Shown: positions 1 to 64,000, counted from the first letter of the stretch. The stretch is 64,000 nucleotides of DNA from Candidatus Enterousia sp. (GCA_045546075.1 JAZQCF010000004.1:21157-85156); one strand, 5' to 3'. Translations and numbers: made by a program. Notes: a model not told the origin generated them from the sequence alone.

Positions 1-228
1 TGCAGCAACTTTTTTAACCGCTACTTTTTTTGCAGCCGGTTTTTTCGCAGCAACTTTTTTAACTGCTACTTTTTTTGCAGCCGGTTTTTTCACGGCAACT
101 TTCTTTGCCGCAGGTTTCTTCGCAGCCGGTTTTTTCACGGCCGGTTTCTTTGCCGCAGGTTTCTTCGCAGCAACAGGTTTTTTCGCAGCAGGTTTTTTTG
201 CCGCAGTTTTCAAGAATGTGAATGCCAT
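1..228 (-). CDS. Lys/Ala-rich histone H1-like protein (AKKPAAKK-type repeats), N-terminal part; the gene runs off the window start
   Basis: On the minus strand, ATG at 228-226 is preceded by AAGGAG (revcomp of 231-240). The translation reads MAFTFLKTAAKKPAAKKPVAAKKPAAKKPAVKKPAAKK... as near-perfect tandem KKPA/KKVA repeats. The DNA shows matching 30-bp periodicity. It is absent from the ORF track because no stop lies within the window. Confidence 0.6.
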   Translation of the reverse strand, partial: MAFTFLKTAAKKPAAKKPVAAKKPAAKKPAVKKPAAKKPAAKKVAVKKPAAKKVAVKKVAAKKPAAKKVAVKKVAA

Positions 229-346
229 TCTTCTCTCCTTTTTATTGTTTTGGATAGAACAAATTCTTTTTGTTCTTGTTTTATATTTTATATTAAAGAA
301 AAAAATTAGTAAAGGAGAAAAGTTATTTTTATTAAAAAAAATTACA

Positions 347-1003
347 CTATGAATATAATTTTTTGAAACCATTTTCAATTTTACGAACATATTCTTCGTC
401 GTGATCACGCCAATATTTTGGATCACGCATCATACGTCGCAAATCCAAATCAGACAAAATTTTTGTATCACCCGAATCTGTCTGGACCAACGGTTCCATC
501 GATTGCATCATCCTGTATACGCCTTGAATTCCCTGGGGTGTGGCACACAGTTCATTAAATGCATCGGCGGGCAAAAATCTTTCACCAAATGATTTTATCG
601 CAACCAACGCATCATACATTTTTTCATCATCACCAAAAATTTTTTTCAATTCTATAATCGCATTTGATTCTTGTTCCACAGAAAAAATTTCTGCGATAAC
701 AGGTGACAAAAATTTTTGTGCAATGTCATAAATTTTTTCAACTTGGTTTTTTGTTAAACCAATTTTATGAAATTCTTGTCGAACATTTTCATCATCAAAG
801 ATTTCATTGTGTGGATATTCGTCCGGACTTTCCGGAACGCCAATCGCACGACGAAAGCGGCACACAGACGATTCATCGGCGTTTTCATCGGGTACAGATA
901 TCATCGTTCCAATTTTCTTTTCTAATTCTGTATAAGATTTTATAATTGCATCCGCATTTAATGTTCCATCTTCGCAACGAAATTTTTCTGGTATATTTTC
1001 CAT
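347..1003 (-). CDS. hypothetical protein (likely start MENIPEKF...)
   Basis: ORF 347..1060. The internal ATG at 1003 has an AAAGGAAAA RBS. No family recognised. Confidence 0.5.
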   Translation of the reverse strand: MENIPEKFRCEDGTLNADAIIKSYTELEKKIGTMISVPDENADESSVCRFRRAIGVPESPDEYPHNEIFDDENVRQEFHKIGLTKNQVEKIYDIAQKFLSPVIAEIFSVEQESNAIIELKKIFGDDEKMYDALVAIKSFGERFLPADAFNELCATPQGIQGVYRMMQSMEPLVQTDSGDTKILSDLDLRRMMRDPKYWRDHDEEYVRKIENGFKKLYS

Positions 1004-1004
1004 A

Positions 1005-1193
1005 TTATTTTCCTTTATTTTGTTTTGATTTATGCAATATATATACTCCACCAATCGCAATCAGTGCCTGAATCATAGCGAATAAATCGGAATCGCCAAC
1101 CATATATGCCGCAACGGCTGATATAATTCCAACACCGGTCATAATTTGTGTTTTGCGATTCGCAAAAAATCCACCGCTTATAAATTTGCTCAT
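1005..1193 (-). CDS. small two-helix membrane protein (hypothetical)
   Basis: Part of ORF 1005..1310. From MSKFISGG there are two hydrophobic stretches and a KSKQNKGK tail. The RBS is weak. Confidence 0.3.
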   Translation of the reverse strand: MSKFISGGFFANRKTQIMTGVGIISAVAAYMVGDSDLFAMIQALIAIGGVYILHKSKQNKGK

Positions 1194-1207
1194 ATAAAAT
1201 CCCAAGG

Positions 1208-1603
1208 TTATGTATAAAATAAAATACCATCTATGTCCGCGATGTATCCGCGTGCAACCGCCCATTGTGGCAACACATCCGCCCGATGAAACATTGTCGC
1301 GCCGTAACACATATCCGGTAAATTACCACGCAACATACGAATCGCCGTGCGCACACACATTTGAAATCCACGCACATTCGAATCGATATTCAAATTTTTA
1401 TTATTCTGCGATTCGAACATTGTCGTATTTGATATAACATCATAAATTCCAACACCGTTTTTCTTGGCACAATTTGAAATCATAGAAGTTAATGCTTCGA
1501 CCACACGCAAAGAACGCGCACCTGTTTCCGCGAAAACAACGCGCGCAACACTATCCGCCAAACTTGCTGTGTCATAATTGGCGGTTATTATGGTTGAATT
1601 CAT
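1208..1603 (-). CDS. cell-wall hydrolase SleB/CwlJ-like domain protein
   Basis: ORF 1208..1750. ATG at 1603 has an AAGGAAG RBS. The motifs AETGARSLRVVEALTSM..RGFQMCVRTAIRML resemble the Hydrolase_2 (SleB) domain. Confidence 0.5.
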   Translation of the reverse strand: MNSTIITANYDTASLADSVARVVFAETGARSLRVVEALTSMISNCAKKNGVGIYDVISNTTMFESQNNKNLNIDSNVRGFQMCVRTAIRMLRGNLPDMCYGATMFHRADVLPQWAVARGYIADIDGILFYT

Positions 1604-1766
1604 ATCACTTCCTTTTTTTCGCAAAGAAAAAACCGCACAATGTGCGGCATAAAAAAATTCACACCTGCGTGTGAATACAATTTCTCTTTTGATGTTGATT
1701 ATCGTATCATAAATTACATAAAAAGTCAAGCATTTTATAAAAAACGCCACAAATCTGCGGCATACA

Positions 1767-2537
1767 TCACATCAAAATTTCATCACCGTGAACCAATAAA
1801 TATTCGGGGCCACGCCGCACAACCAATGCGCCGGTATCATTTATACCAATCAATTCGACCATTTCGCCACGATATTTTACCAAACCGTTAAGTCCCGCCG
1901 CCGATTCCATCCAACGCCGCCGCACCGAATCGAATTCTGCATCCATCCATTTATCTAATTTCTTGGCCAATCGTGATAATAAATCGGTCAAATCTATATT
2001 ATTTGCGTATCTGGCCAACTTGGTTGTTTGGTATTCTGTAACGGTTGGATTTGAATTAACGTTTATTCCAATTCCAACGATAACGAATCGACCTGCGTAT
2101 TCTATCAAGACACCTGAAACCTTTTTCCCATCAATCAGTATATCATTTGGCCACTTTATCGTTGCATCAATTCCATATGATGCCAGTGTATCTATAATCG
2201 CGACCGCCACGGCATACGCAAGGCGTGGATCACGTTCCGGACTTTTGAATATAAAACTTGCATACAAATTACCATGATGTGAAACCCATTTACGACGATA
2301 TCGACCACGGCCGGCATACTGTGCGGCGGCGCAAATCACCGTATGGTCAGTTGCCGTACCATTTGCAATCATATCATGCGCATAGGTCTGGGTACTGGAA
2401 ATTTTGTCAAAAGATAATACTTTATATCCCGCCAATTTTGAATATTCCGTTTTCGTTTTTAATAAAATCGCGCCCGAACAGTTTGCGCAACCCATATATC
2501 GCCGTATCAACCGTATGTGTTGTTGTATCGCGCACAT
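1767..2537 (-). CDS. birA: biotin--[acetyl-CoA-carboxylase] ligase BirA
   Basis: GRGRYRRKWVSHHGNLYASF and KWPNDILIDGKKVSGVLIE are classic BirA catalytic motifs. The true start may be the internal M (MGCANC, ~2495). Confidence 0.8.
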   Translation of the reverse strand: MCAIQQHIRLIRRYMGCANCSGAILLKTKTEYSKLAGYKVLSFDKISSTQTYAHDMIANGTATDHTVICAAAQYAGRGRYRRKWVSHHGNLYASFIFKSPERDPRLAYAVAVAIIDTLASYGIDATIKWPNDILIDGKKVSGVLIEYAGRFVIVGIGINVNSNPTVTEYQTTKLARYANNIDLTDLLSRLAKKLDKWMDAEFDSVRRRWMESAAGLNGLVKYRGEMVELIGINDTGALVVRRGPEYLLVHGDEILM

Positions 2538-2964
2538 AACCCAATGCCAACTTTAATTCGTCCGCGCTCATCCCGCCGCTTTTTTTAAGCCGCACCACTA
2601 TTTGTCGCTGAATAGGTGACAAAGATACAGACCGCCCAAACACCGATGCCAAAACCTTGGTATCGTCCAGTGCCGTTATTATTATGGATTTTAATTCCAA
2701 CGATGTTACCGGCGAATTCAATTTCAAAGAATCCAAATCGACATCCGCCAAATTTGCATCATCCACCGATGTGGCATTCAAATCTAACACTATTGCGCGC
2801 CAATATGGGTCGGTTGTAAAAATCCTGATTCCAGTCAACATATTAACAGAATAAACAAACAATCGCGCGGTGTCCAATAAAAAAGGTGCCGGCACATATA
2901 CGCGCACCGGCACCGATGTTCTGGTCCATATTGAAACTTTAACCGATTCGTTTGTGTTCCCCAC
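2422..2964 (-). CDS. OmpR/PhoB-type winged-helix response-regulator-like protein with a degenerate receiver
   Basis: The C-terminus LSPIQRQIVVRLKKSGGMSADELKLALGYVRDTTTHTVDTAIYGLRKLFG matches the trans_reg_C pattern. Upstream, LTGIRIFTTD..IVLDLN resembles a receiver domain but the N-terminal acidic pair is absent. The 5' third of ORF 2422..3159 overlaps the HTH ORF out of frame, so the start was taken at MVGNTNES. Confidence 0.4.
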   Translation of the reverse strand: MGNTNESVKVSIWTRTSVPVRVYVPAPFLLDTARLFVYSVNMLTGIRIFTTDPYWRAIVLDLNATSVDDANLADVDLDSLKLNSPVTSLELKSIIITALDDTKVLASVFGRSVSLSPIQRQIVVRLKKSGGMSADELKLALGYVRDTTTHTVDTAIYGLRKLFGRDFIKNENGIFKIGGI

Positions 2965-3187
2965 CATCCACAAATTTTGTAAAATCTTGGATAGACGAAC
3001 CGGTTGAAGCCAAAATCTTGGAAATACTGTTGGTTGACGGCCAACGGGGTTGTCCATCCTTGGTCCAACGTTTACTTTTGTTAAATGTTGTCGGGTCCAA
3101 ACCACTGCACCGCGCCAGGCCGGAACACGACATTCCGTGCTCGGTTGCGAATTTTTCAATGGCGCGCCAAATATCTTCGTGTGTCAT
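2939..3187 (-). CDS. XRE/cI-like helix-turn-helix DNA-binding protein
   Basis: 82 aa. DIWRAIEKFATEHGMSCSGLARCSGLDPTTFNKSKR is a typical HTH_XRE / phage-repressor N-terminal domain. Confidence 0.55.
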   Translation of the reverse strand: MTHEDIWRAIEKFATEHGMSCSGLARCSGLDPTTFNKSKRWTKDGQPRWPSTNSISKILASTGSSIQDFTKFVDGGEHKRIG

Positions 3188-3304
3188 ATTTCCCCCCCTT
3201 GCCTAATAAAATATTATTCCGCCACGCCCGATTAAGCAACAAGCAGTATTTCCTAGGATTTTAAGGGGTCTACATTGACATAAAAAATATTTTGACAAAA
3301 ATAC

Positions 3305-3333
3305 TTGACAAATGCTTTTGATTGTATTATATT
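3305..3333 (+). promoter_or_regulatory. sigma70-type promoter (TTGACA, 17-bp spacer, TATATT)
   Basis: The -35 TTGACA at 3305-3310 and -10 TATATT at 3328-3333 are read directly, separated by exactly 17 bp. A second TTGACA lies 14 bp upstream. Confidence 0.5.
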
Positions 3334-3340
3334 TCGATTC

Positions 3341-3529
3341 GTCAAAGGGGCAAAACCCGATGACCAGGCACTTAAATGTCTGTGGGGCCCAGAGATTCCA
3401 GACTCCCTCCTACATTCTCTCTCCTCTGGACTTTGGACCCCAACCCAAGTTTAGAATGGCCATTTCTTTTTCTCCTTTCCTTCCTTTCAGGCCATTCGGA
3501 AATACCGCCGGCAACGGCGGTGTTTTTTT
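3341..3529 (+). ncRNA. candidate small RNA (~190 nt) between the promoter and an intrinsic terminator
   Basis: A rho-independent terminator ACCGCCG-GCAA-CGGCGGT followed by TTTTTTT lies at 3504-3529. The body is pyrimidine-rich with long imperfect pairing (GGGGCCCAGAG / CTCTGGACTTTGGACCCC). The only overlapping ORF (3312..3533) is low-complexity. Confidence 0.35.
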
Positions 3530-3544
3530 ATAATAATTCCAAAT

Positions 3545-3745
3545 TTTCCCCATTTTTATTGTCAAAGGCCTGTGAAACCGCGGGTTTTTATGTGTATGCG
3601 GGGTGGTCAAAAACGAACGTTTTTGTCCAGCGTTTTTTTAATGTTTTTCAAATTATAAGAAATGGCGGAAATCCGCCATTTTTAATTGACAAAAAACCGT
3701 TTTAGACTGGTCACAAAAAACGTTCGTTTTTTGTTATCATTATTG
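3545..3745. repeat. repeat X, copy A (~200 bp); an inverted copy lies at 9858-10058
   Basis: About 90% identical to the reverse complement of 9858-10058. It contains the hairpin AATGGCGGAAATCCGCCATT. Confidence 0.8.
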
Positions 3746-3754
3746 GTGTAAAAA

Positions 3755-3959
3755 CAACGCCGTCAGGCACGACAAGAGAGCCGTCATCCCGGCGCAGGCC
3801 GGGACCCAGTGTGAACGAAGTGAACACTTGCGTCGCAGACAGTGAATGTTTGTCACGCGCAAAGCGCGTTCTAAATTCCCTGCGGGGCAGGTGCGCGCTG
3901 TCGCTCGGCCTGGGTACCGCCCTTCGGCGGTATGACGAGAGAAAGCCGGGATGACGGTG
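3755..3959. repeat. repeat Y, copy A: a 118-bp core (3805-3922) flanked by hairpin inverted repeats (CCGTCATCCCGGCGCAGGCCGGGA ... GCCGGGATGACGGTG). It lies immediately upstream of gene 3982
   Basis: The core is near-identical to 9646-9763 on the same strand. The terminal inverted repeats were read directly. Confidence 0.8.
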
Positions 3960-3981
3960 AAAAAAAACAAAGAGGGAAAAT

Positions 3982-4515
3982 ATGAGCAAAAAAACATTAT
4001 TACTTGGTGCTGTCGCATCAATTATCGCAATCAATTCAGTTTTCGCAGATACAACCGTTACATCAAAACAATATGTTGATACCACGCGCCAGGCAACAAT
4101 ACCGGCAACCGGCACTAACGCATCGACACCGGGTACAACCGTTGTCACATATACCGGTACCGCGGGACAAATCGGCGAACGCGGGATTGTGGAACCACCG
4201 GTAGACTATGCCGATATGCCAGATGCGAATAAACTGGTTACGATGGGACAGATGGCAGATTTTGCCGATTCTGTTTTTGACGATATAGACGATCTTGGCA
4301 ACCAGATAGAACAGGTAACCAACCTGCCGGAAACGACTGTTACGTATAAAACATGTTACCAGGAAGTAAACGGCGATTGTATTCTATGGAATTTAACCGA
4401 TAAAGATGTTTATGGCAATTATTGTACCCAGACCACAGATTGCCCGCCGTGCGGAGAAATGTCTCATCCGTATTGCAGTGCAAACAAATGCCTGTGTGCA
4501 CCAGACTTCAGCTAA
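3982..4515 (+). CDS. secreted protein, paralog 1 (signal peptide, VTSKQYVD motif, Cys-rich C-terminus with CILWNL)
   Basis: The RBS AGAGGGAAAAT precedes the ATG. The N-terminus MSKKTLLLGAVASIIAINSVFA is signal-like. It shares N- and C-terminal motifs with gene 8776..9579, while the middle differs. Confidence 0.7.
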   Translation: MSKKTLLLGAVASIIAINSVFADTTVTSKQYVDTTRQATIPATGTNASTPGTTVVTYTGTAGQIGERGIVEPPVDYADMPDANKLVTMGQMADFADSVFDDIDDLGNQIEQVTNLPETTVTYKTCYQEVNGDCILWNLTDKDVYGNYCTQTTDCPPCGEMSHPYCSANKCLCAPDFS

Positions 4516-4516
4516 A

Positions 4517-4544
4517 AACACGCCCGTGTGGGCGTTTTTATTTA
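4517..4544 (+). terminator. rho-independent terminator
   Basis: ACGCCCGTGTGGGCGT followed by TTTTATTT. Confidence 0.6.
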
Positions 4545-4549
4545 CCAAA

Positions 4550-5515
4550 TTACCTGTCAAACACGACCGCCAATTCCCAATGCGGGGAACCAACAAATTG
4601 GTCAAATGCCGCAATGTCGCGCACGGCATATCCGGCACGCATCAAGATTTGCGCATCGCGTCGCAGTGTATTTGGATTACACGAAACATAAATGACACGC
4701 CGAACATTTGAACGCGCCAATTCGCTGCACTGGGCATCTGCACCGGCGCGGGGCGGGTCCATTACCACCAAATCATAATTATTCAGCATTTTCGCAGACA
4801 ATGGATTTTTGAACAAATCGCGTTTATTAAATGGGCCAACTATATCAAATCCGTCTACGCTCGTTTTACTCGCTCCGTCGCGACCCTGTCCGTCAGCATT
4901 CAGCGCATATGTGAAATTTCCAATACCACAGAACAAATCGGCAATATGTTTTGCGGCCGCGGCATTTTTCAAAACAAACGCGCGCATTGCGGATTCACTG
5001 GCCACCGTTGGTTGCAGAAATGCCCCCACCGGGTAATCGACCACCACATCACCAAAACGAACGCGTGGCACGTCATTTTGACACACGACCGCACCATTCC
5101 ACGCAACACGCAACAAACCCGCCTTGGCGGCAGCATTTTTGAATTCGCGCGAAAAATATGGAACATTTGATGTAACCGACAAATCAATTCCATTTTCACA
5201 CGCCGTTATCAATGCCGAACCCGCCCCATCAAACGGCAATGCAGATATTTTTGGCAAAACCCGATTTATTTCCGGTACTAAATTTGGACAATGAGTTATC
5301 GGGACTATATTTTTCGTTCCGCGCACAAAGAAACCGAAACGCCCATTGGCAAACGCAAAATCCGCCCGGCGACGCATACCCGCATGAGTCCAAAATGGCT
5401 CAAAAGACAATTCCCAATCACTGATTTGTTCTATCTTTTTATCACGATAATCGGGTGCGGTAAAATCATACCTGCACCCGCCACAAATTCCAAAGAACGG
5501 ACACGTTTTCATCAC
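4550..5515 (-). CDS. 23S rRNA (uracil-5-)-methyltransferase RumA/RumB (TrmA) family, with an N-terminal 4-Cys cluster
   Basis: CPFFGICGGCRY (Fe-S Cys cluster), DLFCGIGNFT (SAM motif I) and VSCNP (catalytic Cys region). Confidence 0.75.
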   Translation of the reverse strand: MMKTCPFFGICGGCRYDFTAPDYRDKKIEQISDWELSFEPFWTHAGMRRRADFAFANGRFGFFVRGTKNIVPITHCPNLVPEINRVLPKISALPFDGAGSALITACENGIDLSVTSNVPYFSREFKNAAAKAGLLRVAWNGAVVCQNDVPRVRFGDVVVDYPVGAFLQPTVASESAMRAFVLKNAAAAKHIADLFCGIGNFTYALNADGQGRDGASKTSVDGFDIVGPFNKRDLFKNPLSAKMLNNYDLVVMDPPRAGADAQCSELARSNVRRVIYVSCNPNTLRRDAQILMRAGYAVRDIAAFDQFVGSPHWELAVVFDR

Positions 5516-5527
5516 GCGCCTTTTGTG

Positions 5528-6169
5528 TTAAAAATTGATACGTGCGCCAACGCGTAACTGATGCGCACGCGGCCGCAAATCGGGCAAAATATCGACACGC
5601 GGTTTGAACATATAAACATAACGATAACCAAAATCAATCGCAAAATGTTCGCCCAATTCAACCGCAACGCCCGCCAGTGCCGCCATTGATGCAACCGTGT
5701 CATTTTTAACGACAACCGAATCACCATCAACCCACGTCATACCGACACCGGCACCAACGTATGGAACCAATTTCTGTTTATAAAAGAACCGATATATATT
5801 ATCAATTCGCGCATCAACCAACGCATTGATAAAAACCGTATTCGTGTTCAGTTTTATTTCATCCCAACGCGCATTTGTATGCATATAATCGGCTTCGAAC
5901 CTGAATGTATCGTTCAGGCGAAAACCCGCAACCGCATCAAACCCAGATGTTGTTTTGCCATCAAACGTTATGCCGTTACCACTTTCATCCCCCCAGATAG
6001 AAAAATCATACATTCCACCAACATAAAAACGGTGGCGCGATGCAAACGCGTCGTTTTTTGCAACCGAATCGGTTGGGGCCCCTGTTTGCTGAACCCGGTA
6101 CAAAACGGTCGCACCCGCATGCATCGGTAAAACACACACAAGACAAATTAAAAATTTTTTCATATTCAA
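5528..6169 (-). CDS. outer-membrane beta-barrel protein (OmpA-like/OmpW-like porin family)
   Basis: Signal peptide, alternating amphipathic beta-strands, and a C-terminal ...RVGARINF terminal-Phe signature. Confidence 0.6.
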   Translation of the reverse strand: MNMKKFLICLVCVLPMHAGATVLYRVQQTGAPTDSVAKNDAFASRHRFYVGGMYDFSIWGDESGNGITFDGKTTSGFDAVAGFRLNDTFRFEADYMHTNARWDEIKLNTNTVFINALVDARIDNIYRFFYKQKLVPYVGAGVGMTWVDGDSVVVKNDTVASMAALAGVAVELGEHFAIDFGYRYVYMFKPRVDILPDLRPRAHQLRVGARINF

Positions 6170-6175
6170 CCCCTG

Positions 6176-6991
6176 TTAAAAATTCACACGAATCGTTGCC
6201 ATAACATTGCCAACATTATCAACGCCACTGCGTGATGTATTCCAACCAAAACCGTGGCCGATGTTCATTTGATACTGATACGCGACATCCAAACCAATCA
6301 TATCGTTCAGCATAAAATTCATACCCAATTCCAAACGTGGTGCAACAACCAAGAACCCGCCGGCACCGCCAGTGCCCGAAAATTCATATTCACCGATTCC
6401 CGCGCCAATGCCCATAAATGGAACAAATGTGCGACGATATGTAATATCACCCGTTTGAACATAGCGGCGCGCAAAATCAAAATACAGCATACCATTTAAC
6501 GTATGATAATCCGCCGATGCGGATAAATCTTTGAAACCAAAAGTTGATTCTTGGAATGCGATTTCTGTGCGGACATATGAAGACATATTCCAACCCAACC
6601 CAATGGTTGTGTTCCACGAATTTTTAGATTCATACTTTTCGTGGCCAACACGCGCCTTTTTCGTTGCACCGGAAATGTTCAGCCCCCCACCCATTCGCAC
6701 ATACATAGTGGTTGGAACGAATATTTTATAATCATCTGCGTTTGCGGCAGGCGATTCATCATATAAAACCTCTTGCCCCATTTCGCCATATGCACCGGCA
6801 TAGGATGCCGCGGTTACATCAATGGCGTTTGGTTGAGATTGAACGTTGGAACCATCCACGTTTTGAACACGAATCACATTTAATCCGTTCAAAACCTCGC
6901 TGCGGAAACGGCCGGACCGTGATGCGGCAAACGTGGGCGCGCACACCAACAATCCAAGGCAAATGGGTGTAAAGTAAGATATTTTTTTCAT
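6176..6991 (-). CDS. outer-membrane beta-barrel protein
   Basis: Signal peptide MKKISYFTPICLGLLVCAPTFA. Gly/aromatic-rich strands. C-terminal ...ATIRVNF. Confidence 0.6.
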   Translation of the reverse strand: MKKISYFTPICLGLLVCAPTFAASRSGRFRSEVLNGLNVIRVQNVDGSNVQSQPNAIDVTAASYAGAYGEMGQEVLYDESPAANADDYKIFVPTTMYVRMGGGLNISGATKKARVGHEKYESKNSWNTTIGLGWNMSSYVRTEIAFQESTFGFKDLSASADYHTLNGMLYFDFARRYVQTGDITYRRTFVPFMGIGAGIGEYEFSGTGGAGGFLVVAPRLELGMNFMLNDMIGLDVAYQYQMNIGHGFGWNTSRSGVDNVGNVMATIRVNF

Positions 6992-7080
6992 TTAATTTTC
7001 CACTTGGTATATTACTTAATTAGGATTGTATCATAAAATCAAACTTGATTCCAGTGCGATTTATGCTTACCATTACAAAT

Positions 7081-7905
7081 ATGGTAAAGAAAACAGATAA
7101 AAAAATTGCGATTGTTGCCGGCGCGTTACGTTTGCCGTTCTTGGTACGCGATGCGTTGCGTGCGCACGGATGGGATGTTTTTATTATTGGACTTAAAAAC
7201 TTTTGTGACCCGCGGTTAAATCCCGATATGGTAATTCGTATTGGTGGTGCGGGCGCGGCGGTTCGCGCGGCACGGCGGCGTGGTATTAAAAATGTAACAT
7301 TTGTTGGGGCGATTGGACATCCAAACCTTGCAGACATAAGGCCGGATTTTTGGACTTTGTTTGCGTTAATTAAGATATTAAAAAATCAACGGGGGTATGA
7401 TTCTATGGCGGTGGCATTAAATAAAATTATGACAAATGCGGGATTCAATGTTGTGGCGGCCCAGGATTTGGCCCCGGAATTAACATTTGAAAAACCGGGC
7501 ATATTGACCAAAACAAAACCAACCGCGGCGGACAAAAAAAATATTGAACGCGCGATTCAGGTTTCACATACCATTGGTGCGGCCGACATTGGTGCATCGG
7601 TTGTGGTTGACAACCAGGTAATCGCGGTCGAGGCCGCCGAAGGCACGGCACGTATGCTGGACCGCGTGGTTGAAATGCGAAAAAACCGCAAGAAAAAGGG
7701 CGGGGTTTTTGCCAAAATGACCAAACCGGGACAAGATTTGCGCATAGACATCCCTGCAATCGGCGTTGATACAGTAAATGCGGTTGCCGATGCAAAATTG
7801 AACGGGATTGTTGTGAACACCAAAACCTGCTTTGTGGTTGATAAAGATTTGGTAATAAAAACCGCAAATAAACGCGGAATTTTCATAATGGCGGTCGACG
7901 AATAA
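7081..7905 (+). CDS. lpxI: UDP-2,3-diacylglucosamine pyrophosphatase LpxI-like (DUF1009)
   Basis: MVKKTDKKIAIVAGALRLPF... with GAADIGASVVVDNQVIAVEAAEGT and a domain layout typical of LpxI. The start was moved to the ATG at 7081. Confidence 0.55.
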   Translation: MVKKTDKKIAIVAGALRLPFLVRDALRAHGWDVFIIGLKNFCDPRLNPDMVIRIGGAGAAVRAARRRGIKNVTFVGAIGHPNLADIRPDFWTLFALIKILKNQRGYDSMAVALNKIMTNAGFNVVAAQDLAPELTFEKPGILTKTKPTAADKKNIERAIQVSHTIGAADIGASVVVDNQVIAVEAAEGTARMLDRVVEMRKNRKKKGGVFAKMTKPGQDLRIDIPAIGVDTVNAVADAKLNGIVVNTKTCFVVDKDLVIKTANKRGIFIMAVDE

Positions 7906-7962
7906 CCGGTTGACAACTTGAATATTTTGTGTATCATTGTTTCAAATAAAAAAGGAAACAAT

Positions 7963-8748
7963 ATGGACAGCACAAACTTTACCAAGGCGGAAATTAAGCG
8001 TACTTTAACTAATATTCTATTGAATTCTACGTTCGCAGATTCGATAGATTGGAACGCGCAAATACGTGATATTATAACATTCGATTCAGACATGGATATG
8101 ATAAAGGATAAAATCAACGACGTATTTGGTATGTCCATTGCGTACAATATATCAAATATGACCGTTAATGAATTGTTTACTAATGTATATGGATTTATAT
8201 GTGATTCCGGGCGCATAAAATCCAATGCCAGAAAGGGTCGCGGGCTGTTCCACTCAAAAGACGTTGAATGGAATCGTCGATTGATTTTTTCGGCAATTAT
8301 GAATCGCTTCAAATATGCGATTGGGCGCACTGTGGCATCAACCGAATCTTTGGATGACATAAAATATGAAATATCGTGCGATATTATGGGCGGAACGATG
8401 CGCAAATTGGATTCCGCAATACGCGAAATCGAAGATTTCTTTGATATTAAAATAAATGATGCTATGCGCATTTACAACATTGCAAACGCCGCCGAAGAAT
8501 CTATGATAAAAAGTGGCAAAATAAAATCAGACAAACCGAATTCAAATGCGTCATTGGATGAACAGGTTTGGCAAAAAGTTGTTCGCGTATTACCGGCAAA
8601 CTTCTTGGAAAGCCTAATAAAACGTGAATTTGGTGCAAATGTTGCCGGATATAAATTGGCGGGCACAAAATCCTTTGAAGAATTTATGCAAAAGATTTTG
8701 ATCGCCAAAGAAAAGGCCGCCCAAAAAATCACACAAAGAACAAAATAA
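7963..8748 (+). CDS. hypothetical protein (AT-rich)
   Basis: ORF 7918..8748. ATG at 7963 has an AAAAGGAAACA RBS. No recognisable family. Confidence 0.5.
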   Translation: MDSTNFTKAEIKRTLTNILLNSTFADSIDWNAQIRDIITFDSDMDMIKDKINDVFGMSIAYNISNMTVNELFTNVYGFICDSGRIKSNARKGRGLFHSKDVEWNRRLIFSAIMNRFKYAIGRTVASTESLDDIKYEISCDIMGGTMRKLDSAIREIEDFFDIKINDAMRIYNIANAAEESMIKSGKIKSDKPNSNASLDEQVWQKVVRVLPANFLESLIKREFGANVAGYKLAGTKSFEEFMQKILIAKEKAAQKITQRTK

Positions 8749-8775
8749 AAAACGCCCAATCGGGCGTTTTTATTA
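8746..8775. terminator. bidirectional rho-independent terminator between convergent genes
   Basis: AAAAAACGCCCAATCGGGCGTTTTTATT. Confidence 0.6.
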
Positions 8776-9579
8776 TTATGGCAAATTCCATAACAAACAA
8801 TTTTCATCTGTTTCATCGGCATTAGCCAACCACCGCACACACACCTTTTGCGCCTGTTTAGATTCAACCGCACCGGCGGTTATCAGTTTATCTGCATCGG
8901 TTGTTGAATCATACGTGGTTGAACCGTCATATATCGCACGTTCGGTAAATTTTGACCCGCCACGTTGGTCTGCACCATCAAATATTGCGACACTGCCTGT
9001 TGTTCCGGGGGTAATGGCATATTGTTTTGCATTAAGCCCGTATTCTATGTATTTGGCTGGCACCAGACTATTTTCTAGTTCTTCGGCGCTCTTATGTAAC
9101 ACGACTTGCATTGGCATACTTGATGAAATGGTTGCACTAGCATTAGCCATAAAATTTTTTATATTGTCTTCATGCGCATCTGAATCCAAAATAAATCGTT
9201 CTTCAACATCACCTGCGGTGGCCCCGTATGTAACGACACTGCCATTTGCACCATCTGAACCCGCGGGAATAATGTCCTGTTTTTCTGCCAATGCGTCATT
9301 TACGGCATTTTCCGATGGTGCCTTGTCGGTGACACCATCGGTTATAGAATCTTCTACAAAATTACTGGCCGAAACCGTGCCTAATTCCAAATTACCCGAC
9401 GAATTCACAACCAGTGTCTTACCGACGTTTTCATTGTTATCACCGGCACCCTGGGCAATATCGACCTTGCGCGCATCTGCGTTATCAACATATGTTTGAC
9501 TGGTAACAATCTGATTTGCAATGGCGCTTGTTGCGATAATTGATGCAATCGCACCAATGAATAAAGGTTTTTTGATCAT
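8776..9579 (-). CDS. secreted protein, paralog 2 (signal peptide, VTSQTYVD motif, C-terminal CLLWNL)
   Basis: ATG at 9579 with RBS AGAGGGAAAAT. The leader is identical to that of gene 3982. The in-frame upstream ATG at 9609 lies inside the repeat and is unlikely to be used. Confidence 0.7.
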   Translation of the reverse strand: MIKKPLFIGAIASIIATSAIANQIVTSQTYVDNADARKVDIAQGAGDNNENVGKTLVVNSSGNLELGTVSASNFVEDSITDGVTDKAPSENAVNDALAEKQDIIPAGSDGANGSVVTYGATAGDVEERFILDSDAHEDNIKNFMANASATISSSMPMQVVLHKSAEELENSLVPAKYIEYGLNAKQYAITPGTTGSVAIFDGADQRGGSKFTERAIYDGSTTYDSTTDADKLITAGAVESKQAQKVCVRWLANADETDENCLLWNLP

Positions 9580-9600
9580 ATTTTCCCTCTTTGTTTTTTC

Positions 9601-9840
9601 CACCGTCATCCCGCCTTTCTCTCGTCATCCCGGCGAAGGCCGGGATCCAGTGTGAACGAAGTGAACACTTGCGTCGCAAACAGTGAATGTTTGTCACGCG
9701 CAAAGCGCGTTCCAAATTCCCTGCGGGGCAGGTCCTCGCTGTCGCTCGGCCTGGGTACCGCCCTGGACCACCCACAAATTTTTTTCAAATTTTGCGGGGC
9801 CCGGTGCGGCGGTATGACGACACTCGTCCTGACGGCGTTG
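9601..9840. repeat. repeat Y, copy B: the core (9646-9763) is on the same genomic strand as copy A and is therefore inverted relative to its adjacent gene. It carries an extra ~45-bp insert at 9764-9808
   Basis: Direct base-by-base comparison with 3755-3959. Confidence 0.8.
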
Positions 9841-9857
9841 TTTTATGTTTATAATGA

Positions 9858-10058
9858 TAACAAAAAAGGAACGTTTTTTGTGACCAGTCTAAAATGAGTA
9901 TTTGTCAATTAAAAATGGCGGAAATCCGCCATTTTCTATATTTTGAAAAAAATCAAAAAAGCACTGGACAAAAACGTTCGTTTTTGACCACCCTGTGCAT
10001 ACATAAAACCCCGCGGTTTCACAGGCCTTTGACAATAAAAAATGGGCGTGAATATGCG
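9858..10058. repeat. repeat X, copy B (reverse complement of copy A)
   Basis: See copy A. Confidence 0.8.
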
Positions 10059-10085
10059 CCCATTTCATCAATATTTTCAACCAAA

Positions 10086-10418
10086 TTATTTCTTTTGGAT
10101 GTCAACGACTTTGACCTTAAACACAACGTCTTTGCCCGCCAAATCCGGAACGTATTGCGTTGGGAAAGTGATATTAACATCACGTTCTTCGCCTTTTTTG
10201 GCACCAATCAACTGGTCTTCAAATCCAGGGACGAATTGGCCACTGCCCAAAACCAGCGGATAAGATTCCGCCGTTCCACCCGGGAATTGAACACCATCCA
10301 AATATCCCGCAAAGTTAATAACAACGGTATCACCGTTTTGTGCGGTTACATCACCCGCATCACATCCCGCGCAAAACAGCGCACCACAAACCCCAAAAAC
10401 ACCAAGTATTTTTTTCAT
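10086..10418 (-). CDS. FKBP-type peptidyl-prolyl cis-trans isomerase lipoprotein
   Basis: Lipobox LFCAGC. GDTVVINFAGYLDGVQF...LVLGSGQFVPGFEDQLIGAKKGEER...VVFKVKVVDI is an FKBP_C domain. Confidence 0.75.
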   Translation of the reverse strand: MKKILGVFGVCGALFCAGCDAGDVTAQNGDTVVINFAGYLDGVQFPGGTAESYPLVLGSGQFVPGFEDQLIGAKKGEERDVNITFPTQYVPDLAGKDVVFKVKVVDIQKK

Positions 10419-10446
10419 TTTTCATCCTTTTTGTTAGTTTTTTTGT

Positions 10447-11007
10447 TTAATTGTTATAAACGCAACGGAAACCGTATTCGCGCATTGTTGCGCCTTCGGC
10501 CTCGATACGATAATCAAAGAACGGTGTTGGACGCATCGTTTCAAATGACGGATTATCATACACCAAAACAATGCTGTCTGCGTTACGACCGCACACACGT
10601 TTCATTTCAAAGTCTGCGACCTTGCCCAAAACGGTTCGAATATCGCCATCAATATCCATACCATCCGCATTTTGCATTAAACGCAGGCGCATTTCGCGCA
10701 AATCGCTGTTGCCCAACAGAATTTGGACACGAACCATCGCGCCCTTGTATTCCTGCCACCGGGTTTCCATACGGGACGTATTCCAACGTTTATTCTTTTC
10801 TTCTTTTTCCAAATCGGTTTTTGGACGATAAGAATCAATTCCCGCATACTGATTATCCGGTTGCATAAACCCACTGGTCCGTTCGTTATAGTATGGTGCA
10901 TCATCACCACCGTTTGCAAAATCTTCGGTATTATACGGCCGGTCATCGCGCGCACATCCCGCCAAAGCAAGGGTTAAGCAAAAAATCGTTAAAAAAAGTT
11001 TCTTCAT
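10447..11007 (-). CDS. lipoprotein, hypothetical
   Basis: Lipobox LALAGC. No family recognised. Confidence 0.5.
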   Translation of the reverse strand: MKKLFLTIFCLTLALAGCARDDRPYNTEDFANGGDDAPYYNERTSGFMQPDNQYAGIDSYRPKTDLEKEEKNKRWNTSRMETRWQEYKGAMVRVQILLGNSDLREMRLRLMQNADGMDIDGDIRTVLGKVADFEMKRVCGRNADSIVLVYDNPSFETMRPTPFFDYRIEAEGATMREYGFRCVYNN

Positions 11008-11087
11008 TTTCTTTCTCTCTTTTTTATGATTTTATCAAATAAACAATTTTGATTCAAGCGTCGATTTATGATAAAATGATTTTATAA

Positions 11088-12047
11088 ATGACAAATGTTG
11101 TATTGGAATCTTTATTAAAACCTTTGGCAGATTTTTATCGGCCGTCTTTTGTAGAAGAAATCGCCATAAATCACGAATGCGAGGTTTGGATGCGCCTGCA
11201 CGGCGCACGTGTGCCATGGGTTGCGTATGACGCGCCAACACTTACCAAACAATATTTGGTTGATTTAATTCACACCATCGCAAACATATATGAACGCCCA
11301 TTTGACCCGATTCACGGTATTCCCGTCGTGTATGCGACTTTGCCGGGCAACCATCGTTTCAGCGCGATTGCCGGCCCCAACGTTCAATATGATGAACGCG
11401 ATATAACCGGTGGGGTTGCATTAAATATACGTGGTGGCGGGGTGGCAGAAACGTCTTTTGAAAATTACCATTTGAAACGTGGTGAAAAACTGATGCAGGT
11501 AAAACCGCGCCAAACCACACGCCCGGATGACCCGTATGACCGATTGATGTCCGCCATCAATGACGGCAGCCCTATTCTTATCAGTGGCGCAACCGCAACC
11601 GGAAAAACAACTTTCCTGAATCATATGTTGACCTTGATTGACCAAAACAGTCGTGTCATTACCGTAGAAGACGCACGCGAAGTTCGGGTTCCACAAAAGA
11701 ATCGGGTGCACTTTGTTTTATCACGAACCGAACAGACAAATGAATTTAATTATGCACGTCTGTTGGATTTGGTTGTGCGTATGACCCCGGACGTTATAAT
11801 TGGCGGTGAAATATCAACCGATAATGCGGCGGTTATGTGGGAAATGCTGGGGACCGGGCACGAACATTTCTATACAACAATTCACGCAGAAAGCGCGGAT
11901 GCCGCGTATGCCGCGTTCGCCGACCGTATTTTACATACTCAACCCGCATATGACCGGGCCGATTTAATCAACGAGATGAAACAAAAAATTCGTGTTGTCC
12001 AACTGTCGCGGGACGGTTCTTTGCGCGCCGTAACCCAGGTTGTATAA
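11088..12047 (+). CDS. VirB11/TrbB-family type IV secretion ATPase (orphan)
   Basis: Walker A SGATATGKTT, RVITVEDAREV, and RMTPDVIIGGEIS...GHEHFYTTIHAES match the VirB11 motif order. Its 319 aa fit VirB11/TrbB better than CpaF. Confidence 0.7.
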   Translation: MTNVVLESLLKPLADFYRPSFVEEIAINHECEVWMRLHGARVPWVAYDAPTLTKQYLVDLIHTIANIYERPFDPIHGIPVVYATLPGNHRFSAIAGPNVQYDERDITGGVALNIRGGGVAETSFENYHLKRGEKLMQVKPRQTTRPDDPYDRLMSAINDGSPILISGATATGKTTFLNHMLTLIDQNSRVITVEDAREVRVPQKNRVHFVLSRTEQTNEFNYARLLDLVVRMTPDVIIGGEISTDNAAVMWEMLGTGHEHFYTTIHAESADAAYAAFADRILHTQPAYDRADLINEMKQKIRVVQLSRDGSLRAVTQVV

Positions 12048-12083
12048 CCCACACAAAATCAATAAAAAACAAAGGAAAATAAA

Positions 12084-12476
12084 ATGAACGATTATTTACA
12101 AGACAGCGAAAAACAATTTTTACAGGAAATGATTGACGCAAAAATAGTTGCCCCAGATGGCAAGATATTGGATGCCAATAAATATATCCAATGGTTACGC
12201 GATAAAGAGGCGATTATTCGTACCCAAATACAAGAAATCCCTGAACCCGGTGACACGTATGACCGATACAATGCAAATATGCTGTATAAAGATATCGATG
12301 TGATTCGGCAAATGATTCTGCGCCAAACGAATCCGTCTACCCCGAATCGCGAGGCACAAATAATTGAAAAAACGGAACAGAAACAAAGTGAAAAAAAGAC
12401 ATTTTTGGATGGAATAAAAAATATATTTTCAAAAAACAAATCGCGAAACATACCTTCGCATAATCGCACGAAATAA
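12084..12476 (+). CDS. hypothetical protein
   Basis: RBS AAAGGAAAATAAA. A terminator hairpin follows. Confidence 0.45.
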   Translation: MNDYLQDSEKQFLQEMIDAKIVAPDGKILDANKYIQWLRDKEAIIRTQIQEIPEPGDTYDRYNANMLYKDIDVIRQMILRQTNPSTPNREAQIIEKTEQKQSEKKTFLDGIKNIFSKNKSRNIPSHNRTK

Positions 12477-12477
12477 A

Positions 12478-12506
12478 TTTACACCCGCATCGCGGGTGTT
12501 TTTTAC
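12478..12506. terminator. rho-independent terminator
   Basis: ACACCCGCATCGCGGGTGT followed by TTTTTT. Confidence 0.55.
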
Positions 12507-14695
12507 ATAAAGTTCACCGGATTCACATCTATTTTTACGCGCACATTTGCCGGCGCATGGACGCGTGACAACCATAATGTTACCAACGGTTGCAGATGCG
12601 CACGCGCATCACCAGACACCAAGAAACGCATACGATACCAATTTCGTGCCATATATATTTGCGCCATAACCGGCCCCATTATGCGCGCACCATTAACCTT
12701 TGGGACTGCGCGCGCCAAATCATCACAAAATTTCTTTAACACCGATTCTTTTTTACATTCAACGACAACTGCAATCAAACTGCCGAACGGGGGCATTTTT
12801 GCGGTGCGACGCGCATCCATATCGGCACGCAAAAACTCATCACGATTTCCGGCACATATCGCGCTTAAAACCGGATGTGTCGGTTGATATGTCTGCATCA
12901 ATACCCGACCCGGAATCGCGCCGCGACCGGCACGACCGGCAACCTGGAATAACTGTTGAAAAGTATGTTCGGCACAACGAAAATCTGTTCCAAACAAACC
13001 CATATCGGCATCAACCACACCAACCAAAGTCAGGTTTGGGAAATGATGACCCTTGGCCAAAATTTGCGTTCCAATAATTATGTCTAATTCGCCCGATTCC
13101 ATCTTTGATACCAATCGTTCCAACGCGCCACGCGACATCATCGTATCACTTGAAACAATCGCGGTGCGCGCAGCGGGAAAACGGGAAATAACTTCCTCTT
13201 CTATCTTTTCTAAACCCGCACCACGCATAGATATATCACCACCACAATCGGGACACGCGTCCGGTAAAATCATTGTTCGACCGCACATATGGCACAATAA
13301 CTTTCCCAACCTTTTGTGATATGTCATTCCAACCGAACAATCGGGACACGTTGCAACCCAACCGCATTTTTTACACTGAACGATTGGTGCAAATCCACGC
13401 CGATTTATGAATAACATAACCTGTTGATGATTGTCCAAAGTATTTTTTATTTCCCCACACAACACCGGCGACAAAGAACCATTACGAACATCATCATCCA
13501 CACGATATTCATCGGGACGATGTTCGCGCATATCGATTGTTTCAATCTTGGGCAAATTCGCACCGCCATATCGCGAACGCAAAACCAAATGCCCAAATCG
13601 CCCACGTTCAATATTGTACATTGTTTCTTCTGATGGCGTGGCGGATGCCAACACAACCGGAAACCCAGACAATTTTGCACGCAAAATTGCCATATCACGT
13701 CCGTGATAATTTCCCATATCTTCCTGTTTATATGAAGAATCGTGTTCTTCATCGACAACAATCAAACCCAAATTTTGCCACGGCAAGAATAACGCGCTGC
13801 GCGTGCCAACAACAACCCTTATTTTACCCTGCATAACACCGCGCCATATATCGCGTCGCCGGGCCGCGGTTAAGTTACTGTGCCATACGACCGGCGGCGC
13901 ACCGAATCGGGATTCAAAGCGTTTGATAAATTGTGTGGTTAATGCAATTTCAGGCATCATTAACAATACAGATTTTCCCGCACTGTATGCCCGCCACAGT
14001 GAATCAAAATACACCTGGGTCTTACCACTGCCGGTGATGCCGTCCAATAAATTTACGGAAAACCCGCCATTTTCTATATCACAACCTATTTTATCGGCGG
14101 CGGCACGTTGTTCCGCGTTCAGTTCTATGTTACCAATATCATAATATTCATATGCAAAAGATTTTTCCACCGGACGCGACAAGGTTGATATCAACATACC
14201 ACGTGCAATCATTGTTTTGACCACAGACGGCCCAACACGCGCGATTGATTGAATATCGGCCACAGACATCGGTTCATTATCATTAAGCGCAAATGCGTCT
14301 TGAACCATTTGACGGCTGTCGGTCATTTTGCCTTTGTCACCATCAAAGTTATACGAATATAATTGTTCCATTTTTGGTTCGCTGAACGCATCAGGCACAT
14401 TAAGTATTAAACGCAATACCGCACCCGGTGCCATCAATGTCCAATCCGCCATTTTTTGAATCCACTGCAGGTCGGCAACAGACATTTTCCATGGAAAAAC
14501 CGTGGATACATTTTTAATCTTATCAGGGGCAACGCCGCCATCACCAACACCAAAGATTACACCAACATACGGCCGATTCATCAATGTAACCCGCACGAAC
14601 GCACCCAATTCCGCATCACAATTCAACCGATAATCATAACCACGGTTAACAACATTGGGCAATAAAACTTTGACAATCGTTCCAGATTTAAACAT
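12503..14695 (-). CDS. priA: primosomal protein N' (replication-restart helicase PriA)
   Basis: Walker A GITGSGKTQVYF, the DEEH box, and the Cys4 zinc motifs CKKCGWVATCPDCSVGMTYH..CHMCG. The start was taken at MFKSGTIV by analogy with PriA N-termini. Confidence 0.85.
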   Translation of the reverse strand: MFKSGTIVKVLLPNVVNRGYDYRLNCDAELGAFVRVTLMNRPYVGVIFGVGDGGVAPDKIKNVSTVFPWKMSVADLQWIQKMADWTLMAPGAVLRLILNVPDAFSEPKMEQLYSYNFDGDKGKMTDSRQMVQDAFALNDNEPMSVADIQSIARVGPSVVKTMIARGMLISTLSRPVEKSFAYEYYDIGNIELNAEQRAAADKIGCDIENGGFSVNLLDGITGSGKTQVYFDSLWRAYSAGKSVLLMMPEIALTTQFIKRFESRFGAPPVVWHSNLTAARRRDIWRGVMQGKIRVVVGTRSALFLPWQNLGLIVVDEEHDSSYKQEDMGNYHGRDMAILRAKLSGFPVVLASATPSEETMYNIERGRFGHLVLRSRYGGANLPKIETIDMREHRPDEYRVDDDVRNGSLSPVLCGEIKNTLDNHQQVMLFINRRGFAPIVQCKKCGWVATCPDCSVGMTYHKRLGKLLCHMCGRTMILPDACPDCGGDISMRGAGLEKIEEEVISRFPAARTAIVSSDTMMSRGALERLVSKMESGELDIIIGTQILAKGHHFPNLTLVGVVDADMGLFGTDFRCAEHTFQQLFQVAGRAGRGAIPGRVLMQTYQPTHPVLSAICAGNRDEFLRADMDARRTAKMPPFGSLIAVVVECKKESVLKKFCDDLARAVPKVNGARIMGPVMAQIYMARNWYRMRFLVSGDARAHLQPLVTLWLSRVHAPANVRVKIDVNPVNFM

Positions 14696-14751
14696 ATCAA
14701 TAAAATACTTGTTTTTTTTGTTGGTTTCAATAGTATTTATTATATACCAAA

Positions 14752-15504
14752 ATGGAAAATAATATGTGGCGAACATTTTTTGATACATTGTATATTTTGT
14801 CTTGTTTTATTCTTGTCCCCAAATGGCGACGGTGGTTTCGGCGTGAAAAACTGTTTGATTATTATGCAAAATTAAGTGCACTGCGCCACGCATTTCCGCG
14901 CCGGGATTGGCGGCATTTTCGACTTGCCAAAGGCGGGGGCAGTTTGGCGTTTATAACACCGGACGGGTATGTTTACAAGATTCGCAAGTTCCATTTGCGC
15001 GACAATTCTGTCGATAAATTCACCCGCGAAAAGCGTATAACTGATGCGATTGCCCCAATATTAAATGTGCGCGTGCCACGAATTAAAATTCATCAAATTG
15101 GGATTTATACAGTATATGAAACGAAATTTATTCCTGGGAAAATCCTGGTAAATTTACCGCTGAAACAGATACGCGAACATCGCGAACAGATTGGCCGGGA
15201 ATTGGGCGGCATAATTTTCACACTGTTCAATGCAAGATTACCTGAATTGGACGATATGCGCCCACAAAACACCCCAGATACAGGTATGGTCCACGGCGAT
15301 ATGTGCAGCAACATCCTGATTAACCCCAAAACAATGAAAATTACGGGAATCATAGATTGGGAATATGCCGCATTTGGTTCACTTAAACGCGAATTCTTTG
15401 GGCTGTTTCGGGTTCGCCGCAAAATGCGCCTGACCGACATCGCACCCGAAGCCATATGGGAATATTACAGATTAAGGGATTTCGCACTTGACAAATCAAA
15501 ATAG
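14752..15504 (+). CDS. phosphotransferase (APH/choline-kinase-like) family protein
   Basis: VHGDMCSNILINPKTMKITGIIDWEYAAFG shows the HGD..N catalytic loop and DWE motif of the APH fold. Confidence 0.6.
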   Translation: MENNMWRTFFDTLYILSCFILVPKWRRWFRREKLFDYYAKLSALRHAFPRRDWRHFRLAKGGGSLAFITPDGYVYKIRKFHLRDNSVDKFTREKRITDAIAPILNVRVPRIKIHQIGIYTVYETKFIPGKILVNLPLKQIREHREQIGRELGGIIFTLFNARLPELDDMRPQNTPDTGMVHGDMCSNILINPKTMKITGIIDWEYAAFGSLKREFFGLFRVRRKMRLTDIAPEAIWEYYRLRDFALDKSK

Positions 15505-15549
15505 TGTCATATAATCTTTTTGTCAAAACCAATCCAAAAGGGGATGAAT

Positions 15550-16134
15550 ATGGCAAAAAAACTTAAACAAACCAAATATGATTACATAAATTTTATTGCG
15601 GAATATATGCATAAGCATCATATCTCGTTCAAAACGCTGGAACAAACCAAGCAAACGTGGCGCATCGAACGTGCATATACCCAACAAATAGAACAGGAAC
15701 TTATTGATGCATCAAAATTATTTATGTCTTTGCTGGACCAAGATTTGAATCTGCAATTCCGTGCACGTATGGTGAATTTTATCGCAAGATATTTGGCGGT
15801 ATATGTGTCTAAATCCAAAGAATTTGCGGATGCGCCAAATGCAGATGCGCGTATGGACCGTGCATACACAAAATTAAATAATCAACTGTTAATATGGTTA
15901 GATTCCGGTATGAAAGCCAAGAAATCCACGCACAAGGCCACCGCACCCCGGAAACCAATGGTTGCGGCCCCAAAACCGAAATATACAAAACGCGTATTGA
16001 AACGGGACGATAAAATCGTTCAAGAAATCACTTTTGGAAACGAAAAAATTTCAATTTTCTATGATGATTTGAAAGCATATCGCGCAAATTTCCGTGCGGA
16101 TTTACAACGTGTAATTGGCGCGCATACTAAATAA
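15550..16134 (+). CDS. hypothetical protein
   Basis: ORF 15520..16134. ATG at 15550 lies 6 nt after GGGG. Confidence 0.45.
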   Translation: MAKKLKQTKYDYINFIAEYMHKHHISFKTLEQTKQTWRIERAYTQQIEQELIDASKLFMSLLDQDLNLQFRARMVNFIARYLAVYVSKSKEFADAPNADARMDRAYTKLNNQLLIWLDSGMKAKKSTHKATAPRKPMVAAPKPKYTKRVLKRDDKIVQEITFGNEKISIFYDDLKAYRANFRADLQRVIGAHTK

Positions 16135-17008
16135 CCAAATCTAAATCTTCATCCGTTGGGATATGATTTATTGTTATATCGGCAAAGAATTGTGTTTTGA
16201 ACCACGTTCTTTGCCGTTTTGCATATTGATTTGTTTTTATAATCCAATTTTCAATCGCCGCATCAATCGACAATTCCCCGCGCAGACACGCACACAGTTG
16301 TTCGGCACCAATCGCACGATGCGGGTCAAGGTTATTTGTTATGATATATTTTGCCTCGTCCATCGCACCGCCGGACATCATTTCCGGAATTCGCGATGCA
16401 ATGCGTTCCTTTAACACATCAACCGGTGGATTTATTAGTATCTTGAACGGTGTCGGGGTAATCGCACCCATACGTGGCATTTTCTGCCATTCCGCCAAAT
16501 GCCGCCCGGTGTGATAAAAAACCTCTAACGCACGTGCAACACGTTGCGGGTCAACTGGCGCATTTGGAATTAATTTTCGTGCGGCATCCAAATCACGCGC
16601 AACCAATTCGCGCGCACGATTGCGGTTTTCCGCCGATATTTCCGGAACATCAACAATTCCATCAAGAATTCCATTTATGTAATATCCGGTTCCCCCAACA
16701 AAAATTGGAACATACCCATTTGCAATTACATCATCGTATTGGATGCGCGCCAATTTGATATAATCGGCAACACTAATTTGTTCATCCAATGGTAATATTG
16801 AAAATAATCTGTACGGAACACCGTCTATTTCTTTACTAAATTTGCGACCGGCAAAAGGACTGGCCGAAATGTTTTCAATGCCACGATAAATCTGCACACT
16901 GTCGCAATTTATAATCGCGCCACCGATACGCCGCGCCAACGCGTGTGCGAAACCCGATTTGCCCGATGCGGTCGGCCCAGTAATGATATACGCCCTGTGT
17001 GAATTCAT
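16127..17008 (-). CDS. miaA: tRNA dimethylallyltransferase
   Basis: AYIITGPTASGKSGFAHALA (P-loop) and the IPP-transferase layout. Confidence 0.85.
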   Translation of the reverse strand: MNSHRAYIITGPTASGKSGFAHALARRIGGAIINCDSVQIYRGIENISASPFAGRKFSKEIDGVPYRLFSILPLDEQISVADYIKLARIQYDDVIANGYVPIFVGGTGYYINGILDGIVDVPEISAENRNRARELVARDLDAARKLIPNAPVDPQRVARALEVFYHTGRHLAEWQKMPRMGAITPTPFKILINPPVDVLKERIASRIPEMMSGGAMDEAKYIITNNLDPHRAIGAEQLCACLRGELSIDAAIENWIIKTNQYAKRQRTWFKTQFFADITINHIPTDEDLDLVI

Positions 17009-17139
17009 ATTTTGATTATAACCGACAAATCCCGAAATTCAAGTCTGGAACACCTGGAAAAAATCAATTTGGAATTTTGTATAAATGGTGCTATGATACC
17101 CCGTGCAAAAAAAACAACAGCAAAAAAAGGAAGGTATAT

Positions 17140-18138
17140 ATGTCAAAAGTAAAAGTTGCAATAAATGGTTTTGGCCGTATCGGCCGTTTGGTTCTGCGTG
17201 CGGCATTGGAATCGGGGCGTGACGATATAGAATTCGTTGCGGTCAACGATTTGGCACCGGCGGAACAAAACGCATATCTGTTACAGTATGATTCTGTGCA
17301 CGGCAAATTGCCGATGGATGTGAAATTGGACGGTGACACAATCATTGTTGGCAAACATAAAATCAAATGCGTTTCGGAAAAAGACCCAACAAAACTGCCA
17401 TGGCGCGAAATGGGAATTGATATTGTTATGGAATGCACAGGAATCTTTACCGCCGCGGACAAGGCGCGCGTTCATATCGACGCGGGTGCAAAACGCGTTT
17501 TGGTTTCGGCACCATCGGTGGGCGCGGATAAAACAATCGTGTTCGGCGTTAATCAAGACACTTTGACCAAAAACGATATTATCGTTTCAAACGCATCGTG
17601 TACGACAAATTGCCTGGCCCCGGTGGCGGCGGTTTTGGACCGCGAATTTGGCATTGAATCTGGGTGGATGACAACCGTTCACGCATACACCGGCGACCAA
17701 CAATTATTGGATAAAAACCACAAAGATTTCCGGCGCGCACGTGCGGCCGCACTTTCTATGATTCCAACCAGTACCGGTGCCGCCAAGGCGATTGGATTGG
17801 TTCTGCCGAAACTGGCGGGGAAATTAGACGGCATCGCAATTCGCGTTCCAACACCGGACGTATCGGTTGTTGAATTTGTCGTAAACACATCGAAAAATGT
17901 AACCGCCGATGCGGTTAACGCGGCAATGCGCGCGGCATCTTCGGCAACATTTGGTTATAACGAATTGCCGTTGGTATCTATTGACTTTACGCACGATGCA
18001 CACAGTTCTATATTTGATTCAACCCAAACACGCGTATTGGGCGACAAATTGGTCCACGTTACCGCATGGTACGATAACGAATGGGGTTTTTCAAATCGTA
18101 TGAGCGATACCGCCGTTGCAATAGGCAAATTGATATAA
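17140..18138 (+). CDS. gap: glyceraldehyde-3-phosphate dehydrogenase (type I)
   Basis: MSKVKVAINGFGRIGR and SNASCTTNCLAP. RBS AAAGGAAGG. The long upstream extension in the ORF track is not coding. Confidence 0.9.
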   Translation: MSKVKVAINGFGRIGRLVLRAALESGRDDIEFVAVNDLAPAEQNAYLLQYDSVHGKLPMDVKLDGDTIIVGKHKIKCVSEKDPTKLPWREMGIDIVMECTGIFTAADKARVHIDAGAKRVLVSAPSVGADKTIVFGVNQDTLTKNDIIVSNASCTTNCLAPVAAVLDREFGIESGWMTTVHAYTGDQQLLDKNHKDFRRARAAALSMIPTSTGAAKAIGLVLPKLAGKLDGIAIRVPTPDVSVVEFVVNTSKNVTADAVNAAMRAASSATFGYNELPLVSIDFTHDAHSSIFDSTQTRVLGDKLVHVTAWYDNEWGFSNRMSDTAVAIGKLI

Positions 18139-18156
18139 ATTACAATAAAAAACAAC

Positions 18157-18190
18157 AAAACCACGAAAAACGCGTTTTTCGTGGTTTTTT
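18157..18190 (+). terminator. rho-independent terminator
   Basis: AAAACCACGAAAAACGCGTTTTTCGTGGTTTTTT. Confidence 0.6.
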
Positions 18191-18251
18191 ATTGCCATTA
18201 TGTTTTTTTGTGCTATATTTATGACACGCATTTGAATCAAAGGATTAGACG

Positions 18252-19013
18252 ATGACAAAAAATTCTGTAAACAGAAATTTATTAAACAATATAGTTTTTT
18301 ATACCGTCTTGGTTGGATTGGTTGGAACGGGAACCGCAATTATTGCACATCATATCGGCCGCAAAAATGCGCGTCGCGAAATTATCAAACTGTCCAATGA
18401 AATTAAACAGGTCAAAGATGATAAATTTACATATATGACCAGTGCGCCCGAATTTGCGCAAAACAGAAAAATGAAAAAAACCATTGATTCATTGAAAACA
18501 CGTAATTCAAAAATTGTTCAAAATATAACAAATGAATACTTTGCCAATGTCAACAAAACATATACATTGGGGCGTTTCTTTACCGATGCACAAATCAAAA
18601 AAATGAACCAGGTTGCAAATTTTGTCGGCCCGCTGTTTAATTCAAAAACATCGATTGCGGAATTTGAAGAAACTTTGACCATAATGGACATCCCGGCGGA
18701 TAAATTTATGCAATTTGGCGTAATAATTGATGGTGGATATATTCATATGTTCCGCGATGAAAAACGTCAAAGACTATTTGAAGAATATCTGGACGCGGTT
18801 GAAATGGCATTTTCGCACGATGGAACGGATGCACCAAACCCGAACCTGGTCCGTGGTAACGCCGAATATATCAAAAATCAACATAAAATTGATTCATTGC
18901 AACGATGCATTTCTGGGAATTCCTTTATTATTGGCAATACGGTTATGGCACTTGAACGCCGGCACGACAGTTTACGCGCCGAACTGGCAAAAAATCGCGA
19001 AAAACTTAGATAA
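18252..19013 (+). CDS. membrane-anchored hypothetical protein
   Basis: N-terminal TM VFYTVLVGLVGTGTAIIA, then a coiled-coil region. Confidence 0.45.
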   Translation: MTKNSVNRNLLNNIVFYTVLVGLVGTGTAIIAHHIGRKNARREIIKLSNEIKQVKDDKFTYMTSAPEFAQNRKMKKTIDSLKTRNSKIVQNITNEYFANVNKTYTLGRFFTDAQIKKMNQVANFVGPLFNSKTSIAEFEETLTIMDIPADKFMQFGVIIDGGYIHMFRDEKRQRLFEEYLDAVEMAFSHDGTDAPNPNLVRGNAEYIKNQHKIDSLQRCISGNSFIIGNTVMALERRHDSLRAELAKNREKLR

Positions 19014-19040
19014 GGCTTGTGTGTTTTTATTCCAAGGCAA

Positions 19041-19084
19041 AAATAAAACGGCCCGCATTCTTTTATGCGGGCTTAAAAAATTTT
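19041..19084. terminator. bidirectional terminator hairpin
   Basis: GCCCGCATTCTTTTATGCGGGC flanked by A/T runs. Confidence 0.5.
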
Positions 19085-19430
19085 CTGGCGGAAGCACGGG
19101 ATTTGTTCGCATATGCTCACCACACGTAAGATTCAAACTGCGTGCTGCGCACTTGTTTTCATCAACTATCGTGTGAACCCTTTTGCAACCCTGTTGCAAA
19201 GCGGGCACATTCACCCTTCGTCCACCACAAATTTACCCGCCACTTTGGGCGGGTTAATTTCTGGCGGAGTTCTAATAAATGACGGTATTGGATATCCAAT
19301 TTACAGGGATTTGCAGGGAATTTTTTGACATAAATCCCACTGTTTTCATGAGAAACGCAAGGGACACAAATCAAAAATCGCACAAAACAACAGGGAATTA
19401 TGGGTATAAAAAACCAAAATAATCAGAATA

Positions 19431-21131
19431 TTATGAACTTAATGTTCCGTTTTTAGCTTTCTCTACCAAATTTTCTACAAATACTTTTATCTTGCTTTGA
19501 TCGTGATACGTATAGTTGTCACTTATATCCCTTTTTAATTGTTCTATATCATCCTTGGACATATTTGCTGTATTTTCAGAAAAAGATTTTGTTGGGTCGC
19601 AATTTTCTTTGTGCGGCATTATATCATCTGGTTCTAAGATGTCTTCAAAAACACACCTTTGGGGTAAAATGTTCAATATATCTTTAACAGAAAACAAATT
19701 AGTGCATTCAATTCCTAATTCTTTAGCAACTTCTTGAATTTGTTTTTTTATTTTATTTCCACCAGTATCTTCATCGTGTATAACCGTTAAATTAAGGTTG
19801 TCTATCGATGAATATCTGTACATTTTTGGCATTTCAGAACCGTTACAACTTTGAATGAAAATATCCCTTATGTTCATGCTTTCTAGAACTTTATTTAATA
19901 TAATTTTATCCGTGTTACCTTCAACTAATACTATGTATTGTGGCAAAAGTTCTTTCCAATAATTTAATCCGAAACCGACTCTCATAACTTCATCACTCAA
20001 TATATACGAGTCTGATTTTGCTCGTTCAATCGTTGTTTTACCTTTCTTTTTAGAAACTACAATATGACTTTCAGGGGTTGTCTTATCTATCATAAAAGGC
20101 GAATGAGTGGCGCATATGATAACATTGTTTTTACTCATACCAATAAGACGATCCCTTAAAAATTGGATTCCACTAGGATGTAAATGAACATCCGGTTCGT
20201 CTAATAAAATAATACTGTTTTCAATATCTTTTGTGGCTTCCTCACAAGATACAGATAATATAAACGAAATAAATTGTCTAAAGCCATCGCTTCTATCTTT
20301 TGTATCAAATAATATACTCTCACGGTCTTTGTCTTCAATCAAACACGTACAAATACCAGTCTGTTCTATATCAATATTTATTTTTACATTAGCCTCGAAA
20401 GATTTCCAAACGGCTTTAAAATGTTTATTAATTGCCGACTCTAATTGTCTGCTTATAGTTTTTCGATTGCTAGCATCTTTCAAATCACCCAAGTTATAAA
20501 TATCTAACTTTGCCAACTTAAAAATATTTTCTATTGGTTTGTTTTTTAACGTTTTATTTATTATTTGATTCAAATCAATTGATGATGGCAACAAAAATTC
20601 TTCACTATAATCCCAATATATAATTTTGGGTTTATTTGGGGCTATAACTTCGTTCCACAAGAAATTATCATGTTCATCTTTTATTTGTTCTAATGTTGTA
20701 TCACCGGTATACCAAGTACTATTAAGATAATATCTATTATTTTTGATACCAGTTGACGACAACTCAAAATTATATATTATGTGCTTGATATCATCAAATT
20801 TTTTTATACTGAGCCCCTTTTGTTCGGCAAATATTTGAGATTTTTCTTGTAATAATTTATTAGTAGCTTTATCTATTTCAAAATATATTTTGACTTCTAC
20901 AATATTATCTTCTGCATTATTAACATTCGGCTTATACATGGTTTTTGTATACTTAAGTTCTGATGAGTATACATTGTTGATAGCCTGTAAAATTGAACTT
21001 TTCCCAGATTCGTTCAAGCCGATAAGAAGATTAAACGCTCGTTCTGATTTATCTTTGTTTTGATAAAATCTATCAATAGTTAAATTTTCTATACTTCTAA
21101 AATTATGAATAGTAATTTTTTCTAATTTCAT
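19431..21131 (-). CDS. OLD-family ATP-dependent endonuclease (ABC-type ATPase + C-terminal TOPRIM)
   Basis: Walker A LIGLNESGKSSIL. Walker B/H-loop LLDEPDVHLHP. TOPRIM motif YIVLVEGNTDKIIL. Start at MKLEKITIHNFRSI (ATG 21131, RBS AAGAGG). The AT-rich composition differs from the flanking chromosome. Confidence 0.75.
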   Translation of the reverse strand: MKLEKITIHNFRSIENLTIDRFYQNKDKSERAFNLLIGLNESGKSSILQAINNVYSSELKYTKTMYKPNVNNAEDNIVEVKIYFEIDKATNKLLQEKSQIFAEQKGLSIKKFDDIKHIIYNFELSSTGIKNNRYYLNSTWYTGDTTLEQIKDEHDNFLWNEVIAPNKPKIIYWDYSEEFLLPSSIDLNQIINKTLKNKPIENIFKLAKLDIYNLGDLKDASNRKTISRQLESAINKHFKAVWKSFEANVKINIDIEQTGICTCLIEDKDRESILFDTKDRSDGFRQFISFILSVSCEEATKDIENSIILLDEPDVHLHPSGIQFLRDRLIGMSKNNVIICATHSPFMIDKTTPESHIVVSKKKGKTTIERAKSDSYILSDEVMRVGFGLNYWKELLPQYIVLVEGNTDKIILNKVLESMNIRDIFIQSCNGSEMPKMYRYSSIDNLNLTVIHDEDTGGNKIKKQIQEVAKELGIECTNLFSVKDILNILPQRCVFEDILEPDDIMPHKENCDPTKSFSENTANMSKDDIEQLKRDISDNYTYHDQSKIKVFVENLVEKAKNGTLSS

Positions 21132-21317
21132 TTGTGACCTCTTATTATCATGTAACATAATATTTTTTGCCTAAAAAATCCAGTTTTTTATTGGTAAATT
21201 GAAATAGTTATATATTTTTTCACAAAATCAAAAAAATTTTTCAAGGCAGGTGGTCGCAACAATGTATATTATTAAGAATAAGGGTATTCCTTATTCGTTA
21301 AACATAAGGAGTATACT

Positions 21318-22583
21318 ATGCTTTTAACAATTGTTGATAAAAACATTAATCAAATTAAACCGTACCAAAACAACCCCAAACTTCATAGCAAACACCAGAT
21401 TAAACAGATTGCGGATTCTATTAAAGAATTTGGATTTGTGAACCCTGTGTTGTTGGATGAAAATGGGGAAATCATAGCGGGGCATGGACGATATTTGGCT
21501 GCAAAACAGTTAAATATTGGAACCATCCCTACAATAACACTATCTCATTTAAATGATGAGCAGAAACGTCTGTATCGTATTGCTGATAACAAACTGACCG
21601 AATTAGGCAAATGGGATGTGTCTTTGTTGCAAATGGAATTTAAAGAACTGGAAAATTTAAATCTGGATCTAGAAATTACAGGGTTTGAAACCGAAGAAAT
21701 AGATAATTTTATTATAAATAAGTCTGGTCCTACAAATCCGAAAGACGAATATATCCCAGAATTATCAACCAACGATTATCAATGCAAATTTGGCGATATA
21801 TGGCGACTGGGGCGACATTTCTTAATTTGTGGTGATGCATTAAAAGCGGAAACATATGCAAATTTAATGGAAAACAATCGTGCCAAAATGATTTTAACAG
21901 ATCCACCATATAATGTCCGTGTAAAAGATATTGGTTCAAGCGGTAAAATTAAGCATGATGAATTTGCGATGGCATCTGGCGAGATGTCATCTGATGAATT
22001 CATCACGTTTTTAAATACATTTATGAAACATGCAAAAGAATATTCCATCGATGGTTCTTTGCATTACTTGTTTATGGATTGGCGACATGGAATAGAAATT
22101 GGCCTGGCCGCATCAACCGTTTATGAAGAATTAAAAAACATCTGCGTTTGGGTCAAAAATAATGGTGGTATGGGCAGCCTGTATCGTTCACAGCACGAAT
22201 TGTGCTTTATATACAAAAACGGCAACGGCCCACATACGAATAATATAAATCTGGGGGCGCATGGGCGATATCGCACAAATGTTTGGGAATACGCAGGTGC
22301 CAATGGTTCCGCAGATGGTAAAGAAAATTTAAAATTACATCCAACGGTTAAGCCCGTTGCAATGTTAAAAGATGCAATTCTGGATGTCACAAAACGTGGC
22401 GATATTGTGTTGGATTGCTTCTTGGGTTCTGGTTCAACCTTAATCGCATGCGAACAAACAGGTCGCACATGTTATGGCATCGAAATAGAACCAAAATATT
22501 GTGATGTGACAATTAAACGTTATGAAGAACTAACCGGTGAAAAAGCCATAAAAATAGGAGGTGCAGATGACAGGATATGCTAA
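21318..22583 (+). CDS. ParB-like nuclease domain fused to a DNA methyltransferase (N6-adenine/N4-cytosine, DPPY)
   Basis: N-terminal ParB/Srx-like region (NPVLLDENGEIIAGHGR), then ILTDPPYNV and a C-terminal SAM-binding region. This architecture is common in phage and GTA regions next to terminase. Confidence 0.8.
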   Translation: MLLTIVDKNINQIKPYQNNPKLHSKHQIKQIADSIKEFGFVNPVLLDENGEIIAGHGRYLAAKQLNIGTIPTITLSHLNDEQKRLYRIADNKLTELGKWDVSLLQMEFKELENLNLDLEITGFETEEIDNFIINKSGPTNPKDEYIPELSTNDYQCKFGDIWRLGRHFLICGDALKAETYANLMENNRAKMILTDPPYNVRVKDIGSSGKIKHDEFAMASGEMSSDEFITFLNTFMKHAKEYSIDGSLHYLFMDWRHGIEIGLAASTVYEELKNICVWVKNNGGMGSLYRSQHELCFIYKNGNGPHTNNINLGAHGRYRTNVWEYAGANGSADGKENLKLHPTVKPVAMLKDAILDVTKRGDIVLDCFLGSGSTLIACEQTGRTCYGIEIEPKYCDVTIKRYEELTGEKAIKIGGADDRIC

Positions 22584-22941
22584 CCCACCAAAAGAAACAC
22601 AATTCAAAAAAGGACAATCTGGTAATCCCAAAGGACGTCCCAAGGACGATAAAAATTATTTGGCTCTTGCAAACAGAGAGTTATCACAAAAGGTTTCAAT
22701 TATGGAAAAAGGTCGACGTAAAACACTTAGCAAAAAGGAGGTGTTTGTCAAAACGACGATAAACAAGGGTATTGCTGGCGATAAAAAATTTACAAATATT
22801 GCATATATAATGATGCAGGATGCCGAAAGATATAATGAACGCAAAAAACACGATGAAAAAGAACAATCTAAAATAAACCAGAACATTATTGAAAATTTCC
22901 GAAAACGGGTTTTAGAAGAGAATAAAGAGGTGGAAGAATGA
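22561..22941 (+). CDS. phage-associated small basic protein (DUF5681-like, putative terminase small subunit)
   Basis: FKKGQSGNPKGRPKD motif, found in small proteins encoded immediately upstream of phage/GTA large terminases. Overlaps the neighbouring genes. Confidence 0.45.
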   Translation: MQMTGYANPPKETQFKKGQSGNPKGRPKDDKNYLALANRELSQKVSIMEKGRRKTLSKKEVFVKTTINKGIAGDKKFTNIAYIMMQDAERYNERKKHDEKEQSKINQNIIENFRKRVLEENKEVEE

Positions 22942-24383
22942 CACAAAATCTGGCTAATGCTTTAATAAAGGAAGATTTTTACAGTTTTGTGCAACGGGCT
23001 TATTTCGAAACAAGCGGTGGACAAATACTGATTCCAAATTGGCACATTGAAATATTGTGTGATCGGCTGGAAAAAGCCCGCAAAGGCGAAATAAAACGTC
23101 TTATTATAAATGTTCCGCCACGCAGTTTAAAATCACAAATTGTAAATGTTGCATTTACCGCTTGGGTATTAGGTCATAATCCAACAGAAAAAATTGTTAG
23201 TGCATCGTATTCTGCAGAATTAGCGGAAACTTTTGCACGCGATTGCAAACGTATTATGCAATCTGAGTGGTATAAACAACTATTTCCAAAAAGTGAGATT
23301 TCAAATGACCAATCGTCAGCCTATGATTTTAAAACAATTTCACGCGGTGGACGCTTTGCCGCATCCGTTGAAGGATCTTTAACGGGTCGCGGCGGCAATA
23401 TAATAATCATCGACGACCCGATAAAAACAACAGATATGGCAAATGAGAATGCCCTAAATAAAGTACAAGAATGGTATACAGGTACACTGTTAAGCCGTTT
23501 AGATAATCAAGAAGACGGGGTGATTATTTTGATAATGCAACGTGTTCATGAAAACGATTTAACAGGTTATCTGTTAGATAAAGAGTCTGATAAATGGGAG
23601 CATATAGTTATGCCTATGATTGCAACCGAAGAAGAACAATGGGAAGTTAAGAATAAAACTTTTATAAGGCATAAAGGCGATGTATTAAACAAGCAATATA
23701 TCAGTTTTGAAAAATGTAACGAATTAAAAACAGAATTAGGGGAATATGTATGGAATGCTCAGTATCAACAGGAGCCATGCCCAATCAGTGGTGGTATAGT
23801 CAAAGAAGAATGGATGCAATATTATCCAAACCAACGTTTGAATCCTGATGAAGTTTATAAAATATTATTAAGTTGGGATACAGCTAATAAAACAGGAGAA
23901 AACAATGCGTATTCTGCTTGTTCTGTCGTAGCAGTAATGAGAAACAGGACATTTTATTTGTTACAAGTTGCGCGTGCCCGACTGGATATGACAAAACTTT
24001 TAGAATCTGTTTTGCAAGCATACAATTCTGTGGTTCAAGAGTCTGGCTTTTTCAGAATCAAACCAGTATTACTAATAGAAGATGCTGCGAGCGGAACTCC
24101 GCTTATAAATTTGTTAAGAAATTTAAAAGATATATATGGCCGCGTATTAAATATCGAGGCAATAAAGCCTAAAGGGGATAAAATTGACCGACTTTATGGT
24201 ATAACACCATATATTGAAAATGGACAATTGTTGTTTCCGCCAGATGGTGTGGAAGGGAAAGAACGATGGTGGCCAGATTTTAAAAAAGAATTGTTAAGCT
24301 TTCCAAATTCAAAATATAAAGATCAAGTTGATTCTTTGACACAGGCTATTTCATATGGTCAAGAATTATTGGCATACCAATAA
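22938..24383 (+). CDS. phage terminase large subunit
   Basis: INVPPRSLKSQIVNVAFTAWVLGHNP (Walker A-like of Terminase_6 type), IIIIDDPIK (Walker B), and a C-terminal RNase-H-like nuclease region. Confidence 0.8.
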   Translation: MTQNLANALIKEDFYSFVQRAYFETSGGQILIPNWHIEILCDRLEKARKGEIKRLIINVPPRSLKSQIVNVAFTAWVLGHNPTEKIVSASYSAELAETFARDCKRIMQSEWYKQLFPKSEISNDQSSAYDFKTISRGGRFAASVEGSLTGRGGNIIIIDDPIKTTDMANENALNKVQEWYTGTLLSRLDNQEDGVIILIMQRVHENDLTGYLLDKESDKWEHIVMPMIATEEEQWEVKNKTFIRHKGDVLNKQYISFEKCNELKTELGEYVWNAQYQQEPCPISGGIVKEEWMQYYPNQRLNPDEVYKILLSWDTANKTGENNAYSACSVVAVMRNRTFYLLQVARARLDMTKLLESVLQAYNSVVQESGFFRIKPVLLIEDAASGTPLINLLRNLKDIYGRVLNIEAIKPKGDKIDRLYGITPYIENGQLLFPPDGVEGKERWWPDFKKELLSFPNSKYKDQVDSLTQAISYGQELLAYQ

Positions 24384-24410
24384 AATAAATACTGGGTAAA
24401 ATCTCGGTAT

Positions 24411-25049
24411 TTATTTTGGCATATGTTTATGTATACATGCGTTATGCAAATCACTAATCAAATTCTTGCCAGTATAAGATTTGGCGAACCGTTTAAATTT
24501 GTCTATTTGTTTAATAAAATCATCACATGATATAAAATATGAATAATCATGTTTAGAAAAAGCATCAAATACAATCATATTTATTTCTTTGTTGTGCTTT
24601 TTTATCCACTTATATACTGTTTCAAAATCTACATATAAAAACATATGATTTGTGGCCGCGCCGTGTATTTCGCGTATTGATAGAAAACCACTAAAAATCC
24701 TGGTTTTATCTGCTAGTTTTATTTGTGGAACAATATTTACATTTTTCATGTATAAAAAACTGTCATTTTTACAATCTGGCAATTTCATAATACTCGTATC
24801 GTTTTTACCAGGCGGACAAATATAAATAGGTATCAGTATTTTTGATCGCAACAACGTCGCTATGAAATATGCCAAACTTTCATTATCTTTGAACACGTTA
24901 TATTCTGCTAATGCACTGGCCAATGTCCCATTAAAATAATCGGTATCATTCTCTTGGTGAATAATACAGTAATCAAATTCATATTCGAAATCTTTAAAAT
25001 GGTTCTCGTCCAATACATATTCTGTTAAAGTTTTTCGTATGTTTGTCAT
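24411..25049 (-). CDS. hypothetical protein (island operon gene 4)
   Basis: AT-rich ORF, last gene of the minus-strand run 26703 to 24411. Confidence 0.45.
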   Translation of the reverse strand: MTNIRKTLTEYVLDENHFKDFEYEFDYCIIHQENDTDYFNGTLASALAEYNVFKDNESLAYFIATLLRSKILIPIYICPPGKNDTSIMKLPDCKNDSFLYMKNVNIVPQIKLADKTRIFSGFLSIREIHGAATNHMFLYVDFETVYKWIKKHNKEINMIVFDAFSKHDYSYFISCDDFIKQIDKFKRFAKSYTGKNLISDLHNACIHKHMPK

Positions 25050-25050
25050 A

Positions 25051-25548
25051 TTATTTTTCCAAATCTATGCCGCATTCTGTATAGCACTTTTTCCAATCAA
25101 ATCGTGCTGATTTATATTTTTTGTTTAATTTTGCATTTTCTTCTTTGGTAATCCATGCGGTTTTCAAATTATTCAAAACATATTTAACACTTTTATCATC
25201 ATCCATAAAAGCATGAAATAATTCAGATAACGGCACACAGTGTTCCAATATTAAATCTTTCAATTTCGGGAAATCTTTTTGAATTGTGCGTTTTTTGCCG
25301 ACCAACAAATTATGTAAATCCCCATTTATACCAGATTTGCACCAAATATTTTGCGCCGATACCGATATAAAATCTGCCGGTCTCGATTCAGAAATCACAT
25401 ACAATATATTGCGAAATGATAATTTTATAATTTTCTTTGCGTTATCACTTGCTTTACGATATGTGTCACGCAGATTATTCAATAATAAATCTGTATCTTT
25501 ATCAGTAAATTTATTCGTCGGTTTGCTTATTGTTATTTGTGGTTTCAT
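25051..25548 (-). CDS. hypothetical protein (island operon gene 3)
   Basis: ORF. 1-nt gap to the downstream gene and 38-nt overlap with the upstream gene, suggesting translational coupling. Confidence 0.45.
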   Translation of the reverse strand: MKPQITISKPTNKFTDKDTDLLLNNLRDTYRKASDNAKKIIKLSFRNILYVISESRPADFISVSAQNIWCKSGINGDLHNLLVGKKRTIQKDFPKLKDLILEHCVPLSELFHAFMDDDKSVKYVLNNLKTAWITKEENAKLNKKYKSARFDWKKCYTECGIDLEK

Positions 25549-26023
25549 TGTTCTCTGCCGCTTGTTTTTCTTTCCATTTTTTATATTCTGGATTTGGAAT
25601 CTGGGATTCTATCATCTTTAACTTTCGAATAGTTTTCTTTGTGCCTATCGTATTGTAATAAGTATAAGTTCCGTCTAATACCATACAATATGCCCCAAAT
25701 GTAACCGTATATCCATCATACAATTTTTTTGATTCTGTTTTCCAGTCTTTTTCGCCTATAACCTGTCGCATATCGGTTGCAAAAACTTCGCCACCAAACA
25801 TCTGTTGCCGTCGTGCCTTGCATGAACGTGCCACATCTGTGTCGCCATCTGCCGGATGACAATAATATAATTGAATCAAAGAATACTTGTCATTCACTTG
25901 AAATACTTTTAATTCATGACTTGGAAAGCAATCTGGATTGCGTATGGTTTTTGGAGGAACCGGTTGTGTTGTCAAACCAACACAAGAACACAATAACAAA
26001 CCTAATAAAATTACTTTCTTCAT
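25511..26023 (-). CDS. lipoprotein, hypothetical (island operon gene 2)
   Basis: MKKVILLGLLLCSCVG lipobox. Confidence 0.5.
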   Translation of the reverse strand: MKKVILLGLLLCSCVGLTTQPVPPKTIRNPDCFPSHELKVFQVNDKYSLIQLYYCHPADGDTDVARSCKARRQQMFGGEVFATDMRQVIGEKDWKTESKKLYDGYTVTFGAYCMVLDGTYTYYNTIGTKKTIRKLKMIESQIPNPEYKKWKEKQAAENNETTNNNKQTDE

Positions 26024-26025
26024 AT

Positions 26026-26703
26026 TTAATCCTTTTTGTTTTTGGGTGGAATTTCTATAAACAATGATTTGAACTGTCCGTATTTATCACCAGTATCGCA
26101 AAAATCTTGCCATTGAAAATTATAGGCATTTTGCATAAACAAATCTGGTTTATCTTTAAGATGTTTGGAATTGGTGTCATTTTTTACATTCCACTTATGC
26201 CATCCAGACATTTTTTCGCCTTCGGTTGTCCTGAATGCATATGCCATAGAATTTGGGTTGCTTTTTGCACACCAAAACGATTTGTTGTTCGAAATAAAAA
26301 TGCATACGCCTGATTTTGCGTATCCTTTATCAATTAACCATTCAATGCGGTTTATATCTGCCCATACATGATAACAATTATCATCATTTCCCTTATGATC
26401 CGCCAACAGGTCTGATACAGGTATTTTTGTATTTTCGTAAAGTTTTTCTGATTTTATTGGTCTGGTTTTATATTTCAATTCTATGGGGTAAAAATCTCCG
26501 TCTTTGATGACCATTATATCTATGTGAATAATGCGTTGTTCGCCTGGCTTTTTAATTGGAAATTCCAAAATTATTTGAGCCGTATCATTGAATATCTTGT
26601 GTAATTCTATTGCTAATGAATGTTGAAAATCTGCTTCCGAGACAAAGAACCTTTGTCTACTTATGCTAGAAAACGCTTCTTTAATTCCGCTGATTACATT
26701 CAT
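26026..26703 (-). CDS. PD-(D/E)xK nuclease-fold protein (island operon gene 1)
   Basis: RIIHIDIMVIKDGDFYPIELKYK gives a D ... E-x-K motif with the surrounding beta-strand pattern. Confidence 0.45.
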   Translation of the reverse strand: MNVISGIKEAFSSISRQRFFVSEADFQHSLAIELHKIFNDTAQIILEFPIKKPGEQRIIHIDIMVIKDGDFYPIELKYKTRPIKSEKLYENTKIPVSDLLADHKGNDDNCYHVWADINRIEWLIDKGYAKSGVCIFISNNKSFWCAKSNPNSMAYAFRTTEGEKMSGWHKWNVKNDTNSKHLKDKPDLFMQNAYNFQWQDFCDTGDKYGQFKSLFIEIPPKNKKD

Positions 26704-26994
26704 CTTTATCCCCGCGTAAAATGCTGACCGCCAATTAAGAATTGGCGGCCGGGGAGTTCCTAATCAGTTTATCATTGATTCCGTGGCTTTCGGGTTGCCC
26801 CTATTGTATGGCACACGACTCCCCGACCATAACGTCAGGGACATTACGGTGCAAAAAGCACCGAAACATCAGTAATAACGATGCTTTCGCACCGGATAAA
26901 CGGGCTAGGAAAGCCCCGAACCCAACTCTCATTGGATTCATCAAAAACATACCTTAAAACAATATAAAAATCAAGTTATTATAAAAGAATAAAA
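26704..26994 (-). other. GC-rich, highly structured non-coding element between two minus-strand genes; candidate ncRNA or leader
   Basis: Contrasts with the AT-rich island. Hairpins seen: CCGCCAATT-AAG-AATTGGCGG, GTGC-AAAAA-GCAC, and CATC-AGTAATAAC-GATG nested in CGAAA/CTTTCG. A long-range pair CGGGGAGT / ACTCCCCG is present. Confidence 0.35.
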
Positions 26995-28437
26995 CTAACA
27001 TTTTGTATATTTCACATGTTTATAAGAAGAACGCCTTTGAATAAAATTATGTATATATTTATCAATTTTTTCCTCTGGTATAAGATATATCTCCATCATT
27101 AGCTCCTTTATAAAAGCACCAGCTAATATACCATAGACGTTTTGTAATATTAATTCATTATTTGCTAGTGCATAGTATTTGCCATTGTTTTTGTTATATG
27201 CTTTCGGATGTACTATTGCATTACGTATTTGACACAAAGCATTACCCAGATTTTTATCTTGTTTTTGCAAATACTTCAACATGCGTTTTATTTTTGTTTT
27301 CCACTGGGTTGATAAACTTTCTAAAACGAAACTATTAACATCTCCGTTTTTAGATTTTCCGCGTAAATTTTGTAATGTTTCAACATAAGAAATCAACATC
27401 ACATAATCTTTTTGATTAATTAGTGATTGACCACCATGCAAAATATCTTCTGCCCCTGTAATCAAATTATGCCAACCAGGTTTATCGTAAAGACGCAACC
27501 ATTTGTTGATAGATATTGTTAATAAATTATCATCTTTATTTATCAAAAAATCTTTTATGGTTATTGGCATCAAATCGTGTGCTAATTTTCCATGTTTATG
27601 CCCAAGAGAAGGGAGCAAATCTCTACAAAGCATAGGGTGTGCTTCATGATATATTTTATTATTTTTGTTATGTTTTACAACACTAATCCAGCTAAAATTT
27701 ATGTTTATTTTACAATCTAATAAAATTTCTAAAAATAAGCGCAATTTGTGTTCGAGCATTCTATAAATAGAGAATTTATTATAACCAGATTTTATATGAA
27801 TAGCGATATTCGTATGAAGACGTTTTAATAAGTTATATTTGTTTTTATCTAAGAGTGGTTGTATATGCTTTTTAAATGAATTCATAATAGTCTTAGATTT
27901 TGCTGAAAAAGAACAAATTACATCATCAAAATCATCAGCAGAGTGAATAGTGTGAGCGGTTGCGTTCACTATTTCAAGCGAGATTTTTGTTTTACCTATT
28001 ACAACCGGCATTTGTGCAAATTTCACCATAGAACTAATGTTTTTATTTGTAGATAAAAATTGATAGAAATTATCGTCATAATCTACATATAAACCACTTA
28101 TCACAAAATTTTTCAGCAACCCTCCGAAAACAACTGCTCGTGCTGAGCCAGTAACAAATTCTGAGAAAACAATATTCATCGTTATGCCTGAGCATTGTAA
28201 AAATACTTCTAACAATGTAATAGGTATAGTTTGTTCATCATAACGAATGATGCCATGCATTACGAGTATAGATTTATTAGTCGGGTGTTTTGAATTAGTA
28301 TTAAATATTGAAATTTTAATACCATTCTCTGGAGAATAACTCAATTTACCAGAAAATTCCTTGTCCGGTTTATTCGGCATCCAAAAAGTGCCTATCCATT
28401 CATAATTTTTACGATGATCTAAATCCAAAGTCGCCAT
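26995..28437 (-). CDS. hypothetical 480-aa protein with a C-terminal HEPN-like Rx4H motif (possible abortive-infection-type RNase)
   Basis: NALCQIRNAIVHPK fits HEPN R-x4-H. Lies between a restriction endonuclease and a nuclease operon in an acquired island. Domain assignment was not verified. Confidence 0.45.
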   Translation of the reverse strand: MATLDLDHRKNYEWIGTFWMPNKPDKEFSGKLSYSPENGIKISIFNTNSKHPTNKSILVMHGIIRYDEQTIPITLLEVFLQCSGITMNIVFSEFVTGSARAVVFGGLLKNFVISGLYVDYDDNFYQFLSTNKNISSMVKFAQMPVVIGKTKISLEIVNATAHTIHSADDFDDVICSFSAKSKTIMNSFKKHIQPLLDKNKYNLLKRLHTNIAIHIKSGYNKFSIYRMLEHKLRLFLEILLDCKININFSWISVVKHNKNNKIYHEAHPMLCRDLLPSLGHKHGKLAHDLMPITIKDFLINKDDNLLTISINKWLRLYDKPGWHNLITGAEDILHGGQSLINQKDYVMLISYVETLQNLRGKSKNGDVNSFVLESLSTQWKTKIKRMLKYLQKQDKNLGNALCQIRNAIVHPKAYNKNNGKYYALANNELILQNVYGILAGAFIKELMMEIYLIPEEKIDKYIHNFIQRRSSYKHVKYTKC

Positions 28438-28449
28438 ATTTTTTAATAA

Positions 28450-28992
28450 CTATTTATCAGTTGGAACCGGTAACCCAAATTTCTGTAACGGTATATATTC
28501 AAAATAATAAGAACAGCCGACCGAAACTATATAATCTAAGACATCTTGATAGCATGGTTGTTTGAACCAGTCACTTAGCAAATAAATATATTCTACTTCC
28601 ATATTCAGTTGAGCCAGTAATTTCTTATATTGTTTTTTCTTAAAATCACAAGTTTGCAATTTTTCGTCTACTGACCCAGCAACACGTTGAAATTTGCATT
28701 CAATTACAAAAAATGTGTTGTTTATAACAACATAAATAGAATCATCTGGTAATAATTTCTTAGATAATATCGATTTCCAATCAATCCCACGGTATTCTAA
28801 AAATTTATATAAAGCAGATTTTTTGAATATAGAGGCAACTTCTTCGCCTTTATATAAAACAGAAACCCACCCGCGTCTATCATCTTTGCAATCATATCCT
28901 GGTTGAGAACACAAAAAAGTGCGTAAATCGGTCTTCCCTTCAAAAACTAAACCGGTTTTAGTATTTGCACCACCAATTCCATTCGCTTTCAT
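28450..28992 (-). CDS. putative type II restriction endonuclease (PD-(D/E)xK)
   Basis: LLPDDSIYVVINNTFFVIECKFQ gives PD ... E-C-K. Immediately downstream of two DNA methyltransferases on the same strand with overlapping stop/start. Confidence 0.5.
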   Translation of the reverse strand: MKANGIGGANTKTGLVFEGKTDLRTFLCSQPGYDCKDDRRGWVSVLYKGEEVASIFKKSALYKFLEYRGIDWKSILSKKLLPDDSIYVVINNTFFVIECKFQRVAGSVDEKLQTCDFKKKQYKKLLAQLNMEVEYIYLLSDWFKQPCYQDVLDYIVSVGCSYYFEYIPLQKFGLPVPTDK

Positions 28993-29774
28993 TTTTTATC
29001 CTTTTTTTCAGATATATCATATAATCTTTTTTCAGCCAATTCAACAAATTGTGGCTCTTGGTCTATACCCACAAACAGACGGCCATGTTTTAATGCTGCA
29101 ACACCTGTCGTTCCGCTACCCATAAATGGATCTAAAATCAAATCGCCAGCATTTGTAGATGCCAAAATAATGCGTTCCAATAATTCCACCGGTTTTTGAG
29201 TTGGGTGTTTGCCAAATTTCTTTTCTTCCTTGGTCGGGGTTCCGATAGCCCAAACGCTTCGCATCTGGCAACCTGGCTTTTTGATAAAGTCCTTTGGGAA
29301 ATCACCGTTCTTCATAGCCTCATAATTAAATGTATGTTTCGCCTTTTTATTTTTGCGCGCCCAGAGCAGTGTTTCATGACTTGCTGTAAAGTACCGACAG
29401 GACATATTCGGACTAGCATTTGGCTTAAACCAAGTTATGTCGTTCAAAATATGGAAACCAAGCAATTGCATAGCAAAACCGCATGAATATATGCTATGGT
29501 ATGTACCACTAACCCACAAAGTGCCATTGGGTTTCAACACACGATGACAAGCACAGAGCCATTTTTTATGAAATTCAAAATCATCACTAAGACCATGAGA
29601 TTTGTCCCAATCGCCTTTGTTCACAGACACAACGCAACCATTTTGACATGTGATACCACCATTAGAAAGCATGTACGGCGGGTCTGCAAATATCATATCA
29701 AATGTATTTTCCGGAAGTTCAAGCAACTTTTCAAGGCAATCTGCACAATAAAGACGGTACTGTTTCTTAGTCAT
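28989..29774 (-). CDS. beta-class N6-adenine DNA methyltransferase (DpnA/MboIB-like)
   Basis: N-terminal FADPPY (motif IV), then a C-terminal HPTQKP...DPFMGSGTT (motif I). This is beta-class order. Confidence 0.8.
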   Translation of the reverse strand: MTKKQYRLYCADCLEKLLELPENTFDMIFADPPYMLSNGGITCQNGCVVSVNKGDWDKSHGLSDDFEFHKKWLCACHRVLKPNGTLWVSGTYHSIYSCGFAMQLLGFHILNDITWFKPNASPNMSCRYFTASHETLLWARKNKKAKHTFNYEAMKNGDFPKDFIKKPGCQMRSVWAIGTPTKEEKKFGKHPTQKPVELLERIILASTNAGDLILDPFMGSGTTGVAALKHGRLFVGIDQEPQFVELAEKRLYDISEKKDKK

Positions 29775-30699
29775 AATTTGTAATCAATAATTCACGAATT
29801 GCATCACGACCATCGGCCTTAGAATTTATAAGACGTTTAGCCAAAATACGGTTAATTTTATAATCTTTGTACAAATCATCAAAGAACGAGTCATCAATAT
29901 AATTGGTTGGATCCGAATTACTCAACATTTGTAAAGTGCCCATCTGATGACATGTGTCAAAGACCTGTTTAAGACGTTCTTGTTCTGCATCATCAAAATC
30001 ACCAACTGCATAAGAATTAAAAGATGACGTTTCACGAATTGGACGATATGGGGGGTCATAATAAATGAATGTGTCGGCCTTTACATAATCTGGTGTAGCA
30101 CCAAAGTCTGCTTGTATAATCGTAGCAATTTGCAAAGCTTCAGACACGTTGCGTAAGTTTTCTTCATCCAAGATACGCGGGTTGGTATATTTGCCCATTG
30201 GAACATTGAATTTGTTTTTGCTGTTTACACGGAACAAACCGTTAAAGCATGTCCGGTTCAAGAATATCGTTAGGGCAGCACGGCGAACAAAACTTGTGCG
30301 GTATACATTGGCATCAACATTTTTATCACAGTCGTTATATTCATCGCGTCTAGCATAATAATATGCTTTTGTGTCATCTGTATGTCTGTATTCGGTTTGA
30401 ATTTTGGTCAGTTCAACAATCAAACTTTCCACATCGCGTTTTATAACGTTGTAAAGAATCACCAATTCTGGGTTGATATCGAATAAAAATGCTTCCTGGA
30501 TTTGATATCTATTGTATATATCAAAAAAGACGGCACCACCACCAACGAAAGGTTCTATATAACGTTTGATGCCGCCCATCTTTAGTTTTAGTGGAAGTTT
30601 TTGTTCAATTTGTTCCAGCAACTGTCCCTTGCCACCGGCCCACTTCAATATCGGGTGGCATTCTGTATAATCTGGCAATCTGGCTGGTATTGCTATCAA
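29767..30699 (-). CDS. Dam-family (alpha-class) N6-adenine DNA methyltransferase
   Basis: KWAGGKGQLL, EPFVGGGAVFFD (FxGxG) and YYDPPYRP, in the order typical of Dam/DpnM. Confidence 0.8.
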   Translation of the reverse strand: MIAIPARLPDYTECHPILKWAGGKGQLLEQIEQKLPLKLKMGGIKRYIEPFVGGGAVFFDIYNRYQIQEAFLFDINPELVILYNVIKRDVESLIVELTKIQTEYRHTDDTKAYYYARRDEYNDCDKNVDANVYRTSFVRRAALTIFLNRTCFNGLFRVNSKNKFNVPMGKYTNPRILDEENLRNVSEALQIATIIQADFGATPDYVKADTFIYYDPPYRPIRETSSFNSYAVGDFDDAEQERLKQVFDTCHQMGTLQMLSNSDPTNYIDDSFFDDLYKDYKINRILAKRLINSKADGRDAIRELLITNYD

Positions 30700-30757
30700 A
30701 ACTCATCCTTTCCTTGCTACTATATTAGAAGAAAATAGCAGATAAAATCAAGGTGTT

Positions 30758-30985
30758 TTATAATATTTTACGTGGTGCGTTTTTCCACAATGCTGCCATT
30801 TGAAATAGTTTGCGCTGGATGCGTCGAAGTAGCCATGCTTGGCGACAAGTTAAATTGCCATCATTGGTTCTGCGGATTGCGGCTTCTAATTCCTTTAATG
30901 ACCGACATGCCGCGAAATAGAGCATAATAAAATCTGTTTTGTTACTGGGGTTGATATCATCAAAATGCTTATACTTCATAGACAA
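30758..30985 (-). CDS. small hypothetical protein
   Basis: 75-aa ORF at the head of the minus-strand methylase/restriction gene train. Could be a regulator. Confidence 0.3.
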   Translation of the reverse strand: MSMKYKHFDDINPSNKTDFIMLYFAACRSLKELEAAIRRTNDGNLTCRQAWLLRRIQRKLFQMAALWKNAPRKIL

Positions 30986-31110
30986 TCCTTTTTAAGGTTG
31001 TCGTATTGATGATTATATTCCCGCGAAAGTCCAGTCATTTTATTATCTTTATTAACTTGACTTCTGGCTGCTTTAGAGCGGTAATTGCGTGACGTTATAA
31101 AGGAGCCGAT

Positions 31111-31551
31111 ATGTCATATAAAGACAACCTGCCTAAGACGATGGATGAGTTAAAAGCACTATCTTTTGATGAACGAGCGCGATTATGGGCAAAATACTCA
31201 CAATATCCATTCAAACGGCAAATGCGGTCGCTTTGGTATTACATTCAATGTGACAGGTTAAATCTTCGAATTGAACATAAATATTTGGTAAAAATTCAAA
31301 AATATAAGGATAATCCAGAACAGTGTTTAGACCATGCGTGCCCAAACAAATACAACTTTGTCCCAGGTACAATTTTAACAAGATATTTCAAAGGGATAAA
31401 ATACACCATCTTAGTCAACGACGACGGTAGTTTTTCTTATAATGGCGATAAATATTCAACTTTATCGGCGATAGCAACCAAGATAGCAGGTATGAAAATG
31501 TCTGGTAATTTCTTCTTTGGAATAAACAAAAGGTATAAACATGACAATTAG
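31111..31551 (+). CDS. DUF2924-family protein (serine-recombinase accessory protein)
   Basis: GTILTRYFKGIKYTILVNDDGSFSYNGDKYSTLSAIATKIAGMKMSGNFFFGI matches the conserved DUF2924 C-terminal block. Sits immediately 5' of the recombinase as in known pairs. Confidence 0.6.
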   Translation: MSYKDNLPKTMDELKALSFDERARLWAKYSQYPFKRQMRSLWYYIQCDRLNLRIEHKYLVKIQKYKDNPEQCLDHACPNKYNFVPGTILTRYFKGIKYTILVNDDGSFSYNGDKYSTLSAIATKIAGMKMSGNFFFGINKRYKHDN

Positions 31552-33162
31552 GTGTGCTATTTATACCCGTAAATCAACCGAACATGGATTGGAACAGGAG
31601 TTTAATTCTCTGCAAAACCAAGAAGAGTCGTGCAAGGCATATATAGCATCACAATCGTTTAATGGTTGGCAATACTATAAGACTTACAGTGATGCGGCGA
31701 TTTCTGGCGGAACTATGGAACGACCGGCATTAAAGCAAATGCTGGATGATATGGCACATGGGTTAGTAAATACTGTGGTGGTATACAAGGTTGATCGATT
31801 ATCGCGTTCAATCTTAGATTTTCACAATATGATGAAATATTTTGAAAAATACGGTGCCAATTTTGTGTCTATTACCCAGTCATTTGATACCAGTACATCT
31901 ATGGGTAAATTGACATTAAATATGCTACTATCATTCGCACAGTTCGAACGTGAAGTATCAAGTGAACGTGTGCGTGATAAAATCCGTGCATCAAAGGCTA
32001 AGGGGTTATGGATGGGTGGTGCCCCACGTTTGGGGTATGATCTAATTAATAAAAAGTTGGTAGTAAGCCCAACCGAAGCAGAACAAGTCCGACACCTGTT
32101 TGAAAAATATCTGGAACTGCAATCTGTGAATGATTTAACTGAATACGCACGGCAAAATGGTATGTTTGGCAAACGATGGGAGACCGCAAAACGGCAAATT
32201 CGTGGTGGAAACCCCATATCTAAAATGAGCATGCATCGCATTCTGCGGGATAAAGTTTACATCGGTCAAATCGAAAACAAAAAAGAAGGTACTTTTGCCA
32301 AAGGTGAACACGAACCGATTATATCAAACGATTTGTTTAATCGTGTCCAAGTTGCGTTGGCTAATAACACAAACAACAAATCCCAAAGCACACATGCGTC
32401 GAATATATTGACCGGAAAATTATTTAATCACAATGGCACAAAGTTCATCAACCAAATGACCAGCGGTAAAGGCAAAAGAAAAATTCATTACTATGCAACC
32501 AAGGGATTTTATTTGACTGCCGCGTGTGTGGATGAGATTGTTATAAAAACAATAACCAATTTTCTGAACAGTGATATGTCTGATCTGCCCATCAATTTGG
32601 CCACCGCGTATTAAAACGAATTGATGTAACAAATATGAATTTCGCAGAAAAACGCAACCTAATTCAATCATTGGTTGAAAAAATTGTGTATTCGCAAGAA
32701 CAACTGATTTATACACTGACTATAGATGCGCAAAAATTACAGCCGTTTATCAAGGAGCATTATGTAAATCAAAATGTTGAGCCCATGGAATATATAATTG
32801 GCGACAACAGCATAACAATCACGGAAAAAGTATTCTTACGCAAATACGTCAACACGGTATACGACCGTGGTAAAAACGGTGTATTAAATGTCACCGACAA
32901 TAATCATTTAATTTTGAAAGCATTTGCAACGGCATGGAAATATAGGGAATTATACGAACAAGATGGCAATGTAGACAATGTGATACGTTCTGTTCGCACA
33001 TCACCAAGATTATTTTATAAATATTTATCTCTCTCGTATCTGAGTCCGTCAATCGTAAATAAACTATTAAGTGGCAAAATTAATATGGCAGTTAGAGATA
33101 TTTTGGATAAAGCATCAAGAAGTGATGACTTTGAGTATCAAGTCAAACTGTTTAATCTATAA
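31541..33162 (+). pseudogene. large serine recombinase interrupted by a stop/frameshift; ORF 31541..32614 carries the resolvase and recombinase domains, ORF 32635..33162 the C-terminal part
   Basis: N-terminal IYTRKST (catalytic Ser) and VYKVDRLSRS. The second ORF begins with KRNLIQSLVEKIVY, the conserved C-terminal helix motif of large serine recombinases. The two ORFs are in different frames, 20 bp apart. Confidence 0.5.
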
Positions 33163-33367
33163 ACACATTGATTTTTTATCTGTTTTATGTTATATTGTGT
33201 ATATGCCTGTTGGAAGGCTAGCCCGTTCGTGTAAAGATTTCATCATCCAACAAATAAAATAATATAAACCTCCGAGCTTATTATCTAAGCCAAGAGACTA
33301 CGAACGCAAAATCAATATTAGATAATGAACTTGGGCAACTCCGCAAATGCGGTAAAGGATTTATATT

Positions 33368-34048
33368 ATGAAAAATATAGACTACTTTAAATTACAAGCA
33401 AAAAATCTGCTTAAAGACTACCAAACACGCTATCTTTCTGAAGATGGTAATATTTATGAATACGAACCAAAGTTTTTTGATATCGTAGGTATATTCCTTG
33501 AATATGAAATAATGGACGATGATAAAAACTTTGAATTTAAATTAGGCAATGCCCAGCATTTAATCGCGCAAATGGCAGGGTTTGCCAGCTGGAAAGATTT
33601 AACAACAGCACCAGAAACAGATCAATTAAAAGCCCGTAAATCACTAGAAAGAAGTATTCATAATGAATATGGATATACAAGTTTTATATCGCATAATTTT
33701 ACACCTGATGGTCGTGAAATAACAGAATATTCACACGAACCATTGGATAGTGATGTGCCTTATCATGAAGAACTGTCTGGACAGGATTGGCAAGATGGTA
33801 TAGATGAATGCCGGCAAAACGGTATGGGGTTTGAACCAGACGAAATCGTTGAATGCTTACATTGTGGAAATCGGTTTCCATTTAAGGAAGTAAAGGTTAG
33901 ACGATTGAAGTCCGAGTACAACAATGGCAAAGAAGATGATTTTAAAGAAATTGTATGCAAACACTATCCAGAATGTAATGGTAATTTACTAGATTTAATA
34001 CCGGTGGAAATGCTTGATGCGAAAGGAGGTGATGAAAATGAGGAATAA
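33368..34048 (+). CDS. acidic hypothetical protein with C-terminal Cys4 (CxxC...CxxxxC) zinc-ribbon-like motif
   Basis: ECLHCGNRF...CKHYPECNG. Overlaps the HNH gene start. Confidence 0.4.
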   Translation: MKNIDYFKLQAKNLLKDYQTRYLSEDGNIYEYEPKFFDIVGIFLEYEIMDDDKNFEFKLGNAQHLIAQMAGFASWKDLTTAPETDQLKARKSLERSIHNEYGYTSFISHNFTPDGREITEYSHEPLDSDVPYHEELSGQDWQDGIDECRQNGMGFEPDEIVECLHCGNRFPFKEVKVRRLKSEYNNGKEDDFKEIVCKHYPECNGNLLDLIPVEMLDAKGGDENEE

Positions 34049-34331
34049 ATTTGCATCTTATTCTCGCAGTACGTCAAAAACATATACTAATGCCAATGGA
34101 TATAGAGTGTACAAAGATTCAGGGCAGCTAGTTCATCGTCATATGGCAGAAATAAAACTTGGTAGACCTTTACAATCTGGTGAAGTTGTGCATCATATAA
34201 ACCGAAACAAACAAGACAATCGTCCATCAAATTTGTATGTGTTCCATGACCAACAAGCACATTGGGCGGCTCATAAACAGGACGCCCAAAATTATGGCAA
34301 AGATTATAGTTTTAAAGGTAAAAATCATTAA
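34014..34331 (+). CDS. HNH endonuclease
   Basis: HRHMAEIKLGR...VVHHINRNKQDNRPSNL is an HNH motif. Confidence 0.65.
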   Translation: MMRKEVMKMRNKFASYSRSTSKTYTNANGYRVYKDSGQLVHRHMAEIKLGRPLQSGEVVHHINRNKQDNRPSNLYVFHDQQAHWAAHKQDAQNYGKDYSFKGKNH

Positions 34332-34440
34332 AAGTGCCTCAACGAAAATAGCCAAAGTATATCAATGCTTGCTATTTGGGCTAGTTTGATAAATTTGGCG
34401 ATATACATTGGAAATATCGTGGGTAAAAATCGCCAGAAAT

Positions 34441-34489
34441 GGGGCGAAAAAAACATCCCGTGGGATTACCACGGGATGTTCAATATTAC
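34441..34489 (-). terminator. terminator hairpin downstream of tRNA-Ser
   Basis: Minus strand AACATCCCGTGG-TAAT-CCCACGGGATGTT followed by TTTTTT. Confidence 0.45.
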
Positions 34490-34583
34490 TGGCGGATGGT
34501 GAGGGATTTGAACCCCCGAAGGTCTTATTTCATACCTTGTCCGATTTCAAGTCGGATGCATTCAACCGCTCTGCCAACCATCC
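34490..34583 (-). tRNA. tRNA-Ser (anticodon TGA), type II with a long variable arm
   Basis: Acceptor GGATGGT/ACCATCC. Anticodon stem TCCGA/TCGGA with loop CTTGAAA. Long extra arm. T-loop TTCAAAT. 3' GCCA is encoded. Confidence 0.85.
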
Positions 34584-34870
34584 GGATTTCGCGGCTCTGT
34601 TAAAACTGCGGTCATAATGATATAGTATTTTTTTCCAAAACGCAAATAAAATACACATAAAAAACACTTGTATCACATACAAATTTTATTTAATATTAAA
34701 CCGAACCGAATGGGAATTTGGTTCGGGGCTGTCGAAAGCCTGCTACACTCGGCACAGATATGTCGTAATCCATAGAATTCACATATTTTGTGCCGTACTA
34801 AATAATTCCCCGACATTGGTCGGGGTGCTGGTGATGTATATAAGGTAAGATCATTGGAATCATTAGTGTA

Positions 34871-35893
34871 GTGATTTTCGAACGCCCCGACCGTCAATTT
34901 TCATTGGCGGTTTTTATCTGCACGGGGGGCGAATTGAAACGTTTTTATACTATTATTTGTGCGGTCTTGTATTCGTGTGTTGCATATGCAGAAGACACGC
35001 GCACATTTCATATTGACGACAAAGTTTTTATACTGTCCCGACATAACTATACAATCCCGGCGTTGCATTTTTCCATAGACGGCGAAATATGGCACGCACC
35101 AACCATTGTAAAGTCCCTGCCCGATACACTGCATTTTAATCGCAAGACTTATATGTACTCGCTGTATAACTATGTTGATGGTCCGGCGGAATGCAACGGC
35201 GAATTCTTTACAGACACGGAAAATTATACCTATGACCAGGATGGTTGGTCGACGGGCGCGACAACAAATGTATACATTGAAGGCACAGGCACACAATTTG
35301 TTGATACCGAATACGAACCAACCGAAATCACACGCACAGAAATCGATTTGAAATTTACAAGCGACACGTATAAATCATCGGGCGGAAATTTATTTTTTGG
35401 CACGCAAAGTGCTTCATCTGCATACATTGCAAACTTCGGTGCCGATGCCCGCTATCAGGCATATATGATTTTTCCGTGGATATGCAAGTATGGTACCAAT
35501 GGGTGCAACAACATAGATAATTTTACAATTACCGCCACACAAAAAAGAACAAAACAAACATTTATTATGGATGCCGGTGCAAAATATGCCCAGTACGCGA
35601 CCAAAAGTAAAAACCTGACCCAAAATCGCGGGGCACCAGAAAACAATTCTATACTTTTATTTGCAGCGCACAACGCATCGGGCACGGCAAACATATACAC
35701 CCGTAACAATGGTATGTTTATCTATGGTGCACGATTTTATGAGGATGGTGTTTTAATGCGAAACTTTATACCGGTGCCGGCGTGTATGAAGATTGGCGAT
35801 TTTGTTGTTCCGGAAAACGGCCTTTGGGATACGGTGGAACAAAAATTCTATGGCAACTATGGCACCGGGGAATTCATATACGGTCAAGATTAA
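34871..35893 (+). CDS. secreted hypothetical protein
   Basis: The signal-like segment KRFYTIICAVLYSCVAYA suggests the real start is the TTG near 34935, just after GGGGGG. Confidence 0.45.
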   Translation: MIFERPDRQFSLAVFICTGGELKRFYTIICAVLYSCVAYAEDTRTFHIDDKVFILSRHNYTIPALHFSIDGEIWHAPTIVKSLPDTLHFNRKTYMYSLYNYVDGPAECNGEFFTDTENYTYDQDGWSTGATTNVYIEGTGTQFVDTEYEPTEITRTEIDLKFTSDTYKSSGGNLFFGTQSASSAYIANFGADARYQAYMIFPWICKYGTNGCNNIDNFTITATQKRTKQTFIMDAGAKYAQYATKSKNLTQNRGAPENNSILLFAAHNASGTANIYTRNNGMFIYGARFYEDGVLMRNFIPVPACMKIGDFVVPENGLWDTVEQKFYGNYGTGEFIYGQD

Positions 35894-35896
35894 AAA

Positions 35897-36610
35897 TTAT
35901 TCCCGCCAGGTGACGGTTTCAAACATGGAATTTATCTCGTCACGCAGCGCGTTGTCATTAAAAAATGATTCACGCATGGCGGATGTTGTGCCGTGCGTTT
36001 CGTCTTCAAAATGTGGAATATATTTTTGCACCGCAAATTTTTTGAATCCGCGTGCCGCAACATCGTGTGCGATTTTACGCAAATCGTCCGGCGTGACAAA
36101 ACGCGGGTCGCATGTTGTGCGGACCTCGGCTTCCGTGCCGGTTTTCGCCAATACGTCCAAACTTTTTATCATACGGTCGTATGCGATATTTACACCCGTC
36201 AATTTTTCGTAATTATCTTTTGTGGCCTTGTAATCAATGCCAACCCAATCAATTAAATCCGCCGCCGTGGCCAGGTTTTCCGGATAAAAACCGTTCGTAT
36301 GCAGGCCGATTTTGAAACCCAATTCACGCACGCGGCGAATATATTCAAAAAGTGCGGGACCGTGCATTAATGCTTCGCCCCCGGAAAAGACAACGGCCTC
36401 AAGTTTACCGACACGTGTCTTTAACCAATCAAAAACTTTTTCGGGGTCATATTCCCCCGCCCCCATTGGTATCAGATGCGGGTTGGAACAATACGCACAA
36501 CGAATTGGACAACCAACCAAAAACAGCACACATGCCAATTTGCCCGGATAATCAATCGTTGTAAACGAAACCAACCCGCCAATCTGAATCGTATTCATAA
36601 CTTTACGCAA
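35897..36610 (-). CDS. nrdG: anaerobic ribonucleoside-triphosphate reductase activating protein (radical SAM)
   Basis: CPIRCAYCSNP radical-SAM cluster and the glycine-rich SAM motif VVFSGGEA. Confidence 0.85.
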   Translation of the reverse strand: MRKVMNTIQIGGLVSFTTIDYPGKLACVLFLVGCPIRCAYCSNPHLIPMGAGEYDPEKVFDWLKTRVGKLEAVVFSGGEALMHGPALFEYIRRVRELGFKIGLHTNGFYPENLATAADLIDWVGIDYKATKDNYEKLTGVNIAYDRMIKSLDVLAKTGTEAEVRTTCDPRFVTPDDLRKIAHDVAARGFKKFAVQKYIPHFEDETHGTTSAMRESFFNDNALRDEINSMFETVTWRE

Positions 36611-36788
36611 CCTTTTTCATTAATTCAATATGGCGTGCGCCGGCGGTCAGGCTGTTTGCCTCAGTAAACGTTTTGCGTTCACAGAATTCCGAATATTTAC
36701 CAATGTTAAAATTCCGTGTTGGACGAATAAATCCCATACTGCGTGAAAAAACTTCGCATGGTGTTCTTTGTTGTTCGTTTGCAATCAT
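36603..36788 (-). CDS. stand-alone NrdD C-terminal glycyl-radical domain protein
   Basis: SRSMGFIRPTRNFNIGKYSEFCERK aligns with the NrdD C-terminal RVCGYLGSPxxRPFNAGKQEEVKRR glycyl-radical region. Its own RBS AGGGAGAG lies 5 nt upstream of the ATG. Confidence 0.55.
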   Translation of the reverse strand: MIANEQQRTPCEVFSRSMGFIRPTRNFNIGKYSEFCERKTFTEANSLTAGARHIELMKKVA

Positions 36789-36829
36789 TATACTCTCCCT
36801 TTGTTTTGATTGTTGATTTATTGGTTTGT

Positions 36830-38872
36830 TTATGCCTTGTTGGATACATCATCGGGCGTTATCCCCAATTCTGCATCACACTTCGGGCAAAATTCGTGCC
36901 GACCCGGCAAATACCCATGCTTAGGACATATTGAAAATGTCGGGGTAAGTGTCATGTACGGAATCTTGTAGTTTTCAAATATCGTGCGAACGATTTTCTG
37001 GGCGGCTTCGCCAGATGAGACCGGTTCACCCATATACAGGTGCAACATCGTTCCGCCGGTATATTTGCGTTGCAATTCTTCCTGGTGTTCCAATGCGACA
37101 AACGGGTCATCCGTAAAGTTCACCGGTAATTGCGTGGAATTTGTGTAATATGGTGCATCGTGCGTGCCGGCGGTAATAATATCCGGGAAGTTTTTCACGT
37201 CTGTTTTCGCAAACCGATATGAACAACCTTCGGCGGGCGTTGCCTCAAGATTATACAGGTTGCCAGTTTCTTCTTGGAAATTTGCCAATTTTTCACGCAT
37301 AAAGTCCATTAAATCCAAAACGAATTTCTTACCAAACGGCGTTGCAATGTTTTCTTTGCCATCTGTAAAGTTCAAAACCATTTCGTTTGCGCCATTCACA
37401 CCAATGGTGGAAAAGTGATGATTCCAATTCCCCAGATAACGGCGCGTAAATGGATACAGACCATTTTCCATATGCTTGGTTATAACGCGACGTTTGATTT
37501 CCAGGACTTCACGTCCCATATTCATTAAACGTTCCAATTCACGATACAGGCCTTCGCGGTCACCCTTGTGACGATAGCCCAATCGCGCCAAGTTCATTGT
37601 AACAACACCAATGGAACCGGTCTTTTCCGCCGAACCAAACAGGCCCCCACCCCGCTTTAACAATTCACGCACATCAAGGCGCAACCGACAACACATTGAA
37701 CGAACATCTGTTGGATTCAAATCGGAATTCAGGAAGTTTTGAAAGTTTGGAATTCCGTATTTTGCCGCCAAATCAAACAAAGGTTTGACATTTGGGTGGT
37801 CCCACGGGAAATCGTCTGTGATGTTATAGGTTGGAATTGGGAAAGTGAACGGACGACCATGCGCGTCACCTTCGGTCATAACCTCGATAAATGCCTTGTT
37901 TATCATATCCATTTCGGCCTGAAGATCGCCATATGTAAAATCAACCTGTTTTTTACCGACGAACGGACGTTGTGCACGCAAATCTTTTGGACAGGTCCAA
38001 TCAAACGTAAAGTTAATAAACGGCGTTTGTGTTCCCCAACGACACGGCACCGCGCAATTAAACACCAATGTCTGCATCGCATTTTTCACGTCCGCATAGG
38101 ACATATTATCAATACGCACATACGGTGCCAAATAAGTGTCCACAGAAGAAAACGCCTGGGCCCCGGCAAATTCGTTCTGTAACGTGCCAAGGAAATTTAC
38201 CATATGCGAAATCGCGGTTGCCATATGTTTTGCCGGTTCGCATTGCAGGTAACCCGGAACACCATTGAAACCTTCGTATAACAATTCACGCAATGACCAA
38301 CCCGCACAATAACCCGTTAACCACCCAAGGTCGTGAATATGAATCGCCGCACTGCGGTGTGCATCGGCAATTTCTGCCGGGAACATATTTAACCAATATT
38401 CTGCGGTGACGCGCTCGCTGGTCCGCAGAATTAAACCACCGATAGAATAACCAATATTCGCATTTTCTTTGATACGCCAATTTGAACCACCAACATAACT
38501 TTCGATTATATCGACCGCATCAATGTTTGCGTTACGAATTTCCGCGTGTTTTTGACGATATATAATGTATGCCTCGGCCGTTTTGTATGCCTTGGCATCC
38601 ATCAATTTGCGAATCACAGTTTCTTGGATTTCTTCAACCGACGGCGTGCGCCCGATAAAACTATTGTCCAAATCACCAAGAACATCATTAGTAATTTGGA
38701 CAACGCGTTCGTCAGATATTTCATTTGTTGCGCATGCGGCACGTTTAATCGCCTCGTATATTTTTTTGGATTCAAATGCGGCAACCTCACCCGAGCGTTT
38801 CTTGACACTCATAATATTACAAATAAATGTTGGCACAGCACCCATTTTCGTATCTTTTTCGTTGTCAGACAT
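36830..38872 (-). CDS. nrdD: anaerobic ribonucleoside-triphosphate reductase, large catalytic part (ATP cone to Zn ribbon), lacking the glycyl-radical tail
   Basis: N-terminal ATP cone (VKKRSGEVAAFESKKIYEAIKRA), the class III RNR core, and a C-terminal zinc ribbon CPKHGYLPGRHEFCPKCD. Start at the ATG 38872 with a GGAG RBS. Confidence 0.85.
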   Translation of the reverse strand: MSDNEKDTKMGAVPTFICNIMSVKKRSGEVAAFESKKIYEAIKRAACATNEISDERVVQITNDVLGDLDNSFIGRTPSVEEIQETVIRKLMDAKAYKTAEAYIIYRQKHAEIRNANIDAVDIIESYVGGSNWRIKENANIGYSIGGLILRTSERVTAEYWLNMFPAEIADAHRSAAIHIHDLGWLTGYCAGWSLRELLYEGFNGVPGYLQCEPAKHMATAISHMVNFLGTLQNEFAGAQAFSSVDTYLAPYVRIDNMSYADVKNAMQTLVFNCAVPCRWGTQTPFINFTFDWTCPKDLRAQRPFVGKKQVDFTYGDLQAEMDMINKAFIEVMTEGDAHGRPFTFPIPTYNITDDFPWDHPNVKPLFDLAAKYGIPNFQNFLNSDLNPTDVRSMCCRLRLDVRELLKRGGGLFGSAEKTGSIGVVTMNLARLGYRHKGDREGLYRELERLMNMGREVLEIKRRVITKHMENGLYPFTRRYLGNWNHHFSTIGVNGANEMVLNFTDGKENIATPFGKKFVLDLMDFMREKLANFQEETGNLYNLEATPAEGCSYRFAKTDVKNFPDIITAGTHDAPYYTNSTQLPVNFTDDPFVALEHQEELQRKYTGGTMLHLYMGEPVSSGEAAQKIVRTIFENYKIPYMTLTPTFSICPKHGYLPGRHEFCPKCDAELGITPDDVSNKA

Positions 38873-39099
38873 ATCAAACTCCAATTTTTGTCAAAAAACA
38901 CAAGATATTGTGTTCATTTAATCGTTTCTATAACAATATATAGTTTATGTGTTTTTTTAACAACACATAAAATGCAATTTTTTTTATTTTTTTACTGGAC
39001 TTTTTGAAATGGCGGTTATCCGGGCGATTCAGGACCATAGTCTTTATGCATTTTGGACACCAAAATATGTTTTGTGTCAAAATTTTATAAAAAAATGCC

Positions 39100-39310
39100 A
39101 CAGAATCGATTCGAAAAAGCAAAAAATCACAACATATAGTCAAGAAAATATAAAAATATGTCTATATGTTGTGTTTTTGTAAAAATTTCGTGTAAAAGCA
39201 ATTTGTTGTGTTACATCATCGATTCCATAACAGAATCGATATATTTGTAAAAACCCTGAAAATCTGGGATTTTTATGAATCGAATCGATATACAGGAAAC
39301 GAATCACTTT
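39100..39310. promoter_or_regulatory. divergent nrdD / acyl-CoA-ligase control region with repeated GAATCGAT palindromic motifs and a 12-bp inverted repeat
   Basis: GAATCGATTC at 39103-39112. ATCGATTC-N7-GAATCGAT at 39218-39240. GAATCGAATCGATA at 39277-39290. CACAACATATAG-N22-CTATATGTTGTG at 39128-39173. Confidence 0.4.
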
Positions 39311-39374
39311 TTTAGGTTGTGTTTCCTTGGGTTCATAGGGTATAATGAAATTAATCTTAGCCACGGGGAATCAT

Positions 39375-40970
39375 ATGAAATTACACGATTTACAAAATGT
39401 ATATGAAATGTTGGTCCGCGCCTGCACAGAAAACAAGAATCGAATTTTCTTTGTTCGACAAAATGAAACCTATGCTGATTTATTGCGGGCGGTGAAACGC
39501 CGCGCGGTTGTGTTGGCAAAAAAATTCAAGATTCGCGCCGGCGATACGGTCGCGTTGTTGTCCGGGAATACACCTGATTTTATAAAATCATATTTCGCCA
39601 TTATTTCCCAAGGTGCACGCGTCTTAATGCTGGATACCGGGTTGGCGCAAAGCGAACATATAAATATGATGGCGCGAACAAATTGCAAATTGGCACTGGC
39701 ACAAAAATCATATTTTATTCCGGATGGACCGGAAATGTTCGACATAGAAACGATTGATGACGCGGACGAAAAAGAATTTGTTGCGGCAAAATGCAATCGC
39801 GATGATTTGGCAATGGTATCGTTCACATCGGGTTCAACGGGCAATCCAAAGATTGTTGGTATAACGCACAATAATTTATTGGCGTTGGCGCACGGTGCGC
39901 AATATTATCGCGCAGTTATACGCCCCAATGATATTTTCTATGGTTTTCTGCCGCTGTATCACATATACGGCGTTGTCATAAATATTATTGCGCCTTTGGT
40001 CCTGGACGGGCGTGTGTTATTACAGCCAATATTAAACCCACGTGAATTTATGCGCGATTTTCAACTATACCGACCAGAGGTTATCCCCGCTGTTCCGCGC
40101 ATTTGGGAAACATTTTATAAAAAGATTATTCAAACCGCGCGCGAAAAACGCGTTTATACTTTGATGCGCATTGTTGTATCTGTACGGCGGATTTTGCGTG
40201 CGATTGGCTTAAACGGAATTGTGCGGCGCGTAACAAAACCGGTTCACGATATATTCGGTGGAAACACGCGCGTATTGGTTTCGGCGGGCGCAACACTTAA
40301 ACCATCGATTCGCAAATTTTATGAAAGTATGGGATTTGTTGTTGGTGATTGCTATGGATTGACCGAAACAACGGGTCCGGCAAATTTTAATTTTGCATTT
40401 CCATTGCCGGACGGTTCTATGCATTATGCGGGACCATTGGATGGGAACGAGATAAAAATCCATAATCCGGACAAACACGGCATTGGCGAGATATGGGTTC
40501 GTGGCGAAATGGTTATGCCGAAATATATTGATAACGATGCCGCGAACACAGACGCGTTTGAAGACGGTTGGTATAAAACCGGTGATATTGGCGTGATTGA
40601 TTCGCGTGGCCGATTGACCGTCAAAGGGCGCAAAAAACAGGTTATTGTTTTGGACAGTGGTAAAAATGTATATCCCGATGAATTGGAAGATTTATATATG
40701 CAAAATGATGAAATCCTGGCGGCGGCGGTATTTGAATACAGCATAAACGGGAAAATCGTTCCGTTTGCCGTGTTCCAGGTTACCCCCGGAACCACAATGT
40801 CGCACGTTGCCATGTTGGTCAAGGCATCGAACCTTAAAATTGCGCCGTATAAATGGGTGAATAATTTTGCAATAACCGAAAATGAATTACCACAAACATC
40901 GGCAAAAAAGATAAAACACTTTATGGTGCGCGAAATGTTGGATGCCGGCAAATTCGAAGTGCATAAATAG
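39375..40970 (+). CDS. AMP-dependent synthetase/ligase (long-chain acyl-CoA synthetase-like)
   Basis: SFTSGSTGNPKIV (AMP-binding motif), YGLTETTG, and TGDIG...GRKK. The ORF track starts at 39345; the ATG at 39375 has a better RBS. Confidence 0.75.
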   Translation: MKLHDLQNVYEMLVRACTENKNRIFFVRQNETYADLLRAVKRRAVVLAKKFKIRAGDTVALLSGNTPDFIKSYFAIISQGARVLMLDTGLAQSEHINMMARTNCKLALAQKSYFIPDGPEMFDIETIDDADEKEFVAAKCNRDDLAMVSFTSGSTGNPKIVGITHNNLLALAHGAQYYRAVIRPNDIFYGFLPLYHIYGVVINIIAPLVLDGRVLLQPILNPREFMRDFQLYRPEVIPAVPRIWETFYKKIIQTAREKRVYTLMRIVVSVRRILRAIGLNGIVRRVTKPVHDIFGGNTRVLVSAGATLKPSIRKFYESMGFVVGDCYGLTETTGPANFNFAFPLPDGSMHYAGPLDGNEIKIHNPDKHGIGEIWVRGEMVMPKYIDNDAANTDAFEDGWYKTGDIGVIDSRGRLTVKGRKKQVIVLDSGKNVYPDELEDLYMQNDEILAAAVFEYSINGKIVPFAVFQVTPGTTMSHVAMLVKASNLKIAPYKWVNNFAITENELPQTSAKKIKHFMVREMLDAGKFEVHK

Positions 40971-41030
40971 TGGGTAGTGGTTAGTGTTAGTGGTTAGTGT
41001 TTAGTAAAACCCGCGGGAATCCGCGGGTTT
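40965..41030. repeat. AAATAG-TGGGTAGTGGTTAGTGTTAGTGGTTAGTG repeat plus terminator hairpin
   Basis: 34 nt identical to 49471-49504. Followed by AAACCCGCGGGAATCCGCGGGTTT. Confidence 0.6.
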
Positions 41031-41049
41031 ATATTCACATACCAAGACA

Positions 41050-42291
41050 CTAGTTATTACAAACGGCGGTGTATGGATACACACTTTTCGATGTGTCTAT
41101 GGTGCCGGCACCGCAATCCAGGCAATTAAACTTTCGATTTTGGGAATGTGCCGAATCAAATGGAACATTGACACCCGAAACCGCAGGAACATTTACAAGA
41201 TAGTCACGATTTGGAAAACCGAAATAAAACGCACGTGACGCGCCGGCGCATTCCGCCGCACGCCCCGGATAACACGTCGGGGATGCCAATTTTGTTTCAT
41301 CGGGCACACACACCGCATCACACGTTTCTTCGTCTATGACCATTTTCTCGCAATCTGTACAGGATGTGGTTGCCAAACGTAAAGTTGCCCCGCCCCGCCC
41401 GCGAATGGCGCGCGAACCGGCCGCCGCACATTTAGATGCAGCCTTGGCTTTATTTGGGTCTTCAACGCATTCCCATTCCAATGTTTCATAATTCAACCGT
41501 GCCAGCATATTATTCGGGCACGTCCGTTCACCAAACGGGTTTATACATTCCCATACATTATCAACTATGACGGCGGTCTGTTCGCCCGAACACAGTGGTT
41601 TACGCGATTCATCCGGCACGCATTCCAATAATGTAGAATCCCAAATCATATCGCCACCGCAACTTGTCTTCAAATTATATCCAATACATTGCCACCGGCC
41701 AAATCTGTATGTTTTTGTCGTGCCAACGGGACAGGTGATATCGTTTATGACGGCACCCGTAAAAACACGTGTTGGATCAGGTGTTTCGTAATGGGTCATA
41801 TATATCAACTGGCCATCCTGTAAATCTAAACTTTTTTGAATCGCATCTGGCACACCACGTTTCGCGGTCGTTCCCCCCGCCAAAACTATACCTTCTTGAA
41901 ATATACCAAGTGTGCCACTGGTGGAAAAATTTTTCTCTAATATTTCCATCATTTCATTATAGTCAGATGTGTGTAATGCATCGGTCGTTGTGATAATAAA
42001 ACTGTATTGTGGTCGCTTGGTCCCGGATGCATCACACGGCGTTATCGAAGAACGCGAATCCATACAGACAAATTCACTTTTAACACCATATTGTTCAATA
42101 CATACATCTTCGAACCGACCGCCGGCGATTTGCGCATTGTGCGCCGCGATGGCGCATTCCGCGATTGAACGTAAATCAGCCACGGAAATCGCATATTCTG
42201 CCTCCTGTTCGGGAATACGCGCAGACGGCGCAAAGAACATATAGTATCCCGCCATAAAAACCGATATTAATAATACCAGAAAAATATTCAT
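41050..42291 (-). CDS. membrane-anchored cysteine-rich hypothetical protein
   Basis: N-terminal TM and many paired Cys. No family recognised. Confidence 0.5.
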   Translation of the reverse strand: MNIFLVLLISVFMAGYYMFFAPSARIPEQEAEYAISVADLRSIAECAIAAHNAQIAGGRFEDVCIEQYGVKSEFVCMDSRSSITPCDASGTKRPQYSFIITTTDALHTSDYNEMMEILEKNFSTSGTLGIFQEGIVLAGGTTAKRGVPDAIQKSLDLQDGQLIYMTHYETPDPTRVFTGAVINDITCPVGTTKTYRFGRWQCIGYNLKTSCGGDMIWDSTLLECVPDESRKPLCSGEQTAVIVDNVWECINPFGERTCPNNMLARLNYETLEWECVEDPNKAKAASKCAAAGSRAIRGRGGATLRLATTSCTDCEKMVIDEETCDAVCVPDETKLASPTCYPGRAAECAGASRAFYFGFPNRDYLVNVPAVSGVNVPFDSAHSQNRKFNCLDCGAGTIDTSKSVYPYTAVCNN

Positions 42292-42364
42292 CTTTCTCCC
42301 TTGCGATTTAATAAAACTCTAAGTATTATATAAATAAATTTCAAGAAGATTTTTAATTCAACGG

Positions 42365-42841
42365 GTGCGTAATATGAAAAAAATTCTGTTGTTGTTATTT
42401 TTATGCGGATGTGGTTTCAGGCCGATGTTTTCTGGTGACAATACCAAAATCTATGTTCCGGTAATAAGTGGTATAAACGGTATAGAATTGCGTAATGCGC
42501 TAAACACTAAATTCGGTGGTCCACATAACGATGCACCGTACACACTGCGCATAACATTGAACAATCCGGTTACCAAATACAAGGCATTGGAACCAACCGG
42601 GGATGCAACCTGGCAAGAGGTACAATTAAGTGCAAAATATGTACTGGAACACAACGGCGATGTAATCGCCACCGGTAATGAAGTCGCCGCAGAATCCTAT
42701 ACATTTGTACGATATTTGGTTGCGGCAAACGCGTCATATAATAATGCGGTTGCAAACACTATTACGGTTTTGGCGGATAAAATTGGCACCCGCGCCATTG
42801 CCCAGGTCGCCGAACACGAAAGCGGGATAATAAAACAATGA
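42365..42841 (+). CDS. lptE: LPS-assembly lipoprotein LptE-like
   Basis: Lipobox LFLCGCG and size. Sits directly upstream of holA, the conserved lptE-holA arrangement. Confidence 0.5.
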   Translation: MRNMKKILLLLFLCGCGFRPMFSGDNTKIYVPVISGINGIELRNALNTKFGGPHNDAPYTLRITLNNPVTKYKALEPTGDATWQEVQLSAKYVLEHNGDVIATGNEVAAESYTFVRYLVAANASYNNAVANTITVLADKIGTRAIAQVAEHESGIIKQ

Positions 42842-43827
42842 AGTGGAAAGAAACCGATTTTAACAAAGGATTACAATCTGTCCGTGGTGTATTAATATAT
42901 GGCCCCGATGCGGGTTTGGTTGACGAATTGTGTGATAAATCCATTGATATTTTATCCATTGAAAAAGATAATATTTTTGCATTGGATTCCGGCGAACTGC
43001 GCGACAAACAGGATGCACTTTTTGCCGAAGCCTGCACCCCGTCTATGTTCGGCGGGCGAAAAATGGTCATAATATCAAACGCCGGCGATTCAGATGCAAA
43101 AATTATCAAAGATTTAATTGAACATCCGGGTTTGGATGCAATGGTAATTGTTACCGCCGGTGATTTGCGCGCGGGCGGTACGTTACGCGCAACATTTGAA
43201 GGTGGCGAAAATATCGCCGCCGTTGCCTGCTATACCGATGATGCGCGAACACTGGAAACATTGATAAGAAATGAATTATTTAACAATGCCGGCATTAAAC
43301 AAATTTCCCCAGATGCAATGGCGTATATGTTAAATCACCTTGGTGGGGACCGTGGAATCACACGTGGATTTTTGGGTAAAATTGCACTGTATGTTGATGA
43401 TAAAAAAACCGTTGATTTGGACGACGCAGAAAAATGCCTGCCGGATACAGGGGCGGCGAATACAGATGATTTTTTATATTCTCTGACGGCGGGACATATT
43501 CAACAAACGATGCTGGCGTTGGACCGTCTGTTATATGATAATGCCGAACCAAATATGTTGGTTCGTATGTTAGACCGGCATTTCAAAACATTACTGACCG
43601 CGGTGGTGGATGGTCAATTACCGCGCCTGTTTTGGAAGGTCGCAGATAAATTTAACCTGGCCATGAAAATTTGGTCGGGGGCGGACATTTCGGCCGTGTT
43701 GGTTCGACTTAATGAGCTTGAGGCACAGATTCGAACAACCGGTATGCCGGCCGAAATTTTGTTACGCGATTTCGCATTAAAATTAGTGTTAAAAACATAT
43801 AAAATGTCTATTAAACGGAGGAATTAA
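42838..43827 (+). CDS. holA: DNA polymerase III subunit delta
   Basis: Length, position after lptE, and the N-terminal VLIYGPDAGLVDE clamp-loader fold pattern. Confidence 0.65.
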   Translation: MKWKETDFNKGLQSVRGVLIYGPDAGLVDELCDKSIDILSIEKDNIFALDSGELRDKQDALFAEACTPSMFGGRKMVIISNAGDSDAKIIKDLIEHPGLDAMVIVTAGDLRAGGTLRATFEGGENIAAVACYTDDARTLETLIRNELFNNAGIKQISPDAMAYMLNHLGGDRGITRGFLGKIALYVDDKKTVDLDDAEKCLPDTGAANTDDFLYSLTAGHIQQTMLALDRLLYDNAEPNMLVRMLDRHFKTLLTAVVDGQLPRLFWKVADKFNLAMKIWSGADISAVLVRLNELEAQIRTTGMPAEILLRDFALKLVLKTYKMSIKRRN

Positions 43828-43828
43828 A

Positions 43829-44596
43829 ATGTTGGCATCTGTGTATGCACCAAAAGATTTTAAGCGTTTACGTGTTGTTGGCGATTTGGTTGCGCGGTGT
43901 TTTGATTACATAACACCACACATTCACGCGGGCGTATCAACCGGTGAAATCGACCGGTTGGTCGCAGAATTTTTACGCGCAAATGGGGCACGTTCTTCGG
44001 ATTTGGGATATATGGGTTACCCGAAAAGTATTTGCACATCGGTCAATGATGTAATTGTGCACGGCATCCCAAGTGATGATGTTATATTGAAAGACGGCGA
44101 TATTGTTAATGTTGACCTTACCGCGGAATACAAGGGGTTTCACGGTGATTCTTCGCGTATGTTTATGATTGGCAACGTTTCACCACGTGCGCGCGAATTG
44201 GTTCAAACGTGCCAAGATGCATTAAATGCAGCGATTGCAGTGTGTGCACCGGGCGTACCATTATCCGAAATTGGTAAAACGATTGAGGCCGTTGTTAAAC
44301 CGCACGGTTTTTCCATATCACGTGACTTTGTTGGGCACGGCATTGGCAAGGTTATGCACGATGACCCACAAATATTTCATTTCTATGATAAAATGTGGGA
44401 CAAGGTTAAAATGGTTCCGGGGTTGGTTTTCACAATCGAACCGATGATAAACACGGGAAAACCTGATTGTAAAATTGATGCGGACGGTTGGACGGCGCGG
44501 ACGGTTGATGGCGGATGGTCGGCACAATGGGAACACACGTTGGGAATTACCGAAGACGGTGTCACAATATTTACAGAAAAAATGATTCAAGAATAA
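43829..44596 (+). CDS. map: type I methionyl aminopeptidase
   Basis: ICTSVNDVIVHGIP, DIVNVDLT, and FVGHGIG...H....W.EHT metal-binding residues. Confidence 0.9.
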   Translation: MLASVYAPKDFKRLRVVGDLVARCFDYITPHIHAGVSTGEIDRLVAEFLRANGARSSDLGYMGYPKSICTSVNDVIVHGIPSDDVILKDGDIVNVDLTAEYKGFHGDSSRMFMIGNVSPRARELVQTCQDALNAAIAVCAPGVPLSEIGKTIEAVVKPHGFSISRDFVGHGIGKVMHDDPQIFHFYDKMWDKVKMVPGLVFTIEPMINTGKPDCKIDADGWTARTVDGGWSAQWEHTLGITEDGVTIFTEKMIQE

Positions 44597-44597
44597 A

Positions 44598-45290
44598 ATG
44601 TCAACCAAAGAACCTGATTTATCTTTGCGCGCGGGGCATCGCGAAAGATTACGTCAAAATTTTCTTGATGATAAATTGGCAAAGTATGAAACATTGGAAC
44701 TGTTATTAAGTTATGCGATTCCACGGCGTGATGTTCGTCCACTTGCACGAATGTTATATAATAAATTTGGTGGAATGTTTCCAATATTGTCGGCATCTAT
44801 TGATGATTTATGCACGGTTCGTGGCATGGGCAAAAACACCGCAATTTTTATCAAGGTTGTTCAAAAAATTTTATTGGATGGATATGAATGTAAATTCAAA
44901 GACACACCAATTTTACACGATTATGAACAACTGTGTAATTATTGTAAACTGATGTTGGGTCACAAAAATATTGAAGAGGTTCATATATTATACCTGGACG
45001 AAGAAAAAAGATTGATGGAAAATCAACTGCACAGTACGGGAACATATAACGAATCATCACTGTATGATGTTGAAATTGTAAAGCACGCAATTTCTATTGG
45101 TGCCAAGGCGGTTGCCGTTGTACATAATCATCCACGACCACATACTTCGTTTTCGGCCCAAGACAAAGCGGTTACAATTAAATTAAAAGAAAAACTGAAC
45201 GCCGTTGGTATAGAATTGGTTGACCATTATGTTGTGTCGGGCGACATACTGTATGCAATGTCCGAATTTCCAATATACACCGGCAATTAA
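44598..45290 (+). CDS. radC: RadC-family JAB-domain protein
   Basis: HNHPRPHTSFSAQDKAVTIKL is the JAMM/RadC motif. Confidence 0.8.
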   Translation: MSTKEPDLSLRAGHRERLRQNFLDDKLAKYETLELLLSYAIPRRDVRPLARMLYNKFGGMFPILSASIDDLCTVRGMGKNTAIFIKVVQKILLDGYECKFKDTPILHDYEQLCNYCKLMLGHKNIEEVHILYLDEEKRLMENQLHSTGTYNESSLYDVEIVKHAISIGAKAVAVVHNHPRPHTSFSAQDKAVTIKLKEKLNAVGIELVDHYVVSGDILYAMSEFPIYTGN

Positions 45291-45736
45291 TTTGCGACAT
45301 CCACCGGCCCGGAATCATATATATCAATATCTTCATACAATGATGCATCCAAGGATTGTGTTTGGGCCTTGGCCGCCAAAATTTCATTTATTTCACCAAC
45401 CGATACCTTTAATGTTTTACAACCCTGGCCGATTATATCGCCACCATAAACCAGATTTAATATCAATGGCACAATCGTCAAAACACCAAATATCAACGCC
45501 AACGATTTTATATTATTGATAATGTCGTTTTTTGCACCACGTATCATTGAAAAACCCCATCCCATAATTAAAAATGCGGTTATTATCGCCAATACATCCC
45601 ATGCATATGTCAAGAAAGTTTGAAATCCACGCAAAACACAAGACGGATCTTCCATATACACAAAATTGTCAATGATTTGGACCTTGGAAAATCCGGCCCG
45701 TTCAAGTATTTTAACAATATCTGTATAATTGTTCAC
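45287..45736 (-). CDS. membrane protein, hypothetical (two TM helices)
   Basis: Hydrophobic segments VLAIITAFLIMGWGF and LALIFGVLTIVPLILNLVY. Confidence 0.45.
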   Translation of the reverse strand: MNNYTDIVKILERAGFSKVQIIDNFVYMEDPSCVLRGFQTFLTYAWDVLAIITAFLIMGWGFSMIRGAKNDIINNIKSLALIFGVLTIVPLILNLVYGGDIIGQGCKTLKVSVGEINEILAAKAQTQSLDASLYEDIDIYDSGPVDVAN

Positions 45737-45739
45737 GCG

Positions 45740-46621
45740 TTACATCTTTTGCTTAAAGAATCCTGGAATTGTGAATTCATCGTCATTTGCGGCAATACCG
45801 GCCCACCCAAACAGGTCGCCCATTAACCCCGTATCATCACGCTTCATTTTTTTGAACGGCAATATATTTTTCAATTTGCCGATTTTGCCACGTTCGGTTC
45901 CTTTTTTGGGACCGGCCACTTTATCTTGGTTTTCGGCGAATTCACTGGCCAAATTTTCCAACGTAGCATCAATTTCATCCACATTATCTGCCTGGGGCTT
46001 GGTTTTAGAAGACTTTTTCTTGTGTGGAACATCCACATCTTCACGCAATGGTTCCATCGTTTCCAACAATTCTTCCAGTGTTTTTTCCACCGGTTCATCC
46101 GGTAATTCATCATTTATCATATCGGCCATACCGGGCGCATCGTCATCCAATTCGATTGTTTCTGTTTCAATTTCATCCGCCGTATCCTGGACGGGTTCCA
46201 ACGTATCAATTTCCATCGCATCGTTCGCGTCCACCGGCACCGTTTCGTTTTCTTGGGATGCCAACACCGACAGAATTGGAACAACCGGCGTTGCCGATTC
46301 CGGGGCGGGTGTATCATCAATCACATTTGTATCGGTATCCACATCATTTGATTCGGTTGCAACAATTTCCGGAATCGGTTCATCAATATTTATGTCATCA
46401 ATATCCGCCATATTCGATTCGGTTTCGACCGGCATATCTGGAACGTTCGTCGCAACATCATCGGTAACGGTTGCCACACATTCGGCATCATCCACCGGAA
46501 CACCAAATAATATGGTATCAGGTGCCAATTTCAGTGTATTACGAACTTCATCAAATGCGGCGCGCACATCGTTCACATCGAACACATCTGCACCGGAAAT
46601 ATAAACAATTTTCTTTTTCAT
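45740..46621 (-). CDS. highly acidic (Asp/Glu-rich) hypothetical protein
   Basis: Long D/E/T-rich low-complexity region after a structured N-terminus MKKKIVYISGADVF. Confidence 0.5.
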   Translation of the reverse strand: MKKKIVYISGADVFDVNDVRAAFDEVRNTLKLAPDTILFGVPVDDAECVATVTDDVATNVPDMPVETESNMADIDDINIDEPIPEIVATESNDVDTDTNVIDDTPAPESATPVVPILSVLASQENETVPVDANDAMEIDTLEPVQDTADEIETETIELDDDAPGMADMINDELPDEPVEKTLEELLETMEPLREDVDVPHKKKSSKTKPQADNVDEIDATLENLASEFAENQDKVAGPKKGTERGKIGKLKNILPFKKMKRDDTGLMGDLFGWAGIAANDDEFTIPGFFKQKM

Positions 46622-46703
46622 CTGCGCTTCCTAAAAACCTTTCGGGACGATTATATCACATTTTAGGGTTGAACGCATACAAAAAATATCTTAAAATGAC
46701 AAT

Positions 46704-46913
46704 ATGTCGGATATAAGGGAACAAATTTTTCAAGAATTGACCAAATTGGACGATGCGGCATCGCGCCTGCGGGCAACGGCGGTAAGTGCGGGCAAACAAA
46801 CTGACCTTGAGGTTGCGATTTTAACCGAACAGGTTCGAAATCTGCGCGCCAAGAACGCCCATGCGGTTGAATTGATTGATCAATCGGTTGAATTATTAAA
46901 GAAGTTAAAATGA
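46704..46913 (+). CDS. small coiled-coil protein, likely co-transcribed with zapA
   Basis: 69 aa, heptad pattern, 4-nt overlap with the next gene. Confidence 0.4.
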   Translation: MSDIREQIFQELTKLDDAASRLRATAVSAGKQTDLEVAILTEQVRNLRAKNAHAVELIDQSVELLKKLK

Positions 46914-47188
46914 GTGTGGTATCGATACCTATTGTGAACAAAAACTATCCAATGGGATGTGAAGACGGCCAAGAAGGTCGGCTGATTGAATTGGGTAAAA
47001 TGGTCGATGCCCGCGCCCGTCAAATCCTGGACAGAATTGGGCCTTTACCGGAAAATTCGCTGTTGGCGACACTGTGTATAGTGTTGGCGGACGAGGTTAG
47101 AAACCGCCCCACCCCGTCGATAACCGATGCAGACCTGCGGGAAATTTTGGCCCGCATACGCGAGATTAAAAATAAAATTGGGCAATAA
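46910..47188 (+). CDS. zapA: cell division protein ZapA
   Basis: [36 protein letters not shown]...[13 protein letters not shown] parallels the ZapA N-terminal/coiled-coil pattern. Confidence 0.6.
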
Positions 47189-47244
47189 TATCGCGTTTTT
47201 TTCGGTTGTTATTTTTTTTCAAATGTTCTAAGTTTTATGTTGCT

Positions 47245-49476
47245 ATGGTTAAGGAAATTATTGAAAGAATTGATTCACAACAACTGGCGGACGCGCTGTC
47301 AACGCGGTATTTGTCGTACGCGGTAAGCACGATTGTGTCGCGCGCCCTGCCCGACGTGCGGGACGGTTTGAAACCGGTGCATCGGCGCATTTTGTATTCT
47401 ATGTTGCGGCAAAAATTGTCGCCCAGTGCCGCGTTTCGTAAATGCGCAACGGTGGTTGGCGATGTGTTGGGTCACTATCATCCGCACGGCGATTCGTCGG
47501 TTTATGACGCAATGGTCCGCCTGGCCCAGGATTTTTCCGTACGTTATCCACTGATTGATGGCCAGGGTAATTTTGGGAACATTGACGGCGACCCCCAGGC
47601 GGCATATCGTTACACTGAATCCAAGATGACCGATGCGGCGATGCTGATTATGGACGGCATAGATGAAGACAGTGTTGATATGATGCCGAACTTTGACGGC
47701 ACCACAACCGAACCGGTCGTTATGCCGGGCGCGTTTCCAAACCTGTTGGCAAACGGCGGGATGGGAATTGCCGTTGGTATGGCAACAAACATCCCAACCC
47801 ACAATGTGGCCGAGGTTTGTGATGCCCTGAGCCTTATGGTTGATAAACCTGAATCCACCACCGCCCAGATTATGAAGAAAATGGTTGGCCCCGATTTCCC
47901 AACCGGTGGTGTTTTAATTGATGATTTTGATACGATTGTCAAAAACTATGAAACCGGGCGCGGCGCGTTTCGCATTCGGTGCAAATATGAAATTGAAGAA
48001 TTGGAACGCGGCGGATACCAGGTTGTAATTACCGAAATTCCATACGGCATTATTAAATCCAAGATGGTGGAACAAATCGGCGAATTGATTGATGCCAAAA
48101 AATTACCACTGATTGACGATATTATTGATGAATCAACAACCGATGTTCGCATTGTTATAACACCCAAATCGCGCAATATTCCGGTGGATAAAATGATGGC
48201 GCACCTGTTTGCGATGACGGATGCGGAATACAAATTCAATATGAATTTCAATGTTATTGATTCCAACGGCGCGCCACGTGTGATGGGCATTCGCGATGTA
48301 TTGTTGGAATTTATCGCGCACCAGAAAAATGTCTTGCTGCGCCGGACCAAATGGCGTTTGGGCAATATCGACCGGCGGTTAGAGATTTTGGGCGGGCTGC
48401 TGATTGTGTATTTGAATTTGGACCGCGTGATTGAGATTATCCGCACCGAAGACGATCCTAAGGCCGTATTGATGGCGGAATTCAGTTTGACTGAAATTCA
48501 GGTTGAATCAATTTTGAACACACGCCTGCGCGCGTTGCGCAAACTGGAAGAAATGGAAATTCGGCGCGAAGACAAAGAACTGCGTGTGGAACGCGAACAA
48601 TTATTGGCCCTGTTGGGCGATCCAGAAATTCAAAATGCCCAGATTAAGGCCTGGTTCGCCGACATTAAAAAACAATACGATAAAAAGACCATACTGGGCC
48701 GGCGGCGCACAACATGGGCACCATTGACCGAAAACATAGTGGTTGATGCCGAAGAATTTATCGAAAAAGAACCCGTCACGATTATTCTGTCAACAATGGG
48801 TTGGATTCGCGCGGCGCGTGGGCACCTGGATTTGAATGCGTTGGATTTGAAATTCAAAGAAGGCGATGAATTACAATATGCGTTCCACGCAATGACGAAC
48901 GATAAAATAAATCTGTTCGGGTCATCGGGCCGTATGTTCACCCTTGCCGCGAACGATTTACCGTCTGCGCGCGGGTTTGGGGAATCGGTACGTATGATGG
49001 CGGACATTGGTGCAGAAGAATCCATTGTGAACGCGTTTGTGTTGAATACGGCGACAAAATACTTGGTCGTGTCGCGACACGGGAACGGATTCATTGTTGC
49101 CGGCGAAAATTGTGTTGCACAAACCCGTACCGGGAAACAGGTTATGAATGTTGACGATAAAAATCCTGCGGCATTCTGTGTGCCGGTCACGGGCGATACA
49201 ATCGCAATGTCCGGTTCAAACGACAAGATTTTGATATTTGCCACCGCCGAAGTGCCAGAAATGATTCGTGGCAAGGGTGTAATTTTACAAAAATATAATG
49301 CCGAACGGACATATGTGTTGGATGTGATGTTCTTTGACGCGGCGGACGGTTTTGGTTGGACAACCGGGCGCGGAACAACAAAACTGGACGATTGGAAACC
49401 GTGGGTGGGCAAACGTGCAACCCAAGGTCGCACCATTCCGGTCGGTTTCCCACGCAGTGGAAAGTTCGGGAAATAG
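47245..49476 (+). CDS. parC: DNA topoisomerase IV subunit A (or a short GyrA-type type IIA topoisomerase A subunit)
   Basis: [28 protein letters not shown] and the GyrA-box region. Its 744 aa favour ParC. Start at ATG 47245. Confidence 0.75.
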
Positions 49477-49583
49477 TGGGTAGTGGTTAGTGTTAGTGGT
49501 TAGTAGAGTCTGGAATAATTTTGTAATTATGAACTTATTCCAGAAATTACTAACCACTATCCACTTGCACTAACCATTAACAA
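49471..49583. repeat. AAATAG-TGGGTAGTGGTTAGTG... repeat forming a long composite hairpin (bidirectional terminator) between parC and glyQS
   Basis: Repeat at 49471-49504. Inner hairpin GAGTCTGGAATAA...TTATTCCAGA. Partially inverted copy TACTAACCACTATCCACT at 49548-49565. Confidence 0.6.
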
Positions 49584-50945
49584 TTATCCATTAACAATTT
49601 CCAACACACGTTTTGGAACATCGACGATTTTTATGCGTTCCTGGTCCATGGTGTCACGGTGGCGCATTGTTACCATACCGTCTTCCAATGTTTGGTGGTC
49701 AACAGTTATGCATACCGGCGTGCCGATTTCATCGTGCCGGCGATAGTTTTTACCAATGTTGCCTGAATTTTCTAATTCTATGCGCCCGATGCCAAGTGCG
49801 CGCAAATCGTTTTCGATATTTTCGGCCAACCCCACCAATTCCGGCACATTGCGCGCCAACGGTATGACCGCCGCCTTGACCGGGGCCAATTTTGGTTTCA
49901 ATTTCAACACGGTGCGGGTTTTACCATCCGCCAATGTTTCTTCGGTATATGCCTCTATCATCAACGCCATCATCGCGCGGTTCACGCCCATTGCGGTTTC
50001 GATTACATATGGAATAAAACTTTCGCCCGATTGCGGGTCTGAATAGGCCAATTTAACGGTGCTGTCGCGGTTTTCCATAACATGCGCGGCAATTTTGAAT
50101 TCGTTTTGCGATTTTGTATGTGAACCCAAATCAAAGTCTTGGCGATTATGAACACCTTCGACTTCGTCAAATCCGTCCGGAAATTCGTATTCGATGTCGC
50201 CGGCGGCCTTGGCATAGTGGGCCAATTTTTCGTGCGGTGTAAAACGCAATTTGTTCGCCGGAATACCCAACACATTGGTCCACCACGCAATGCGGTTTTC
50301 GCGCCACGCGGCAAAGTATTTTTCATCATCACCCGGACGCACAAAGTATTGCATTTCGGCCTGTTCAAATTCGCGCATACGGAACACAAACCCGCGCGGG
50401 GAAATTTCATTACGAAACGCCTTGCCAATCTGGGCAATGCCGAACGGCAATTTATGCGGCGTGGAATCAAGAACATTTTTGAAATTGATATATGTTGTGG
50501 TCGCCGTTTCCGGTCGCAGGTACGCGTTTATTTCGCCATCCGCCACCGCCCCGATGGAAAGCCCCATCATTAATTGATATTCGCGCGGCGGCATTAAATC
50601 GGTTGAACCACAGTTGTCGCATTTTGTTTGATCGCGCATTTTATCTTGGCGCATACGGGCACCACATTTTTTACATTCAACCAATGGGTCGGAAAATCCA
50701 CCTTCGTGCCCGGAATATTTCCACATTAAACGGTTTCCAATCAGGGACGCATCCAAACCTTCGATATCATTGCGGGAATATACCATTGCGTTCCACCATG
50801 CGTTGCGAATATTGCGCATCAGTTCCACGCCGTATGGGCCATAATCGTATGTCCCACCCATTCCGCCATATATTTCGGAACCCGTAAAAATAAACCCGCG
50901 CCGTTTGCACAGTGCCACAATATCATTTACATTTTTCGCCGGCAT
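49584..50945 (-). CDS. glyQS: glycine--tRNA ligase, homodimeric (alpha2) type
   Basis: MPAKNVNDIVALCKRRGFIFTGSEIYGGMGGTYDYGPYG matches the alpha2-type GlyRS N-terminus. Class II motifs and the anticodon-binding domain are present. Confidence 0.9.
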   Translation of the reverse strand: MPAKNVNDIVALCKRRGFIFTGSEIYGGMGGTYDYGPYGVELMRNIRNAWWNAMVYSRNDIEGLDASLIGNRLMWKYSGHEGGFSDPLVECKKCGARMRQDKMRDQTKCDNCGSTDLMPPREYQLMMGLSIGAVADGEINAYLRPETATTTYINFKNVLDSTPHKLPFGIAQIGKAFRNEISPRGFVFRMREFEQAEMQYFVRPGDDEKYFAAWRENRIAWWTNVLGIPANKLRFTPHEKLAHYAKAAGDIEYEFPDGFDEVEGVHNRQDFDLGSHTKSQNEFKIAAHVMENRDSTVKLAYSDPQSGESFIPYVIETAMGVNRAMMALMIEAYTEETLADGKTRTVLKLKPKLAPVKAAVIPLARNVPELVGLAENIENDLRALGIGRIELENSGNIGKNYRRHDEIGTPVCITVDHQTLEDGMVTMRHRDTMDQERIKIVDVPKRVLEIVNG

Positions 50946-51056
50946 AATTTCACCCTTTTTGTTTTTCCCGTATAGTATTATATTTTATTCGCCCATTTGC
51001 AACATTTTTTACCATTAAAAATGGGGGCGTTGCCCCCAATCTGTACAGGTTATTTA

Positions 51057-51248
51057 CTATTGTGCCGGGGCGATTGCCGAAACCGGGCAAATGGATGCGC
51101 ATGTTCCGCACGATACACACTTTGCCGGGTCAATTACGCATTTGCCGTCCGGACCAACACTGATTGCCATCATTGGACACGCCGCCATACATGAATGACA
51201 ACCAATACATTTGTTTGAATCAATTTTATATGCCATTTTTTTCTCCAT
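51057..51248 (-). CDS. 2x[4Fe-4S] ferredoxin
   Basis: CIGCHSCMAACP and CVSCGTCASICP cluster motifs. Confidence 0.75.
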   Translation of the reverse strand: MEKKMAYKIDSNKCIGCHSCMAACPMMAISVGPDGKCVIDPAKCVSCGTCASICPVSAIAPAQ

Positions 51249-51965
51249 TTAATCTCTGTTAAGTAACCCCAGCACGTATTGGAACATCGCAATGAAAGAA
51301 ATATACAAATGCAATGCACCCAACACCGCCAACTGGTCGCGCTGAACATCATCACCCAACACTTCATATGAACGTTTCAGTGTTTGCATATCATACGCCG
51401 TGAACAACGCAAACACCAACACACCAATCGCACAGACTATTGTTGAAAATGTTCCGCCCAGGGTCCAGATCATAGACACTATGCCGACCAAAATCAAGCC
51501 AATCATTCCCATCATCAAAAATATCCCCAGGAACGATAAATCTTTCGCGGTTTTATATCCATATGCCGCCATAAAGCCGAACATCGCGGCGGCAATAACA
51601 AACGCCCAAACGATAGATGCCGGATTCACGGCCAGTCCACCCCAAATAATCGGCGTAAGGCCAAATCCAATCAACACCGCATAGATAAACAGCAATATTG
51701 CTGCCAACACCGGTCGCATAGAAAACGCCCGAACCTGGGCCCAGATGGACAGTGCCAATCCCCCAAATATCACAATATAGAACAACGGTGTCATTCCACC
51801 TGCGGTCACCAATAAACGAATTCCGCCCATATAGATTGTGATAAATGCCGTGATTGCGGTCACCGCGACCGCCCCGAACATCAACGTAAATATCTTTTTC
51901 AAATATAAATCGATTCCGCCACCTGTTTGGGGTGCGCCGACAGATTTTTTCGCCTTTGTTGCCAT
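51249..51965 (-). CDS. Bax-inhibitor-1/YccA-family inner-membrane protein
   Basis: Seven TM segments with the BI-1 pattern, including the C-terminal LAVLGALHLYISFIAMFQYVLGLL. Confidence 0.7.
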   Translation of the reverse strand: MATKAKKSVGAPQTGGGIDLYLKKIFTLMFGAVAVTAITAFITIYMGGIRLLVTAGGMTPLFYIVIFGGLALSIWAQVRAFSMRPVLAAILLFIYAVLIGFGLTPIIWGGLAVNPASIVWAFVIAAAMFGFMAAYGYKTAKDLSFLGIFLMMGMIGLILVGIVSMIWTLGGTFSTIVCAIGVLVFALFTAYDMQTLKRSYEVLGDDVQRDQLAVLGALHLYISFIAMFQYVLGLLNRD

Positions 51966-52042
51966 AATTTTCTCCTTGTTAGTTCAACAAATATATAATA
52001 CAATAAAGGTATATTTTCAAGATATAAAAAAAGGAGACAAAT

Positions 52043-52258
52043 ATGCCAAAGATTGACAAAAGATACGACCCAATCAATCGCAAGGAAAAACCAACACTAA
52101 CCCCAAGCAAACGTGAAGAATTGGAAAAGTTAAAGGAAAAACTGAAATCGGCCCAGGAAAAATTAAAACAGGACCCGGCAAATAAAAAATTAAAGGAAAT
52201 TGTCCAAAACCTGAAAAATATGTTCAAAATGGAACGCGAACGCGGGTATAAGATATAG
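52043..52258 (+). CDS. small Lys/Glu-rich hypothetical protein
   Basis: ORF only. Confidence 0.3.
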   Translation: MPKIDKRYDPINRKEKPTLTPSKREELEKLKEKLKSAQEKLKQDPANKKLKEIVQNLKNMFKMERERGYKI

Positions 52259-52332
52259 TGTCATAATATTTTTCTTGTTATTTGCAAAATGTGTAATATT
52301 ATTCGCGGTTGTAAAAAACAAAAGGATAAAAA

Positions 52333-52551
52333 ATGACGCATGTTGAAGAATATGATGCAAGTATATATAACCCGATTGCACGGAAACGTCGCACATATAA
52401 CATCTTGCAAAACAAATACGAAGAAAAATTGGCAAAATATACTAATGCCAACGAACAATACAAAAAGACCGCTGAATATGCGCGCCTGGCCAAAATTGTG
52501 ACAAGATTACGCGCAACATTGGCGCAAATGGAACAAGACCTTGCACGATAG
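52333..52551 (+). CDS. small hypothetical coiled-coil protein
   Basis: ORF abutting the lgt start. Confidence 0.3.
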   Translation: MTHVEEYDASIYNPIARKRRTYNILQNKYEEKLAKYTNANEQYKKTAEYARLAKIVTRLRATLAQMEQDLAR

Positions 52552-53352
52552 ATGTCGATTGTAATAAACCCGATTTCACCCGTCGCATTTACGGTATTTG
52601 GATTGCCAATTCGTTGGTATGCGTTGGCATATATTGCGGCGTTTGTAATCGGGTATTTTTTGTTTCGTGCCTTTGCACGTCGCCGCGATAGTGGCCTGAA
52701 TATGTCGCGTCACGAATTGGATGATTTGTTTTCGTGGATAATTTTGGGTGTGATAATTGGCGGGCGATTGGGTTATGTTCTGTTTTATAACCTGCCGTTC
52801 TTTTTGTCGCACCCGTTGGAAATTTTCGCCGTTTGGCATGGCGGGATGAGTTTTCATGGCGGCCTTGCCGGTGTGGTGGTCGCGACATTTTTGTTCACGC
52901 GTTCATGGACGCGGGGGCTGCGGGTGTTGGATTTAATATCGGTTGCCGCGCCGATTGGACTGTTCTTTGGGCGTGTTGCGAATTTTATAAATATGGAAAT
53001 TATGGGTCGCCCGACGGATTCCCGCATAGGTGTTTTCTTTAACGGTGTGTCGGATGTCCCCCGCCACGCCAGTCCGCTTTACGAAGGCCTAAGCGAAGGT
53101 TTGATTCTGTTTGTTATAATGCTGTGCCTGTACAAATATACAAAATTGCGCCGGTATCCGGGTGCGCTGTGTGGTGCGATGGCGATGTTCTATGCGGTGT
53201 TCCGTATTATCTGTGAACAGTTCCGCGCCCCCGATGCACAAATCGGTTTCCTGACCGACTGGGGGTTAACGATGGGGATGTTGTTGTCGGGCGTATTGTT
53301 TCTGTGTGGCGCGGGATTATTTTACCTTGCAATCAAAAATTCCAAAAAGTAA
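52552..53352 (+). CDS. lgt: prolipoprotein diacylglyceryl transferase
   Basis: IGGRLGYVLFYN, HGGLAGVV and the Lgt signature region FINMEIMGRPT. Confidence 0.85.
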   Translation: MSIVINPISPVAFTVFGLPIRWYALAYIAAFVIGYFLFRAFARRRDSGLNMSRHELDDLFSWIILGVIIGGRLGYVLFYNLPFFLSHPLEIFAVWHGGMSFHGGLAGVVVATFLFTRSWTRGLRVLDLISVAAPIGLFFGRVANFINMEIMGRPTDSRIGVFFNGVSDVPRHASPLYEGLSEGLILFVIMLCLYKYTKLRRYPGALCGAMAMFYAVFRIICEQFRAPDAQIGFLTDWGLTMGMLLSGVLFLCGAGLFYLAIKNSKK

Positions 53353-53413
53353 TTTTTATGAAAAAAATGCTTGATTTTATGATTTCGTCGGTATATTATA
53401 TCGGCACGGCATT

Positions 53414-53490
53414 GGGGTGTTAGCTCAGCTGGTTAGAGCGTCTGCCTGTCACGCAGAAGGTCGAGGGTTCGAGCCCCTTACATCCCGCCA
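53414..53490 (+). tRNA. tRNA-Asp (GTC)
   Basis: Cloverleaf read by hand: acceptor GGGGTGT/ACATCCC, anticodon loop CTGTCAC, T-loop TTCGAGC, 3' GCCA. Confidence 0.9.
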
Positions 53491-53509
53491 GTTTTTTTGT
53501 GTCAGTTCC

Positions 53510-53584
53510 GGCCCCATCGTCTAATGGTTAGGACACCGCCCTTTCAAGGCGAGAATCCCGGTTCAAATCCGAGTGGGGCTGCCA
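53510..53584 (+). tRNA. tRNA-Glu (TTC)
   Basis: Acceptor GGCCCCA/TGGGGCT, anticodon loop CTTTCAA, T-loop TTCAAAT, 3' GCCA. Confidence 0.85.
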
Positions 53585-53589
53585 AAAAT

Positions 53590-53618
53590 TCAAACCGACC
53601 TTTTGGGTCGGTTTTTTC
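53590..53618 (+). terminator. rho-independent terminator after the tRNA pair
   Basis: AAACCGACC-TTTT-GGGTCGGTTT followed by TTTC. Confidence 0.55.
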
Positions 53619-53690
53619 TTTGTTTTCTAATACTTTCACGAGTTCGAAAGTTGGATATCAAAAACAGACACTGTTTTTCTCATTTACGAA

Positions 53691-54791
53691 CTATTTTTCC
53701 AAATTATTTGTTTTTATAATGCTTTTTTTGGCAAGGGTAGCAAGAGCTAAGTCCATAGCATCAACACCTTCAGCACATTTTATTTGTGGCTTATAGCCGC
53801 GCAATTCAAAATCATCATATTCCAAAATACGATAATTCATACCAACAGATACAGTGATATTACTGTGTGGCAAGAAACCATGGCACATATTACCATATAC
53901 CTCCATACCGGCAGAATTATCACCAACTACTGTAACCATAGGATGATGAACCATACGCAATAAAAACATTTCTGCGCTGGAACCTGTGCGTGCATCGGTC
54001 AGAATAAATATTGGATTCATATACGCATTTTTTTTGTTAATCTTAAAGCATGTACCTTTTTTCCATAATTGTAATTTTTCTGATGCGGTGACATCAGACC
54101 AAGGTGCATCCGGATAATACGCTCTCTGAGCTTTCTGTGCCTCTGGTGTGGTTCGCACAAAAGTCTTTTTCATGCTTTCTATATCTGAACCGCACAAGAA
54201 ACGAGCCAATCCGTCAGAATATCTGCTGCTGCCGCCGCCGTTGCCGCGCAGATCAATAATCAAAGCTTTTGATTTTGGAATGATGTTATTTTGAAAATCA
54301 AGAACAATATCTCGGAATTCATCAGTCCTAAGCATGGTGTTAAAACCGATAACCCCAACATCATCTTTTCGTAATTTTGTTTTTATGGGTAATGTGCCAG
54401 CAAAGTTTTTCCCAACGTTTTTGAGAGCTCGTTTTGCCTTTGTGCCAGCGCGAACTTTGTTGAATCTGATAGCAATATGATTATCAGGGATTTGTTCAAT
54501 TACACCTTTGAGAGAATCAAACAATTCATCGGTTGTCATATCATGGGCGGACTTATATGCCTTTGTTAATTTTGTTAAAACCTTTCTTTTTATAATATCA
54601 TTATGCACAGGCCAACCAACATAAACACGTATCAAATAACGGGCTAATACAGAAATATCGTGCCGAACATCATCTGCTGTTAAATGTTTGCCAGGCACAT
54701 GAGCTTCGGGTTTGCCACCACGAATGTCATCCAATGTAGAATCTTTCAACAAGAGCGTTTCGAGTTCTTCAATAGTTGGTATCTTTACCAT
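53691..54791 (-). CDS. S41-family peptidase (C-terminal processing protease-like)
   Basis: IIDLRGNGGGS and TGSSAEMF (catalytic Ser region). Confidence 0.7.
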   Translation of the reverse strand: MVKIPTIEELETLLLKDSTLDDIRGGKPEAHVPGKHLTADDVRHDISVLARYLIRVYVGWPVHNDIIKRKVLTKLTKAYKSAHDMTTDELFDSLKGVIEQIPDNHIAIRFNKVRAGTKAKRALKNVGKNFAGTLPIKTKLRKDDVGVIGFNTMLRTDEFRDIVLDFQNNIIPKSKALIIDLRGNGGGSSRYSDGLARFLCGSDIESMKKTFVRTTPEAQKAQRAYYPDAPWSDVTASEKLQLWKKGTCFKINKKNAYMNPIFILTDARTGSSAEMFLLRMVHHPMVTVVGDNSAGMEVYGNMCHGFLPHSNITVSVGMNYRILEYDDFELRGYKPQIKCAEGVDAMDLALATLAKKSIIKTNNLEK

Positions 54792-54846
54792 AATAAAATC
54801 CTATACTAATATAGAATTATTATATCACAAAATTTGTAGAAATGTT

Positions 54847-55620
54847 TTATTTTGATTCTGCTTTTTGTATCTTGTCCCGAAGTACAGGTTCATTTACTTT
54901 TATCCATTCAAATGCTTTATCCATAAAATCATAAATATCTTTACGGTTCAGATAAAATTTCTTCATGGTATCAAAAATTAATTCGCCCTTTATTGTCATA
55001 TCGTAGAAGTATGAATAAGCAATATATTTTGGTTGTTCTATTAAATCATTTATGGCTGAATTACGAATAAGTGTTTCAACTACTATCTCTGACAACAACC
55101 ATTTGATATTTGGAAAATCGTATTCTGCTGGATTGTCTTGAAAATACTTGTTCCAGAAATAGAACCAAGCAAAATGGGTTATTTCATGTAATGCTGTTGT
55201 CATTGCATATGTTGGATCAAAATAATGATAAATATCAAAAGTATGTGTTTCAATATCACGCGGGCAAATTGGGTTTAATCCAACCTCGGCAACCATATCA
55301 TTCAAAATACCTCTGCAATCATTATCAAAAGCAGAACTGTATGCACTATTCAATTTGTTTGCTATTTTTTCCCATTCCGCACTAAACATATTTATAGAGT
55401 TTGCTATGATTGGTTTTCTTTTCCCCGCCTGAATTTTCATTTGTTCAGTAATATATTCAAATCTTTTTTCTTCTGGTAAAGATATAGCATATTCATAATT
55501 CAAATCAGGGTATGCCTTGAACAACTGCTTTTGCCACCAGACAGTCGTTCCGTCTTTCTGGTGGAACAGTATAAAATCTAAATCACTGTCAAAATCTTTC
55601 TGTTGCCAAGTTAGTTTCAT
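54847..55620 (-). CDS. hypothetical protein with an HExxH motif (HEITHFAW); possible zinc metallopeptidase
   Basis: The motif was read directly; there is no other support. AT-rich. Confidence 0.4.
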   Translation of the reverse strand: MKLTWQQKDFDSDLDFILFHQKDGTTVWWQKQLFKAYPDLNYEYAISLPEEKRFEYITEQMKIQAGKRKPIIANSINMFSAEWEKIANKLNSAYSSAFDNDCRGILNDMVAEVGLNPICPRDIETHTFDIYHYFDPTYAMTTALHEITHFAWFYFWNKYFQDNPAEYDFPNIKWLLSEIVVETLIRNSAINDLIEQPKYIAYSYFYDMTIKGELIFDTMKKFYLNRKDIYDFMDKAFEWIKVNEPVLRDKIQKAESK

Positions 55621-55751
55621 GTAATAACCTTGTAGTATTCCTCTTAATTATATCACAAAATCTGCAAAAATGTTTTTATTTCTTTCCCGAATGACAACAA
55701 ATCATGAATAAAATCAACTCGTGAATTGCACAAATGGCCCTGCCGGAATAA

Positions 55752-56300
55752 TCATCTCTTTGGTTTATAAACGGTATGACCATGTACCACATAATCTTTT
55801 AGAACTTGTTCGCCCGCATCTGTTTCAATTTGTCCATAAACGGTTATACCGCGTTTTTTGAATTCGTTATACCAGTTTTGTTTGAAACCTTCGTCAAATC
55901 CGGTGATTTTTGTGACACGTTCAGATGGAACCCCATAATAAATCGCCTTTATCCCGGACCACATAATTGCCCCCAGGCACATCATACACGGTTCAGATGT
56001 CACATATATACTTAAATCATACGGCGATAAATCATAATTCCCCAGTTTCTTTTCAGCTAACTTTATCGCGTTTATTTCGGCGTGATTATTACTGCAAGAT
56101 TTATCCACGACATTATTGGCGGCCTTGGCGACAAGATTTCCGTTTGAATCATAAACAGCGGCCAAAAACGGCCCATGACCTTTATTGATATATTTTTTTA
56201 ATTCTTGCTGTAAATCCAGTATAATTTTACCGGCCTTAATCAATTTTAAATTATCAATCTTTTCGTTGGCGATTACAGATGTTTTATTAGTTTTTTGCAT
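55752..56300 (-). CDS. cytidine/deoxycytidylate-family nucleoside deaminase (TadA/guanine-deaminase-like)
   Basis: HAEINAI and SEPCMMCLGAI zinc-binding motifs. Start at ATG 56300 with an AGAGGGA RBS. Confidence 0.7.
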   Translation of the reverse strand: MQKTNKTSVIANEKIDNLKLIKAGKIILDLQQELKKYINKGHGPFLAAVYDSNGNLVAKAANNVVDKSCSNNHAEINAIKLAEKKLGNYDLSPYDLSIYVTSEPCMMCLGAIMWSGIKAIYYGVPSERVTKITGFDEGFKQNWYNEFKKRGITVYGQIETDAGEQVLKDYVVHGHTVYKPKR

Positions 56301-56488
56301 GTCGTTCCCTCTTGGGGAAAGTATGACATAATTTGTAATAAATTGCAAAACAGGTCTTGAAAAAAACTTAATATTTTTTCCCAGACCACCACAAATCGAG
56401 TATCCCGTTGGCGTGTGAATCGGTTAAATAAAACGACCACCAAATGGTGGCTGTTTTATTATTTGCTTTTGTTTTTTCGTCCGAACAA

Positions 56489-56794
56489 TTAGGCACGACG
56501 TTGTTCGCATGCCGTCACAAATTCTTTGTAATCTTTCGGTTTCATGAAAAATTGAAAATCTTCGGTGCCATCGTTCGCAATCGTATAGACAAACCGGGAA
56601 GAATAAACCGCATAACTGTTGTCGATACTCCATTTGATTGGGCGTTTGGTGGATGTCTGGAATTCTTCTGGGTCAACCTGTTTTGCCACGGTTGCATTTG
56701 GTATCAAATTCATCAAGTTTTGAAAGTTTAATTTGTATGTTTCTTGTTTTTCTTTTTCAATTTTATCATTTTTTTTACCCTTTATTGCACGCAT
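56489..56794 (-). CDS. hypothetical protein
   Basis: ORF only. Confidence 0.3.
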   Translation of the reverse strand: MRAIKGKKNDKIEKEKQETYKLNFQNLMNLIPNATVAKQVDPEEFQTSTKRPIKWSIDNSYAVYSSRFVYTIANDGTEDFQFFMKPKDYKEFVTACEQRRA

Positions 56795-56913
56795 TTTAGC
56801 AATTTAAACGCCTTTGTCAATTATTGCATATTGATTTTTTGTGTGATTTGTGATATAATTCGTACATTAAATCGGTGGCGTTTTGCCGCCGTTTTTTATT
56901 TGTGGGGAAAATT

Positions 56914-57414
56914 ATGAAATTCAGTAATCAAGGAATTGAACTGTTAAAACAATTAGAGGGCCATGTCAAACGTGGCAACATACATATTGTCTATGATGAT
57001 AAAACCGGCCGGCCTATTGACGGCGGCGCGCCATTGCCACGTGGCGCAACAATCGGTTATGGTCATTTGATAAAACCGGGCGAAGATTTTACCGGCGGCA
57101 TCACCGAACGCGTGGCGACCGAATTATTGTGTGCCGACATTGCCGCGGCCCAGCGCGCCGTTCAAAACAATATCACGGTGCCGCTTACACAAAACCAATA
57201 TGATGCATTGGTGATTTTTGCGTATAATATCGGCACAAAAAACTTTGCGAATTCCACCGTGGTAAAATACATCAACAACCCAAATTTCCACAGTTCAATA
57301 TACCCAAACCTGGAATCGGCGTGGCGCGCGTGGAATAAATCGGGTGGGCGCGTAATGGCGGGGCTGAACCGGCGGCGGGATGCAGAATTACGCCTGTTCG
57401 TGCGCGGTATTTGA
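56914..57414 (+). CDS. GH24 phage-type lysozyme
   Basis: GIELLKQLEG...TIGYGH and ...QYDALVIFAYNIG match the T4-lysozyme-family catalytic region. RBS GGGGAAA. Confidence 0.75.
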   Translation: MKFSNQGIELLKQLEGHVKRGNIHIVYDDKTGRPIDGGAPLPRGATIGYGHLIKPGEDFTGGITERVATELLCADIAAAQRAVQNNITVPLTQNQYDALVIFAYNIGTKNFANSTVVKYINNPNFHSSIYPNLESAWRAWNKSGGRVMAGLNRRRDAELRLFVRGI

Positions 57415-57445
57415 CATATCCTGACGGTGTGGTATAATTTATACT

Positions 57446-57559
57446 ATGAAGAAAATAATATTTGTTTTATTGGGCTGTGCGTTGGTGTTGGGTGCGTGCG
57501 GGGTTAAATCCGGCCTGGAACGTCCCGATGGACCACTACGCGATTATCCGGTGTATTAA
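57446..57559 (+). CDS. 37-aa lipoprotein-like small ORF (MKKIIFVLLGCALVLGACGVKSG...)
   Basis: Not in the ORF track (under 60 aa). TGGTATAAT -10-like element lies just upstream. The stop overlaps the ATG at 57561. Confidence 0.35.
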   Translation: MKKIIFVLLGCALVLGACGVKSGLERPDGPLRDYPVY

Positions 57560-57560
57560 A

Positions 57561-58973
57561 ATGGTGATGCGGTCATCGATTTTTCTGCGCAAGAATCCAA
57601 CCGGACCGGACGGGGTTGGCAGTGTTGTTCCGGTTGACGTGATTCCGCGTGACGATGTGTGCACCATCTATATTCCCGGTAATGGAATTAAAACATCGCC
57701 CCAGGCGGAAAAACTGGGCGGCATTGTATCAAACGAAGTTTTTGGAAATATAAGCAATGTTGCGAACTATGTTGTCGTTTATAATCCGTTGGATTTAGAT
57801 GACGATACGGCGGAACGCGCAATTCAAATTGACCGGCGCGGCGGAAACTTTGTTCCGCGATTGAGCGGCATTACCCACATTTATTTAACCGAGAAAAATC
57901 TGCGTGATGTATTTCGACGCAAAATTGCGCCGGTATTAAGTGCCGGCGGAATACGGTCTTTTGGAAAAATGCGTTTTGCGTTGGATGGTGATACAGAAAT
58001 TATAATTGATGAATTTACAAAACTGTTGCGTGAACATATGGAAAAAATCGGCCTGGGGGAAAATGTTGGCGCAATGACACGACACGCGATTGCGAATATG
58101 CACCCATATAACGCGTATCGTCCCGAATATATAGAAAGCCTGTTTAACAAAATAATTTTGCCGCGCATATCGGGCGATGATGGTTTGCGTATTGATGCGA
58201 ATATTGCGGCACGAAATATTCGCAAAATGAATATACTAACGCATTGCCACGGCGCGTATGTTGCGCAAATGATGGTAGAATTGGCCGAATCTAAAATGCG
58301 TGAATTGGGATATGCGCCCGCCGAAGTTAATAAAATTTTATCACAATTATTGGTGGTGGCGTTTGCGCCCGCATGCACACTGGAAAAATCAAAGTGCCGA
58401 TTTGTTGGTTTTATGTCTTTATCTGATTCTATGATTGACGGCGCGCATAATTGGGTCGAGGTTTTCGCATGGAAAAATATGAGCGATGAAAGAGTGCGAT
58501 TTAATCAATGGGCCCCAGATTGGGAATGGAAATTGCCACCCATGGTACTGGAACACAATAACGTGGCAACATTTGTTGTTAAACGCCGATTTGAATATGA
58601 TAACGAAGTTGATGGACCAAACAATACGGTCATTGCTGAACATAATAATTTGCATTACTATCCGCGTTTTGCAACCGCGGACGGAAGATTCCTGGCGACA
58701 ATGGCGCGCAATGTAACATTATCTGGAATCCGGAATTCTTTGGCACAACGTGATGCTTTTACCCCGTTACCGGATACGGCAAATTTGGTGTTGGACGGGC
58801 AACACGATGCGACTTTACGGCAAATATTTCAAAATATGACCGAAAGCGGTCGTGCGTTTATGGTGGATGTGTATAAATTTGCGATGGCGAACCTGCGAAA
58901 AATTCATCCCAGAAACAATGAAAACATCCGGGATATAAAATTCGATATCGTATCATCGCGCCACGCACAATAA
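57561..58973 (+). CDS. hypothetical protein (~470 aa)
   Basis: ORF 57462..58973, with the start moved to the ATG after the small lipoprotein ORF. No family recognised. Confidence 0.45.
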   Translation: MVMRSSIFLRKNPTGPDGVGSVVPVDVIPRDDVCTIYIPGNGIKTSPQAEKLGGIVSNEVFGNISNVANYVVVYNPLDLDDDTAERAIQIDRRGGNFVPRLSGITHIYLTEKNLRDVFRRKIAPVLSAGGIRSFGKMRFALDGDTEIIIDEFTKLLREHMEKIGLGENVGAMTRHAIANMHPYNAYRPEYIESLFNKIILPRISGDDGLRIDANIAARNIRKMNILTHCHGAYVAQMMVELAESKMRELGYAPAEVNKILSQLLVVAFAPACTLEKSKCRFVGFMSLSDSMIDGAHNWVEVFAWKNMSDERVRFNQWAPDWEWKLPPMVLEHNNVATFVVKRRFEYDNEVDGPNNTVIAEHNNLHYYPRFATADGRFLATMARNVTLSGIRNSLAQRDAFTPLPDTANLVLDGQHDATLRQIFQNMTESGRAFMVDVYKFAMANLRKIHPRNNENIRDIKFDIVSSRHAQ

Positions 58974-58983
58974 CGAAAATTTG

Positions 58984-59068
58984 TGGTGGGCCCGGGGGGA
59001 TTTGAACCCCCATGGGTTTCCCCACCGGAACCTAAATCCGGCGCGTCTACCAATTTCGCCACGGGCCC
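58984..59068 (-). tRNA. tRNA-Leu (TAG)
   Basis: Acceptor GGGCCCG/CGGGCCC, anticodon loop TTTAGGT, long variable arm, T-arm GGGGG-TTCAAAT-CCCCC, 3' ACCA. Confidence 0.85.
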
Positions 59069-59162
59069 AATTACGTAAAAATTATGTTATGATAAAAAAG
59101 ACTTGATTTCCAGTAAAAAATAACCTAAAATCCCGTGCAGTACAAATAAAAAGGGCAATAAA

Positions 59163-59334
59163 ATGGCATCCAAGAAAGGCAGCAAAGAAATTATCAAACT
59201 GGAAAACAAAGAAACCGGTTATTTTTACACTGTGACAAAAAACAATAAAACCGCCACGGGTAAGGTTAAACGTCGTAAATACGACCCGAAACTGCGTAAA
59301 CACGTTGAAATGACCGAAGGCAAAATGTCACACT
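59163..59334 (+). CDS. rpmG: 50S ribosomal protein L33
   Basis: MASKKGSKEIIKLENKETGYFYTVTKNNKTATGKVKRRKYDPKLRKHVEMTEGK is the L33 pattern. 57 aa, so missed by the ORF track. Confidence 0.85.
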
Positions 59335-59390
59335 AGTGATTAGTGGATAGTGTTAGTAGTTAGTGCGGGCGCAATCGCGCCCGTTTTCTA
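59332..59390 (+). repeat. diverged TAG-TGATTAGTGGATAGTGTTAGTAGTTAGTG repeat plus terminator hairpin
   Basis: Same motif family as 40965 and 49471. Hairpin GCGGGCGCAATCGCGCCCG followed by TTTTC. Confidence 0.5.
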
Positions 59391-59615
59391 TTTGTGTTTT
59401 GGGGGCACGCGCCGACACCGCAATAAACAAAACCCGTGATAAAATATGGATTGTAAAATATTGTCCGGAATCACTTCTTTACCCTGTTCATATTTATGTA
59501 ATTGTCGCACAGATATTGAAAACATCTTTGCGACGTCATCTGCGCCCAGGCAATTATGCCGCCGCGCGTTACGCATTGCGCGCCCAAAATATTTTGAATC
59601 AACCAATGTAACCAT
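59388..59615 (-). CDS. small XRE-family HTH transcriptional regulator
   Basis: NCLGADDVAKMFSISVRQLHKYEQG is an HTH_XRE motif. Confidence 0.5.
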   Translation of the reverse strand: MVTLVDSKYFGRAMRNARRHNCLGADDVAKMFSISVRQLHKYEQGKEVIPDNILQSIFYHGFCLLRCRRVPPKHK

Positions 59616-59847
59616 TTTATACCTCCATTTTGGTTATAAAAACACCGTCAATGACGAATTGACGGTTGGAGGCTGAAAACTATACTTGTTTAGATAGTGT
59701 CTCTTATTCAATATATTCGAGACCCTCCAACCAAAGTGGTGGAGATTTAACAAGTAGGGATTTTTCAGACCCCGCATCGGTCGTCAACCAATGCGAAAAT
59801 ATTATAAATAAAAACGGCCGCATTTGCAACCGTTTTTACACTAACCA

Positions 59848-61527
59848 CTATTTCATTGTTGGGATTATTAGTTCGTCATTATAGAACGACAGGAATTTTC
59901 GCCCGGACCCACAATAGAACTTTTCCAACGAATCGTTATATTCACGTGTCGCCTGGACAAAGCGGTCTTCAATGTCACTTTGCGCACCCTGGTACCCGGA
60001 AAATCCGCCCAATGCGCCACCAACACCCGCGCCCTTTAATGTAGAACCAAGGCGCGCCTTGTTTGAAAAGTCCACAACACCGCCATCATCGGCATCTAAC
60101 TTAATTGGGTTAAAATCATCAATGTTGTACGCGGTGGCCTTGTCCGCATCGGCGGATTTTTCGTCCGTGGCTTCATTACCGCACTTGTACGGATTGCCTT
60201 GCGAATCACGCAGGCATATTGTCGCCTCTTTGTGAACACTGCGCCAATTATACCAATCTTTGGCTTTGATGCCGAACGCAGAATCTATGAAATTAACAAT
60301 AACCGCCGGCGATGGTGCACCCGCGCGGCGCGCAACGTTGGCCGCAAAATATGCGCCGTTCTCACTGCGGGTCATTTCGCGATTTGTATCATCTTCATCA
60401 AAGGTGTAATGTTGGGCATCGGCCAATAAAGCATCGACATCTTTGCCGGACAATTCGATTTGGGTTATTTTTTTGCCACCCTTGGTGCTGATGCTCTTGA
60501 ACACCAATGTCCCATCACGTTGACAGTTTTTATTAGAATCATCACAGACCAGTATTTCGCCTTTGTTGGGGCTGTAATACACATTGGTTGGCAGATTTTT
60601 ATCGTCTGTTTTTTGCAGATTTCCCCACAGACACTTGGTTTCAACACCATTATAGGTACATTTTTCCACGCGCAGGACCGCATCGCCAGACGCCATCATA
60701 TTTCCAACAATTCCGCCCGCCGCCGCGTTCACGCCCGTGTGCAGTATAACATCGCCGGCAACCTTGCCTGAATAAGTACTTGCCGTCATCAGGGCCGCAC
60801 CAATCGCCGCGCCCGCCGCGGTGGATTTTAATTTCTCTTCGTTGGTTCCAAACAGACCGTCACTGCCGATTTCCGATTTGCCAACCAAATTCCCTGCGAT
60901 GCCCGACACAACCGCCGCCGCCGCAATTTTCAAACCGGCCTTGTTCTTTTGTTCTTCGTTCAAGACGTTTATAACATCCGCACGCGTGGGGGCATTATCC
61001 GCCGGGAATACAACCTGGGTAATTTCGGGTAAATATGCAGACGTTGGAAAATCCGATATATTACATTTTATCACATCGCCCGCCGCCAATTTCCCGCGCG
61101 CCACGGTCTTATATTCCAAACCACCGTTTGCACCAATCGCGCGCATTTCAACAACGGCGACACAGGTTGGTGCGCCACCCGCACCACGACCAATTGTTGG
61201 ACGGTCCCAAATGAATTCACCATCGGGATAAATATTTGCGCAATTATTTAACGTTTCAACACTTGTGTTCGTGTCTTCACCACGGCGTATTTGTTCCGCC
61301 AATTCGGTATTTGCCACCGGTATAGGCAAAGCCTGCTCTGCAACCGTATTTACCGGCGTATCGGCGGCGATAGAATTATAATATTGCTGTTCCAGACCAA
61401 CAACATTTTTATATGTTCCGGCATAATTCCGCGACAGGTTCCCAACACGAATACCCGCAAACGCGTGCCCTGCGACAATCGCACCCAGCATTGAATAAAA
61501 AATAACACTGTTTCTTGTCATTCGCAT
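59848..61527 (-). CDS. large secreted hypothetical protein (Gly/Ala-rich, scattered Cys)
   Basis: Signal peptide MLGAIVAGHAFAG. RBS GGGAGAG. The 3' end reads AAATAG followed by TGGTTAGTG on the minus strand. Confidence 0.5.
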   Translation of the reverse strand: MRMTRNSVIFYSMLGAIVAGHAFAGIRVGNLSRNYAGTYKNVVGLEQQYYNSIAADTPVNTVAEQALPIPVANTELAEQIRRGEDTNTSVETLNNCANIYPDGEFIWDRPTIGRGAGGAPTCVAVVEMRAIGANGGLEYKTVARGKLAAGDVIKCNISDFPTSAYLPEITQVVFPADNAPTRADVINVLNEEQKNKAGLKIAAAAVVSGIAGNLVGKSEIGSDGLFGTNEEKLKSTAAGAAIGAALMTASTYSGKVAGDVILHTGVNAAAGGIVGNMMASGDAVLRVEKCTYNGVETKCLWGNLQKTDDKNLPTNVYYSPNKGEILVCDDSNKNCQRDGTLVFKSISTKGGKKITQIELSGKDVDALLADAQHYTFDEDDTNREMTRSENGAYFAANVARRAGAPSPAVIVNFIDSAFGIKAKDWYNWRSVHKEATICLRDSQGNPYKCGNEATDEKSADADKATAYNIDDFNPIKLDADDGGVVDFSNKARLGSTLKGAGVGGALGGFSGYQGAQSDIEDRFVQATREYNDSLEKFYCGSGRKFLSFYNDELIIPTMK

Positions 61528-61557
61528 CTCTCTCCCGCCGTGGCATTACAAATGAAA

Positions 61558-62664
61558 CTAGAACTGTAATCTTAGACGTGCACCAACATCAATCATAGAC
61601 AACCGGCCGCTTTCATACCAATTCGTATAATGGAAAACGCTGTCGTAATCCGCCGCAACTTCGCCACCATATCCGTCCGACAACCATTCGGTTTGCGATA
61701 AAACAATACTGCCCGATGTCTTTACCTTGCCCAGGTTTGCATAACGCGCAAAGAAATCCATCTTAATCCCACCACCAAGGTCCGTTGTTATACCGCCTTC
61801 GACCATAAATGCCAACTGTTCATTGGTGCCACCATTGTGATACGCATATATGTCCGATATACCGGTCAATTTGCCCGCATTTCCAATGGTTGTTCCCAAA
61901 TCTTCGATAATCTTGTAATAAGTTTCATCATAGACAACATAGTCCGCAATCGTATTCAACGATATACCAACACCAACACCGATATACGGCCGCAAAGAAC
62001 CACCCGCCAAATATCCGGTATAAGAATCCAAGTTATAATACAAATTTAACATCGTTGTATTCGCGGTTATCGCACCACCTTCGACCGACGTGTTTACATT
62101 GGCAACGCCCGTATAATCGGCCGTCATAACATGGTCGGGATAACTTAATCCCGAATAGCGGGTATATGAAAAATCCACCCGAAAATCATTATTCAATGCG
62201 GCACCAACCGAAACCTGAAGCGGTATCACAGTATCCGTTTTGAAATCCGCATCGGCAAAGGCACCGGGAACAACATAAGAATCTTTTTCATCGTCATAAT
62301 CCGCATGTATAGAGCCGGAAACACTGGCCGCATATGCCGCAGATATACCCACATACAAACCACTGTCCGCCAAACGGTCATAGTCCGCAGGCTGATAATA
62401 CTGGCGACCCGCCGCAGTTGCCGCCGCCCCAACCTTGGGCAATGTGCCGGTTACGCGCGTTGGATTTGCCGCGACCGCCGAATTCACCGTCAATACGGTA
62501 CTGTTTGTGGCGGGCAACTGAACAACACCCGAACGTGTGTATTTTTGTTGCTGTTGATATTGTTGCTGATACTGTTGCGCATAGACCGGATACGCGGCAC
62601 CCGCGCCCCCCATTGCGGCGACATAAAATCCCGTAAAAGCGGCAGAAAACCAAATTTTTTTCAT
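61558..62664 (-). CDS. outer-membrane beta-barrel protein with an N-terminal Gln/Tyr-rich segment
   Basis: Signal peptide, a YQQQYQQQQKY stretch, and C-terminal ...RLRLQF. Confidence 0.55.
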   Translation of the reverse strand: MKKIWFSAAFTGFYVAAMGGAGAAYPVYAQQYQQQYQQQQKYTRSGVVQLPATNSTVLTVNSAVAANPTRVTGTLPKVGAAATAAGRQYYQPADYDRLADSGLYVGISAAYAASVSGSIHADYDDEKDSYVVPGAFADADFKTDTVIPLQVSVGAALNNDFRVDFSYTRYSGLSYPDHVMTADYTGVANVNTSVEGGAITANTTMLNLYYNLDSYTGYLAGGSLRPYIGVGVGISLNTIADYVVYDETYYKIIEDLGTTIGNAGKLTGISDIYAYHNGGTNEQLAFMVEGGITTDLGGGIKMDFFARYANLGKVKTSGSIVLSQTEWLSDGYGGEVAADYDSVFHYTNWYESGRLSMIDVGARLRLQF

Positions 62665-62775
62665 GCTCTCTTTCTTTCCTTTCTTGGGACATTATATCAT
62701 AAAAACCATATTAAAAAAAGCGTTTAATACAAAACGGGCCCACAAAGGACCCGTTTTATTTTCACATTTACAAAA

Positions 62776-63774
62776 TTAGAACACAAAATTCAAACGAAAG
62801 CCCGTTTCAATCTTGACATCTGTTGTGTTTGAAGACAGGCGTGCGCCGGTATCAAACGTGTTTTCGCCATACCATGCAATTTGTATCCCGTCACGGAATT
62901 GGTATGCCAGGGTCAACATAAACGCATATTCGTTAAAGTGATCTTGCATATCTTTATATTTCGACAACATACCGTCAACATATGGTGCGATTGCCGCCGG
63001 AATATCGGTATAAACACTATCCAAACCATTGGTTGCGTGATATTTATAATTAAACGACAAACCGCCCGACCAACGATCGGTCATTTGATAGAATATGTTT
63101 GCACCGGCGTTAACCTCCCACGTGGATTTAAGGTCAACCGATATTTTGTTTGGTAAACCCGGTAACATGGTCGTAAGGTCTGCAACATTTATTTCGTTAT
63201 TATGATTACCCCATGTACGCAGGACTTCGCCATAAACACTGGCGGTCAGGTCCGACCATGTGCGACCAAACTTCGTTCCAACGTGTGCACCCCAACGACC
63301 ATTGGAATAATTATCATAGTTGAACACGAATTCACCCGGCTTAACCTTGGAGGCGTTTAACGAACCCTTCATCTTTTCAATTCCGCCCAGGTGGAAATCA
63401 CCATACAAATCCCACACATAACCATCCATATCTTTGATAACGCGATATGTTGTACCAAGACGGCCCAGGTGGAATCCACGGCGGTCAATATCCCCGTCAT
63501 ATGTGTAACCGGCCGTACCATGCACCGCCCAACGGTCCGTGATACCAACGCCCAATTCTTGGACCGGCCGCCAAATTGGGAATTCGGTTGCACCGTCATT
63601 ATCACGCAGACGCTGATTGTCTGTGGAATCTGTAATCTTGTACATCACACCAATTGATGTTTTGGAATACACATCACCACCCGATGGCAAATACAACGGA
63701 TTTTCCATATTTGCCGCCATCGCAGATGTTGTTATCGCCGCAGTTGCGACCGCCATACTTATAATTTTTTTCAT
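62776..63774 (-). CDS. outer-membrane beta-barrel protein
   Basis: Signal peptide MKKIISMAVATAAITTSAMA. C-terminal ...FRLNFVF. Start at ATG 63774 with an AAAGGAAAA RBS. Confidence 0.6.
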   Translation of the reverse strand: MKKIISMAVATAAITTSAMAANMENPLYLPSGGDVYSKTSIGVMYKITDSTDNQRLRDNDGATEFPIWRPVQELGVGITDRWAVHGTAGYTYDGDIDRRGFHLGRLGTTYRVIKDMDGYVWDLYGDFHLGGIEKMKGSLNASKVKPGEFVFNYDNYSNGRWGAHVGTKFGRTWSDLTASVYGEVLRTWGNHNNEINVADLTTMLPGLPNKISVDLKSTWEVNAGANIFYQMTDRWSGGLSFNYKYHATNGLDSVYTDIPAAIAPYVDGMLSKYKDMQDHFNEYAFMLTLAYQFRDGIQIAWYGENTFDTGARLSSNTTDVKIETGFRLNFVF

Positions 63775-64000
63775 AAATTTTCCTTTTATATTTTTGTTTA
63801 TCACCAACCCCCATTATTGGCAAGATTGGTGTTATAGTCCCGCACCGCCCGTTATCGGCAACAGTGCCTTTTGGGAATATAACCATAATATGATGACGCA
63901 ACACACAAACAAAGTCAAAACAATTATGTTAAAAATATGAACGCTTGACAAAAAACAACATTTTATTATATCTTGATGAAAGGTGAAATGTTTTATCAAA

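Follow-up and report, generated by a model that had tools for sequence, protein, structure and literature searches.

The GGGAATC and GGGGA(C/T)T repeats of Xanthomonas and Nostoc are tandem heptamers of 2 to >20 units, over-represented in non-coding DNA, whose G-rich strand lies on the coding strand near the 5' ORF, 0–50 bp from its stop codon and in some cases overlapping it; stem-loops can arise from inverted pairs, a given locus differs extensively in repeat length and sequence among close relatives, the neighbouring genes are functionally unrelated, and the role of the repeats was left unexplained (Rehm et al. 2015, PMC4692102). TAACTGA heptamers occur as direct repeats in marine Beggiatoaceae, cyanobacteria and some Bacteroidetes (MacGregor 2015, PMC4679880). 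In the window, that is, the whole 64,000-nt stretch of Candidatus Enterousia sp. DNA analysed here, we found a C-free, G/T-rich heptamer, TAGTGGT, in six arrays, each of which begins exactly on the stop codon of its 5' gene and extends to a hairpin. Of the known classes, the GGGNATC heptamers of Xanthomonas and Nostoc come closest, and the sequence variant TAGTGGT is new.

The arrays have the defining features of the G-rich heptameric simple-sequence repeats (SSRs; Mrazek 2007; Rehm 2015), being tandem heptamers of at least two units on the coding strand, within 50 bp past the stop codon and variable in copy number. Unlike the repeats of Rehm et al., the unit holds a stop codon, a 13-nt double unit (7+6) dominates in the present clade, the array starts in register with the stop codon instead of merely close to it, the arrays are tightly joined to hairpin modules, and the host belongs to an uncultured rumen/gut lineage of Pseudomonadota. 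With the TAACTGA repeats the arrays share their nature as intergenic, stop-containing tandem heptamers that are phylogenetically scattered, oriented with respect to the neighbour gene and present as short sets of 2–6 copies at many unrelated genes; the unit sequence differs, however, most TAACTGA repeats directly precede start codons, over the ribosome-binding site, instead of lying at stop codons, and an association with hairpin modules is unreported for them (PMC4679880). On balance, we read the arrays as hypervariable SSRs, probably the form that the G-rich heptamer repeats known in other bacteria take in this lineage. An action through G-quadruplexes, as proposed for GGGNATC repeats, is in our view extremely unlikely, though it would be in keeping with the G-rich strand, the regular spacing and the quadruplexes that the related class forms in vitro (PMC4692102). 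Yet GG is the longest G run in the units and recurs only every 7–13 nt, and the window arrays hold at most one GGG each, not the four or more G3 tracts of the Rehm subclass; a TAGTGGT repeat without G3 tracts is therefore unlikely to form such structures, and a preference for four units is absent as well, the window arrays having 2, 3, 5, 5, 6 and 6.

Arrays on the stop codons of the window

The heptamer is often paired as the 13-nt TAGTGGT-TAGTGT. With up to one mismatch, TAGTGNTTAGTG occurs 14 times against 0.30 expected, a count reached in none of 100 shuffles, and Tandem Repeats Finder called arrays of period 7/13 at the array sites. A window search for Rfam families at the gathering score returned four tRNAs only, leaving the arrays unmatched. 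TAG begins 72% of the units and 28% start otherwise; the stop triplet is lost in about 16% (TGG, CAG and other variants), and among variant units AAGTGGT and GAGTGGT are the most frequent, which with the preceding T still yield a stop, TAA or TGA. C stays at ≤5% at every unit position, and the AGTG core is kept across copies.

Table 1 Repeat arrays and associated hairpins in the window
Feature	Position	Strand	Description
Array 1	40968..41005	+	Six units, TAGTGGGTAGTGGTTAGTGTTAGTGGTTAGTGTTTAGT, no C; supplies the TAG stop (40968-40970) of the acyl-CoA ligase family gene (ORF 39345-40970)
Bidirectional intrinsic-terminator-like hairpin	41006..41030	.	AAAA-CCCGCGG-GAAT-CCGCGGG-TTT; common to the convergent ligase and 413-aa genes
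Degenerate inverted copy	41031..41052	-	TAGTGTCTTGGTATGTGAATAT; supplies the TAG stop (41050-41052) of the 413-aa gene (41050-42291, minus strand)
Array 2	49474..49506	+	Five units; TAG 49474-49476 is the parC stop (ORF 47206-49476, ParC)
34-nt palindromic module	49510..49543	.	CTGGAATAATTTTGTAATTATGAACTTATTCCAG; centre of the parC-glyS intergenic palindrome
Inverted array	49547..49586	-	TAATTGTTAATGGTTAGTGCAAGTGGATAGTGGTTAGTAA; begins on the glyS TAA stop (glyS 49584-50945, minus strand); pairs with array 2
Array 3, diverged	59334..59365	+	TAGTGATTAGTGGATAGTGTTAGTAGTTAGTG; TAG 59334-59336 is the rpmG (L33) stop (59163-59336)
rpmG intrinsic terminator	59365..59388	+	GCGGGCGCAATCGCGCCCG then TTTT; conserved in L123 and L124
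Terminator-like hairpin 3' of array 4	59810..59838	-	TAAAAACGGTTGCAAATGCGGCCGTTTTT
Array 4	59839..59850	-	Two units, TAGTGGTTAGTG; supplies the TAG stop (59848-59850) of the 559-aa ORF (59848-61527, minus strand)

As listed in Table 1, in all six arrays the G-rich strand coincides with the sense strand of the 5' neighbour gene, and each array occupies the entire gap from the last sense codon to the hairpin, which is either an intrinsic terminator or the 34-nt palindromic module. A preliminary description of this DNA had noted the repeat at the ends of at least four genes and described four copies, including a diverged copy after rpmG and a short minus-strand copy ending the 559-aa ORF, with the gene's own stop as the first TAG of each; these four copies and their stops are real, and the two inverted copies bring the total to six. 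The identity it saw between the ligase and parC copies is likewise exact, array 2 plus the preceding AAA matching array 1 over 34 nt (40965-40998 and 49471-49504, AAATAGTGGGTAGTGGTTAGTGTTAGTGGTTAGT). Its GC-rich hairpin with T-run was found 3' of the ligase, rpmG and 559-aa copies but not of the parC copy, where an AT-rich 34-nt palindrome is followed by the inverted array with no T-run; an intrinsic terminator (GC-rich stem-loop plus T-run) was absent from both the parC and glyS copies. At convergent gene pairs there is one array per gene, and a long palindrome results whose outer arms are the two arrays. The ligase/413-aa (40968-41052) and parC-glyS (49474-49586) intergenic regions are each a palindrome bounded by two stop codons. 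In this they resemble the omega interposon, a synthetic symmetrical cassette with all-frame translation stops at both ends flanking transcription terminators; the interposon is engineered, and the likeness is a functional one that carries no evidence of selection for that function.

Three-frame stops, also claimed for every copy, are present in the four long window arrays and not in the two-unit copy at 59839-59850. Such coverage arises because the period is 7 or 13 nt, as it would with any stop-bearing unit whose length is not a multiple of three. It is accordingly automatic, which weakens the idea that the arrays are selected as three-frame fail-safe stops and as spacers protecting the terminator hairpin from read-through or frameshifted ribosomes. 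That idea, which we consider very unlikely, gains from the coverage itself, from the TAA or TGA retained by the AAGTGGT and GAGTGGT variants, and from a study in which a terminator a few bases past the stop is repressed and its efficiency rises with distance (PMC4824070); it loses from two-unit arrays that serve two frames only, from the units without a stop, from orthologues that do well without arrays, and from a survey that saw no selection for additional downstream stops in bacteria (PMC6764699).

Stop codons, C-termini and unit number in relatives

In array-free orthologues, TAA directly abuts the A-tract and hairpin; the ancestral stop codon in this compact genome, TAA as a rule, lies against the A-tract of the terminator with a gap of only 0–6 nt. 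The L123 orthologue of the 413-aa gene, for example, ends ...CNN TAA directly at its own hairpin, and behind several arrays an intact TAA, A-tract and hairpin are still visible. Stop anchoring is also seen in syntenic relatives, with TAG, TAA or TGA stops. The ligase, NrdG and the 413-aa protein have the same C-terminal position with or without an array among the orthologues in relatives; what the array alters is the stop only, from TAA (or TAG) to its own TAG or TGA. The first TAG of the array becomes the stop, and therefore the protein is unchanged. The one exception seen is ZapA of L124, longer by one residue (KISG vs KIG); array-free GlyRS orthologues have other, unaligned terminal residues. 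As judged from the ligase, NrdG and 413-aa orthologues, C-termini were not redefined, which refutes the earlier proposal that the repeat may have done so. That proposal was to be given up if array-free orthologues had identical C-termini and stop codons; the C-termini are identical, yet the stop codons differ, and the companion claim that the repeat supplies the stop codon stands in the window and in relatives alike.

The presence of an array at a given gene end varies among relatives, with sporadic gain and loss. The orthologous loci of L123, L124, L125 and L127 lack array 1, and L001 has it in a form 20 nt shorter; array 3 has an orthologous copy in L123 and a degenerate one in L124; and an array stands at the same parC position in L123 (two units), L124 (five units) and L181. 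Strains L001 and L002 have a glyS array of seven units with a TAG stop, and this array differs between strains with identical GlyRS. Over an alignment of 14,023 nt the window shares 98.2% identity with L001, and all four indels between them (20, 6, 1 and 1 nt) fall inside arrays. The arrays are hypervariable, with copy number changing at the same locus among close relatives as in heptameric SSRs, and the strain-level differences are unit-sized indels, not gain or loss of a whole element. Moreover, compared with the L001 ligase array (TAGTGGTTGGTATTTAGTAAAA), that of the window has a 20-nt insertion and two substitutions, all of which create identity to the parC copy. Identical copies at non-homologous sites, differing presence among relatives and these L001 changes bear out the suggestion that the repeat is templated or copied. 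The parC array is one base apart between the window and L124, though the flanking gene is only ~85% identical, a near-identity that implies homogenisation or selection.

In the HutP and TRAP sites of Bacillus, UAG or GAG triplets recur at regular intervals directly beside a terminator hairpin, in single regulatory leaders upstream of one operon and with a fixed repeat number. UAG recurs every 6–7 nt in the arrays, which gives the HutP/TRAP type of geometry (at least three (U/G)AG triplets with 2–4-nt spacers). By analogy, the arrays might be cis-acting elements of the 3' UTR, UAG triplets with 3–4-nt spacers that an oligomeric RNA-binding protein would bind, either HutP-like (UAG-N4) or TRAP-like ((G/U)AG-N2-3), with a cold-shock-domain protein as another candidate; binding would then tune read-through or mRNA stability at many genes. 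We regard this as improbable. In its favour are the sense-strand position immediately 5' of a hairpin or terminator in the six window copies and most syntenic-relative copies, the conserved AGTG core and C avoidance, a parC array nearly unchanged across ~15% divergent genomes, and the protein binding that MacGregor proposed for TAACTGA heptamer repeats (PMC4679880). A conserved regulatory site, however, would not be expected to vary in unit number in near-identical strains or to be absent from orthologous genes; 28% of the units are not TAG-initial and ~16% have no stop triplet; the genes served are functionally unrelated; and, unlike HutP/TRAP sites, the arrays stand at many 3' ends with variable unit number. 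A HutP- or TRAP-like (TrpBP) domain was not found in 30 window proteins, which is a weak argument in that the gene could be elsewhere.

Inverted pairs, hairpin modules and possible mobility

At least 120 further loci with the same arrays came mostly from rumen and termite-gut metagenomes. There the arrays are often the outer arms, 2–14 units long, of palindromes around hairpin modules. Among 80 testable arrays, namely those with a same-strand ORF of ≥100 codons ending ≤200 nt upstream, 37 start ≤8 nt from the stop codon: the first triplet is the stop in 26, and 11 start 1–8 nt past it. The association with gene ends described for this DNA hence extends beyond the window, which is not so for the Lys codon AAA remarked on before the stops, which precedes just 4 of the 26 stop-anchored copies. 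About one-quarter of the metagenome arrays run on the strand opposite to whichever gene end or start is closest, some of them being the second arm of an inverted pair. An inverted partner lies downstream in 39 of 135 arrays and upstream in none, 96 having no partner. Several unrelated central hairpin modules recur across loci between arrays; of the 34-nt palindromic module there are 16 distinct copies, all of one fixed length, and an array borders almost every one of them on at least one side. By strict terminator criteria (GC-rich stem-loop plus T-run), 10 of 126 arrays of this sample qualify.

These arrangements invite comparison with small mobile elements. REP/BIME of enterobacteria and REPINs of Pseudomonas lie outside genes, frequently where genes converge or operons end; they are mosaics in which palindromic units, set in alternating orientations, are combined with linker motifs, number about a hundred or more per genome and affect mRNA 3' ends. 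A REP/BIME unit is an imperfect palindrome of 20–40 nt; between the present arrays the 34-nt palindrome and other hairpin modules recur, but the arms are tandem heptamers of hypervariable number and not a single imperfect palindrome, and the GTAG-plus-palindrome unit is absent. The Correia repeat-enclosed elements of Neisseria are small, palindromic and intergenic and can affect the expression of adjacent genes; their length is defined, their terminal repeats measure 26 bp and their core is conserved, whereas the present arms are variable-number heptamers (PMC5039591, PMC2649163). The Correia inverted repeat starts TATAGTGGATTAA, which resembles the ATAGTGG at array starts over ~7 bases, that is, at chance level.

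The array-hairpin-inverted-array unit could itself be a non-autonomous element of the MITE or REP/BIME type moved by a transposase encoded elsewhere, with a built-in bidirectional terminator and stop codons at either end, and the surviving copies would therefore be those at gene ends. This is the mobile termination cassette of the preliminary description; the copying and the position next to terminators hold, and the terminator is not demonstrably part of what is copied, the hairpins being heterogeneous. We think such an element rather unlikely. It would account for the inverted termini 5'-TAGTGG...CCACTA-3', the invariable order of forward array, hairpin and inverted array (39 vs 0), the conserved fixed-length 34-nt core with its 16 copies, the wholly palindromic parC-glyS and ligase/413-aa regions between two stop codons, a ligase terminator that is completely different in the window, L123 and L124, and a ~125-nt insertion of the array-hairpin type in the zapA-parC gap of L124 that the window, L123 and L125 lack. 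Inverted arrays, which would be the terminal inverted repeats of a MITE, flank hairpins in the 39 of 135 metagenome cases and two window intergenic regions. Yet most arrays are partnerless, the central hairpins and 3' ends are heterogeneous, only the 34-nt module has a fixed length, and neither a constant target-site duplication nor a defined length with conserved internal sequence was found. The L124 insertion replaced ~17 nt with no target-site duplication, and the ligase copy has no unambiguous one, its TA...TA flanks being uninformative because any TAG-initial insert yields them. Strain differences, moreover, are unit-sized, and no transposase (including RAYT) was found among the 30 window proteins scanned. 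A serine recombinase is encoded in the low-GC island of the window and belongs to that island.

Origin of the arrays and their possible effect on termination

Under our preferred reading as hypervariable SSRs, an array would insert at the TA of a stop codon, copied from another array via microhomology (TA or AAATA), an entry to which a few junctions point; template switching or gene conversion may have been the copying route. The first TAG then takes over as the stop codon, as the relatives indicate. Arrays presumably grow and shrink by replication slippage, which would be in line with the concentration of indels within them, and the three-frame stops would be a by-product of the 7/13-nt period. 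The array-4 hairpin and its downstream sequence are also found 3' of longer arrays in L157, L218 and L221. Several observations argue against slippage as the full account. Pure slippage leaves unexplained why the same unit occurs at every locus and why C stays so rare at every position, where T-to-C transitions should be common. The fixed-length 34-nt module is nearly always array-flanked, and the partner found 39 times downstream and never upstream gives a polarity more like that of a structured element than of a plain microsatellite. The parC array is near-constant between the window and L124 despite its diverged flanking gene, exact stop anchoring (26) exceeds what insertion anywhere in a 0–8-nt gap would predict (11 at 1–8 nt), and the antisense arrays of the metagenomes likewise do not fit.

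Nothing found requires a dedicated function for the arrays. They may nevertheless have consequences: an array would move the terminator hairpin 12–40 nt farther from the terminating ribosome, and the hairpin stem would be much longer where genes converge. Presumably, this greater ribosome distance together with the longer stem could alter the efficiency of termination.

Stop-anchored arrays in the window

Re-reading of the DNA confirmed the sequence of the four sites in the preliminary description, that is, two 34-nt copies (40965-40998 and 49471-49504) identical at 34 of 34 bases, and a repeat whose first TAG is the gene's own stop codon for the ligase, ParC, L33, and 559-aa ORFs. The repeat is a tandem run of the heptamer TAGTGGT, often in the form of the 13-nt pair TAGTGGT-TAGTGT (hereafter designated array). 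The count of at least four copies was right for those four and missed two on the minus strand, behind glyS and behind the 413-aa gene, which converge on parC and the ligase gene, respectively. The window thus holds six arrays, all six of which have the same orientation as the 5' neighbour gene and start on its stop codon (see the table below), the glyS array doing so on a TAA (49584-49586, minus strand).

Array-bearing genes, inverted arrays, and palindrome copies (window positions; L-numbers are loci used for comparison)
Feature	Position	Strand	Remark
Acyl-CoA ligase family protein	39345-40970	+	ORF stop is the array's first TAG
ParC	47206-49476	+	ORF stop is the array's first TAG
Ribosomal protein L33	59163-59336	+	ORF stop is the array's first TAG
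559-aa protein, without family match	59848-61527	-	ORF stop is the array's first TAG
glyS inverted array	49547-49586	-	Reads TAA-TTGT TAATGGT TAGTGCA AGTGGA TAGTGGT TAGTAA
Degenerate copy after convergent 413-aa gene	41031-41052	-	Reads TAG-TGTCTTGGTATGTGAATAT
34-nt palindrome copies	49510-49543		Also in L152, L156, L162, L174-L176, L182, L184, L187, L200, L217, L219, L237, L239, L242

The finding is real and non-random. Matches to TAGTGNTTAGTG with at most one mismatch numbered 14 in the window against an expectation of 0.30, no dinucleotide-preserving shuffle out of 100 yielded 14, and Tandem Repeats Finder returned period-7/period-13 arrays at 40968-41005, 49474-49504, 49549-49581, and 59334-59365. 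No C occurs in the three plus-strand arrays or in the two-unit copy at 59839-59850, and the two inverted copies contain one each. The described supply of TAG in all three frames fails at the two-unit copy, which has stops in two reading frames only; three-frame stops need no selection, because neither 7 nor 13 is a multiple of 3. Likewise, the GC-rich hairpin with a T-run described behind every copy is absent behind parC, where an AT-rich 34-nt palindrome is followed by the inverted glyS array. The parC-glyS intergenic region (49474-49586) folds as a single hairpin (-53.4 kcal/mol, z = -9.1), and the ligase/413-aa region folds likewise around a GC terminator (-39.6 kcal/mol, z = -6.5). A consensus terminator scanner missed the hairpins behind the ligase gene and at 59810-59838, both plain in the sequence, and its output was not used. 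Rfam at its gathering threshold recognised tRNAs only in the window, leaving the arrays unrecognised, and a full-text literature search with the repeat as a string returned unrelated primer matches only.

Elsewhere in the window, a low-GC island (19431-34600; 32-38% vs ~43% in the flanks), probably an integrated defence or mobile island, adjoins a tRNA gene (34493-34583, minus strand) and encodes an OLD-family AAA/TOPRIM nuclease, three DNA methyltransferases (one with a ParB-N fusion), an ApeA-like protein, and a DUF2924 protein with a large serine recombinase; it contains no heptamer array. A 15/45-nt tandem repeat (3-211) lies at the left edge inside a run of ORFs, beside an ORF (347-1060, minus strand) matching the phage T7 capsid assembly protein family. 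Between 40 and 64 kb, most array-neighbour proteins (413, 559, 368, 343, 329, and 293 aa, and several small ones) have no Pfam/NCBIfam match, and curated families cover the lineage poorly. Convergent with rpmG, and running towards its terminator, is a 75-aa ORF (59388-59615, minus strand); its translation looks like a typical XRE-type helix-turn-helix protein.

Gene ends with and without arrays

The source organism is uncultured. Its exact GlyRS sequence was found only on L001 and L002, two contigs assembled from public sequencing runs, and homologues of its ligase at 75-95% identity number in the hundreds in metagenomes from rumen, gut, and bioreactors, labelled, if at all, 'Pseudomonadota bacterium'. 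Syntenic loci of relatives were compared as fetched by falling ligase identity, namely, L123 (93%), L124 (84%), L125 and L126 (79%), and L127, L128, and L129 (75-78%). The ligase gene ends with CAT AAA TAG, an array, and a hairpin in the window, with CAT AAG TAA AGAAA and a hairpin in L123, with TCG AAA TAA TAAT and a hairpin in L124, and with TTT AAA TAA in L125, and the proteins all finish at the same position (...FEVHK or ...FEVSK). The 413-aa protein ends in ...CNN both in the window, where TAG and 19 nt precede TAA-ACCCGCGG, and in L123, where TAA-AAACGCCCGG follows directly. NrdG, with an array in L125 only (GAC TGA GTGGGTAGTG...), has the same length there as in the other four genomes, and the GlyRS array, present in the window and L001, is absent from L124 and L127, whose GlyRS end in different residues. 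The window, L123, and L124 all carry the parC and rpmG arrays at corresponding positions with varying unit numbers, the rpmG copy in L124 being in decay. In ZapA, an insertion found in L124 only makes the second TAG the stop and adds one residue (KISG vs KIG or KIGQ). No orthologue of the 559-aa protein was present among the fetched loci.

From the ends of the ligase, the 413-aa protein, NrdG, and ZapA, the arrays do not redefine C-termini, apart from the single residue of L124 ZapA. The changes lie in the stop codon, which goes from TAA to TAG, and in the spacing of stop and hairpin, which grows from 0-6 nt to 12-40 nt; the relatives preserve the ancestral array-free state, and the protein ends are unchanged. 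Redefined protein ends, as proposed in the preliminary description, were the claim that would have made the finding striking, and there it was wrong; its mechanistic idea is otherwise right in part, in that the repeat provides stop codons, lies at terminators, and behaves as something copied from one locus to another. The arrays seem confined to a subclade, because L127-L129 show none in ~21 kb each.

Between the window and L001, which are 98.2% identical (219 mismatches in 14,023 aligned bases), all four indels fall inside arrays, one of 20 nt in the ligase array and three of 6, 1, and 1 nt in the glyS array. Indels are concentrated in the arrays, and arrays are gained and lost sporadically. 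Relative to the L001 ligase array (TAGTGGTTGGTATTTAGTAAAA), that of the window carries the 20-nt insertion and two substitutions, changes that bring it to 34-nt identity with the parC array, including the AAA preceding both stops. Slippage and point mutation acting independently are an unlikely route to this identity; a conversion tract or a template switch primed on the shared AAATA would be the simpler reading.

Two further arrangements were observed. In L169, a rumen metagenome contig, two arrays with a GC-rich module between them come after the ligase gene and lead into the terminator and flank found behind parC in L123 and L181, reflecting either array-array recombination that deleted ~8.5 kb or an assembler mis-join at the repeat. 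At 59740-59838, the terminator of the 559-aa gene and ~80 nt downstream are kept in three other loci (L157, L218, and L221) with a different gene 5' of the array. The differing upstream genes, the conserved downstream DNA, and the lack of a 559-aa homologue among the fetched loci place this array at a junction of variable gene and conserved DNA.

Arrays in metagenomes and other phyla

A metagenome scan with the clade-typical 18-mer AGTGGTTAGTGTTAGTGG gave at least 120 loci, most of which, among the matches listed, come from samples with other contigs labelled rumen or termite-gut. After deduplication, the matches listed comprised 138 arrays, 80 of them preceded on the same strand by an ORF of 100 codons or more whose end is no more than 200 nt upstream. 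Among these 80 listed matches, the first triplet of the first unit is the stop codon in 26; the array starts 1-8 nt past the stop in 11, typically as TAA-TAGTGG or TAAT-TAGTGG, contains the stop in 11 (several being artefacts of unit extension overshooting), lies 9-60 nt downstream in 19, mostly right after a terminator T-run (TTTTTT-AGTGG), and lies beyond 60 nt in 13. Lys encoded by AAA before the stop, described for the window copies, is no general trait, occurring in 4 of the 26 stop-anchored cases among the listed metagenome matches. Among the matches listed, a crude neighbour analysis placed 53 arrays sense-downstream of a gene end and ~32 in antisense close to the end of a convergent gene, some of the latter being the second arms in palindromic units; the orientation rule thus has exceptions. 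An inverted array within 220 nt was found downstream in 39 of 135 arrays and upstream in none of the 135, again among the matches listed.

Units start with TAG in 72%, AAG in 12%, and TGG in 9% of cases, an AAG start with the preceding T forming a TAA stop, and C stays at or below 5% at each unit position. Selection for a stop in each unit was rejected, since ~16% of units carry no stop, against 72% with TAG at the start and ~15% more in TAA/TGA-preserving variants.

The arrays show an association with hairpins. Among the listed metagenome matches, 30 of 126 arrays precede a perfect stem of 6 bp or more, compared with 4 in shuffles, and the hairpins comprise GC-rich terminators, two longer GC-rich modules, and a palindrome of fixed length. 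The last, a near-perfect 34-nt palindrome (CTGGAATAAnTTCGTAATTAYGAAnTTATTCCAG), occurs in 16 distinct copies including that of the window, nearly all with heptamer arrays on one or both sides. Its centre is conserved too, a pattern that suggests more than a plain hairpin, e.g., a putative dimeric-protein site.

With a looser pattern and one genome per species, arrays were found in Cyanobacteria, Planctomycetota, Chloroflexota, Acidobacteriota, Bacteroidota, Firmicutes, Spirochaetes, and others. This pattern specifies 15 bases, giving thousands of chance matches in the collection, so that the raw count is uninformative and the matches inform only because they extend into long arrays of 3-14 units. 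In the genome collection (L003-L122), the arrays often form inverted pairs around a hairpin, in metagenome-assembled genomes of many phyla, and samples of rumen and termite gut account for a large share. The stop of a long ORF is the first, second, or third TAG in roughly 15, 9, and 8 of ~167 collection arrays, the first being only slightly ahead. Three exact units of composition-matched control heptamers were also sought in viral contigs, where TAGTGGT gave 45 loci, TGATGGT 38, TGTAGGT 13, TTGAGGT 10, and TGGTGTA 3. The idea of TAGTGGT as a heptamer favoured universally and above all others was rejected on these counts, and TAGTGGT is therefore a common heptamer repeat and not a unique signal.

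Origin, rivals, and significance

The arrays are best read as a slippage-prone simple-sequence repeat settled in the few bases between stop codon and terminator, which would be the sole place where a compact genome tolerates it. Presumably, an array enters in this lineage at the TA of the stop via microhomology-mediated copying from another array. Its first TAG then acts as the stop, and unit number would change by slippage; termination may be affected as well. This reading leaves four observations partly unaccounted for: C is avoided, a forward array, a hairpin, and an inverted array come in strict order, the 34-nt module is fixed, and the parC array is nearly identical across ~15% divergent genomes. 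Because of these four points two rivals, a structured mobile element and an RNA-level function, stay alive. As to the former, the arrays may share a mosaic palindromic architecture with REP/BIME and Correia elements; a defined length and a target-site duplication were looked for and not found. Direct kinship with Correia elements was rejected, the likeness being 7 bases only. A TA target-site duplication, which the ligase and 413-aa copies resemble (TA-insert-TA), was also rejected, as any TAG-initial insert gives it; TAGTAA ends only 6 of 127 arrays among the matches listed, and no duplication was found at the L124 insertion. As to an RNA-level function, the likeness to HutP/TRAP sites is in geometry only, and no HutP, TRAP, or Y1-transposase gene was found among the 30 window proteins scanned. 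A combined version, in which arrays and palindromic modules would form a self-propagating natural 'stop cassette' inserting exactly at the last-sense-codon/stop junction, with spaced UAG triplets read by a putative oligomeric RNA-binding protein in control of terminator read-through or of the stability of mRNA 3' ends at ~100 genes, and with stop-containing heptamer arrays across phyla as versions of the same system, strikes us as very improbable.

Among long repeats, those built of heptamer simple sequence form the most abundant class in many bacterial genomes and, to our knowledge, have no agreed function. Of the classes described, the nearest is that of the G-rich heptamer repeats in Xanthomonas and Nostoc (PMC4692102), which lie near the 5'-side ORF in either orientation, differ in length among close relatives, at times form inverted pairs, and are without known function; the TAGTGGT arrays match these features except for the G-quadruplex. 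TAACTGA repeats are likewise stop-containing heptamers of scattered distribution, but sit at start codons (PMC4679880). What is new is a sequence variant with unusually exact stop-codon register; what is known is the unexplained heptamer-repeat class.

The lineage offers an unusually clean case, combining an array in stop register, an array-free ancestral state in close relatives, and strain-level variation confined to the arrays. It makes testable both the seeding of arrays, by microhomology copying or transposition, and any effect on termination, through a terminator moved 12-40 nt from the stop or a lengthened hairpin between convergent genes. In annotation, arrays yield TAG stops differing from the TAA of orthologues; in assembly, they are indel hot spots that may cause metagenome mis-joins. 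If they are merely tolerated junk, the arrays would neatly illustrate where a compact genome has room for it.
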